From the human T2T-CHM13v2.0 reference genome, Homo sapiens, in assembly GCA_009914755.4 (NCBI GenBank), contig CP068257.2, forward strand, positions 10,240,001 through 10,304,000: 64,000 nucleotides of DNA, read 5' to 3'. Below, in pieces: positions 1-64,000 of the stretch. The position numbers and the translations under genes were made by a program. Position 1 is the stretch's first letter. Each line of letters starts with the position of its first letter. The notes below the pieces were generated by a model. That model made no database searches. It worked only from the letters and a program-made list of their open reading frames with translations, and had not been told where the DNA came from.

Positions 1-899
1 CTCCACTCCACACCACCCCACTCTGTTCCATTCTTTTCCGTTCCATTCCGTTCCATTCCCCTCCATTACACTCCATTCCACTCCACTCCACTCCCTCCTC
101 TCCATTAAACTCCAATCCATTCCATTCCACTGCACTCCAATCCACTCCACTCAACTCCACTCCACTCCATTCCAGTCCGTTCCCCTTTTTTCTATTCCTT
201 TCCGTTCCGTTCCATTCCACTCCAATCCATTCCTTTCCACTGCAATCCATTCCATTCCACTCCATTCCACTCCACTCAACTCCACTCCATTCCATTCCTC
301 TCCAGTCCATTATATTCCACTCCATTCCGTTCCACTCCACTCCACTCCATTCTACTACACTACACTCCATTCCATTCCATTTCACTCCACTCCATTTCAC
401 TCCATTCCACTCAATTCCACTCCACACCACTCCACTGCACTCCACTCCATTCCATTTTATTCCAATCCATTCCATTCCACACCATTCCGCTCAACTCCAC
501 CACACTCCACTCTAGTCCACTGCATTCCATTCCATTACGTTCCATTCCATTCTACTCCACTCCACTCCATTCCATTCCATTTCAATGAACTCCGATCCAC
601 TGCACTCAACTCCATTCCAGTCCACTCCACCCCGTTCTGTTCTGTTCCATTCCATTCCATTCCGTTCTGTTCCATTCCATTCCATTACACTCCATTCCCT
701 TCCACTCTACTCCACTCCATTCAACTCCAGTCCATTTCACTACATTTCACTGCATTCAACGCCACATCACTCCACTCCACTCCACTCCATTCTGTTCCAT
801 TCCACTCCACTCCATTCCTTTCCATTCCCTTCCATTCCATTCCATTCCATTCCATTCCATTCCACTGCTCTCTGATCCACTGCACTCAACTCCACTCCA

Positions 900-3800
900 C
901 TCCACTCCACTCGGTTTTGTTCCGTTCCATTCCATTCCATTCCTTTCGGTTCCATTTAACTCCATTCCATTCCACTCCACTCCAGTCCACTCCACTCCAC
1001 TCCATTCCACTTCATTGCATTCCCTTCCACTACACTTCGATCCACTGCACTTAACTCCACTCCACCCCACTCCGCTCTGTTCCATTCCGTTCCGTTCCAT
1101 TCCATTCCACTCCATTCCATTCCACTCCACTTCATTCCACTCCATTCCACTCCATTCCACTCCACTCCTCTCCACTCCACTCCACTGAACTCCAATCCAT
1201 TCCACTCCACTCCACTCCACTCCACTGAACTCCACTCCATTCCATACCACTACATTCCATTCATTTCCACTCCATTCCATTCCTCTCCATTCCACTCCAT
1301 TCCACTCCACTCCGCTCTACTCCACTCCATTTCATTTCATTCCACTACCCTCTGTTCCATTCCACTCCATTCCATTACACTCCACTCTAATCCATTCTAC
1401 TCCACTGCACTCTACTCCATTCCATTCCATTCCACTCTGATCCATTCCATTCCACTGCACTCCTCTCCACTCTATTCCATTCCATTCCACTCCACTCCAC
1501 TCCATTCCATTCCATTATATACCATTCTGTTCCATTCCATTCCACTTCACTCCACTACATTCCATTGCATTCCATGCCATGCCATTCCATTCCATACCAT
1601 TCCACTGCAATCCGATTAACTCCACACAACTCCATTCCAGTCCATTCCACAACACTCCGTTCTGTTCCGTTCCACTCTATTCCTTTCAATTCCATTCCAT
1701 TCCATTCCATTCCATTCCATTCCATTCCATTCCATTCCATTCCATTCTTTTCCACTCCACTGCCTTCCATTCCACTCCATTCCATTCTACTCCACTCCAC
1801 TCCACTCCAGTGATTTCCATTCCCCTCCCCTGCTTCCCATTCCACTCGACTCCCCTCAACTCTGTTCCATTCCGTCCTGTTCCACTCTCTTCCTTTCCAT
1901 TCCTTTCCACTCCATTCCATTCCTCTCCTCTCCATTCCACTCCACTCCATTTCACTCCATTACAATCCATTTCACTCCACAGCACTGCACTCAACTGCAC
2001 TCCTTTCCATCAATTCCTCTCCACTCCTTTCCATTCCATTCCATTCCATTCCACTGTACTCAGATCCACTGCATTCAACTCCACCCCACTCCACTCCACT
2101 CCACTCTGTTCCGTTCCATTCCATTCCGTTCCATTCCATTCCATTCCATTCCATTCCATTCCAATTAATTCCATTCCATTCCACTCCACTGCATTCCACT
2201 GCATTCCATTCCACTCCACTCCATTCCACTCCAATCACTTCCATTCCACTGCACTCTGATCCACTCCAATCAACTCCACTCCACTTCATTCACGTCCGTT
2301 CCACTCCGTTCTGTTCCCTTTTGTTCCATTAAGTTCCACTCCACTCCATTCCACTACACTGTATTACACTCCATTCCACTCCATTCCACTCCACTCATCT
2401 TAACTCCATTCCATTCCACTCCACTCCATTCTATTCAATTCCATTCCATTAAACTCCACTCCACTCCATTCTACTCCACTCCTTTCCATTCCATTCCACT
2501 CCATTCCATTCCACTAAACTCCATTCGACTCCACTCCACTCCACTTCTCTCCACTCCACTCCACTGAACTTCACTCCATTCCATATCACTCCATTCCATT
2601 AATTTCCACTCCATTCCATTCCTCTCCATTCCACTCCATTCCACTCCACTCCACTCTACTCCACTCCATTCCATTTCATTCCACTACCCTCTGTTCCATT
2701 CCACTCCATTCCATTACACTCCACTCTAATCCATTCTACTCCACTCCACTCTACTCCATTCCATTCCATTCCACTCCAATCCATTCCATTCCACTGCACT
2801 CCACTCCACTCTATTCCATTCCATTCCATTCCACTCCACTCCATTCCATTCCACTCCACTCCACTCCATTCCATTCCATTACATACCATTCTGTTCCATT
2901 CCATTCCACTTCACTCCACTCCATTCCATTCCATGCCATGCCATTCCATTCCATACCATTCTGTTCCATTCCATTCCACTTCACTCCACTCCATTCCATT
3001 CCATTTCATGCCGTGGCATTCCATTCCATTCCATTCCACTGCACTCCGATTAACTCCACACAACTCCATTCCATTCCACTCCACAACACTCCGTTCTGTT
3101 CCGTTCCATTCTCTTCCATTCCATTCCATTCCATTCCATTCCATTCCAATCCATTATTTTCCACTCCACTGCCTTCCATTCCACTCCATTCCATTGTACT
3201 CCACCCCATTCCACTCCATTGCTTTCCATTCCACTCCCCTGCTTTCCATTCCACTCGACTCCCCTCAACTCTGTTCCATTCCGTCGTGTTCCATTCTCTT
3301 CCTTTCCATTCCTTTCCACTCCATTCCATTCCTCTCCTCTCCATTCCACTCCACTCCATTTCACTCCATTACAATCCATTTCACTCCACAGCACTGCACT
3401 CAACTGCACTCCTTTCCATTCAACTCCTGTCCACTCCTTTCCCTTCTATTCCATTCCATTCCACTGCACTCAGATCCACTGCACTCAACTCCACCCCACT
3501 CCACTCCACTCCACTCTGTTCCATCACTTTCCATTCCATTCCATTCCATTCCATGGCATTCTAATTAATTCCATTCCATTCCACTCCACTGCATTCCACT
3601 GCATTCCATTCCACTCCACTCCATTCCACTCTAATCAATTCCATTCCACTGCACTCTGATCCACTCCAATCAACTCCACTCCACTTCATTCACGTCCGTT
3701 CCACTCCGCTCTGTTCCCTTCCATTCCATTAAGTTCCACTCCATTCCATTCCACTGCACTATATTACGCTCCATTCCACTCCATTCCTCTCCACTCATCT

Positions 3801-6400
3801 TAACTACCTTCCATTCCACTCCACTCCATTCTACACAATTCTATTCCATTAAACTCCACTCCACTCCATTCTACTCCCCTCCACTCCATTCCATTCCATT
3901 CCACTCCATTCCATTCCACTAAACTCCATTCGACTCCACTCCACTCCACTTCACTCCACTCCACTTCACTCCACTCCACTCCACTGAACTTCACTCCATT
4001 TCATACCACTCCATTCCATTCATTTCCACTAAATTCCATTCCTCTCCATTCCACTCCATTCCACTCCACTCCACTCTACTCCACTCCATTCCATTTCATT
4101 CCACTCCCACCTATTCCATTCCATTCCATTCCATTACACTCCACTCTACTCCATTCTACTCCACTCCACTCCGTTACATTCTATTCCACTCCAGTCCATT
4201 CCATTCCACTGAACTCCACTCCACTCTATTCCATTCCATTCCACTCCAATCCATTCCATTCCACTGTACTCTACTCCACTCTATTCCATTCCATTCCACT
4301 CCACTCCACTCCACTCCATTCCATTCCATTACATACCATTCTGATCTATTCCCTTCCTCTTCACTCCACTCTATTCCATTCCATTCCATTCCATGCCATT
4401 CAATTCCATGCCATTCCATTCCACTGCACTCCGATTAACTCCATACAACTCCATTCCATTCCACTCCATAACACTCCATTCTGTTCTGTTCCATTTTGTT
4501 TCATTCCATTCCATTCCATCCCGTTCCATTCCATTCTATTCCACTCCATGGCATTCCATTCCACTCCATTCCATTCTACTCCACTCCACTCCACTCCACT
4601 GCTTTCCATTCCACTCGACTCCCCTCAACTCTGTTCCATTCCGTCCCGTTCCATTCTCTTCCTTTCCATTCCATTCCACTCCATTCCATTCTTCTCCTCT
4701 CCATTCCACTCCACTCCATTTCACTCCATTACAATCCATTTCATTCCACACCACTCCTCTCAACTCCATTCCTTTCCATTCAATTCCTCTCCACTCCTTT
4801 CCATTCCATTCCATTCCATTTCATTCCACTGCACTCAGATCCACTGCCCTCAACTCCATTCCACTCCACTCCATTCCATTTAATTCCTCTGCACTCAAAT
4901 CCACTGCACTCAACTCCACTCCACTCTGTTCCCTTCCATTCCATTCCATTGCATTCCATTCTGTTCCAATTAATTCCATTCCATGCCACTCCACTGCATT
5001 CCACTCCATTCCACTCCACTCCACTCCACTCCATTCCACTATAATCAATTCCATTCCACTGCACTCTGATCCACTCCAATGAACTCCACTCCACTCCATT
5101 CATGTCCTTTCCACTCCGTTCTGTTCCCTTCCATTCCATTATGTTCCACTCCATTCCATTCCACTCCATTGCATCCCACTCCATTCCACTCCACTCAACT
5201 TAACTCCATTCCACTCCACTCCACTTAACTCCATTCCATTCCATTCCATTCCATTCTTTTCCAATCCACTCCATGCCATTCAACTCCACTGCATTCCATT
5301 CCATTTGACTGCACTCCATTCTATTCCATTCCATTTTGTTCCATTCCACTGTCCTCCAATCCACTCCACTCAACTGCACTCCACTCCGCTCCACTCCATT
5401 CCATTCCATTCCATTCCATTTCATTCCACTCCTTTCCATTCCATTGCACTAAATTCCTTTCCATTCCACACCACTCCATTGCATTCCATTCCACACCATT
5501 CCATTTCATTCCACTCCATTCCATTGCATTCCACTAGATTCAATTACATTCCACTCCACTCAACTCCACTCCACTCTACTCAGTTCCGTTCTGTTACATT
5601 CCATTCTGTTCTTTTCCATTCCATTCCATTCCCTTCCGCTCCACTTTATTCCATTCCACTCTATTCCATTCCACTCCCCTCCACTCCACTCCGCTCCACT
5701 CCACTCAACTCCATTCCACTCCACTCCACTCTACTCCAATTTGTTCCATTCCGTTCCTTTCCATTCTGTTCCATTGCGTTCCATTCCACTCCATTCCATT
5801 CCACTCCACTCCACTCCATTTTACTAAATTCCACTTCATTCATCTCCACTCCACTCCACTCCATTACATTCCATTTCATTGCACTCCACTCCATTCCATT
5901 CCATTCCTTTCCATTCCATTCAATTCCATGCCACTCCACTGCACTCCAATCCACTCCACTCAAATCCATTCCACTCCACTCCATTCTGTTCTGTTTCATT
6001 CCATTGCTTTCCATTCCATTCCTTTCCATTCCATTCAATTTCATTTCATTCCACTGCATTCCATTCCACTCCATTACACTCCACTCCACTCCACTCGAAT
6101 CCACTCCACTCCACTCCATTCCACTACACTACACTCCATTCCATTCCATTCCATTCCACTGCAACTCCGATTCACTCCACTCCATTCCACTACACTACAC
6201 TCCATTCCATTCCATTCCATTCCATTCCACTGCAACTCCGATTCACTCCACTGAATTCCAATCCACTTCACTCCATTGCATTCAATTCAATGCCACCCCA
6301 CTCCTTTCCATTCAATTTATTTCCATTCCATTCCGTTCCACTGCACTCCGATTAGCTCCGCTAAACTCCACTCCACTCCACTCCTCCCCGTTCCTTTCTG
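900..6400. repeat. ~1.4-kb higher-order sub-repeat within the satellite, about 4 copies
   Basis: Marker 'ccactgcactccgattaactccacacaactcc' lies at ~1600, ~3040, ~4425. Marker 'ccattaagttccactcc' lies at ~2330, ~3720, ~5135. Marker 'ccactgcactctgatccactccaatcaactccactccacttcattcacgtcc' lies at ~2255, ~3645, ~5060. Spacings are 1.39-1.44 kb. Similar ORF peptides recur at 1686..2000, 3050..3409 and 4536..4814. Confidence 0.7.
6119..6252. repeat. Local ~67-bp tandem duplication (mirrored in A' at 33786-33919)
   Basis: 'ccactacactacactccattccattccattccattccactgcaactccgattcactccact' occurs twice in tandem. Confidence 0.7.
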
Positions 6401-6769
6401 TTCCATTCCATTCCATTCCATTCCAATCCGTACAATTCCATTCCATTCCACACCACTCAATTCCATACAACTCCATAGCACTCCACTCCACTCCAACTCA
6501 CTCCAATCGACTCCACTCAACTCCACTCCTCTCCACTCCACTGCACTCCATTCCACTCTGATCCCCTCCAGTCCACTCCACTCCATTCCATTCTGTTCCA
6601 TTCCATTTCCTTTCGTTCTGTTCCATTCATCTCCATTCCATTCCTTTCCATCCCACTCGATTCCACTCCACTAAATTCCACTCCACTCTATTCCACTCCA
6701 CTCCACTCCATATCACTCCATTCCATTTCACTCCACTTCATTACATTCTACTCCATTCCATTCAATTCC

Positions 6770-6846
6770 TTTATTTCCACTGGATGTCACTCTGTCACTC
6801 AAACTGGAGTGCAGTGGCACAATCTTAGCTCACATTTCATTTCACA
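6770..6846 (-). mobile_element. Old 5'-truncated Alu 3'-end fragment (~75 bp, CpG-decayed)
   Basis: 'tttatttccactggatgtcactctgtcactcaaactggagtgcagtggcacaatcttagctcacatttcatttcac' aligns to the reverse complement of the Alu 3' end plus an A-tail remnant (TTTTTTTGAGACGGAGTCTCGCTCTGTCGCCCAGGCTGGAGTGCAGTGGCGCGATCTCGGCTCAC). All CpGs have become CA/TG. Confidence 0.75.
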
Positions 6847-9140
6847 ATTCCATTCCATTCCATTCCATTTCATTCCATTCCTTTCCATTCCATTCCATTC
6901 CTTTCCATTCCATTCCACTCTCTTCAACTCCAATCCACTACACTCCATTCCACTTCTCTGCATCCCACTCCAGTACACTGGAATCCACTCCAATCCACTC
7001 CACTCCATTCCACTACCCTCTACTCCATTCCATTCCACTCCATACCACTTCATAACAATCCACTCCAATCCTTTCCACTCCACTCCACTCAATTCCACTG
7101 CAATCCACTCCAATCCATTCCATTCCATTCCAATCCACTCCATTCCATTCCATTGCATTCCCTTCCAATCCACTCTACTCCATTCAATTTCGTTCCCCTC
7201 CAATCCTCTCCACTCCACTCCATTCCACTCAATTCCATTCCACTCCACTCAATTCCATTCCATTCTACTCCATTCCACTCCACGCTACTCCACTCCACTC
7301 CACTACACTCCACTTAATTTTATTCCATTCCATTCCATTCCATTCCATTCCATTCCATTCCATACCATTCCACTCCACTCCACTCCAATCCAATCCGTTC
7401 CATTCCACTGCACTCTGATCCACTCCACTCAACTCCACTCCATTCCACTTCATTCCATTTGATTCATTGCCACACCCCTCCTTTCCATTCTATTCCATTC
7501 CATTCCATTCCATTCCACTGCACTCCTATCCACTCCACTCAACTCCCCTCCACTCCACTATTTTCCATTCCATTCCATTCCATTCCATTCCATTCCTTTC
7601 CATTCCATTCATTTCCATTCCATTCCACGCCACTCCATTCCATTCAACTCCATTGAACTCCAATCCACTAAACTCCAATCCAATCCACTCCACTCCACTC
7701 CACTACGTTCCACTCCACTACACTCCACTACACTCCACTACTCTCCACTCTGTTCCATTCCGTTCCTTTCCATTCCATTCTGTTCTGTTCTGTTACATTC
7801 CACTCCATTCCATTCCATTCCACTCCAATGCACTCCAATCCATTTCACTGCATTCAACTCCATTCCACTCCACTCCAATCCACTTCACTCCATTCCATTC
7901 CGCTCCTTTGCATTCCATTCCACTCCATTCTATTCCATTCCATTCCACTCCATTCAACTCCATTCACCTCCACTTCCTTTCTCTCCATTCTGTTCCACTA
8001 CACTACACTCAATTCCCTTCCATTCCATTCCATTCCACTCCATTTCTTTCCATTCCATTCCACTCCATACCACTCCATTCCATTCTATTTCATTCCATTC
8101 CACTGTACTCCAATCCACACCACTTGACTCCACTGCAATCCACCCCAGTCCGTTCCATTTCGTTTCACTCCTTTCCCTTCCATTCCTCTCTATTCCATTC
8201 CACTCCACTCCAATCCAATCCACTCCACTCCTTTCCATACCACTCCATTCCATTCTAGTCCACTCCAATCACTCCATTCCATTGCATTCCACCCCATGCC
8301 ACTCCATTCCACTCCACTCCATGCCACTGCACTCCATTCCATTCCAGTCCTCTCCATTACACTCCATTCCATTCCATTCCATTCTATTCTATTCCATTCC
8401 ATTCCATTCCATTCCATTCCATTCCATTCCATTCCATTCTACTCTAGTCGGGTTGATTCCTTTCCTTTCACTTCCATTCCATTCCACTCCATTCCATTGT
8501 ACTCCACCCCATTCCACTCCATTCCATTCCACTCCACTCCATTCCATTTCATTCCATTCCATTCCATTCCACTGCACTTCCTTCTACTCCACTCAACTCC
8601 ACTACACACCACTCCATTCAATTTTGTTCCATTCCATTCCGTTCCATTCCACTTCATTCCACTCCACTACACTCAATTTTACTCCGCTCCATTTCACTCC
8701 ATTCCACTCCATTCCACTCCACTCCACTCCATTCCATTCCACTCCACTCCATTCCACTCCTTTCCATTCCATTCCATTCCATTCCATTCCGTTCCATTCC
8801 ACTCCATTCCACTCTGTTCCATTCCATTCCACTCCATTCCACTCTGTTCCATTCCATTCCCTTCCACTGCACTCCTATCCACTCGACTCAACTCCACTCC
8901 ACTGCACTCCACTCCGTTCCACTCCCTTCAATTCCATTCCGTTGCGTTCCATTCCATTCCATTCCATTCCATTCCACTCCAATCCATTGCATTCCACACC
9001 ATTCCACTCCACTCCTTTCCCTTCCACTCCTTTCAACTCCTTTCCACTCCATTCTATTCCATTCCTTTCCACTCCTTTCCATTCCATTCCATTACACTCC
9101 ACTCCATTCCATTCCATTCCACTCCATTCAATTTGATTCC

Positions 9141-9216
9141 TGTATTTCGGGTGGATCTCACTCTGTCACACAGAGATTAGTGCAATATCACAATCTTAGC
9201 TCACATTTCATTTCAC
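9141..9216 (-). mobile_element. Old Alu 3'-end fragment copy (diverged: 'cacacagagattagtgcaatatcacaatc')
   Basis: Same motif and same orientation as the copy at 6770-6846. Confidence 0.65.
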
Positions 9217-9877
9217 CATTCCATTCAACACCACTCCATTACATTCTACTGCACTCTATTCCACTCCACTCCACTCCATTTAACTCCACTCCACTCCACT
9301 CCATTCCATTCCATTCCATTCTATTTAATTCCACTGCACTCTGATACACTCCACTCAACTCCACTCTACTCCACTCCACTACACTACGTTCCATTCCATT
9401 CATTTTCCTTCCGTTCCATTCTGTTCCACTCCAGTCCATTACATTCCACTCCACTCCTTTCCAGTCCATTCCATTCCATTCCACTCGACTCCACTCCACT
9501 CCACTTCTTTCCATTAAATTCCATTCCATTCCACTGCACTCTGATCCACTCCACTCATTTCCACTCCATTTCACTCCACTCTGTTCCGTTCCATTCCAAT
9601 CTCTTCCATTCCAGTCCATTCCATTCCATTCCACTGAATTCTGCTCCATTCCACTCAATTCCATTGCACTCCGTTCCACTCCATTCCACTCTATGTTATT
9701 CCAGTCCATTCCTCTCCTTTCCATTCCCTTTCTGTCCACTGCATTCAACTCCAGTCCACTCCACTCCATTCCACTCCTCTCCACTCCATTCCACTGCATT
9801 CCACTCCACTCCATTCCACTCCTCTCCACTCCATTCCACTCCATTCCATTGCAATCCCCTCCATTCCATTCCGTTCC

Positions 9878-9953
9878 TTTATATCGAATGGATCTCACTC
9901 TGTAACTCAGACTTAAGTGCAGTGGCACAATCTTAGCTCACATTTTATTTCAC
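9878..9953 (-). mobile_element. Old Alu 3'-end fragment copy
   Basis: 'tttatatcgaatggatctcactctgtaactcagacttaagtgcagtggcacaatcttagctcacattttatttcac'. Confidence 0.75.
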
Positions 9954-10519
9954 CATTCCATTCCATTCCATTCCATTCCATTCCATTCCACTCTACTCCA
10001 TTCAATTCCACTCCATTCCACTCCATGCCACTCCACTCCTCTTCACTCCACTCCATTCCACTCCATTCCATTCCATTCCACTGAACTCCAATCCACACCA
10101 CTCAACTCCACTTGACTCCACTCTACTCCATTCCATTCCGTTTCATTCCTTTCCATTCCATTCATTTCCATTCCACTCCTTTATATTCCGCTCCACTCCA
10201 TTCTACTCCACTCCACTCCATTCTACTCCACTCCTCTCCATTCCATTCCATTTCTCTCCACTCCACTTCATTCCGTGCTATTCCATTCCATTCCATTCCA
10301 TTCCTTTCCCCTTCACTCCATTCCATTCCACTCCACTCCACACCACTTTACTCCGTTACCTTCCTTTCCATTCAATTCCGTTCCACTCCGTTCCATTCCG
10401 TTCAATTCTATTCCGTTCCACTCTACTCCAGTCCACTCCATTCCGTTTCACTCCATTCCGCTCCATTCCATTCCACTCCACTCCACTCCATTTCATTCTA
10501 CTCCATTCCATTCCATTCC

Positions 10520-10595
10520 TTTATTTATAATGGATCTCACTCTGTCAGCCAGACTGGAGTGCAGTGGCACAATCTTAGCTCACATTTCATTTCAC
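10520..10595 (-). mobile_element. Old Alu 3'-end fragment copy at the A/A' homology breakpoint
   Basis: 'tttatttataatggatctcactctgtcagccagactggagtgcagtggcacaatcttagctcacatttcatttcac'. The A/A' homology ends right after this copy. Confidence 0.75.
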
Positions 10596-11057
10596 CATTC
10601 CATTCAACACCACTCCATTACATTCTACTGCACTCTATTCCACTCCACTCCACTCCATTTAACTCCACTCCACTCCACTCCATTTCACTCCATTCGACTC
10701 CATCACACTCCACTCCACACCACTCCAATCCACTCGACTCCACTCCATTGCTATCCAGTCCATTCCATTTCATTCCAACCCAATCCATTCCATTCCATTC
10801 CACTCCATTCCACTCCATTCCACTCCATTCCATTCCACTCCAATCCACTCCACTCAGTGTACCCCACTCCATTCGACTCCACTCCACTCCATTCCACTCC
10901 ATTCCTTCCATTCCACTCCATTACGTTTCACTCCATTCCACTCCATTCCACTCTATTCCACTCCACTCCATTCCATTCCACTCCATTCCATTTCATTCCC
11001 CTCCATTCCATTCCACTCCACTCCCTTCCATTCCATTCTACTCCATTTCCTTCCATT

Positions 11058-11133
11058 CTTTTATTTTGACTGGATCTCACTCTGTTACACATACTGGAGT
11101 GCAGTGGCACAATCAGTTCACATTTCATTTCAC
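11058..11133 (-). mobile_element. Old Alu 3'-end fragment copy
   Basis: 'cttttattttgactggatctcactctgttacacatactggagtgcagtggcacaatcagttcacatttcatttcac'. Confidence 0.75.
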
Positions 11134-11751
11134 CATTCCATTCCATTTCATTCTATTCCATTCCATTCCACTCCACGCCACTACACTACACTCAACTCCA
11201 CTCCATTCCACTCTACTCCATTCCGTTCTGTTCCATTCCATTCTGTTCCATTACATTGCATTGCATTCCATTCCATTCCATTCCATTCCATTCCATTCCA
11301 TTCCATTCCTCTCGACTCCATTCCACTCCACTCAATTCCACCCCATTCCACTCAACTCCACTGCAGTCCTCTCCACTCCACTCCATTCCACTACAGTACA
11401 CTAAACTCCACTCTACTCCACTCAATTTCCATCCATTCCATTCCATTCCATGCAACTGCACTCCGATCAACTGCACTCAACTCCACTCCACTCACTCCAT
11501 TTCATTCGGTTCTGTTGCAGCTGTTCCGTTCCTTTCAATTCCACTCAATTGCATTCCACTCCACTCCAGTCCGCTCCACTCCATTTTCTCCATTCCACTC
11601 CTATCCACTCCACTCCACTCCAATCCACTCCACTCCTCTCCATTACATTCCACTCCATTCTTCTCCATTCCTCTCCATTCCATTCCATTCCACTCCATTC
11701 CCCTCCGCTCCACTCCATTCCATTCCACTCCACTCAATTCCACTCCACTAA

Positions 11752-12322
<571 letters not shown>

Positions 12323-12336
12323 GCAGTGGCACAATC
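12323..12336. repeat. Target-site duplication (right) of the AluY: GCAGTGGCACAATC
   Basis: See the left TSD. The sequence then continues 'ttagcacacatttcatttcaccattcc', which is the remainder of the old Alu-fragment motif. Confidence 0.8.
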
Positions 12337-12358
12337 TTAGCACACATTTCATTTCACC
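12323..12358 (-). mobile_element. Old Alu 3'-end fragment, copy split by the AluY insertion (right half)
   Basis: 'gcagtggcacaatcttagcacacatttcatttcac' continues the motif across the AluY. Confidence 0.75.
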
Positions 12359-14326
12359 ATTCCATTCCATTACACTCCACTCAATTCCATTCCATTCCAC
12401 CACGCTCCACTACACTCTACTTCCCTCCACTCCATGCCACTCCACTCCATTCCACTCGACTCCTTTCCATTCCATTGCATTCAATTCCATTCTATTCCAT
12501 TCCATTCCAGTGCACTCCTATCCACTCCACTCAACTCCAATACACACCACTCCACTCCTCTCTGTTCCATTCCTTTCCATTCCATTCCGTTCTCTTCCAT
12601 GCCATTTCTTTCCATTCCATTCCATTCCACTCCACTCCATTCCATTCCACTCCACTCCATTCCATTCCACTCCATTCCATTCCATTCCACTCCACTCCAC
12701 TCCATTCCATTTCACTCCACTCCACTCCATTCCATTCCTTTCCATTGCATTCCATTAAATTCCACACCACTCCGATCCACTCCACTCAACTCCACTCCAA
12801 TCCACTCCACTCCAATCTGTTCCTTTCCGTTCCATTCCATTCCTTTCAATTCCATTCCTTTCCATTCCATTCCAATGCACTTCAGTCCATTCCATTCCAC
12901 TCCACTGCATTTCTCTCCATTCCACTCCATTAAAATCCTCTCTAATCCACTCCACACCATTGCACTCCTTTCCACCCCACTCCAGTCCATTCCACTCCAA
13001 TCCATTCCATTCCACTCCACTCATCTCCACTCCACCCCATTCCATTCCCTCCACCCCATTCCATTCTACTTCTTTCCATTCCTCTCCAGTCCATTCCACT
13101 CCAATCCACTTCATTCCATTTCACTCCACTCCATTCCATTCCGTTACATTGCAATCCATTCCATGCCATTCCACTCCATTCCATTCCACTGTCCTCCACT
13201 CCACTCCACACTACTCCATTACATTCCTTTGCATTCCACTAGACTCCATTCCTTTCCATTCCATTCCATTTCACTGCACTCGGATACAATCCACTGAACT
13301 CCACTGTACTCCACTCCACTCCATTCCGTTCCTTTCCATACCTTTGCGTTCCATTTCATTCCATACCGTTCCATTCCATTCCATTCCACTCCACTCCATT
13401 CCATTCCAATTCAATCCACTCCACTCTACTCCACTCCACTCCACTGTAACCCACATCACTCTTTTCCATTCCATTCCATTCCACTGCACTACAATCCACT
13501 CCATTCAGCTCCACTCTAATCCATTCCACTCCACTCCATTCCATTCAATTCCGTTGCGTTCTGTTCCGTTCCATTCCATTCCACTCCATTCTATTCCACT
13601 ACAATCCATACCACTCCACTACATTTCTTTCATTTCCATTCCATTACAGTCCACTCGACTCCACTCCAGTACACTCCATTCAATTCCATTCCACTCCATT
13701 CTATTCCAGTCCACTCCATTCCTTTTCATTCCGTTCCAATCCATTCCACTCCATTACACTCCACTCCACTACACTTCATTCCACTCCACTCCAAACCATT
13801 ACACTCCACTCCACTCCAATCCATTCTACTCCACTACACTCCATTCCATTCCATCCCATTCCACTCTACCCCACACCACTCCACTCCACCCCACACCACT
13901 CCACTCCATTCCATTCCACTCCACTCCATTCCATTGCAATCCATTTCATTCCATTCCATTCCACTCCACTCTGAACCACTCCACTCAATTCCACTGCATT
14001 CCACTCCACTCCACTTAGTTCTGTTCTGTTTCTTCCCATTCCATTCCTTTACATTCCATTCCATTCCTTTCCACTCCACTGTGAACCACTTCACTTAACT
14101 CCACTTCATTCCTGTCCAATCCACTCAGTTCCGTTCTGTTTCTTTCTTTCCGTTCCATTCCATTCCATTCCATTTCGTTCCATTCCATTCCAATCCCCTT
14201 CATTCCATTGCAGTCCACATCACTCCACTACACTCCATTCCATTCCACTCCACACCATTCCACTCCACTCCATTGCATTCCACTCCACTACAGTCCATTC
14301 CATTCCACTCTACTCCACACCACTCC

Positions 14327-14396
14327 ACTACACTCCATTCCATTCCATTCCATTCCATTCCATTCCATTCCATTCCATTCCATTCCATTCCATTCC
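14327..14396. repeat. Perfect (CATTC)14 tract
   Basis: Direct reading of the sequence. Confidence 0.9.
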
Positions 14397-14770
14397 AATC
14401 CACTCCATTCCATTCCAATCCATTCCATTCCTTTCTATTCCATTCCACTATGAACCTCTCCACTCAACTCCACTGCATTCCAGTCCACTCCACTCAGGTC
14501 CTTTCTGTTTCTTTCCATTCCATTCCATTCCATTCCATTCCATTCCATTCCGTTCCATTTCATTCCAATCCTCTCCATTCCATTACAGTCCATTCAACTC
14601 CACTCCACTCCACTCAAATCCGCTTCACTCCACTCCACTCCGCTCCACTCAATTTCATTCCACTCCATTCCATTCCATTACACTCCATTACATTACATTC
14701 CATTGCTCTCCATACCCCTCCATTCCACTCCACTCCATTCTACTCCACTCATCTCCACTCCACTCCATTC

Positions 14771-14935
14771 CACTCCATTCCATTCCATTCCATTCCATTC
14801 CATTCCATTCCATTCCACTCCATTCCACTCCATTCCATTCCACTCCATTCCATTCCATTCCATTCCATTCCATTCCATTCCATTCCACTCCATTCCATTC
14901 CATTCCACTCCATTCCATTCCACTCCATGCCATTC
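14771..14935. repeat. Near-perfect (CATTC)n tract, about 33 units with only CACTC variants
   Basis: Direct reading of the sequence. It underlies the monotonous '[10 protein letters not shown]' ORFs at 14688..14938. Confidence 0.9.
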
Positions 14936-14982
14936 CACTCCACTCCTTTCCTTCCCATTCTACTCCATTGCATTCCAGTCCT

Positions 14983-15057
14983 TTATTTCAAATGGATCTC
15001 ACTCTGTCACCCAGAAAGGAGTGCAGTGGCACAATTTTAGCTCACCTTTCATTTCAC
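14983..15057 (-). mobile_element. Old Alu 3'-end fragment copy
   Basis: 'tttatttcaaatggatctcactctgtcacccagaaaggagtgcagtggcacaattttagctcacctttcatttcac'. Confidence 0.75.
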
Positions 15058-16381
15058 CATTCCATTCCATTCCATTCCCTTCCATTCCATTCCATTCTAC
15101 TCCACTCCATTCCATTCCACTTCACTCCATTCCACTCTACTCCCTTCCATTCCATTCCACTCCACCCCATTCCTTTCCATCCATTTGCATTCCTTTCCAT
15201 TCCACTGCACTCCAATCCACTCCACTCAACTCCTCTCCACTGCTCTCCACTCCGTTCCTTTCTTTTCCATTCCATTTCATTTCATTACTTTCCATTCCGT
15301 TACATTCCATTTCATTCCACTCCACTCCACTCCATTCCATTTCACACCATTCCACTCAACTCCCCACCACTCCACTACACTCTACTTCACTCCACTCCAT
15401 TCCTTTCCATTCCATTCCATTCCACTGCACTCGGTTTCACTCCACTCAACTCCACTCCATTCGACTCCACTCCACTCTGTTCCATTCCATTCCATTCTGT
15501 TTCATTCCATTCCACTCCTTTCCATTCCTCTCCCCTCCATATCACTCCACTCCATTTCCCTCCATTCCACTCCTTTTTACTCGACTCCTCTCCAATACAC
15601 TTTACTCCATTCCATTCCAATCCATTCCTTTCCAGTCCACTCCATTCCATTCCATTCCATTCCCCTCCATTCCACTCCATTCCACACCACTCCGTTCCAC
15701 TCCCTTACACTCCACTCCACTCCATTTCATTCCACTCCACTCCATTCTATTCCATTCCATTCCTCTCCACTACATTCCATTCAAATCCATCAAATTCCTT
15801 TCCATTCCACTGCACTGCGACCCACTCCTCTCAACTCCACTCCACTCCACTCCATTCCATTCCGTTCCACTCCATTCTGTTCCATTCAATTACATACCAC
15901 TCCACTCCTTCCATTCCACTCCATTCCACTCCACTCTACACAACTTCTCACAACTCCAGTCAATTCCACTCAATTCCACTCACTGCACTCCATTCCAGTC
16001 CATTTCATTCGATTCAAGTGCACTCCGATCCACTCCAGTGAACTCCTCTCCACTCCACCACACTCCTTTCCATTCTCTTCCATTCTGTTCCATTCCATTC
16101 CAATCCATTCAATTCCACTCCACTCCATTCCACTGCACTCCATTTCACAACATTCCACTCCATTCCATTGCACTCCACTGCATTCCACTCCATTCCACTC
16201 CACTCCATTCCCTCCCTTTCCACTGCATTCCATTCCATTCCATTAAACTCCACTCCACTCCGTTCCACTCCACTCCATTTCACTCCATTTCACTCCATTC
16301 CACTCCACTCCACTCCATTCCACTCCATTCCATTTCACTCCAACCCATTCCATTTCATTTTACTCCATACCTTTCCATTCC

Positions 16382-16457
16382 TTTATTTTGACTGGATCTA
16401 ACTTTGTCACCTAGACTGTAGTGCAGTTGCAGAATCTTAGCTCACATTTCATTTCAC
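16382..16457 (-). mobile_element. Old Alu 3'-end fragment copy (first of a 182-bp tandem pair)
   Basis: 'tttattttgactggatctaactttgtcacctagactgtagtgcagttgcagaatcttagctcacatttcatttcac'. Confidence 0.7.
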
Positions 16458-16564
16458 TATTCCATTCCATTCCATTCCATTCCATTCCATTCCACTCCAC
16501 TCCACTCCATTCCATTTCACTCCAACCCATTCCATTTCATTTTACTCCATACCTTTCCATTCCT

Positions 16565-16639
16565 TTATTTTGACTGGATCTAACTTTGTCACCCAGACTG
16601 TAGTGCAGTTGCAGAATCTTAGCTCACATTTCATTTCAC
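16565..16639 (-). mobile_element. Old Alu 3'-end fragment copy (second of a 182-bp tandem pair)
   Basis: Same sequence as the copy at 16382-16457. Confidence 0.7.
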
Positions 16640-17480
16640 TATTCCATTCCATTCCATTCCATTCCACTCCACTCCACTCCACTCCACCCCACTCCATTCC
16701 ACTCCACTCCACTCCACTTCACTCCACTCCATTGCATTCCACTCCACTCCACTCTTTTCCATTCCATTCCATTTAATTCCATTCCATTGCACTCCCATCA
16801 TCTCCACTCAGCTCCACTCCACTCCACTCCACTCCCTTCTGTTCCGTTCCATTCCATTCCATTCCATTCCATTCCATTCCTTTCCATTCCATTCCACTCC
16901 ATTCAATTCCATTCCACTCCATTCTGCTCCACTCCATTCCACTCCACTCCACTCCACTCCACTCCGTTCCATTCCATTCCTTTCCTTTCCACTACAGTCC
17001 GATCCCCTCCACTCAACTCCACTCCATTGCACTACACTCCACTCTGTTCCATTCCATTCCGTTCTGTTCAGTTCCGTTCCGTTCCGTTCCGTTGCATTCC
17101 TCTCCATTCCATTCCACTCCACTCCATTTAACTCCACTCCTTTTCACTCCATTCTAATCCATTCGTTTCCATTCCACACCACTCCTTTCCATTCCATTCC
17201 ACTAAATTCCATTCCATTCCTTTCCAAACCACTCCACTTCATTCCACTCCACTCCACTCCATTCCTCTTCAATCCATTCCACTCTACTCCACTCCATTCC
17301 ACGCTATTCCATTCCGTTCCACTCCATTCCATTTCATTCCATTCCACTCCATTCCACTCGATTCGACTCCACTCCATTCCAATGCACTCCACTCCATTCC
17401 ACTCCATTCCATTCCACTTCACTCCATTACATTCCACTTCACTCCATTCCATTCCATCCAACTACATGCCATTCCGTTCT

Positions 17481-17556
17481 CTTATTTAGACTGAATCTCA
17501 CTCTGTCACCCAGACTGGAGTGCAGTGGCAGAATCTTAGATCACATTTCATTTAAC
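17481..17556 (-). mobile_element. Old Alu 3'-end fragment copy
   Basis: 'cttatttagactgaatctcactctgtcacccagactggagtgcagtggcagaatcttagatcacatttcatttaac'. Confidence 0.75.
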
Positions 17557-18037
17557 CATTCCATTCCAATCCATTCCATTCGACTCCATTCCATTCCATT
17601 CCACACCACTCCATTCCACTCCACTCCACTCCATTCCATTCCACTGCACTCCATTCCATTCCTTTCCATTCCATTCCACTGCACTCAGATCAGCTCCACT
17701 CAACTCCACTGCACTCCATTCCACTCCATTCCTATCTGTTGCATTCCTTTCCATTCCATTCCATTCCATTCAATTCCACTCCACTCCATTCCATTCTTCT
17801 CCATTCTACTCCATTCCACTCCTCTCCACTGCACTCCACTCCACTTCATTCCATTCCATTCCATTCCACTCCATTCCATTCCATTCCACTCCATTCCACT
17901 CCATTCTACTCCATTCCTTTCCATTCTATTCCTGTCCTTTCCACTACACTCCATTCCACTCCACTCTACTCCATTCCCCTCCATTCCATTCCACTCCAAT
18001 CCATTCCATTACATTCCACTGCATTCCATTCTATTCC

Positions 18038-18112
18038 TTTATTTCTATTGGATCTCACTCTGTCACCAAGACTGCAGTGCAGTGGCAAAATCTTAGCTCA
18101 CATTACATTTCA
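18038..18112 (-). mobile_element. Old Alu 3'-end fragment copy (first of a ~157-bp tandem pair)
   Basis: 'tttatttctattggatctcactctgtcaccaagactgcagtgcagtggcaaaatcttagctcacattacatttcac'. Confidence 0.75.
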
Positions 18113-18194
18113 CCCTTGCATTCCATTCCATTCCTTTCCATTCCATTCCACTCCAATCCATTCCATTACATTCCACTCCATTCCATTCTATTCC

Positions 18195-18270
18195 TTTATT
18201 TCTATTGGATCTCGCTCTGTCACCAAGACTGCAGTGCAGTGGTAAAATCTTAGCTCACATTTCATTTCAC
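18195..18270 (-). mobile_element. Old Alu 3'-end fragment copy (second of a ~157-bp tandem pair)
   Basis: Near-identical to the copy at 18038-18112. Confidence 0.75.
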
Positions 18271-19330
18271 CCTTGCATTCCATTCCATTCCTTTCCATTC
18301 CATTCCAGTCCACTCCACTCCAATCCATTCCATTCCACTCCACTCCATTCTATTCCTTTCCATTCCATTTCATTCCATTCCACTGCACTCCCATCTTCTC
18401 CACTCAACTCCACTCCACTCCCTTCTGTTCCATTCCATTCCATTCTTTTCCATTCCTTTCCGTTCCATTCCATTCCACTTCGCTCCATTCCATTCCACTC
18501 CACTCTTCTCCACTCCATTCCACTCCACTCCACTGCACTCCGTTCCATTCCATTCCATTCCATTCCATTCCACTACAGTCCGATCCCCTCCACTCACCTC
18601 TACTCCACTGCACTACACTCCACTCCGCTCGATTCCGTTCTGTTCCATTCAGTTCTGCTCTGTTCCATGCCGTTGCATTCCACTCCATTCCATTCCACTC
18701 CATTCTATTGCACTTCATTCCAATCCATTCCTTTCCACTCCATTCCACTCCATTGCATTCCATTCCACTCCACTCCATTCCACTCCACTCCACTCCATTT
18801 TACTCCACTCCGTTCCAACTCACTCCTCTCCATTTCACTCCATTCCACTCCCTTCCACCCCATTCCTCTCCACGCCAATTTGTTCCATTCCAATCAATTC
18901 CATTCCATTTCACTCCATTCAACTCCATTCCACTCCATTCCAATCCACTCGATTCCACTCAACTCCATTTCACTCCACTCCACTCTGTTACTTTCCATTG
19001 CATTCCTCTCCACTCCATTGCATTCCATTGCATTCCCCTCCATTACATTGCATTCCCTTCCATTGCAGTTCATTCCACTCCATTCCACTCTATTACACTC
19101 CACTACACTCCACTCCATTACACTCCACTCCATTCCATTAAACTCCATTCCATTCCACTACATTCCATTCCACTCCATTCCTTTCCACTACATTCCTTTC
19201 CATTCCATTCCACTCCATTCCACTCCACTCCATTCCACTCCACTCCATTCCAGTCCACTCCACTCCATTCCACTTCATTCCATTCCACTCCACTCCATTT
19301 CATTCCATTCTACTCCATTCCATTTCTTTC

Positions 19331-19407
19331 CTTAATTTCTGCTGGATCTCACTCTGTCAGCCAGACTGGAATGCAGTGCCACAATCTTATCTCACATTTC
19401 ATTTCAC
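19331..19407 (-). mobile_element. Old Alu 3'-end fragment copy
   Basis: 'cttaatttctgctggatctcactctgtcagccagactggaatgcagtgccacaatcttatctcacatttcatttcac'. Confidence 0.75.
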
Positions 19408-20166
19408 CATTCCATTCCATTCCATTCAACTGCATTCCATTCCATTTCATTCCACTCCACTCCACTCCATTCGACTCCAATCCACTCCACTCCATTCCAT
19501 TCCACTCCACTCCAAACCACTCAGTTCCTTTGCACTGCATGCCATTCCATTCCATTCCATTTCATTCCTTTCCACTGCCCTCCGATCCACTCCACTCAAC
19601 TCCCCTCTACTGCACTCCACTCCATTCCGTTCCATTCCAATCCATTCCATTCCATTCTATTCCATTACGTTCTATTTCTTTCCATTCCACTCCACTCCCC
19701 TCCATTCCACTCGACTGCACTCCACTTCACTGCACTCCGCTTCACTCCATTTCATTCCATTCCATTCCATTCCACTGCACTCAGATCCACTCCACTCAAA
19801 TCCACTCCGCTGCACTCCACTCCAAATCTTTCCATTCATTTCTGTTCTGTTCCTTTTTTTTCCATTCCACTTCATTCCATTCCACTCCACTCCATTCCAC
19901 TCCACTCAATTTCACTCAATTCAACTCCATTCCACTCCAATCCACTCCACTCCACTACACTGCACTCTATTCCTTTCAACTCCGTTCCATTCCACTTCAT
20001 ACCATTCCATTGCATTCCACTACATTCTATTCCATTCCACAACATTCCGCTCCTTTACACTCCACTCCATTCCACTCAACTCCATTCCACTCCACAACAA
20101 TCCATTCCTCTCCATTCCATTCCACTTCTCTTCAATCCATTATATTCTACTCCATTCCATTCCATT

Positions 20167-20244
20167 CTTTTATTTCGAATGGATCTCGCTCTGCTACACA
20201 GACAGGAGTGCAGTTAAACAGTCTTAGCTCACTTTTCATTTCAT
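20167..20244 (-). mobile_element. Old Alu 3'-end fragment copy (diverged)
   Basis: 'ttttatttcgaatggatctcgctctgctacacagacaggagtgcagttaaacagtcttagctcacttttcatttcatc'. Confidence 0.7.
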
Positions 20245-22924
20245 CGATCCATTCCATTCCATTCCATTCAATTGTACTCCATTCCACTGCATTCTGATCC
20301 GCTCCAATAAACTCCACTCCACTCAACTCCGTTCCATTTTATTCCATTCCATTCCACTCCACTCCAATGCATTCCATTCCACTCCATTGTAATCCAATCA
20401 ACTCCACTCCACTATATTCCATTCCAATCCACTCCTCTCCAATCAACACCACTACCCTCCACTCCACTCCAATCCGGTCCATTTCGTTCCATTCCCTTCC
20501 AACCCATTCCAATACTTTCCACTCCATTCCACTCCACTCCTTTCCATTCCCCTTCATTCCACTTCTTTCCACTCCACTCTATTCCACTCCACTCCACTCC
20601 ATTCCACTGAACTCCACTCCACTCAACTCCGTTGCATTCACTTCCATTCCATTTGATTCCGTTCCATTTCACTCCATTCCATTCCACTCCACTCCATTCC
20701 ATTCCTCTCCATTCCATTCCACTCCACTCCATTTCACTCCATTCCACTCGATTCCACTCCAATCCACTCCATTCCTTTCCATTCCATTCCATTCCACTCC
20801 ATTCCATTCTATTTCTTTCCACTCCATTCCACTCTTGTCCACCGCACTCCATTCCACTCCACTCTATTCTACTCCACTCCATTCCACTCCATTCCATTCC
20901 ATTCCACCCCATTCCGTTTCATTCCACTCCATTCTATTCCATGCCACTAGATTCCATTACATTCCACTCCACTGCCCTCCAATACATTCCACTCCACTCC
21001 ATTCCTTTCCACTACAATCCACTCCACTCCACTCCATTCTTTTCCATTCCCTTCCGTTCCATTTCATTCCATTCCATTCCATTCCGTTCCGTTCCGTTCC
21101 ATTCCATTCCATTCCATTCCATTCCCCTGCACTCCGATACACTTCACTCAATTCTAATCCACTCAACTCCACTCAGTTCCGTTCCCTTCCATTCCTTTCC
21201 ACTTCGTTCCATTCCACTCCATTCCATTCCATTCCACTAAACTCCATTCCACTCAACTCCATTCCCTTCACTCCACTCCACTCCGCAAAACTCCACTCCA
21301 CTCCATTCCACTCCACTCTGTTCCAGTCCATTCCACTCCACTCCACTCCACTCTGTTCCACTCCATTCCACTCCATTCCACTCCACTTCACTCCACTCCA
21401 CTCTACTCCAATTCGTTCCATTCAGTTCCTTTCCTATCTATTCCATTTGGTTCCGTTCCATTCCACTCCTTTCCATTCCAATCCACTCCATGCCACTCCA
21501 CTCCATTTCATCCATTTCACTCCACTCCACTCCATTCCACTCCACTCCATTGCATTCCACTTCATTCCATTCCATTCCACTCCACTCCATTCCATTCCAT
21601 TCCGTTCCAATCCATTCCACTGCACTCTGATCCACTGCCATCAACTCCACTCCACTTCACTCCACTCCGTTGCATTCCGTTTCATTCCATTCCATTGCAT
21701 TCCATTTCATTGAATTCCATTCCATTCAATTCCATTCCACTACACTCTGATCCACTCCACTCAACTTCAATCCACTCCACTCCACCCCAATACCATTCCA
21801 TTCTGTTCCATACCACTCCATTCCATTCCATTCCACACCACTCCATTCTATTCCATTTCACTCCTTTCCATTTCATTCCACTCCATTCCATTCCATTCAA
21901 CTGGATTCCATTGCATTCCACTCCACTACAATCTATTGTACTCCACTGCATTTCATTCCATTCCACTACACTACACTACTCTACACTGTACTCCATTCCA
22001 TTCCATTCCACTCCACTCCCTTCCATTACATTCCATTTGATTCCATTCCATTCCATTCCATTCCGTTGCATTCCACTGCATTCCTGTCCATTCCATTCCA
22101 TTCCTTTCCACTCCATTCCATTCCAATCCACTCCACTCCAGTGCATTCCGTTCCACTCCACTCCATTCCGTTCCACTCCACGTCATTCCATTCCATTCCA
22201 TTCCATTCCATTCCTTTCCATTCCATTCCATTCCGTTCCATTCTATTCCACTCCACTCCATTCCATTCCATTCCAACAAATTCCATTCCATTCCACACCA
22301 TCCACTCCACTCCAATCCACTCCACTCCACTCCACTCCATTCCATTCCATTCCGTTCTATTCCATTCCACTCCACTCCACTCCACTCCATTCCATTCCAT
22401 TCCATTCCATTCCACTACACTCCTATCCACTGCACTCAACTCCACTCCATTCCACTCCACTCCATTCTATTCCATTCCATTCCATGCCATTCCATTTCAT
22501 TCCATTTCGTTCTGTTCCATTACATTCCATTCCACTCCACTCCATTCCTTCCTTCTCCATTCCACTCCAATCCACTCCACTCCACTCCACTCCACTCCAC
22601 TCCAATCCATTCCATTCCGTTCCATTCCATTCTGTTCTATTCCATTCCTTTCCACTGCATTCCATTCCACTCCACTCCATTCCACTTCACTCCCTTCCAC
22701 TCAATTCCTCTCCATTCCATTCTACTCCACCCCAATCCATTCCATTTCTCTCCTACATTCCATTCCATTCCACTCCACTTCATTCCACCCCACCCCATTC
22801 CATTCCACTCAACTCCACTCTATTCCACTCCTCTCCACTCCAATTCTCTCCACTCCATTCCATTTAACTCCATTCCATTCCATTCCATTCTCTCTATTCC
22901 ATTCCATTCCACTCCACTCCATTC

Positions 22925-23420
22925 CATTCCATTCCACTCGATTCCACTCCACACCACTCCATTCCACTTAATTCCATTCCACTCCACTCCATTCCATTCT
23001 ATTACATTCCATTCCATTCCACTCCGCTCCACTCCATTCCAGTCCAGTCCTCTCCATTCCATTACATTCTATTCCATTCCAACCCACTCTGTTCCATTCC
23101 ATTGCATTCCATTCCATTTCACTGCACTCCGATCCGCTCCACTCAACTCCGCTCTACTCCATTCCATTCCACTCCACTCCATTCCATTCCATTCCACTCG
23201 ATTCCACTCCACACCACTCCATTCCACTCAATTCCATTCCACTCCACTCCATTCCATTCTATTACATTCCATTCCATTCCACTCCGCTCCACTCCACTCC
23301 AGTCCAGTCCTCTCCATTCCATTACATTCTATTCCATTCCAACCCACTCCGTTCCATTCCATTGCATTCCATTCCATTTCACTGCACTCTGATCCGCTCC
23401 ACTCAACTCCGCTCTACTCC
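22925..23420. repeat. Local tandem duplication, 2 copies of a ~240-bp unit
   Basis: 'ccattccactcgattccactccacaccactccattccact(t/c)aattccattccactccactccattccattctattacattcc...ccatttcactgcactc(c/t)gatccgctccactcaactccgctctactcc' starts at ~22925 and again at ~23165. Confidence 0.8.
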
Positions 23421-23950
23421 ACTCCACTCCATTTCATTCCATTCCATGTCACACCACTCAATTCCATTCCATTCCATTCCATTCAATTCCACTGCACTCT
23501 GATCCACTCCACTCAATTCCACTCCACTCCACTCCACTCCGTTCCTTTCCGTTCCATTCCATTCCACTCCATTCCATTCCAGTCAGTTCCATTCCATTCC
23601 ATTCCATGACACTCCTTTCCATTCAACTTCATTGCACTCCATTCCACACCACTCCACTCCAATTCACTCCGTTCTATTCTGTTCCATCACATTCCATTCT
23701 GTTCCGTTCCATTCCACTCCATTCCATTCCACTACACTCCATTCCACTCCAATCAATTTCACTCCATTCCACTCCATTCAACTCCAATCCTCTCCACTCC
23801 ACTCCACTCAGTACCTTTCCACTCCATTCCATTCAATTCTACTCCATTCTATTCCATTGTGTTCTGCTCCATTCCACTCCACCCCTCTCCATTCCACTCC
23901 ACTGCGTTCCACTCCATTCCATTCCATTTCACTCCTTTCCATTCCATTCC

Positions 23951-24026
23951 TTTGTTTCGAAAGGATAGCACACTTTCTACCAGACTGGAGTGCAGTGGCA
24001 CAATGTTATCTCACATTTCATTTCAC
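23951..24026 (-). mobile_element. Old Alu 3'-end fragment copy (diverged)
   Basis: 'tttgtttcgaaaggatagcacactttctaccagactggagtgcagtggcacaatgttatctcacatttcatttcac'. Confidence 0.7.
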
Positions 24027-25514
24027 CATTCCATTCATTCCAATCCATTCCATTCCCTTCCACTCCAATCCCCTCCACTCCATTCCAATACATTCCATTC
24101 CATTCCACTCAACTCCATTCCATTCCATTCCATTCTACTGCACTCCGATCCACTCAAGTCTACTCCACTCCACCCCACTCCACTCCATTTCGTTCCTTTC
24201 CATTCCATTGCATCCCATTCCATTGCATTCAGTTCCATTCCATTCCATTCAATTCCACTAAACTCCATTCCATTCCACTCCATTCCACTCCACTCCATTC
24301 CACTAAATTTCATTCCATTCCACTGCACTCCTCTCCACTCAACTCTACTCCACTTCACTCCATTCTGTTCCAATCCATTCCATTCCTTTCCATTCCATTC
24401 CATTCCACTCCATTCCATTCCACTATACTCCATTTTACTCCATTCCACTCAACTCCACTCCACTCCACTCAACTCCACTCCACTCCACTACACTCTACTG
24501 CATTCCAGTCAACTCCACTCCATTCCATGCCACTCCATTCCATTCCACTCCACTCTGCTCCATTCCATTCCACTCCATTCCACTCCACTCCTCTCCACTC
24601 CATTCCATTCCACTCCACTCCAATCCACTCCACTCCTTTAAACTCCATTCCATTCCAATCCACTCCTCTCCCTTCCATTCCATTGCATTCCATTGCATTC
24701 CTTTCCATTCCACTACATTCCATTCCATTCCACTGCACTCCCATCCAATCCACTCAACTCCACTCCACTCCGTCTGTTTCCTGCAATTCCATTCCGTTGC
24801 ATTCCATTCCATTCCATTCCTTTACTTTCTGTTCCACTAGACTCCATTCCATTCCATTCCACTCCACTTCACCCCACTCCATTCCATTCCACGCCACTCC
24901 ATTCCATTACACTCTGATCCACTCAACTCAACTCCACTCCACTCCTGTCCACTCCACTCCATTCCGTTCTGTTCCATTCCATTACTTTCAATTCCTTTCC
25001 ATTCCGTTGCATTCCATTCTATTCCAGTCCAGTCCAGTCCACTCCACTCCGCTCCACTCCACGCCACTCCATTCCAGTCTTCTACAATCCACTCTACTCT
25101 GCTTCGTTCCATTTCTTTCCATTGTGCTCTGTTCCATTCTGTTCCATTCCACACCATTCCATTCCACTCCACTCCATTCCACTCCACTCCATTCCACTCC
25201 ACTCTATTCCACTCCACTCCATTCCATTACATTGCATTCCATTCCTTGCACTTCGATGCACTCCAAACAAATCCACTGCACTCCACTCTACTCTGTTCCA
25301 CTCAGTTCTGTTGTGTTCCATTCCGTACTGTTCCATTCCACTCCATTTCACTCCTTTCCACTTCATTCCATTCCATTCCATGCCACTCCATTCCACTCCA
25401 TTCCACTCGTCTCGATTCCACTCCACTCCATTCCACTCCACTCTACACCATTCCACTCCATTCTATTCCTCTCTGCTCCTTTCCATTTCATTCCACTCCA
25501 TTCCATTCCATTCC

Positions 25515-25589
25515 TTTATTTCGACTGGTTCTCCCTCTTTCACCCAGACAGGAGTGCAGTTGCACTATCTTAGCTCACATTTCATTTAC
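25515..25589 (-). mobile_element. Old Alu 3'-end fragment copy
   Basis: 'tttatttcgactggttctccctctttcacccagacaggagtgcagttgcactatcttagctcacatttcatttac'. Confidence 0.7.
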
Positions 25590-26997
25590 ACATTCCATTC
25601 CATTCCATTCCATTTCACTCCACTCCACTCCACCCCACTGTTCCATTCCCCGCCACCTCATTCCATTCCACTCCACCCCACTCCATTCCACTCCACTCCA
25701 CTCCATTCCACTCAACTCCTCTCCATACCACTAAACTCCACTCCATTCCATTTCACTCCACTCTATTCCATTCCACTTCACTCCTTTCCATTCCATTCCC
25801 CTCCACTCCATTCAATTCCACTCCACTCCATTTAATCCCATTCTGTTCCATTTCATTCCACTCCACTCTTCTTCATTCCATTCCATTCCATTCCATTCCA
25901 TTCCATTCCATTCCATTTCACTGTACTCCGTTGCACTGTACTCGACTCAGCTCCATTCCACTCCACTCCGTTCCCCTCCATTGCATTCCGTTCCTTTTCA
26001 TTCCATTCCATTCCATTCCATTGCATTCCGTTCCTTTCCATTCCATTCCATTCCGTTCCATTCCATTCCATTCCATTCCACTCCATTCCGTTCCACTCCA
26101 TTCCACTCCACTCCACTCCACTCTGTTCCTTTCAATTCCATTACATTTTGTTCCATTCCGTTCCACTCTATTCTACTCCACTCCACTCTGTTCCATTCAA
26201 TTCCATTACATTCTGTTTTATTCCATTTGATTCCACTCCATTCAATTCCACTCCACTCCATTCCACTCCACTCCTTTTCACACCATTGCACTCTATTCCA
26301 ATCCACACCATTCCACTCCACTCCATTCCATTCTATTCCGTTCAACTGCACTCCATTCCATTCCATTCCATTGCATTGCATTCCATTGCATTCCACTGCA
26401 CTCTGTTCCACTGCTCTCAAGTCCACTCCACTCCAATCCATTGCACTCCGTTACATACCGTTCCATTCCATTCCATTCCTCTCCATTCTGTTCCATTCCA
26501 TTACATTATTTTCCACTCCAATCCATTCCACTCCATTCCACTCCATACCACTCCATTGCACTACAACCCATTCCTCTCCATTCCATTCCATTCCACTGCA
26601 CCCCGATCCATTCCATTCCACTCCAATCCACTCCACTCCACTCCATTCTGTTCTATTCCATTCCATTCTGTACCGTTCCATTCCACTCCATTCCACTCCA
26701 CTCCACTTCACTCCACTCCACTCCACGCCACCTCTCTCCACTCTATTCCACTCCATTCCAAGCCTATCCGCTCCATTGCTTTCCATTCCTTTCCACTCCA
26801 TTCCATCCCATTCCACTGCACTCCATTCCACTCCACTCCATTTCACTCCATTCCTCTTCATTCCACTCCATTCCATTCCATTCCTCTCCATTCCGTTCCA
26901 TTCCACTCCACTAAATTCCACTCCCCAAAACTCCATTCCACTCCATTTCATTCCACTCCACTGCATTCCATTACATTTTAATCCATTCCTTTCCTTC

Positions 26998-27075
26998 CTT
27001 TAATTTCGACTGTATCTCACTCTCTCACCCAGACTTGAGTGCAGTGGCACAATCTTAGCTCACATTTCATGTCAC
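26998..27075 (-). mobile_element. Old Alu 3'-end fragment copy
   Basis: 'ctttaatttcgactgtatctcactctctcacccagacttgagtgcagtggcacaatcttagctcacatttcatgtcac'. Confidence 0.75.
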
Positions 27076-30000
27076 CATTCCACTCTATTGCTTTCTATTC
27101 CACTCCATTCCATTCCATTCCACTCCACTCCACTCCACTCTACTCCACTGCACTCAACTGAATTCCAGTCCCATCCACTCCATTCCATTCCACTCTGTTC
27201 CATTCCACTCCACTATCCTTCATTACACTGTAGTCCACTCCATTCCTTTCCACTACAATCCACTCCATTCCATTCCATTTCATTCCACTCCAATCCATTC
27301 CATTCCACTCCACTCCATTCCACTGCACTCCACTCCTCTCCACTCCATTCCATTCCATTCCATTCCACTTCATTCCATTCCATTCCACTCCATTCCATTC
27401 CATTCCATTCCACTCCATTTCATTCCATTCCACTCCATTCCATTCCATTCCATTCCACTGCATTCCAATCCACTTGACTCAACTCCACTCCACTACACTC
27501 TACTCCACTCCATTCCGTTCCCTTCAATTCCATTGCATTCCATTCCATTCCATTCCATTCCACTCCAACACATTCCATTCCACACCATTCCACTCCACTC
27601 CACCACACTCCACTATACTTCACTCCGTTCCATTCCATTCCATGCCACTGCCCTTCGTTCCACTCCACTCAACTCCACTCCACACCACCCCACTCTGTTC
27701 CATTCTTTTCCGTTCCATTCCGTTCCATTCCCCTCCATTACACTCCATTCCACTCCACTCCACTCCCTCCTCTCCATTAAACTCCAATCCATTCCATTCC
27801 ACTGCACTCCAATCCACTCCACTCAACTCCACTCCACTCCATTCCAGTCCGTTCCCCTTTTTTCTATTCCTTTCCGTTCCGTTCCATTCCACTCCAATCC
27901 ATTCCTTTCCACTGCAATCCATTCCATTCCACTCCATTCCACTCCACTCAACTCCACTCCATTCCATTCCTCTCCAGTCCATTATATTCCACTCCATTCC
28001 GTTCCACTCCACTCCACTCCATTCTACTACACTACACTCCATTCCATTCCATTTCACTCCACTCCATTTCACTCCATTCCACTCAATTCCACTCCACACC
28101 ACTCCACTGCACTCCACTCCATTCCATTTTATTCCAATCCATTCCATTCCACACCATTCCGCTCAACTCCACCACACTCCACTCTAGTCCACTGCATTCC
28201 ATTCCATTACGTTCCATTCCATTCTACTCCACTCCACTCCATTCCATTCCATTTCAATGAACTCCGATCCACTGCACTCAACTCCATTCCAGTCCACTCC
28301 ACCCCGTTCTGTTCTGTTCCATTCCATTCCATTCCGTTCTGTTCCATTCCATTCCATTACACTCCATTCCCTTCCACTCTACTCCACTCCATTCAACTCC
28401 AGTCCATTTCACTACATTTCACTGCATTCAACGCCACATCACTCCACTCCACTCCACTCCATTCTGTTCCATTCCACTCCACTCCATTCCTTTCCATTCC
28501 CTTCCATTCCATTCCATTCCATTCCATTCCATTCCACTGCTCTCTGATCCACTGCACTCAACTCCACTCCACTCCACTCCACTCGGTTTTGTTCCGTTCC
28601 ATTCCATTCCATTCCTTTCGGTTCCATTTAACTCCATTCCATTCCACTCCACTCCAGTCCACTCCACTCCACTCCATTCCACTTCATTGCATTCCCTTCC
28701 ACTACACTTCGATCCACTGCACTTAACTCCACTCCACCCCACTCCGCTCTGTTCCATTCCGTTCCGTTCCATTCCATTCCACTCCATTCCATTCCACTCC
28801 ACTTCATTCCACTCCATTCCACTCCATTCCACTCCACTCCTCTCCACTCCACTCCACTGAACTCCAATCCATTCCACTCCACTCCACTCCACTCCACTGA
28901 ACTCCACTCCATTCCATACCACTACATTCCATTCATTTCCACTCCATTCCATTCCTCTCCATTCCACTCCATTCCACTCCACTCCGCTCTACTCCACTCC
29001 ATTTCATTTCATTCCACTACCCTCTGTTCCATTCCACTCCATTCCATTACACTCCACTCTAATCCATTCTACTCCACTGCACTCTACTCCATTCCATTCC
29101 ATTCCACTCTGATCCATTCCATTCCACTGCACTCCTCTCCACTCTATTCCATTCCATTCCACTCCACTCCACTCCATTCCATTCCATTATATACCATTCT
29201 GTTCCATTCCATTCCACTTCACTCCACTACATTCCATTCCATTCCATGCCATGCCATTCCATTCCATACCATTCCACTGCAATCCGATTAACTCCACACA
29301 ACTCCATTCCAGTCCATTCCACAACACTCCGTTCTGTTCCGTTCCACTCTATTCCTTTCAATTCCATTCCATTCCATTCCATTCCATTCCATTCCATTCC
29401 ATTCCATTCCATTCTTTTCCACTCCACTGCCTTCCATTCCACTCCATTCCATTCTACTCCACTCCACTCCACTCCAGTGATTTCCATTCCCCTCCCCTGC
29501 TTCCCATTCCACTCGACTCCCCTCAACTCTGTTCCATTCCGTCCTGTTCCACTCTCTTCCTTTCCATTCCTTTCCACTCCATTCCATTCCTCTCCTCTCC
29601 ATTCCACTCCACTCCATTTCACTCCATTACAATCCATTTCACTCCACAGCACTGCACTCAACTGCACTCCTTTCCATCAATTCCTCTCCACTCCTTTCCA
29701 TTCCATTCCATTCCATTCCACTGTACTCAGATCCACTGCATTCAACTCCACCCCACTCCACTCCACTCCACTCTGTTCCGTTCCATTCCATTCCGTTCCA
29801 TTCCATTCCATTCCATTCCATTCCATTCCAATTAATTCCATTCCATTCCACTCCACTGCATTCCACTGCATTCCATTCCACTCCACTCCATTCCACTCCA
29901 ATCACTTCCATTCCACTGCACTCTGATCCACTCCAATCAACTCCACTCCACTTCATTCACGTCCGTTCCACTCCGTTCTGTTCCCTTTTGTTCCATTAAG

Positions 30001-33000
30001 TTCCACTCCACTCCATTCCACTACACTGTATTACACTCCATTCCACTCCATTCCACTCCACTCATCTTAACTCCATTCCATTCCACTCCACTCCATTCTA
30101 TTCAATTCCATTCCATTAAACTCCACTCCACTCCATTCTACTCCACTCCTTTCCATTCCATTCCACTCCATTCCATTCCACTAAACTCCATTCGACTCCA
30201 CTCCACTCCACTTCTCTCCACTCCACTCCACTGAACTTCACTCCATTCCATATCACTCCATTCCATTAATTTCCACTCCATTCCATTCCTCTCCATTCCA
30301 CTCCATTCCACTCCACTCCACTCTACTCCACTCCATTCCATTTCATTCCACTACCCTCTGTTCCATTCCACTCCATTCCATTACACTCCACTCTAATCCA
30401 TTCTACTCCACTCCACTCTACTCCATTCCATTCCATTCCACTCCAATCCATTCCATTCCACTGCACTCCACTCCACTCTATTCCATTCCATTCCATTCCA
30501 CTCCACTCCATTCCATTCCACTCCACTCCACTCCATTCCATTCCATTACATACCATTCTGTTCCATTCCATTCCACTTCACTCCACTCCATTCCATTCCA
30601 TGCCATGCCATTCCATTCCATACCATTCTGTTCCATTCCATTCCACTTCACTCCACTCCATTCCATTCCATTTCATGCCGTGGCATTCCATTCCATTCCA
30701 TTCCACTGCACTCCGATTAACTCCACACAACTCCATTCCATTCCACTCCACAACACTCCGTTCTGTTCCGTTCCATTCTCTTCCATTCCATTCCATTCCA
30801 TTCCATTCCATTCCAATCCATTATTTTCCACTCCACTGCCTTCCATTCCACTCCATTCCATTGTACTCCACCCCATTCCACTCCATTGCTTTCCATTCCA
30901 CTCCCCTGCTTTCCATTCCACTCGACTCCCCTCAACTCTGTTCCATTCCGTCGTGTTCCATTCTCTTCCTTTCCATTCCTTTCCACTCCATTCCATTCCT
31001 CTCCTCTCCATTCCACTCCACTCCATTTCACTCCATTACAATCCATTTCACTCCACAGCACTGCACTCAACTGCACTCCTTTCCATTCAACTCCTGTCCA
31101 CTCCTTTCCCTTCTATTCCATTCCATTCCACTGCACTCAGATCCACTGCACTCAACTCCACCCCACTCCACTCCACTCCACTCTGTTCCATCACTTTCCA
31201 TTCCATTCCATTCCATTCCATGGCATTCTAATTAATTCCATTCCATTCCACTCCACTGCATTCCACTGCATTCCATTCCACTCCACTCCATTCCACTCTA
31301 ATCAATTCCATTCCACTGCACTCTGATCCACTCCAATCAACTCCACTCCACTTCATTCACGTCCGTTCCACTCCGCTCTGTTCCCTTCCATTCCATTAAG
31401 TTCCACTCCATTCCATTCCACTGCACTATATTACGCTCCATTCCACTCCATTCCTCTCCACTCATCTTAACTACCTTCCATTCCACTCCACTCCATTCTA
31501 CACAATTCTATTCCATTAAACTCCACTCCACTCCATTCTACTCCCCTCCACTCCATTCCATTCCATTCCACTCCATTCCATTCCACTAAACTCCATTCGA
31601 CTCCACTCCACTCCACTTCACTCCACTCCACTTCACTCCACTCCACTCCACTGAACTTCACTCCATTTCATACCACTCCATTCCATTCATTTCCACTAAA
31701 TTCCATTCCTCTCCATTCCACTCCATTCCACTCCACTCCACTCTACTCCACTCCATTCCATTTCATTCCACTCCCACCTATTCCATTCCATTCCATTCCA
31801 TTACACTCCACTCTACTCCATTCTACTCCACTCCACTCCGTTACATTCTATTCCACTCCAGTCCATTCCATTCCACTGAACTCCACTCCACTCTATTCCA
31901 TTCCATTCCACTCCAATCCATTCCATTCCACTGTACTCTACTCCACTCTATTCCATTCCATTCCACTCCACTCCACTCCACTCCATTCCATTCCATTACA
32001 TACCATTCTGATCTATTCCCTTCCTCTTCACTCCACTCTATTCCATTCCATTCCATTCCATGCCATTCAATTCCATGCCATTCCATTCCACTGCACTCCG
32101 ATTAACTCCATACAACTCCATTCCATTCCACTCCATAACACTCCATTCTGTTCTGTTCCATTTTGTTTCATTCCATTCCATTCCATCCCGTTCCATTCCA
32201 TTCTATTCCACTCCATGGCATTCCATTCCACTCCATTCCATTCTACTCCACTCCACTCCACTCCACTGCTTTCCATTCCACTCGACTCCCCTCAACTCTG
32301 TTCCATTCCGTCCCGTTCCATTCTCTTCCTTTCCATTCCATTCCACTCCATTCCATTCTTCTCCTCTCCATTCCACTCCACTCCATTTCACTCCATTACA
32401 ATCCATTTCATTCCACACCACTCCTCTCAACTCCATTCCTTTCCATTCAATTCCTCTCCACTCCTTTCCATTCCATTCCATTCCATTTCATTCCACTGCA
32501 CTCAGATCCACTGCCCTCAACTCCATTCCACTCCACTCCATTCCATTTAATTCCTCTGCACTCAAATCCACTGCACTCAACTCCACTCCACTCTGTTCCC
32601 TTCCATTCCATTCCATTGCATTCCATTCTGTTCCAATTAATTCCATTCCATGCCACTCCACTGCATTCCACTCCATTCCACTCCACTCCACTCCACTCCA
32701 TTCCACTATAATCAATTCCATTCCACTGCACTCTGATCCACTCCAATGAACTCCACTCCACTCCATTCATGTCCTTTCCACTCCGTTCTGTTCCCTTCCA
32801 TTCCATTATGTTCCACTCCATTCCATTCCACTCCATTGCATCCCACTCCATTCCACTCCACTCAACTTAACTCCATTCCACTCCACTCCACTTAACTCCA
32901 TTCCATTCCATTCCATTCCATTCTTTTCCAATCCACTCCATGCCATTCAACTCCACTGCATTCCATTCCATTTGACTGCACTCCATTCTATTCCATTCCA

Positions 33001-34437
33001 TTTTGTTCCATTCCACTGTCCTCCAATCCACTCCACTCAACTGCACTCCACTCCGCTCCACTCCATTCCATTCCATTCCATTCCATTTCATTCCACTCCT
33101 TTCCATTCCATTGCACTAAATTCCTTTCCATTCCACACCACTCCATTGCATTCCATTCCACACCATTCCATTTCATTCCACTCCATTCCATTGCATTCCA
33201 CTAGATTCAATTACATTCCACTCCACTCAACTCCACTCCACTCTACTCAGTTCCGTTCTGTTACATTCCATTCTGTTCTTTTCCATTCCATTCCATTCCC
33301 TTCCGCTCCACTTTATTCCATTCCACTCTATTCCATTCCACTCCCCTCCACTCCACTCCGCTCCACTCCACTCAACTCCATTCCACTCCACTCCACTCTA
33401 CTCCAATTTGTTCCATTCCGTTCCTTTCCATTCTGTTCCATTGCGTTCCATTCCACTCCATTCCATTCCACTCCACTCCACTCCATTTTACTAAATTCCA
33501 CTTCATTCATCTCCACTCCACTCCACTCCATTACATTCCATTTCATTGCACTCCACTCCATTCCATTCCATTCCTTTCCATTCCATTCAATTCCATGCCA
33601 CTCCACTGCACTCCAATCCACTCCACTCAAATCCATTCCACTCCACTCCATTCTGTTCTGTTTCATTCCATTGCTTTCCATTCCATTCCTTTCCATTCCA
33701 TTCAATTTCATTTCATTCCACTGCATTCCATTCCACTCCATTACACTCCACTCCACTCCACTCGAATCCACTCCACTCCACTCCATTCCACTACACTACA
33801 CTCCATTCCATTCCATTCCATTCCACTGCAACTCCGATTCACTCCACTCCATTCCACTACACTACACTCCATTCCATTCCATTCCATTCCATTCCACTGC
33901 AACTCCGATTCACTCCACTGAATTCCAATCCACTTCACTCCATTGCATTCAATTCAATGCCACCCCACTCCTTTCCATTCAATTTATTTCCATTCCATTC
34001 CGTTCCACTGCACTCCGATTAGCTCCGCTAAACTCCACTCCACTCCACTCCTCCCCGTTCCTTTCTGTTCCATTCCATTCCATTCCATTCCAATCCGTAC
34101 AATTCCATTCCATTCCACACCACTCAATTCCATACAACTCCATAGCACTCCACTCCACTCCAACTCACTCCAATCGACTCCACTCAACTCCACTCCTCTC
34201 CACTCCACTGCACTCCATTCCACTCTGATCCCCTCCAGTCCACTCCACTCCATTCCATTCTGTTCCATTCCATTTCCTTTCGTTCTGTTCCATTCATCTC
34301 CATTCCATTCCTTTCCATCCCACTCGATTCCACTCCACTAAATTCCACTCCACTCTATTCCACTCCACTCCACTCCATATCACTCCATTCCATTTCACTC
34401 CACTTCATTACATTCTACTCCATTCCATTCAATTCCT

Positions 34438-34513
34438 TTATTTCCACTGGATGTCACTCTGTCACTCAAACTGGAGTGCAGTGGCACAATCTTAGCTCAC
34501 ATTTCATTTCACA
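34438..34513 (-). mobile_element. Old Alu 3'-end fragment copy (A' counterpart of 6770-6846)
   Basis: Identical to the copy in A at an offset of 27,667. Confidence 0.75.
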
Positions 34514-36803
34514 ATTCCATTCCATTCCATTCCATTTCATTCCATTCCTTTCCATTCCATTCCATTCCTTTCCATTCCATTCCACTCTCTTCAACTCCAA
34601 TCCACTACACTCCATTCCACTTCTCTGCATCCCACTCCAGTACACTGGAATCCACTCCAATCCACTCCACTCCATTCCACTACCCTCTACTCCATTCCAT
34701 TCCACTCCATACCACTTCATAACAATCCACTCCAATCCTTTCCACTCCACTCCACTCAATTCCACTGCAATCCACTCCAATCCATTCCATTCCATTCCAA
34801 TCCACTCCATTCCATTCCATTGCATTCCCTTCCAATCCACTCTACTCCATTCAATTTCGTTCCCCTCCAATCCTCTCCACTCCACTCCATTCCACTCAAT
34901 TCCATTCCACTCCACTCAATTCCATTCCATTCTACTCCATTCCACTCCACGCTACTCCACTCCACTCCACTACACTCCACTTAATTTTATTCCATTCCAT
35001 TCCATTCCATTCCATTCCATTCCATTCCATACCATTCCACTCCACTCCACTCCAATCCAATCCGTTCCATTCCACTGCACTCTGATCCACTCCACTCAAC
35101 TCCACTCCATTCCACTTCATTCCATTTGATTCATTGCCACACCCCTCCTTTCCATTCTATTCCATTCCATTCCATTCCATTCCACTGCACTCCTATCCAC
35201 TCCACTCAACTCCCCTCCACTCCACTATTTTCCATTCCATTCCATTCCATTCCATTCCTTTCCATTCCATTCATTTCCATTCCATTCCACGCCACTCCAT
35301 TCCATTCAACTCCATTGAACTCCAATCCACTAAACTCCAATCCAATCCACTCCACTCCACTCCACTACGTTCCACTCCACTACACTCCACTACACTCCAC
35401 TACTCTCCACTCTGTTCCATTCCGTTCCTTTCCATTCCATTCTGTTCTGTTCTGTTACATTCCACTCCATTCCATTCCATTCCACTCCAATGCACTCCAA
35501 TCCATTTCACTGCATTCAACTCCATTCCACTCCACTCCAATCCACTTCACTCCATTCCATTCCGCTCCTTTGCATTCCATTCCACTCCATTCTATTCCAT
35601 TCCATTCCACTCCATTCAACTCCATTCACCTCCACTTCCTTTCTCTCCATTCTGTTCCACTACACTACACTCAATTCCCTTCCATTCCATTCCATTCCAC
35701 TCCATTTCTTTCCATTCCATTCCACTCCATACCACTCCATTCCATTCTATTTCATTCCATTCCACTGTACTCCAATCCACACCACTTGACTCCACTGCAA
35801 TCCACCCCAGTCCGTTCCATTTCGTTTCACTCCTTTCCCTTCCATTCCTCTCTATTCCATTCCACTCCACTCCAATCCAATCCACTCCACTCCTTTCCAT
35901 ACCACTCCATTCCATTCTAGTCCACTCCAATCACTCCATTCCATTGCATTCCACCCCATGCCACTCCATTCCACTCCACTCCATGCCACTGCACTCCATT
36001 CCATTCCAGTCCTCTCCATTACACTCCATTCCATTCCATTCCATTCTATTCTATTCCATTCCATTCCATTCCATTCCATTCCATTCCATTCCATTCCATT
36101 CTACTCTAGTCGGGTTGATTCCTTTCCTTTCACTTCCATTCCATTCCACTCCATTCCATTGTACTCCACCCCATTCCACTCCATTCCATTCCACTCCACT
36201 CCATTCCATTTCATTCCATTCCATTCCATTCCACTGCACTTCCTTCTACTCCACTCAACTCCACTACACACCACTCCATTCAATTTTGTTCCATTCCATT
36301 CCGTTCCATTCCACTTCATTCCACTCCACTACACTCAATTTTACTCCGCTCCATTTCACTCCATTCCACTCCATTCCACTCCACTCCACTCCATTCCATT
36401 CCACTCCACTCCATTCCACTCCTTTCCATTCCATTCCATTCCATTCCATTCCGTTCCATTCCACTCCATTCCACTCTGTTCCATTCCATTCCACTCCATT
36501 CCACTCTGTTCCATTCCATTCCCTTCCACTGCACTCCTATCCACTCGACTCAACTCCACTCCACTGCACTCCACTCCGTTCCACTCCCTTCAATTCCATT
36601 CCGTTGCGTTCCATTCCATTCCATTCCATTCCATTCCACTCCAATCCATTGCATTCCACACCATTCCACTCCACTCCTTTCCCTTCCACTCCTTTCAACT
36701 CCTTTCCACTCCATTCTATTCCATTCCTTTCCACTCCTTTCCATTCCATTCCATTACACTCCACTCCATTCCATTCCATTCCACTCCATTCAATTTGATT
36801 CCT

Positions 36804-36878
36804 GTATTTCGGGTGGATCTCACTCTGTCACACAGAGATTAGTGCAATATCACAATCTTAGCTCACATTTCATTTCAC
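36804..36878 (-). mobile_element. Old Alu 3'-end fragment copy (A' counterpart of 9141-9216)
   Basis: Identical to the copy in A at an offset of 27,662. Confidence 0.65.
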
Positions 36879-37538
36879 CATTCCATTCAACACCACTCCA
36901 TTACATTCTACTGCACTCTATTCCACTCCACTCCACTCCATTTAACTCCACTCCACTCCACTCCATTCCATTCCATTCCATTCTATTTAATTCCACTGCA
37001 CTCTGATACACTCCACTCAACTCCACTCTACTCCACTCCACTACACTACGTTCCATTCCATTCATTTTCCTTCCGTTCCATTCTGTTCCACTCCAGTCCA
37101 TTACATTCCACTCCACTCCTTTCCAGTCCATTCCATTCCATTCCACTCGACTCCACTCCACTCCACTTCTTTCCATTAAATTCCATTCCATTCCACTGCA
37201 CTCTGATCCACTCCACTCATTTCCACTCCATTTCACTCCACTCTGTTCCGTTCCATTCCAATCTCTTCCATTCCAGTCCATTCCATTCCATTCCACTGAA
37301 TTCTGCTCCATTCCACTCAATTCCATTGCACTCCGTTCCACTCCATTCCACTCTATGTTATTCCAGTCCATTCCTCTCCTTTCCATTCCCTTTCTGTCCA
37401 CTGCATTCAACTCCAGTCCACTCCACTCCATTCCACTCCTCTCCACTCCATTCCACTGCATTCCACTCCACTCCATTCCACTCCTCTCCACTCCATTCCA
37501 CTCCATTCCATTGCAATCCCCTCCATTCCATTCCGTTC

Positions 37539-37615
37539 CTTTATATCGAATGGATCTCACTCTGTAACTCAGACTTAAGTGCAGTGGCACAATCTTAGCT
37601 CACATTTTATTTCAC
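37539..37615 (-). mobile_element. Old Alu 3'-end fragment copy (A' counterpart of 9878-9953)
   Basis: Identical to the copy in A at an offset of 27,662. Confidence 0.75.
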
Positions 37616-38187
37616 CATTCCATTCCATTCCATTCCATTCCATTCCATTCCATTCCACTCTACTCCATTCAATTCCACTCCATTCCACTCCATGCCACTC
37701 CACTCCTCTTCACTCCACTCCATTCCACTCCATTCCATTCCATTCCACTGAACTCCAATCCACACCACTCAACTCCACTTGACTCCACTCTACTCCATTC
37801 CATTCCGTTTCATTCCTTTCCATTCCATTCATTTCCATTCCACTCCTTTATATTCCGCTCCACTCCATTCTACTCCACTCCACTCCATTCTACTCCACTC
37901 CTCTCCATTCCATTCCATTTCTCTCCACTCCACTTCATTCCGTGCTATTCCATTCCATTCCATTCCATTCCTTTCCCCTTCACTCCATTCCATTCCACTC
38001 CACTCCACACCACTTTACTCCGTTACCTTCCTTTCCATTCAATTCCGTTCCACTCCGTTCCATTCCGTTCAATTCTATTCCGTTCCACTCTACTCCAGTC
38101 CACTCCATTCCGTTTCACTCCATTCCGCTCCATTCCATTCCACTCCACTCCACTCCATTTCATTCTACTCCATTCCATTCCATTCCT

Positions 38188-38263
38188 TTATTTATAATGG
38201 ATCTCACTCTGTCAGCCAGACTGGAGTGCAGTGGCACAATCTTAGCTCACATTTCATTTCACC
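38188..38263 (-). mobile_element. Old Alu 3'-end fragment copy (A' counterpart of 10520-10595), last shared element before A' diverges
   Basis: Identical to the copy in A at an offset of 27,667. The downstream sequence differs from that in A. Confidence 0.75.
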
Positions 38264-38339
38264 ATTCCACTCCATTCCATTCCATTCCTTTCCATTCCAT
38301 TCAATCCACGTCACTCCACTCCATTCCATTCCACTCCAC

Positions 38340-38600
38340 TTCACTCCGCTCCACTCAACTCTGCTGCACTCCTTTCCATTCCCATCCACTCCATTCCGTT
38401 CCACTCCATTCCATTCCACTCCACTCCACTCCATTCTATTCCAATCCTTTCTATACAAGTACATTCCACTCCAATTCACTCCACTCCACTCCACTCAACT
38501 CCACTGCACTCCTTTCCATTCCCCTCCACTCCATTCCATTCCACTCCATTCCATTCCACTCCACTCCACTCCATTCTATTCCAATCCTTTCTATACCATT
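38340..38600. repeat. Local tandem duplication, 2 copies of a ~125-bp unit
   Basis: 'ctgcactcctttccattccc(a/c)tccactccattcc...ccattctattccaatcctttctatac(aagt/catt)acattccactcc' occurs twice. Confidence 0.7.
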
Positions 38601-41600
38601 ACATTCCACTCCACTTCTATCCCTTCCAAGTCACTCCACTCCATTCAACTCCACTCCTTTCAATTACATTCAATTCCACTGAACTCCTTTCAATTCCATT
38701 CCATTCATTTCCATTCCATTCCAAACCATTCCATTCATTTCCATTCCATTGCATTCCATTCCATTCCATTCCATTCCACTGCCTTCCACTCCATTCCATT
38801 CCATTCCAATCCACTAAATTCTATTCCACTCCAATCCACTCCATTCCATTCCAATCCAAACCATTCCATTCCTTTTGATTGCATTCCATTCATTCCACTC
38901 CACTCCATTCCATTCCATTTCACTCCATTTCTTTCCATTCCACACCATTTCATTCCATTCCACTCCACTCCACTCCACACCAATCCACTCCACTGCATTC
39001 CATTCAATTCTGTTCCATTCCATTCCACTCCAGTCCTCTCCATTCCATTCCATTTCAATACACTCCGATCCACTGCACTCAACTCCACTCCATTACACTC
39101 TATCCCGTTCCGTTCCGTTCCATTCCATTCCATTCCATTCAGTTCTGTTCCATTATATTCCATTCCACTCCAATCCATTCCACTCCACTCCATTTCACTC
39201 CTTTCCACTCAATTCTACTCCACATCACTCCAGTCCACTCCATTCCATTCCATTCCATTCCACTCCACTCCACTTCATTCCATTCCATTCAATATTGTTC
39301 CATTCCATTCCACTGCACTCCGATTCACTGCATTGAACTCCAATCCACTCCACTCCACTTGGTTCTGTTCCGTTCTATTCCATTCCATTCCATTCCATTC
39401 CATTCCATTTAATTCCATTCCATTCCACTCCACTCCAGTCCACTCCACTCCACTCCATTCCTCTCCACTCCACTCCATTCCACTTCATTCCTTTCCATTC
39501 CACTGCACTCCAATCCTCTCAACTCCACTCCACCCCACTCTGCTACGTTCCGTTAGTTTCCATTCCATTCTGTTCCATTCCATTCCACCCCATTCCATTC
39601 CACTCCACTCCATCCCACTCCATTTCACTTCACTCCACTCCACTGCACTCAACTCCCCTCCATTCCATACGACTCATTTCCATTCATTTCCACTCCACTC
39701 CATTCCTCTCCATTCCACTCCATTCCACTCCACTCCACTCTACTCCTCTCCATTCCACTCCTCTCCATTCCATTTCATTCCACTCCTCTCTATTCCATTC
39801 CACTCCATTCCATTTCACTCCACTGTACTCCATTCTACGCCACTCCACTCCACTCCATTCCATTCCATTCTACTCCACTCCATTCCATTCCACTTCACTC
39901 CACTCCACTCTATTCCATTCCATTCCACTCCACTCCACTCCATTCCATTCCACTCCACTCTACTCCATTCCATTCCATTACATACCATTCCGTTGCATTC
40001 CATTCCACTTCACTCCACTCCATTCCATTCCATTCCATTCCGTTCCATTCCACTGCACTCCAATTAATTCCACACAACTCCACTCCATTCCACTCCACTG
40101 CACTCCATTCTGTTCTGTTCTATTCTATACCGTGCCATTCCATTCCATTCTATTCCATTCCATTCTATTACACTTCACTGCATTCCATTCCACTCCATTC
40201 CATTCTACTCCAATCCACTCCACTCCACTGCATTCCAGTCCACTTGACTCCACTCCACTTCATTGCATTCCATCCCGTTCCATTCTGTTACTTTCCATTC
40301 CATTCCACTCCACTCCATTTCACTCCATTACACTCCATTCAACTTCACACCACCCAACTCAACTCCACTCCTTTCCATTCAATTCCTCTCCACTCCATTC
40401 CAGTCCATTCCACTGCACTCAGATCCACTGAACGCAACTCCACTCCACTCCACTCTGTTCTGTTCCGTTCCATTCCATTCCATTCCATTCCATTTAATTC
40501 CATTCCATTCCACTCCACTGCATTCCACTCCATTCCATTCCACTCCACTCCTCTCCATTCCACTCCAATCACTTCCATTTCACTGCACTCTGATCCACTC
40601 CAATCAACTCCACTCCATTCCAATCAACTCCACTCCACTCCATTCATGTCCATTCCACTCCGTTTTTTCCCTTCCGTTCCATTGTGTTCCACTCCGTTCC
40701 ATTCCACTCCACTGCATTCCACTCCATTCCTCTCCATTTCACTTCACTCAGCTCCACTTCATTCCATTCCACTCCTCTTCATTCTACTCCATTTCATTCC
40801 ACTCCACTCCACTCCATTCCATTCTACTTCACTCCATTCCATTCAATTCCACTCCACTCCAATCCATTCCATTCCATTCAGTTCCACTCCACTCCATGCC
40901 ATTCCACTACACTCCATTCCCTTCCATTCCATTCCATTCCATTCCATTCCATTCCATTCGAATCCATTCCATTCCATTCCTTTCCATTCCACTGTCCTCC
41001 AATCCACTCCACTCAACTCCACTACACTCCACTACACTCCGTTACATTCCTTTCCATTCCATTCCTTTCCATTGCATTCCACTAAATTCCATTCCATTCC
41101 CCACCTCTACATTGCATTCCATTCCACATCATTCCGTTTCATTCCACTACATTCCATTTCATACCACTAGATTCCATTACATTCCACTACACTCAACTCC
41201 ACTGCACTCCACTCCACTCCACTCAGTTACATTCCATTCCATTGCATTCTGTTCCTTTCCATTCCAATTCATTCCATTCCAATGCTTTCCACTCCACTCC
41301 ATTCCATTCCACTCCATTCCATTCCTCTCCCCTCCACTCCACTCCTCTCCACTCCAGTCCACTCCACTCTACTGTACTACACTTTGTTCCATTCCGTTCC
41401 TTTCTGTTCTGTTCCATTCCGTTCCATTTCACTCCATTCCATTCCATTGCACTCCACTCCATTCCATTCCATTCCTTTGCTTTCCATTCCATGCCATTCC
41501 ACTGCACTCCAATCCACTCCACTCAACTCCACTCTACTCCACTCCACTCTGTTCTGTTCTATTTCACTCCTTTCTGTTGCATTCCATTCCATTTCATTCC

Positions 41601-42288
41601 ATTCCATTAAACTCCACTCCATTCCATTCCATTCCACTCCTCTCCACTCCACTCCACTCCACTCAAATCCACTCCACTACACTCCATTCCACTCCACTAC
41701 ACTCCATTGCATTCCATTCCGTTCAATTCTACTTCACTCCCATCCTCTCCACTCAACTCCACTCCACTCCACTCCATTCAATGCCACCCCACTCGTTTCC
41801 ATTCCATTTAATTCCATTCCATTCCATTCCACTGCACTCCGATTAAGTCCACTCAACTCCACTCCTCTCCGTTCCATTCTGTTCCATTCCATTCCGTTCC
41901 ATTCCATTCCAATCCATACAATTCCATGCCATTCCATGCCCTTCCATTCCATGCAATTCCGTAGTACTCCACTCCACTCCAATCCACTCCAAACGACTCC
42001 ACTGAATTCCACTCCTCTCCTCTCCACTCCACTCCATTCCACTCCGATCACCTCCGCTTCACTCCATTCCACTCCGTTCCATTCTGTTCCATTCCATTTC
42101 CTTCGTTCTGTTCCATTCCACTCCATTCCATTCCTTTCCATTCCACTCCATTCCACTCCACTAAATTCCACTCCACTCCATTCCACTCCTCTAAATTCCA
42201 CTCCACTGCATTCCACTCCACTCCACACCATGTCCCTCTATTCCATTGCACTCCACTTCATTCCATTCTACTCCATTCCATTCCACTC

Positions 42289-42364
42289 CTTTATTTCGAC
42301 TGGATGTTACTCTGCCACTCAGACTGGAGTGCAGTAGCATAACCTTAGCTCATATTTCATTTCA
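42289..42364 (-). mobile_element. Old Alu 3'-end fragment copy
   Basis: 'tttatttcgactggatgttactctgccactcagactggagtgcagtagcataaccttagctcatatttcatttcac'. Confidence 0.75.
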
Positions 42365-44045
42365 CAATTCCATTCCGTTCCATTCCATTTCATTCCATTC
42401 CATTCCATTACACGCTCCTCCACTCCATTCCACTCCACTCCATTCCACTCCACTCCACTGGATTCCACTTAAATCCACTCCACTCCATTCCATTACCCTC
42501 TACTCCATTCCATTCCATTCTATTCCACTCCACTCCACTTCAATCCATTCCACTCCAATCCATTCCATTCTGTTCCATTGCATTCCATTCCACTCCTTTC
42601 CACTCCATTCCATTTCATTCCACTCCATTCCTCTCCACTCCACTCCATTCCACTCAATTCCATTCCACTCCCGTCAATTCCATTCCATTCCACTACATTC
42701 CACTCCACTCTACTCCAATCCACTCCACTACACTCAATTTAATTCCATTCCATTCCATTCCTTTCCATTCAATTCCACTCCTCTCCACTGCATTCCATTC
42801 CATTCCATTCCATTCTATTCCATTGCACTCTGATCCACTCCACTCAACTCCACTCCATTCCCCTCCACTTCATTCCATTCGATTCAATGCCACACCACTC
42901 CTTTCCATTCCATTCCACTCCATTCCTTTCCATTCCATTCCATTCCGTTCCATTCCATTCCTTTCCACTGCACTCCTTTCCACTCCACTCCACTCCTCTC
43001 CATTCCGTTCTGTTCCATTCAATTCCATTCCATTGCATTCCATTACATGCTGTTGAATTCCATTCCATTCCATGCCACTCCATTCCCTTCAACTCCATTG
43101 AACTCCTCTCCACTCCACTAAACTCCCATCCACTCCACTCCACTATGTTCCATTCCACTCCACTCCGTTCCATTCTGTTCTGTTCCATTCCATTCCGTTC
43201 TGTTCTGTTCCATTCCACTCCATTCCATTCCATTCTACTCCAATCCATTTCACTCCATTCAACTCCATTCCACTCCACTCCACTTCACTCCATTACATTC
43301 TGCTCCATTCCATTCCATTCCACTCCATTCTATTCCATTCCATGTCACTCTGTTCAACTCCATTCAGCTCCACTTCATTTCATTCCACTCCATTCCACTA
43401 CATTACACTCCATTCCCTTCCATGCCATTCCATTCCACTCCAATTCATTCCATTCCATTCCACTCCATTCCACTCCACTCCACTGCACTCCAGTCCACTC
43501 CATTGCATTGTGTTCCATTCCTTTCCACTGCACTTCACTCCACTCGACTCCACTCCATTCTGTTCCATTCCATTCCATTCCACTGCACTCTAGTCGACTT
43601 CATTGCATTGTGTTCTATTCCTTTCCACTGCACTCCAATCCACTCCACTCGACTCCACTCCACTCCACTCCGTTCCATTCCATTCCATTCCTTTCCCTTC
43701 CATTCCTCTCCATTCCATTCCACTCTAATCCACTCCACTCCATGCTTTTCCATTCCACTCTCTTCCATTCTATTCCATTCCATTCCATTCCATTCCATTC
43801 CACCCCATTCCAATCCACTCCATTCCACTGCAATCCATTCCATTCCACTCCACTCCATTACACTCCATTCCATTCCATTCCATTCCATTCCATTCCATTC
43901 CACTCCACTCCACTCCATTCCATTCCACTCCATTCCATTCCATTCAACTCCACTACATTCCACTCCACTCCTTTCCACTGCACCCACTCCATTCCACTCC
44001 ATTCCATTCCACTCCACTCCATTCCATTACATTTTATTCCACTGC

Positions 44046-44130
44046 ATTCCATTCCTTTATTTCGACTGGATCTCACTCTGTCACCGAAATGGAGTGCAGT
44101 TGCACAAACTTAGCTCACATTTCATGTCAT
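44046..44130 (-). mobile_element. Old Alu 3'-end fragment copy
   Basis: 'tttatttcgactggatctcactctgtcaccgaaatggagtgcagttgcacaaacttagctcacatttcatgtcat'. Confidence 0.7.
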
Positions 44131-44612
44131 CATTCCAATCCGTTCCATTCCATTCCATTCCATTCCATTCCGTTCCATTCCATTCCACTCCACTCCACTC
44201 CATTCCATTACATTCCACTCCACTACACTAAACTCCACTGCCCTCCACTGCAGTCCACTGCATTCCAGTCAACTCCACTCCATTCCACTCCTCTCTGTTC
44301 CATTCCTTTCCATTCCATTCCATTCCTTTCTGTTCCATTCCTCCCCATTTCACTCCATGACATTCCATTCCACTCCAATCCACTCCACTCCACTCCACTC
44401 CATTCCATTAGACTCCATTCTATTCCATTAAACTCAATTCCATTCCATTCCTTTCCACTCCATTCCACTTCATTCTATTCCATTCCAGTGCAGTTCTCTC
44501 CACTCCACTCCATTACACTCCACTCCATTCCTCTCCACTAAACTCCATTTCACTCCTTTGCATTCCACTCCAATGCATTTCATTCCGTTTTAATCCATTC
44601 CATTCCATTCCT

Positions 44613-44686
44613 TTATTTCGACTGGGTCTTACCTTGTCACGCAGACTGGACTGCGGTGGCACAATCTTAGCTCACATTTCATGTTA
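44613..44686 (-). mobile_element. Old Alu 3'-end fragment copy
   Basis: 'tttatttcgactgggtcttaccttgtcacgcagactggactgcggtggcacaatcttagctcacatttcatgttac'. Confidence 0.7.
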
Positions 44687-46623
44687 CCTTTCCATTGTAT
44701 TGCATTCTATTCCATTCTGTTCCTTTCCATTCCATTCCACTTCACTCCTTTCCATTCCATTCCACTGCACTCCACTCAGCTCCACTCCAATGCACTCCAC
44801 TGCATTCCAGTCCACTCCACTCCATTCCATCACACTCTGTTCCATTCCACTCCACTCCCCTCCGTTCCACTCCAGTCCACTCCATGCCATTACACTACAC
44901 ACCACTCCATTCCATTCCATTTCATTCCACTTCAATCCATTCCATTCCACTCCACTACATTCTACTGCGCTCCACTCCTCTCCACTCCATTCCATTCAAT
45001 TGCACCCCATTCCATTCAAATCCACTCCTTTCCATTCCATTCCATTCCACTGCACTCCCATCCACTCGACTCAACTCCACTCCACTGGAGTCCACTCCAT
45101 TCCTTTCCGCTCAATTCCATTCTGTTGCATTCCATTCCATTCTGTTCCATTCCGTTCCATTCCACTCCAATCCATTCCATTCCAAACCATTCCACTCCAC
45201 TCCACCACACTCCACTCCACTCCACTCCACTCCACACCACTCCACCCCACTCTTTTCCATTCTGATCCATTCCATTCCGTTCCATTCCACTTCATTCCAT
45301 TCCACTCCACTCAATTTCACTCCACTTCATTTCACTCCATTCCACTCCATTCCACTCCATTCCACTGCACTCCACTCCACTCCGCTCCACTCCATTCCAT
45401 TCCAACCCATTCCATTCCATTCCACTCCACTCCATTCCATTCCATTCCACTCCACTCCACTCCTCTGCACTCCACTCCTCTCCACTCCATTCCATTCCAT
45501 TCCACTAAATTACATTCCATTCCAGTCCATTCCACTGCACTCCAATCCTTTCAACTCAACTCCACTCCACTCCACTCTGTTCCATTCCCTTCAATTCCAT
45601 TCCATTGCATTCCATTCCATTCCGTTCCTTTCCATTCCATTCCACTCCAATCAATTCCATTCCACACCGTTCCACTCCACTCCACTCTGTTCCATTCCCT
45701 TCAATTCCATTCCGTTCCATTCCATTCCATTCCGTTCCTTTCCACTCTGTTCCATTCCACTCCACTCCATTCCATTCCACTCCATTTCACTCCATTCCAC
45801 TCCTTTCCACTCCACTGCAATCCACTCCACTCCACAGCACTCCACTCCTTTTCATTCCATTTCTTTCCACTGCACTCTGAACCACTCCACTCCACTCCAA
45901 TCCACTCCAATCCAATCTGGTCCACTCTGTTCAGTTCCGTTCCATTCCTTTCCATTCCACTCCATTCCATTACAATCCACTCCATTCCATTTCACTGCAT
46001 TCCATTTCCCTCCACTCCATTCTACTACATTCCATTCCATTCCACTCCATTCCATTCTATTCCATTCCACTCCATTCCACTCCACGCCATTCCACTAAAC
46101 TCCATTTCACTCCATGGCACTTCATTCCACTCCAAGCCACTCCACTCTACCTTATTCCATTCCACTACACTTCATTCCATTCCGTTCATTCTATTCCTTT
46201 CCACTGCCCTCCGATCCACTCCACTGAACTCCACTCTACTCCACTGCGTTCCATTCCATTCTATTCCATTCATTTCCATTTCATTCCATTCTGTTCCATT
46301 CCATTCCATTCCACTCCACTTTATTCCATTACACTCCGTTCCACTCCACTCCAATCCACTCCACTCCATTCCATTCCATTCCATTCCATTCCACTGCACT
46401 CCAATCCACTTCTGAAAACTCCATTACGATGCACTCCACTGCACTCCGTTCCATTCTGTTCCATTCCATTCGACTTCATTCCACTCAACTCCGCTCCATT
46501 CCACTCTACTCCATTCCATTGCATTCAACTCCATTCCATTCCATTCGATTCCACTCCATTCCACTCAATTCAATTCCACTCCACTCCATTCCATTCCACT
46601 CCACTCCATTCCATTCCAATCCT

Positions 46624-46698
46624 TTATTTCAATTGGATCTCACTCTGTCACCCAGACTGGAATGCAGTGGCACAATCATAGCTCACATTTCATTTCAC
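46624..46698 (-). mobile_element. Old Alu 3'-end fragment copy
   Basis: 'tttatttcaattggatctcactctgtcacccagactggaatgcagtggcacaatcatagctcacatttcatttcac'. Confidence 0.75.
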
Positions 46699-47313
46699 CA
46701 TTCCATTCCATTCCACTTCAGTCCACTCCCCTCCACTCAACTCCACACAACTCCACTCCATTCCATTCCAATCCACTTCACTCCATTCCATTCCATTCCA
46801 TTCCATTCCATTCCTCTCCACTCCATTCCATTCCACTCCATTCCACTGCAATCCACTTCACTCCACTTGACTCTACTACATTCCATTCCATTCCACTGCA
46901 CTGTGATCCACTCCACTCAACTCCACTACACTCCACTACTCTACACTCCGTTCCATTCTGTTCCATTCCATTTCATTTTAATCCTTTCCATTCCACGGCA
47001 CTCCATTCCACTCCACTCCATTTCACTCCATTCCACTCCATTCCACTCGACTCAATGGGACTCCATTCCATTCCACTTCATTCCATTCCATTCCACCCCA
47101 TTCCATTCATTTCCTTTCCATTTCATTACACTCCATTCCACTCCATTCCATTCCACTCCACTCCACTCCACTCCACTCCATTCCATTCCATTCCACTGCA
47201 CTCCGATCCACTCCACTCCATTCCATTGCACTCCATTCCATTCTACTCCATTCCGTTCCACTTAACTTCAATCCAGTCCAGTCCACTCTATTCCATTCCA
47301 CTTCATTCCATTC

Positions 47314-47520
47314 CATTCCTATTCTTTCCATTCCATTCTTCTCCATTCCATTCCATTCCATTGCATTCCATTCCATTCCATTCCATTCCATTCCTATTCT
47401 TTCCATTCCATTCTTCTCCATCCCATTCCATTCCATTCCATTCCATTCCATTCCTATTCTTTCCATTCCATTCTTCTCCATTCCATTCTTCTCCATTCCA
47501 TTCCATTCCATTCCACTCCA
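47314..47520. repeat. Local 60-75-bp tandem sub-repeat, about 3.5 copies
   Basis: 'cattcctattctttccattccattcttctcc' recurs at 47314, 47389 and 47449. ORF peptides here show a 20-aa periodicity (47303..47551). Confidence 0.75.
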
Positions 47521-48481
47521 CTCCGCTAAATTCCATTCCACTCCACTCCACTCAATTCCATTCCACTCCACTACAGTCCATTCCCTTCCATTCCACTTCA
47601 CTCCACTCCACTCCACTCCACTGTACTCCACTCCATTCCATTCCACTGCACTTCTGTCCACTCCACTCCTCTCCATTCCATTCTGTTCCATTCCATTCCG
47701 TTCCATTCCATTCCACTCCATTCCATTCCACTCAACTCCTTTTCACTCCATTTCACTCCATTCCACTCCACTCCACTTCACTCCACTCCTCTTGACTCCA
47801 TTCCTTTAAAATCAATTCCATTGCAATCCACTCCATTCCATTCCCTTCCACTCCATTCCACTTCATTCCTCTCCACTTCACTCCAATCCATTCCATTGCA
47901 CTCCTTTCCATTCCATTCTATTCAATTCCATTCCTCTCCTTTCCACTCCACTACACTCCACTCCATTCAATTCCATTCCACTCCACTCCATTCCATTCCA
48001 CTTCACTCCACTCCTCTCCACTCCAGTCCACTAAACACCACTCCATTCCATTCCATTCCACTTCTCTGCCCTCCGATCCACTCCAGTCAACTCCACTCCA
48101 CTCCACACCTTCTTTTTCCATTCCATTCCATTCTGTTCCATTGCATTCTCTTCCATTCCACTCCACTCAATTTCACTCTTTCCACTCCATTCCACTCCAC
48201 CCAATTATATTCCACTCCAATCCATAATATTCCACTCCACTCCACTCCACTCCATTCCACTCCACTCCATTCCATTCCATTCCGTTCCATTCCATTCCAC
48301 CGAATTCTACTCCATGCCATTTCACTCCATTCCACTCCATTTCACTCCATTAGACTTCAATATACACCATTCCACCACTCCATTTGCCTCCACTCCATTC
48401 CACTCCACTCCCATGCATTCCACTCCATTCCATTCCACTCCACTCCATTCCATTCCATTCTACTCCATTGCATTCCATTCC

Positions 48482-48557
48482 TTATTTCCGAATGGATCTC
48501 ACTCTGTCTCCATGACAGGAGTGCAGTGGCACAGTCTTAGCTCACATTTCATTTCAC
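48482..48557 (-). mobile_element. Old Alu 3'-end fragment copy
   Basis: 'ttatttccgaatggatctcactctgtctccatgacaggagtgcagtggcacagtcttagctcacatttcatttcac'. Confidence 0.75.
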
Positions 48558-49024
48558 CATTCCATTCCATTGCATTCCATTCCATTCCATTCCTTTCCAT
48601 TTCATTCCACTCGATTCCACTCCACTCCACTCCATTCCATTCAACTCCACTCCATTCCACTCCATTCCCTTAAATTCCATTTCACTGCACCCCTATACAC
48701 TCCACTCCAATCCACTCCATTCCATTCTGTTCCTTTCCATTCCGTTTCATTCCATTACATTCCATTCCTTTCCACCCCACTCCATTCCATTCCTCTCCAT
48801 TCCACTCCACTCTATTACACTCCCCTCCATTCCACTCCACTCCACTCCATTCCATTCCATTCCACTCCATTCCATTCCATTTTGTTCCATTACACTCTAC
48901 TCCACTCCATTACACTCCACTCTATTCCACTCCTCTTCATTCCACATGACTCCTTTCCTTTCCACTCCTTTCCATTCCACAGCAGTCCATTCCTTTCAAA
49001 TTTACTCCATTCCATTCCAGTCCT

Positions 49025-49099
49025 TTATTTCGACTGGATCTCACTCTTTCCCCAATACTGGAGTGCAGTGGCACAGTCTTAGCTAACATTTCATTTCAC
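49025..49099 (-). mobile_element. Old Alu 3'-end fragment copy
   Basis: 'tttatttcgactggatctcactctttccccaatactggagtgcagtggcacagtcttagctaacatttcatttcac'. Confidence 0.75.
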
Positions 49100-49865
49100 C
49101 ATTCCTTTCCATTCCATTCCATTCCATTTCATTCTATTCCATTGGATTCCATTCCACTGCACTCCGATCCATTCCATGCCATTCCACTCCACTCAATTCC
49201 ATTCCACTCCACTCCACTCCATTAAATTCCATTCAACTCCACTCCATTCCACTCCATTCCCTTACATTCCATTTCACTGCACTCTGATAGACTCCACTGT
49301 ACTCCACTGCACTCCATTCCAATCCACTCCATCCCGTTCTTTTCCCTTCCATTCCGTTTCATTCCATTAAGTTCCATTCGATTACATTCCTTTCCACTAA
49401 ACTCCATTCCATTCCACTCCATTCCACTCCACTCCGTTACACTCCACTCCATTCCACTCCACTCCACTCCATTCCGCTCCATTCAATTCCATTCCACTCC
49501 ATTCCATTCCACGCCATTCCACTCCACTGCGTTACACTCCACTCCATTCCACTCCACTCCACTCCATTCCATTCCACTCCATTCCACACCACTCCACTCC
49601 ATTCCACTCCACTCCACTCCATTCCGCTTCATTCAATTCCATTCCACTCCATTCCATTGCACTCCATTCCACACCACTCTACTCCATTTCACTCCACTCC
49701 ACTCCACTCCGCTCCATTCCATTCCATTCCGCTCCATTCCATTCCTTTCCACTCCATTCCATTCCATTCCACTGAACTCCACTCCATTACACTCCATTCA
49801 ATTCCAATCCACTCCATTCCACAGAGTCCATTCCATTCAATTTTACTCCATTCCAGTCCAGTCCT

Positions 49866-49939
49866 TTATTTTGACTGAATCTCTCTCTGCCCCCATACTG
49901 GAGTGCAGTGGCAAAATCTTAGTTCACATTTCATTTCAC
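49866..49939 (-). mobile_element. Old Alu 3'-end fragment copy
   Basis: 'tttattttgactgaatctctctctgcccccatactggagtgcagtggcaaaatcttagttcacatttcatttcac'. Confidence 0.75.
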
Positions 49940-50905
49940 CATTCCATTCCATTCCATTCCATTCTATTCCATTGCATTCCTTTCCACTGCACTCCGATCC
50001 ATTCCATTCCATTCCATTCCATTCCATTCCATTCTATTCCATTCCAATCCACTCCACTGCACTCCAATCCATTCCATGCCATTCCACTCCCCTTGATTCC
50101 ATTCCGCTCCACTCCATTCCATTCCACTACATTCCATTCCATTCCGTTCCACTCCAATCCATTCCATTCCATTCCATTCCATTCCATTCCATTCCATTGC
50201 ATTCCATTCCACTGCACTCCGATCCATTCCATGCAATTCCTCTCCACTCGATTCCATTCCACTCCACTCCATTCCATTCCACTACATTCCATTCCATTCC
50301 ATTCCACTCCACTCCATTCCATTCCACTCCACTTCATTCCATTCCATTCCATTCCATTCCATTCCATTCCATTACACTCCAATCCATTCCATTCCATTCC
50401 ACTCCATTCCATTCCATTCCACTTCACTCCATTCCATTCCACTCCACTCAGCTCCACTCCATTCCATTGCATTGCATTGCATTCCATTCCACTCCATTCC
50501 ATTCCATTCCATTCCATTCTGGTCCATTCCATTCCATTCCACTGCACTCCATTCCATTACACTCCATTCCTCTCCGCTACTCTTCACTCCTCTCTACTCT
50601 GTTCAATTCCATTCCATTCCATTACATTGCACTCTGATCCACTCCACGCAACTCCACTCCATTGCATTCCGTTCCATTCTGTTCCATTCTGTTCCGTTCC
50701 GTTGCACTCAGTTCCTTTATACTCCACTCCATTCCACTCCACTCCACTCCATTCTTTTCCATTCCACTCCCTTCCATTCCATTCCATTCCACTCCATTCC
50801 CGTCCATTGCACTCCACTCCATTCCACTCCACTGCACTCCATTCCACTCCATTCCTTTCCATTCCACTCCATTGCTTTCCATTCCAATCCATTAAATTCC
50901 ATGCC

Positions 50906-50978
50906 ATTATTTCTACTGGATCTCACTCTGTCACCCAGACTGTTGTGTAGTGGCACAACCTTAGCTCACATTTTTTCA
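50906..50978 (-). mobile_element. Old Alu 3'-end fragment copy
   Basis: 'cattatttctactggatctcactctgtcacccagactgttgtgtagtggcacaaccttagctcacattttttcac'. Confidence 0.7.
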
Positions 50979-52269
50979 CCATTCCATTCCACTCCATTCC
51001 ATTCCATTCCATTCCATTCCATTCCATTCCATTCTATTCCCTTCCATTCCATTCCATCCCACTCCAATCCACTCCATTCCACTCAACTCCACAAAAGTCC
51101 ACTGCCTTCCATTGCATTTCATTCCACTCCATTCCATTCCATTCCACTCAATTCCATTCCATCCCATTCCAGTGCACTCTGATCCATTCCTCTCAACTCC
51201 ACACCACTCCATTCCGTTCCTTTCCATTCCATTCCATTCCATTCTGTTCCATTTCACTCCATTCCTTTCCACTCCACTCCATTCCATTCCACTCCATTTC
51301 ACTCCATTCCACTCCATTTCACTCCATTCCACTCCTTTCCACTCCACTCCAGTCCTCTCCACTCGACAGCACTCCACTCCTTTCCATTCCATTTCAACCC
51401 ACTGCGCTCTGATTCACTCCACTAGACTCCAATCCACTCCAGTCCACTGCATTCCACTATGTTCATTTCCGTTCCATTCCTTTCCATTACACTCCATTCC
51501 ATTCCAATCCACTCCATTCCATTGCACTCCATTTCACTCCACTCCACTCCCCTTCACTCCATTCCACTCCATTCCATTTAATTACACTCCAATCCATTCT
51601 ATTCCATTTCACTCCATTCCACTATATTCCACTCCACCCCATTCCACTACACTCCATTTCACTCCACGGCTCTCCATTCCACTCCAATCCACTCCAATCT
51701 ACCCTGTTCCATTCCACGGCACTCCATTCCACTCCACTCTACCCTGTTCCATTCCACTACACTTCATTATTATCCGTTCCATTCTATTCCATTCCACTGC
51801 CCTCTGATCCACTCCACTCCACTCCACTCCACTCCACTCCACTCCATTCCGTTCCATTCCATTCCATTCGTTTCCATTCCATTTCGTTCCGTTCCATTCC
51901 ATTCCATTCCAGTCCACTCCTTTCCATTACACTCCGTTCCACTCCACTCCACTCCACTCCGTTCCATTCCATTCCATTCCATTCCATTCCATTCCATTCC
52001 TCTGCACTCCAATCCACTACTCTAAATTCCATTCTGATGCACTCCACTGCACTCCGTTTCATTTTGTTCCGTTCTGTTCCATTCTGTTCCGTTCTGTTCC
52101 ATTCTTTTCTGTTCCATTGCATTCCACTCCATTCCATTCAACTACACTCCATTCCACTCCACTCCACTCCATTCCATTCCGTTCCATTCCACTCTCTTCC
52201 ACTCCGTTCCACTCCATTCCATTCCACTCCACTCCATTCAATTCCATTCTACTCCATTCCATTCCACTC

Positions 52270-52346
52270 CATTATTTCAATTGGCTCTCACTCTGTCACC
52301 CAGACTGGAATGCAGTGGCACAGTCTTACCTCACATTTCGTTTGAG
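52270..52346 (-). mobile_element. Old Alu 3'-end fragment copy
   Basis: 'cattatttcaattggctctcactctgtcacccagactggaatgcagtggcacagtcttacctcacatttcgtttgag'. Confidence 0.7.
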
Positions 52347-53592
52347 AATTCCATTCCATTCCATTCCATTCCACTTCAGTCCCCTCCACTCCACTCAACT
52401 CCACACAACTCCACTCCATTCCATTCCATTCCACTCCACTCCACTCCATTCCATTCCACTCCACTCCATTCCATTTCATTGCATTCCATTCCATTCCACT
52501 CCATTCCATTCCACTCCATTCCACTGCACTCCACTTCACTCCACTCTACTCTACTACATTCTATTCCATTCCATTCCACTGCACTCTGATCCACTCCACT
52601 CAACTCCACTCCACTCCACTACTCTACACTCTGTTCCATTCCGTTCCATTCCATTCCTTCCATTCTATTCTAATCCATTCCCTTCCTCTCCACTCCATTC
52701 CACTCCACTCCATTTCACTCCATTCCACTCCATTTCACTCGACTCAACGGCACTCCATTACATTCCACTTCATTCCATTCCATTCCACCCCATTCCATTC
52801 CATTCCATTCCACTCCACTCCCTTCCATTCCACTCCACTCCACTACATTCCACGACACTCCATTCTACTCCATTCCATTCCATTCCATTACGCTTCTCTC
52901 CATTCCACTAAATTCCATTCCATTCCTTTCTACTGCACTTTTATCCACTCCACACAGCTCCACTCCACTCCACTCTGTTCCCTTCTGATCAATTCCATTC
53001 CATTGCATTCCATTCCGTTCCATTCCATTCCATTCCATTCCACTCCACTCGACTCCATTCCATTCCACTCCATTCTACTCCATTCCACTCCACTCCACTC
53101 CACGCCAGTCCACTCCACTGCACTCCACTCCACTCCATTCCATTCCATTTCACTGCACTCCAATCCACTCCACTCAACTCCACTCCAATTCACTCCACTA
53201 CGTTCCGTTCCATTCCATTCCATTCCATTCCATTCCATTCCACTCCATTCCATTCCACTCCATTTCACTCCATTACACTCCATTCCACTCCACTACACTC
53301 CCCTCCCTTCCATTTCACTCCATTCCATTCCATTCCACTCCATTCCATTCCATTCCATTCCATTCCATTCCATTCCATTCCATTCCTTTCCATTCCTCTC
53401 CACTCCACTCCTTTCCACTCCACTACACCCCATTCCACTCCACTCCACTCCATTCCACTTCTATCCATTCCACTCCACTCCGTTACATTCTACTCCACCT
53501 CATGTCATTCCACTCCATTCCATTCCACTCCATTCCACTCCACTCCACTCCTCTCCATTCCATTCTTCTTTACTCTATTCCATTCCATTCCT

Positions 53593-53668
53593 TTATTTCG
53601 ATTGGATCTCACTCTGTCACCCAGACTGGAGTGCAGTGGCACAATCTTAGCGCACATTACATTTCATC
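53593..53668 (-). mobile_element. Old Alu 3'-end fragment copy
   Basis: 'tttatttcgattggatctcactctgtcacccagactggagtgcagtggcacaatcttagcgcacattacatttcatc'. Confidence 0.75.
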
Positions 53669-53749
53669 TTTCCATTCCATGGCATTCCATTCCATTCCAT
53701 TCTATTATATTCTACTCCACTCCACTCCACTCCATTCCATTCCACTCCA

Positions 53750-53776
53750 CCCCTTTCCTTTCCTTTCCTTTCCTTT
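53750..53776. repeat. (CCTTT)5 microsatellite embedded in the satellite
   Basis: 'cctttcctttcctttcctttcctttc'. Confidence 0.8.
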
Positions 53777-54434
53777 CAATTCCACTCCTTTCCATTCCAT
53801 TCCATTCCATTCCACTTCACTCCAAACCACTCCAGTCATATCCTCTCCACTCCACTACGTTCCATTCCGTTCAACTCCATTCTCGTCCATTCCATTCCGT
53901 TTCATTCCATTCCATTCCATTCCAATCCAGTCCATTGCATTCCACTCGATTCCACTCCAATTCACTCAACTCCACTCCATTCCATTCCATTCCATTCCAT
54001 TCCATTCCACTGCACTCCCACCCCCTCCACACAACTCCACTTCACTGCACTCCACTCCACTCCGTTTCATTGTGTTCTATTCCATTCCTTTCCGTTCCAT
54101 TCCATTACATTCGATTCCAATCCACTACATTCCAATCCACTACATTCCACTCCATTCCATTCCATTCCACTCCACTCCACTCCATTCCAATCCACTCCTC
54201 TCCATTCCACTCCACTCCACTCCATTCCACTGCATTCCATTCCATTCCACTCCTTTCAGTTCCATTCCTTTCCACTCCAATCCAATCCGTTATACTACAA
54301 TCCATTCCACTCCACTTCCATTCCACTCTGTTATACTGCAATCCATTCCACTCCACTTCCATTCCTCTCCACTCCACTCCCTGCCACTCCATTCCACTCT
54401 ACTCCATTCCATTCTACTCCATTCCATTCCTTTC

Positions 54435-54511
54435 CTTTATGTCGACTGGATCTCACTCTGTCACCCAGAGCAGAGTGCAGTGGCACTGTCTTAGCTCACA
54501 TTTCATTTCAC
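54435..54511 (-). mobile_element. Old Alu 3'-end fragment copy
   Basis: 'ctttatgtcgactggatctcactctgtcacccagagcagagtgcagtggcactgtcttagctcacatttcatttcac'. Confidence 0.75.
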
Positions 54512-55036
54512 CATTCCATTCCATTTCATTCCACTCCACTCCACTCCACTCCACTGAACTCTGTTCCATTCCATACCATTCCATTCCACGCCACTCCATA
54601 CCACTCCATTCCACACCAGTCCACTCCACTCCATTCCACGCCACTCCACTCCACTAAACACCAGTCCACTCCACTCCATTCCCTTACATCCAATCGATTC
54701 CTTTCCTTTCCAGTCCATTCCACTGCACTCCAATACATTGTATGCAACTCCACTCCACTCCACTCTGTTCCATTCTGTTCCATTTCGTTCCATTCTGTTC
54801 CATTCCATTCCAATCAATTCCATTCCACTCCACTCCACTACACTCCAATCCATTTCACTCCGTTCCACTCCATTCCACTCCGCTTTACTAAACTGCTTTT
54901 TATTCCACTCCATTCCACTCCATTCCAATCCACTCCATTCCACTCTATTCCATTCTACTCCACACTACTCCATTCCACTCCATTTCAATCCACTGCACTC
55001 CATGCCATTCCATTCTACTCTGTTCCATTGCATTCC

Positions 55037-55111
55037 TTTATTTCGACTGGATCTCACTCTGTCACCCAGACTGGAGTGCAGTGGCTCAATCTGAGCACAC
55101 ATTTCATTTCA
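55037..55111 (-). mobile_element. Old Alu 3'-end fragment copy
   Basis: 'tttatttcgactggatctcactctgtcacccagactggagtgcagtggctcaatctgagcacacatttcatttcac'. Confidence 0.75.
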
Positions 55112-56294
55112 CCAATCCATTTCATTCTTTTCCAATCCTTTCCATTCCATTCCACTCCAATCCACTCCAGTCCTCTCCATTCCTCTACACTCCTTTCCAT
55201 TGTCTTCCATTTCACTCCACGGCAATACGATCCATTCCACTCAAAACCACTGCAGTCCACTGTGCTCAATTCCGTTCCGTTACTTTCCATTCCATTCCAT
55301 TCCATTTCATTCCATTCCATTCCATTCCATTCCATTCCATTCCATTCCATTCCACTCCATTCCACTGCATTCCACTCCATTCCATTCCACTCCCTTCCAC
55401 TATATTCCACTCCACTCCGTTCCACTCCACTACACTCCACTGCCCTCCATTCCATTCCATTCCATTCTTTTCCATTCCATTCCATTCCATTCTTTTCCAT
55501 TCCATTCCATTCCTTTCCATTCCATTCTATTCCACTCCACTGCAGTTCTTTCAATTTTGTTCCAGTGCTTTCCTTTATGTTCCATTCCACTCCATTCCTT
55601 TCCACTCCACTCCTTTCCACTCCTCTCCATTTCACTCCATTCCACTCCATTCACCTCAACTCCGCTCCACTCCACTGCACTCCACTCCAATCCCTTCCAT
55701 TCCACCCCATTCCATTACATTCCATTCCACTCCTTTCCATTACATTCCACTACTTTCCACTTCATTCCACGCCATTCCCCTCCACAGCATTCCACTCCAC
55801 TCCCTTCCAATCCACTCCACTCCATTCCATTCCATTCCACTCCATTCCATTCCATTCCAATCCATTCCACTTCAATCCACTTCACTCCAATCTACTCCAT
55901 TCCATTCCATTCCACTCCATTCCATTCCATTCCACTCCATTCCATTCCTTTCCAATCCATTCCACTTGAATCCATTCCACTCCATTCCACTTGAATCCAT
56001 TCCACTCCATTCCACTCCATTCCATTCCACTCCACTCTATCCCATTCCATTCCACTCCACTCCATTCCATTCCATTCAATTCCACTCCATTCCATTCCAT
56101 TCCAATCCATTCCACTTCAATCCACTTCACTCCATTCCACTCCATTCCATTGCATTCCACTCCATTCCATTCCTTTCCAATCCATTCCACTTCAATCTAT
56201 TCCACTCCATTCCATTCCATTCCACTCCATTCCCTTCCATTCCATTCCACTCCACTCCATTCCATTCCTTTCTACTCCATTCCATTCAATTCCT

Positions 56295-56369
56295 TTATTT
56301 CGATTGGATCTCACTCTCTCACCCAGATTGGAGAGCAGTGGCACAAACTAAGCTCATGTTTCATTTCAC
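56295..56369 (-). mobile_element. Old Alu 3'-end fragment copy
   Basis: 'tttatttcgattggatctcactctctcacccagattggagagcagtggcacaaactaagctcatgtttcatttcac'. Confidence 0.75.
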
Positions 56370-57146
56370 CATTCCATTCCATTCCATTCCATTCCATTCC
56401 ACTGCACTCTGATCCACTCCACTCCACTCCACTCCACTTTAATCCACTAAGTTCAATTCCGTTCCCTTCCATTCTGTTCTGTTCCGTTCCCTACCCGACC
56501 ATTCTATTCCACTCCACTCCATTCCACCTCACTCCATTTCTCTGCATTACACTCCATTCCATTCCACTCCACTGTACTCCACACCCCTCCACTCCGTTCC
56601 ATTGTATTCCATTACACTCCATTCCATTCCACTGCATTCCATTCCATTTCATTCCATTCTACTCCACTCCATTCCATTCTACTCCACTCCAGTCCATTCC
56701 ACTCCACTCCACTGCACTCTGCTCCACTCCAATCAACTCCATTCCACTCCACTGCACTAAACTCCACTCCAGTCCACTTCATTCCCTTCCATTTCATTCC
56801 ACTACACTCCACTCCATTCCAGTCCACTCCACTCCACTCCACTCCATTCCATTCCATTCCATTCCATTACACTCCACTCCATTCCACTCCACTCCATTCC
56901 ATTCCACTCCATTCCACTCCATTCCATTCCATTCCATCCCATTCCACTGTATTCCAATCCACTCCATTTCACCTCAATCCATTCCACTTCACTCCACTCC
57001 ATTCACTCCACTCCATTTCCTTCCACTCTTCCATTCCATTCTATTCCACTCCATTCCACTCCATTCCACTCCACTCCACTCCATTCCACTCCATTCCATA
57101 CCATTTTATTCCATTCCATTCCATTCTACTCCATTCCATTCCATTC

Positions 57147-57223
57147 CTCTATTTCGATTGGATCTCACTCTGTCACCCAGACTTGTGTGCAGTGGCACAA
57201 TCTTAGCTCACCTTACATTTCAC
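57147..57223 (-). mobile_element. Old Alu 3'-end fragment copy
   Basis: 'ctctatttcgattggatctcactctgtcacccagacttgtgtgcagtggcacaatcttagctcaccttacatttcac'. Confidence 0.75.
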
Positions 57224-58256
57224 CATTCCATTCCATTCCATTCCATTCCATTCCATTCCATTCCATTCCATTCCAATCCATGGAAATCCACTCCACTCCA
57301 CTCCACTCCGCTCCACTCCTTTCTATTCCACTCCACCTCGTTCCATTCCATTCTATTCCTTTCCATTTCATTCCATTCCATTCCACTGCACTCCGATCCA
57401 CTTCACTCCATTCAACTCCACTCCATTCCACTCCACTACTTTCCATTCCATTCCATTTCATTCTGTTCCATTCCATTCCATTCTGTTCCATTCCATTCCA
57501 TTCAACTCAACTCCATTCCGTTCCCCTGCATTCCACTCCAATTCACTCCACTCCACTCCATTCCATTCCATACCATTCCATTCCACTGCACTCCTATCCA
57601 CTCCACACAACTCCACTCCACTGCACTCCACTCCACTCCGTTCCATTCCATTCCGTTCCATTTTATTTCTTTCCATTCCATTCCTCTCCATTCCACTCCA
57701 CTTCACTCCACTCCACTCCACTCCATTCCATTCCATTCCATTCCATTCCATTCCATTGCACACCAGTCCCTTCCATTCCATTCCATTCCTTTCCACTCCA
57801 CTCGACTGCAGTCCGTTCAATTAGGTTCCAATCCTTTGCTTTCCATTCCATTCCACTCCATTCCGTTCCACTCCACTCCTTTCTACTCCTCTCTTTTTCA
57901 CTCTATTCCACTCCATTCCACTCTACTCTGCTCCACTGTACTTTACTCCACTCCAATCCACTCCATTCCATTCCATTCCATTCCATTCCATTCCACTGCA
58001 CTCCGATACCCTCCACGCAACTCCACTCCACTCCACTCTTTTCCATTCCGTTCCATTCTGTTCTGTTCTGTTCCATTCCATTCCATGCCATTCAATTCCA
58101 CTCCACTCAACACAATTTCACTCCATTCCACTCCATTCCACTATAGTCTACTGAACTCCATTCCATTCCACTCCATTCCAAACCACTCCACTCCATTCCA
58201 CTCCATTCCATTTCACTCCACTCTATTCAATTCCATTCTACTCCATTCCATTGCAT

Positions 58257-58335
58257 TCCTTTGTTTCTTCTGGATCTCACTCTGTCACCCAGACTGGAGT
58301 TCAGTGGCACAATCTTAGAACACATTACATTTCAC
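58257..58335 (-). mobile_element. Old Alu 3'-end fragment copy
   Basis: 'ctttgtttcttctggatctcactctgtcacccagactggagttcagtggcacaatcttagaacacattacatttcac'. Confidence 0.75.
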
Positions 58336-59043
58336 CATTCCATTTCATTCCATTCCATTCCTTTCCATTCCACTCCACTCCACTCAACTCCTCTCCATTC
58401 CTGTGCACACCTTTCTATTCCATTCCATTCCATTCTACGGTAATCCAATCCATTCTAATCAACACCACTCCACTCCACTCTGCTCCACTCCGTTCCATTC
58501 CATTCCATTTCATTCCATTCCATTCCATTCCATTGCATTCCATTCCATACTATTCCTTTCCATTCCATTCCATTCCATTCCATTCCACTCTACTCAAATT
58601 CCATTCCACTCCATTCCACTCCACTCCACTACACTCCACTGCAATCCATTCCATTCCATTCCACTGCAAACCACTCCTTTCCATTCCATTCCATTCCATT
58701 CCTTTCCAGTCCTTTACTTTCCATACCATTCCACTCCATTCCATTCCACTCCACTCCTTTCCACTCTTCTCCATTTCACTCCATTCCACTCCATTACACT
58801 CCAGTCCGCTCCACTCCACTCCAATCCACTCCACTACACTCCAGTCCGCTCCACTCCACTCCACTCCACTCCATTCCACTCCATTCCATTCCACTCCAGT
58901 CCATTCCATTCCATTCCATTGCACTCCATTCCATTGCACTCCATTCCATTCCATTCCACTCCATTCCACTCCATTCCAATCCATTCCACTTCAATCCAAT
59001 CCACTACATTCCTTTCGTTTCTACTCCATTTCATTCCATTCAT

Positions 59044-59118
59044 TTATTTCGACTGGATCTCACTCTGTCATCCAGACTGGAGAGCAGTGGCAATATCTTA
59101 GCTCACATTTCATTTCAG
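59044..59118 (-). mobile_element. Old Alu 3'-end fragment copy
   Basis: 'tttatttcgactggatctcactctgtcatccagactggagagcagtggcaatatcttagctcacatttcatttcag'. Confidence 0.75.
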
Positions 59119-59913
59119 CATTCCATTCCATTCCATTCCAATCTATTCCACTCCATTCCATTCCATTGCATTCCATTCCACTGCACTCCCATCCACTCCA
59201 CTCAACTCCACTCCACTCCAGTGCACTAAGCTCAATTCCGTTCCCTTCCATTCGGTTGCTTTCCATTCTATACCCAACCATTCTATTCCACTCCACTCCA
59301 TTCCACTCCACTCCACTTCTCTCCATTCCCCTCAATTCCATTCCACTCCACTCCACTCCACTCCATTTCTTTCCATTCCACTCCTTTCCATTCCATGGCA
59401 TTCCATTCCATTTCATTCTATTCCACTCTACTCCATTCGATTCCACTCCATTCCAGTCCATTCCACTCCACTCCACTCCACTCTGCTCCACTCCAGTCAA
59501 CTCCATTCCACTCCACTCCACTTCATTCCATTCCATTCCATTCCATTCCACTGCAGTCCGATCCACTCCACCCAATTCCACTCCACTCCAACCATTCCAT
59601 TCCATTCCGTTCCATTCTATTCCGTTCTGTTCCGTTCCATTCCATTCTACACCATTCCATTCCACTCCACTCCACTCAACTTGACTCCACTCCATTCCAT
59701 TCCACTCCATTCCACTGCATTCCAATCCACTCCATTCCACCTCAATCCGTTCCTCTCCACTCCTCTCTATTCCATTCCTCTCCATTACATTCCACTCCAT
59801 TCCATTCCATTCCACCCCATTACACACCATTCCAATCCACTCCACTCCATTCCAATCCATCCAATTCCATTTTATTCCATTCCATTCCATTCTACTTTAT
59901 TCCATTCCATTCC

Positions 59914-59989
59914 CTTATTTCAATCGGATCTCACTCTGTCACCGAGACTGGAGTGCAGTGGCACAATCTTAGCATACACTACATTTCAC
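59914..59989 (-). mobile_element. Old Alu 3'-end fragment copy
   Basis: 'cttatttcaatcggatctcactctgtcaccgagactggagtgcagtggcacaatcttagcatacactacatttcac'. Confidence 0.75.
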
Positions 59990-60658
59990 CATTCCATTCC
60001 ATTCTTTTCCATTCCATTCCATTCCACTCCACTCCTCTCCACTCCACTCAATTCTGTTCCATTCCATTCCATTCCATCCAATTCCATTCCATTCCATTCT
60101 GTTCCATTCCATTCCATTCCATTCCATTCCATTCCATTCCATTCCATTGCCTTGCATTGCATTCCTTTCCATTGCATTCCATTCCTTTCCATTCCATTCC
60201 ATTCCATTCCACTGCACTCCGGTCCAATCCACTCCACTCCACTACGTTCAGTTCCGTTCCATTCAATTCTGTTCCATTCCATTCCGTTCCATTCTGTTCC
60301 ATTCCTTTCCACTCCCCTCCATACCATTCCACTCTATTCTACTCCACTTCACTCCACTCCACTCCACTCCACTCCACCCCATTCCATTCCATACCATTTC
60401 ATTCCGCTGCACTCCCATCCACTCCACACAACTCCACTCCACTCTGTTCCATTCTGTTCTGTTCCGTACCTTTCCATTCCATTCCACATCATTCCATTCC
60501 AATGCAGTCCATTCCACTCCACTCCATTCCACTCCGTTATACAGCAATCCATTCCACTCCACTCCATTCCACTCCACTCCACTCCATGCCCCACCATTCC
60601 CTTCCACTGCACTCCACTCCACTCCATTCCATTCCATTCTACTCCATTCCATTCCATT

Positions 60659-60735
60659 CCTTACTTCGACTGGGTCTCACTCTGTCACTCAGACAGGAAT
60701 GCAGTGGCACAATCATAGTTCACATTTCATTTCAC
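60659..60735 (-). mobile_element. Old Alu 3'-end fragment copy
   Basis: 'ccttacttcgactgggtctcactctgtcactcagacaggaatgcagtggcacaatcatagttcacatttcatttcac'. Confidence 0.75.
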
Positions 60736-61747
60736 CGTTCCAGTCCATTCCATTCCAGTTCATTCCATTCCACTCCAGTCCACTCTACTCCACTCCACTC
60801 TACTCCACTCCACTCAACTCCACTGCACTCCACTCAACTCCATTCTGTTCCGTTCCATTCCTTTCCTTTCCATTGCATTGCATTCCTTTCCATTCCATTC
60901 CATTCCACTCCACTCCACTCCATTCCACTCCGTACCTTCACATTCCACTCCAGTCCTCTCCACTCCACTCTACTACACTCCATTCCACTCCACCACATTA
61001 AACTTCACTCCACTACACTCCATTCCATTCCATTCCATTCCACTGTACTGCGACACACTCCACTCAATTCCAATCCACTCAACTCCACTACACTCCGTTC
61101 CATTCCATTCCATTCTGTTCTATTCCATTCAACTCCATTACACTCCACTGCACTCCACTCCACTCCATTTCACTCCATTCCACTCCATTCCACTGCACTC
61201 CACTCCACTAAACTCTATTCCATTCCACTCCATTTCAGTACATTCCATTCCACTCCATTCCACTCCACTCCATTCCTCTCGATTCCATTCCATTCCTCTC
61301 CATTCCACTCCATTCCACTCCACTCCAATTCCACTCCATTCCACTCCACTCCACTCCACTAAACTCCATTCCATTCCACTCCATGTCAGTCCATTCCACT
61401 CTACTGCATTGCACTACACTCCATTCCATTCCTCTCAATTCCATTCCTTTCCACTCCACTCCATTCCACTCCACTCCACTAAACGCCACTCCACTTCACT
61501 AAACTCCACTCCTCTCGACTCCATACCATTCCATTACATTCCATTACATTCCACTGCAGTCCGATCCACTCCAATCAACTCCACTCCACTCTATTCCACT
61601 TTGTTCCATTCCGTTCTGTTCTGTTCCGTTCTACTGCACTCCATTCCATTCCACTCCACTCTAATCCACTCTACTCCACTCCTTTCCTCTCCGTTACATT
61701 CCACATCACTCCATTCCATTGCATTTTACTCCATTCCGTTCCATTCC

Positions 61748-61823
61748 TTTATTTAGACTGTATCTCACTTTGTCACCCGTACTGGAGTGCAGTGGCACAA
61801 TCTTAGCTCACGTTTCATTTCAC
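61748..61823 (-). mobile_element. Old Alu 3'-end fragment copy
   Basis: 'tttatttagactgtatctcactttgtcacccgtactggagtgcagtggcacaatcttagctcacgtttcatttcac'. Confidence 0.75.
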
Positions 61824-62697
61824 CATTCCATTTCATTCCATTCCAATCCTTTCCATTCCACTCCGTTCCACTCCACTCCACTGCACTCCAATCTGCTGCA
61901 CTCCACTCCATTCCACTCCACTCCACTGCACTCCAATCCATTCCATTTCACTCTATGCCACTGCTTTCCATTACATTGCATTCCATTTCAATCCTCTCCA
62001 TTCCAATCCATTCCACTCCACTCCAATCCACTCCACTCCACTCCACTTCATTCCATTCCATTCCATTCCATTCCCTTCCACTCCACACCATTCCATTTTA
62101 CTCCACTCCCCTCTACTCCACTCCATTCCATTAAATTCCATTCCACTCCTCTTCATTCCATTCGATTTCATTCCATTCCATTACATTCCAGTCCACAGCA
62201 CTCCTATACACTCCACACCACTCCACTCCACACTACTCCACTCCATTCCATTCCTCTCCACTCCACTCCATTCCATTCCATTCCATTCCATTCCATTCCA
62301 TTCTACTCCACTGCATTCCATTCCATTCCACTCCACTGAAGTCCACCCACTCCATTTCACTCCATTCCACTTCCATCCACTCCATTCCACTCCATTCCAT
62401 TCCACTCCACTCCATTCCATTCCATTTCATTCCATTCCTTTCAATCCCACTCCATTCCACTCCATTTCACTCCACTCCTTCCACTCCTTTCCATTCCACT
62501 ACACTACATTCTCCTCCTTTCCATTCCATTCCTCTCCCTTCCATACCATTCCTTTCCACTCCATTCCACTCCACTCAATTCCATTCCACTCCATTCAATT
62601 CCATTCCACTCCATTACACTCTATTCCACTCTATTCCACTCCATTCCATTCCACTCTTCTCCCTTCCATGAAATTCTACTCCATTGTATTCCATTCC

Positions 62698-62773
62698 TTT
62701 ATTTCGACTGGATCTCACTCTGTGACCCAGACTGGAGTGCAGTGACAGAATTTTAGCTCACATTTCATTTCAC
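62698..62773 (-). mobile_element. Old Alu 3'-end fragment copy
   Basis: 'tttatttcgactggatctcactctgtgacccagactggagtgcagtgacagaattttagctcacatttcatttcac'. Confidence 0.75.
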
Positions 62774-64000
62774 CATTCCATTCCGTTCCATTTCATTCCA
62801 TTCTATTCCATTCCATTCCATTACACTCCAATCCACTCCACTCCACTCCTTTTCATTCCGTCCGACTCCACTCAACTCCCCTCCGCTTCACTCCACTCCA
62901 CTCCATTCCATTCCACTCCACTCCATTCCATTCCACTCCACTCCGTTACTTTCCTTTCCATTCCAGTCCACTGCACTCCAATCCATTCCTCTCAACCTCA
63001 CTCCAGTTCACTGTTTTCCATTCCGTTCCATTCCATTCCGTTCCATTTCATTCCTTTCCACTCCATTCCAATCCACTCCACTCTACTCCACTGCACTCCA
63101 CTCCATTCCATTCCATTCCGTTCCATTCCATTCCACAGCACTCCGATCCACTCCACTGCACTCCAATCCACTCCACTCCATTCCATTCCACTCCATTCCA
63201 TTACACTCCACTTCCCTCCATTTCAATCCACTCCCTTCCATTCCACTTCACTCCACTCCATTTTACTCCACTCCATTCAATTCCACTTCACTCCACTCCA
63301 TTCCACTCCACTCCATTCCATTCCATTCCTTTCCATGCCATTCCATTCCACTCCACTCCATTCCATTCCACTCCATTCCATTCCACTCCATTCCATTCCA
63401 TTCCATTCCATTCCATTCCATTCCATTCCATGCCATTCCATTCCATGCCATTCCTCTCCACTCCGTTCCACTCCACTCCACATCACTCCACTGGATTCCA
63501 TTTCAGTCCACTCCACTCCATTCCATTCAATTCCATTGCACTCCACTCCATTCCATTGTACTACAGTCCACCCAATTCCATTGTACTACACTCCACTCCA
63601 TCCCATTGTACTACACTCCACTCCATTCCACTGTACTCCACTCCACTCCACTCCACTCCAATCCACTTCGTTCCATTAAATTTCATTCCACTCCACTCCT
63701 TTCCATTTCATTCCATTCCATTCCAGTCCACTGCACTCTGATCCACTCCACTCAACTCCACTCCACTCCACTCCCCTCCACTCCTTTCCATTCCGTTCCA
63801 TTCCACTCCAATCTATTCCATTCCATTTCGTTCCATTCCATTCCATTCCACTGTACTGCATTTCATTCCTCTCCATTCACTCCACTCCACTCCCCTCATT
63901 CCATTCCATTCCATTCCACTGCACTCCAATCAATTCCACTCCACTCCACTCCATTCTATTCCATTCCACTCCATTATATTCCGTTGCACTTCACTCCATT

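What the first reader, a model, noticed from the sequence alone, without database searches (positions are those of the whole stretch)
6770..62773. A 5'-truncated Alu 3'-end fragment is a recurrent, co-amplified component of this HSat3 array
About 42 copies of a ~75-bp element sit in the satellite, all in the same (-) orientation. The element is a poly-A remnant plus the last ~60 bp of an Alu: TTTATTTCGACTGGATCTCACTCTGTCACCCAGACTGGAGTGCAGTGGCACAATCTTAGCTCAC versus TTTTTTTGAGACGGAGTCTCGCTCTGTCGCCCAGGCTGGAGTGCAGTGGCGCGATCTCGGCTCAC. The same flanks, 'ccattcctttattt|...|catttcatttcaccattcc', recur at every copy. That means a single old insertion into an ancestral satellite unit was amplified with it, rather than there being ~40 independent insertions. 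Spacing is irregular at 0.55-2 kb, so the intervening pentamer tracts have expanded and contracted differently in each unit. This Alu-marked unit gives an internal landmark for dating and tracing this satellite subfamily.
Basis: partly seen in the sequence, partly recalled or inferred. Interest (0 to 1): 0.6.

Follow-up and report, generated by a model that had tools for sequence, protein, structure and literature searches.

The report
Old Alu tail fragment amplified within HSat3

Summary
The window is 64 kb of HSat3-type satellite, a CATTC/CACTC pentamer mix. It carries exactly 41 copies of a 64-bp element, or 77 bp with its fixed non-pentamer spacer ATTTCATTTCACC. All copies lie on the + strand, which is Alu antisense. 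All share the same T-tail junction, and 40 of 41 share the same Alu truncation junction.

The consensus aligns to the last 57 bp plus tail of Alu (53/64 identical, z above 20 against shuffles). A single capture followed by co-amplification is therefore well supported.

- There are 41 copies, not about 42.
- Spacing is 157-7437 bp (median 933), not 0.55-2 kb.
- The source subfamily, and so the date, cannot be resolved from 57 bp.

Host-derived contigs in metagenome assemblies carry 325 more copies with the same junctions. They include a second variant (type B) that is closer to Alu and therefore ancestral, and is packed at 150-450 bp. Copies are about 9.6% diverged from their consensus, with no local homogenisation (Mantel p = 0.74).

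The T2T centromere and T2T-Y papers already describe Alu fragments within HSat3 repeat units and the lack of local homogenisation. The finding is therefore real but ordinary.

Side findings are a young full-length AluY inserted inside one old fragment, and a 27.67-kb duplication at 99.85% identity whose junction sits at a fragment.

The parts
6770..6846 (+). Alu-tail fragment copy (64 bp) + 13-bp spacer; Alu is antisense on the + strand
   Evidence: E=5e-25
9141..9217 (+). fragment copy, most diverged (17% from consensus)
9878..9954 (+). fragment copy
10520..10596 (+). fragment copy; the 27.67-kb duplication junction lies 19 bp past its Alu part (10602|10603)
11060..11134 (+). fragment copy with a 2-bp deletion
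11970..12024 (+). left part of a fragment copy interrupted by a young Alu
12026..12322 (-). young full-length AluY-type insertion (281 bp + A16) inside the old fragment; not part of the amplified unit
   Evidence: 11-14 mismatches to remembered AluYa5/AluY; Rfam Metazoa_SRP E=1.6e-13
12323..12358 (+). second copy of the 14-bp target-site duplication GCAGTGGCACAATC (12323-12336; first copy 12011-12024), then the rest of the interrupted old fragment and its spacer
14982..15058 (+). fragment copy
16382..16458 (+). fragment copy, first of a 182-bp local tandem duplicate pair
16564..16640 (+). fragment copy, second of the 182-bp pair
17481..17557 (+). fragment copy
18038..18114 (+). fragment copy, first of a 157-bp local duplicate pair
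18195..18271 (+). fragment copy, second of the 157-bp pair
19332..19408 (+). fragment copy
20169..20245 (+). fragment copy
23951..24027 (+). fragment copy (17% diverged)
25515..25591 (+). fragment copy
27000..27076 (+). fragment copy
34437..34513 (+). fragment copy, identical duplicate of 6770
36803..36879 (+). fragment copy, identical duplicate of 9141
37540..37616 (+). fragment copy, identical duplicate of 9878
38187..38263 (+). fragment copy, identical duplicate of 10520; the duplication ends at 38269
42290..42366 (+). fragment copy
44056..44131 (+). fragment copy (1-bp deletion)
44612..44688 (+). fragment copy
46623..46699 (+). fragment copy
48482..48558 (+). fragment copy
49024..49100 (+). 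fragment copy
49865..49940 (+). fragment copy (1-bp deletion)
50906..50980 (+). fragment copy (spacer shortened)
52271..52347 (+). fragment copy
53592..53668 (+). fragment copy closest to the consensus (3% diverged)
54436..54512 (+). fragment copy
55037..55113 (+). fragment copy
56294..56370 (+). fragment copy
57148..57224 (+). fragment copy
58260..58336 (+). fragment copy
59043..59119 (+). fragment copy
59914..59990 (+). fragment copy
60660..60736 (+). fragment copy
61748..61824 (+). fragment copy
62698..62774 (+). fragment copy (last in the window)
1..64000 (+). host array: HSat3-type satellite, CATTC-family and CACTC-family pentamers in about a 56:44 ratio, GC skew about -0.83 throughout

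Best explanation
This is a relic of one retrotransposon insertion, carried passively by satellite amplification.

One Alu, most likely of AluS/Y type, came to lie antisense in a (CATTC)n-derived satellite. It was either inserted already 5'-truncated or was cut down soon afterwards. The last ~57 bp of its right arm, a short T-rich tail remnant and a 13-bp non-pentamer spacer (ATTTCATTTCACC) became part of a short satellite unit.

That unit was multiplied by unequal exchange or replication slippage, so every copy inherited the same two junctions. An early form (type B: TTTCTTTCGACAGG...CAGGCTGG...CTCAGCTCAC) survives elsewhere in the genome at 150-450 bp spacing. The form in this window (type A) derives from it by four substitutions.

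In the type A domain the pentamer tracts between landmarks then grew and shrank. The routes were 5-bp slippage and local duplications of 0.15-1.4 kb and 27.7 kb, giving irregular spacing of 157-7437 bp. Copies have since drifted independently, to about 9.6% from their consensus.

The fragment itself does nothing detectable; it is a neutral landmark.

Shown: Alu homology, common junctions, same orientation, star-like divergence, slippage indels, and type B being closer to Alu. Inferred: the order of events, truncation at insertion versus later deletion, human origin, and HSat3A-type membership.
For: Alu homology: 53/64 identity, z = 22-26 against 1000 shuffles, and z = 21.8 against the real Alu in the window.

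One origin:
- 41/41 copies are on one strand.
- The truncation junction is present in 40/41 copies, against 33/2000 random positions.
- The flank consensus is shared for about 50-100 bp on each side.
- The same junctions occur in 307-322 of 325 copies on 83 independent satellite contigs.

Type B is ancestral. At the three diagnostic sites inside the Alu body, B carries the Alu state or its CpG-decay product: CCAGCCTGG, GCTGAG from GCCGAG, and CCTGTC. B copies are also more diverged from their own consensus than A copies, 11.0% against 8.5%.

Tract dynamics: the duplicated 10.6 kb differs by 1 substitution and three 5-bp indels, and there are local duplications of 157, 182, 260 and about 1400 bp.

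Neutrality: divergence in the Alu body (8.8%) is like that of the adjacent satellite (7-12%). There is no correlation between distance and position, Mantel r = -0.03, p = 0.74.

Not an assembly artefact: eight metagenome-derived contigs match the window at 97.8-99.8% over their full length, and most window copies have 124-mer matches with 0-1 differences.

Against: - No clear target-site duplication or long A-tail can be identified around the old fragment. The 7-nt TTTATTT/TTTCTTT could be partly satellite-derived (ATTTC variants). A classical retrotransposition event is therefore inferred from homology, not demonstrated.
- The fragment is not present once per regular unit. Stretches of 3-7.4 kb lack it, so part of the array may have grown from Alu-free subunits rather than by expansion of Alu-marked units.
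- Divergence of about 9-10% is high for something derived from an AluS/Y-age source. It requires a higher-than-average mutation rate in the satellite, or an older source.
- The Alu consensus sequences used were recalled from memory.
- The metagenome scan used a type-A-specific 16-mer, so the relative abundance and arrangement of A and B are biased.
Confidence: 0.9

Rival explanations
1. A full-length Alu was inserted, and a later deletion or unequal crossover inside it created the unit boundary. On this view GCTCAC|ATTTC is a recombination junction rather than a 5' truncation made during reverse transcription. This is a variant of the main explanation, not a contradiction of it.
For: No target-site duplication can be recognised around the old fragment. 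Rearrangement junctions in this array do fall at or inside the fragment: the 27.67-kb duplication junction, and a 117-bp identical tract that starts inside a fragment.
Against: No copy, among 41 in the window and 325 elsewhere, retains any Alu sequence beyond GCTCAC. If a deletion happened, it preceded all amplification and cannot be told apart from truncation at insertion.
Confidence: 0.3
2. The fragment spread through a pre-existing array by gene conversion from one marked unit, rather than being present in the founder unit that was amplified.
For: Identity between 9189-9305 and 10568-10684 begins inside the fragment, although the 5' parts of those two copies differ strongly. This looks like a conversion or crossover tract. 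Long Alu-free stretches exist, up to 7.4 kb.
Against: Conversion active enough to spread the element should also homogenise neighbours. Yet copies are about 17% different pairwise, with no relation to distance, and most substitutions are private. Flank architecture is shared only over about 50-100 bp, which both models predict.
Confidence: 0.1
3. About 40 independent Alu insertions into the satellite.
For: Alus do insert here: a young full-length AluY with a 14-bp TSD and A16 tail sits at 12026-12322.
Against: All copies share one orientation, one truncation point, one tail junction, the same 13-bp spacer and the same derived substitutions relative to Alu. The one truly independent insertion looks entirely different: full length, intact CpGs and its own TSD.
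Confidence: 0.01
4. Chance resemblance to Alu, or an assembly artefact that repeats one sequence.
For: None beyond the low complexity of the surrounding sequence.
Against: z is above 20 against shuffles, and 0 of 100 shuffles gave any match. Copies differ from each other by about 17%, so they are not collapsed or duplicated reads. Independent contigs reproduce the window at 98-99.8%.
Confidence: 0.01

Closest known systems
HSat3-associated Alu fragments described by the T2T consortium (Altemose et al., centromere maps; Rhie et al., T2T-Y)
   Same: Alu fragments embedded in HSat3 as part of the repeating material. The fragments are old and diverged. There is no local homogenisation and no clustering by position, which I reproduce (Mantel p = 0.74; literature).
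   Different: The text I could read calls them 'AluY fragments' and does not give the anatomy found here. That anatomy is a fixed 57-bp 3' end with a 13-bp spacer, the two variants A and B, and B being ancestral. From 57 bp I cannot confirm AluY over AluS, which are identical over this stretch in my remembered consensus. The chromosome (Y or acrocentric in the paper) could not be checked.
HSat1B / DYZ2, the 2.4-2.5 kb Y-chromosomal satellite with one Alu-derived subunit per repeat (Frommer et al. 1984, as cited)
   Same: A single ancient Alu-derived segment became a fixed part of a satellite unit and was amplified with it.
   Different: DYZ2 has a regular unit length, a much longer Alu part, an AT-rich non-pentameric remainder and strong homogenisation. 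Here the unit length is irregular (157-7437 bp), only 57 bp of Alu is kept, the rest is pentameric, and the copies are not homogenised.
Acrocentric satellite III subfamilies (pTRS-47, pR-1/2/4, pE-1/2, pK-1, pW-1; HSat3A1/A2/A4 of Altemose 2014)
   Same: CATTC-derived arrays with kilobase-scale irregular units and a chromosomal distribution (acrocentrics and Y) matching where T2T-Y places HSat3-Alu fragments. Altemose cites Bandyopadhyay 2001 for TE fragments in these arrays. The window lacks the GGGTTGA-type motif seen in the top HSat3B 24-mers.
   Different: None of the 14 published top subfamily-specific 24-mers occurs exactly in the window. The full 24-mer list was not available, so the subfamily is not assigned.

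Membership tests
Alu SINE (3' end of the right arm) | Significant sequence homology to the Alu consensus | tested here: met
   53/64 identical over the last 57 bp plus tail, z = 22-26 against 1000 shuffles. It also aligns to the genuine Alu in the window, z = 21.8. The consensus sequences were recalled from memory and sanity-checked against the in-window Alu.
Alu SINE (3' end of the right arm) | A-rich tail directly after the 3' end | tested here: inconclusive
   Only 7 nt (AAATAAA in type A, AAAGAAA in type B) are present in every copy. This is short and could partly be a satellite variant pentamer.
Alu SINE (3' end of the right arm) | Target-site duplication flanking the insertion | tested here: inconclusive
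   No unambiguous direct repeat flanks the 64-bp element, and the flanks are themselves repetitive pentamers. In contrast, the young Alu at 12026-12322 has a clean 14-bp TSD.
Alu SINE (3' end of the right arm) | Subfamily-diagnostic positions (AluJ vs S vs Y) | tested here: inconclusive
   Type A: 54 matches to either. Against S/Y there are 6 CpG transitions, 3 other mismatches and 3 gaps; against J there are 4, 6 and 1. Type B: 56 matches to S/Y (5 CpG, 2 other) against 55 to J (4 CpG, 5 other). S and Y do not differ in this stretch.
Human satellite 3 (HSat3) | Array derived from the (CATTC)n pentamer with strong strand asymmetry | tested here: met
   The ten rotations of CATTC and CACTC are the ten commonest 5-mers and cover about 55% of positions as exact matches. 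GC skew is about -0.8 across all 64 kb.
Human satellite 3 (HSat3) | Assignment to one of the 11 HSat3 subfamilies by subfamily-specific 24-mers (Altemose 2014) | tested here: inconclusive
   Only the single most common 24-mer per subfamily was available. None matches exactly. The nearest at <=2 mismatches are A2 (82), B5 (49) and A4 (30). The stored full list is cut after HSat2.
Composite satellite / nested tandem repeat with an embedded TE fragment | The TE fragment has identical boundaries in every unit | tested here: met
   The truncation junction is recognisable in 40/41 window copies and 307/325 copies elsewhere. The tail-junction test scored 41/41 and 322/325 but was not specific (782/2000 random positions passed). 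The shared tail junction therefore rests on direct reading of the aligned copies.
Composite satellite / nested tandem repeat with an embedded TE fragment | A regular repeat period | tested here: not met
   Spacing is 157-7437 bp with median 933. Apart from the 27.67-kb duplication, shared 40-mers show only weak, local offsets, traced to local duplications.
HSat3-Alu fragments of T2T-Y (Rhie et al.) | No local homogenisation of the fragments | tested here: met
   Mantel Spearman r = -0.03, p = 0.74. Adjacent copies differ by 16.4%, against 17.3% for all pairs.
HSat3-Alu fragments of T2T-Y (Rhie et al.) | Location on chrY or acrocentric short arms | not testable with these tools
   No human assembly is searchable here. 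The genome-contig scan (prokaryotes) gave 0 hits.

The most novel reading that the evidence does not exclude
The Alu-derived landmark is not only a passive marker. As the only ~80-bp stretch that fixes an unambiguous alignment register in a sea of pentamers, it may be the preferred site of unequal crossover and conversion that restructures the array. Three observations hint at this. The junction of the 27.67-kb tandem duplication lies 19 bp beyond a fragment. A 117-bp identical tract between two units starts inside the fragment. The 157- and 182-bp local duplications each carry one fragment.
Probability: 0.12. Interest if true: 0.35.

Novelty: already known. Interest (0 to 1): 0.15.

Why it matters
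It matters little beyond housekeeping. The fragment is a convenient, sequence-specific handle in an otherwise featureless satellite. It can anchor probes, primers or read alignments. It separates two variant domains: type A, sparse and derived, and type B, dense and ancestral. It also lets array rearrangements be read off, such as the 27.67-kb duplication and 5-bp slippage events outnumbering substitutions 3 to 1. It does not open a new question, because TE fragments inside HSat3 units and their lack of homogenisation are already reported by the T2T papers.

Tried and rejected
- Subfamily assignment with Altemose 2014 24-mers failed. The 14 published top 24-mers gave no exact hits. The stored supplement is cut after HSat2A1/A2, and a search of the supplements for Alu-fragment k-mers found nothing.
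- The genome-contig scan for the junction 20-mer gave 0 hits.
- A whole-window megablast self-comparison timed out. I replaced it with k-mer diagonals.
- No fetched contig covers the young-Alu site at 11.2-13.2 kb, so I could not ask whether that insertion is polymorphic.
- Rfam detects only the young Alu (Metazoa_SRP E=1.6e-13, plus Alu-derived miRNA families). It does not detect the 64-bp fragments.
- Choo et al. 1990 (pTRS-47) could not be fetched.
- I abandoned dating from divergence. A divergence of 9.6% from consensus implies an age older than the likely source under standard rates (my own rough arithmetic), so the clock is not usable in this satellite.
- I looked for selection on the fragment and rejected it. 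Its divergence (8.8%) equals that of the adjacent satellite.
- The T-tail junction regex proved non-specific (782/2000 random positions pass). Only the truncation junction is used as the statistical argument.

Full report
**What is in the window.** All 64 kb are one strand-asymmetric satellite. GC skew is about -0.8 throughout. The ten commonest 5-mers are the rotations of CATTC and CACTC, in roughly a 56:44 ratio. This is HSat3-type sequence. It lacks the GGGTTGA-type motif present in the top HSat3B 24-mers. None of the 14 published top subfamily 24-mers occurs exactly, so I leave the subfamily open, with 'HSat3A-like' as an inference.

**Checking the observation.** Four approaches find the same 41 elements, all on the + strand, from 6770 to 62774:
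- a 39-mer search with up to 3 mismatches, which found 20 hits against 0 in 100 shuffles;
- a composition-only scan for G-rich islands;
- nhmmer --max with a profile of the copies.

In the profile search every true copy has E <= 1e-16 and everything else has E > 0.4, so there are no decayed or hidden copies.

**Is it Alu?** The reverse complement of the consensus aligns without end gaps to the last 57 bp plus tail of Alu. Identity is 53/64, with z = 22-26 against 1000 shuffles. It aligns equally to a genuine full-length Alu that happens to lie in the window, z = 21.8.

I wrote the Alu consensus sequences from memory. As a check, the remembered AluY matches the in-window Alu with 14 mismatches over about 281 bp, and the remembered Ya5 with 11. 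Rfam independently recognises that in-window Alu as 7SL-derived (Metazoa_SRP E = 1.6e-13).

All five CpGs of this Alu stretch are decayed in the consensus.

**One insertion or many?** The evidence points to one:
- Every copy has the same orientation.
- The T-tail junction is the same (...CCATTCC|TTTATTTCGAC).
- The Alu truncation point is the same (GCTCAC|ATTTCATTTCACC).
- The 13-bp non-pentamer spacer is the same.
- The flank architecture is shared: ATTCTACTCC about 20 bp upstream, and about ten CATTC units followed by a CACTC-rich stretch downstream.

The truncation junction is recognisable in 40/41 copies, against 33/2000 random positions. The one truly independent Alu insertion in the window looks quite different, as described below.

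**Related sequence elsewhere.** A scan of prokaryotic genome contigs found nothing. Of these, 83 (249 kb) are HSat3-like and therefore evidently host DNA in the samples.

These contigs hold 325 complete further copies, about 188 distinct loci after collapsing near-identical ones. They have the same junctions: 307/325 for the truncation junction and 322/325 for the tail. Eight contigs match the window at 97.8-99.8% over their whole length. Most window copies have a 124-mer match with 0-1 differences. The window is therefore a real, stable locus and not an assembly artefact.

**Two variants, A and B.** The contigs reveal a second form of the element. Type A is the only form in the window. Type B is TTTCTTTCGACAGGATCTCACTCTGTCACCCAGGCTGGAGTGCAGTGGCACAATCTCAGCTCAC (140 type B against 160 type A copies).

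At the three diagnostic sites inside the Alu body, B carries the Alu state or its CpG-decay product. B copies are also more diverged from their own consensus, 11.0% against 8.5%. B is therefore the older form and A is derived.

B copies sit 150-450 bp apart and adjoin A domains in the same orientation. This suggests that the original unit was short and that the window's A domain has expanded tracts. One caveat applies: the scan pattern is type-A-specific, so the proportions are biased.

**Source subfamily and dating.** From type A alone, AluJ and AluS/Y tie at 54 matches each. Type B slightly favours AluS/Y, because GCTGAG is one CpG transition from GCCGAG. However, it has the CCCTGTC-type 3' end. 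AluS and AluY are identical over this stretch in my remembered consensus sequences.

Divergence-based dating is also unsafe. Copies are 9.6% from their consensus, and only 19 of 37 independent copies keep the single consensus CpG. Under standard rates (my own arithmetic) this implies an age older than the probable source. Elevated mutation in the satellite is one possible reason, but I did not test this.

**Copy relationships.** Pairwise distance is about 17% and most substitutions are private. There is no relation between sequence distance and physical distance: Mantel r = -0.03, p = 0.74, with adjacent copies at 16.4% and all pairs at 17.3%. The only close pairs are recent local duplicates (16382/16564 and 18038/18195) and the large duplication.

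Divergence in the Alu body (8.8%) matches that of the adjacent satellite (7-12%), so there is no sign of constraint.

**How the array changes.** Window 1-10602 is repeated at 27673-38269 with 99.85% identity. The differences are one substitution and three 5-bp indels.

The pattern fits a 27.67-kb tandem duplication whose unit begins upstream of the window (inference). Its junction (10602|10603) lies 19 bp past fragment copy 10520. Both this junction and the distal end (38269) are reproduced in independent contigs, L016 at 99.86% and L083 at 99.6%.

Other local events are:
- a 117-bp tract, 9189-9305 = 10568-10684, whose identity begins inside the fragment;
- a roughly 1.4-kb duplication in an Alu-free stretch;
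- 260-, 182- and 157-bp duplications.

[quoted passage not shown] 2001 on acrocentric satellite III.

[quoted passage not shown] My results reproduce exactly that picture. The closest structural analogue, HSat1B/DYZ2, also carries one ancient Alu piece per unit, but it is regular and homogenised.

**Verdict.** The spacing range and copy count need small corrections, and the dating value is overstated. The thing is a neutral relic of one Alu capture, co-amplified with an HSat3 unit. It is already documented in kind, so interest is low. The A/B variant structure and the coincidence of rearrangement junctions with the fragment are the only points I could not find described. Neither is surprising.

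Noticed in passing
window 12011-12336: A young full-length AluY-type element (- strand, 12026-12322, 281 bp + A16) is inserted inside old fragment copy 11970. It has a 14-bp target-site duplication GCAGTGGCACAATC (12011-12024 and 12323-12336). CpGs are mostly intact. It has 11 mismatches to a remembered AluYa5 and carries three Ya-like substitutions, which suggests a hominid, probably human, origin of the window.
   Followed up: partly
window 1-10602 and 27673-38269: A 10.6-kb segment is repeated at an offset of 27,662-27,672 bp with 99.85% identity (1 substitution, three 5-bp indels). This is consistent with a 27.67-kb tandem duplication whose unit starts upstream of the window. The junction at 10602|10603 lies 19 bp past an Alu fragment. 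Both ends are confirmed in independent contigs L016 and L083.
   Followed up: partly
window 9189-9305 vs 10568-10684: A 117-bp exact-match tract at offset 1379 begins inside the Alu fragment (about position 49 of 64). The 5' parts of the two fragment copies differ strongly. It looks like a conversion or crossover tract.
   Followed up: no
window 16319-16666; 18038-18271; 22907-23421; 1263-4105: Local tandem duplications of 182 bp and 157 bp each carry one fragment. There are also duplications of 260 bp and about 1.4 kb (1263-2776 vs 2602-4105, in an Alu-free stretch). These show array growth at several scales.
   Followed up: partly
loci L009, L018, L034, L054, L094, L106, L108, L114, L115 (metagenome-derived host contigs): A second, more Alu-like variant of the fragment (type B: TTTCTTTCGACAGG...CAGGCTGG...CTCAGCTCAC) is spaced 150-450 bp and sits next to type A domains in the same orientation. 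'Mixed' haplotypes also occur (25 of 325).
   Followed up: partly
consensus of the 41 copies (e.g. window 53592-53655): All five CpGs of the Alu stretch have decayed in the same direction, CG to CA on the window + strand, which is TG on the Alu sense strand. Five of five is suggestive of a strand bias but not significant (two-sided p about 0.06).
   Followed up: no
window 17052-17105, 18623-18681, 25291-25334: There are short patches where the pentamer variant GTTCC/CGTTC dominates, for example a (CCGTT)n run at 17052-17105. These are the only other G-containing islands besides the Alu material.
   Followed up: no
window, - strand, many sites (e.g. 43480-43495): The Alu sense-strand motif CCACTGCACTCCAG resembles the satellite's CCACTCCACTCCA. 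This gives a carpet of weak reverse-strand profile hits (E = 0.4-10). It is a trap for motif searches and not a sign of further copies.
   Followed up: yes
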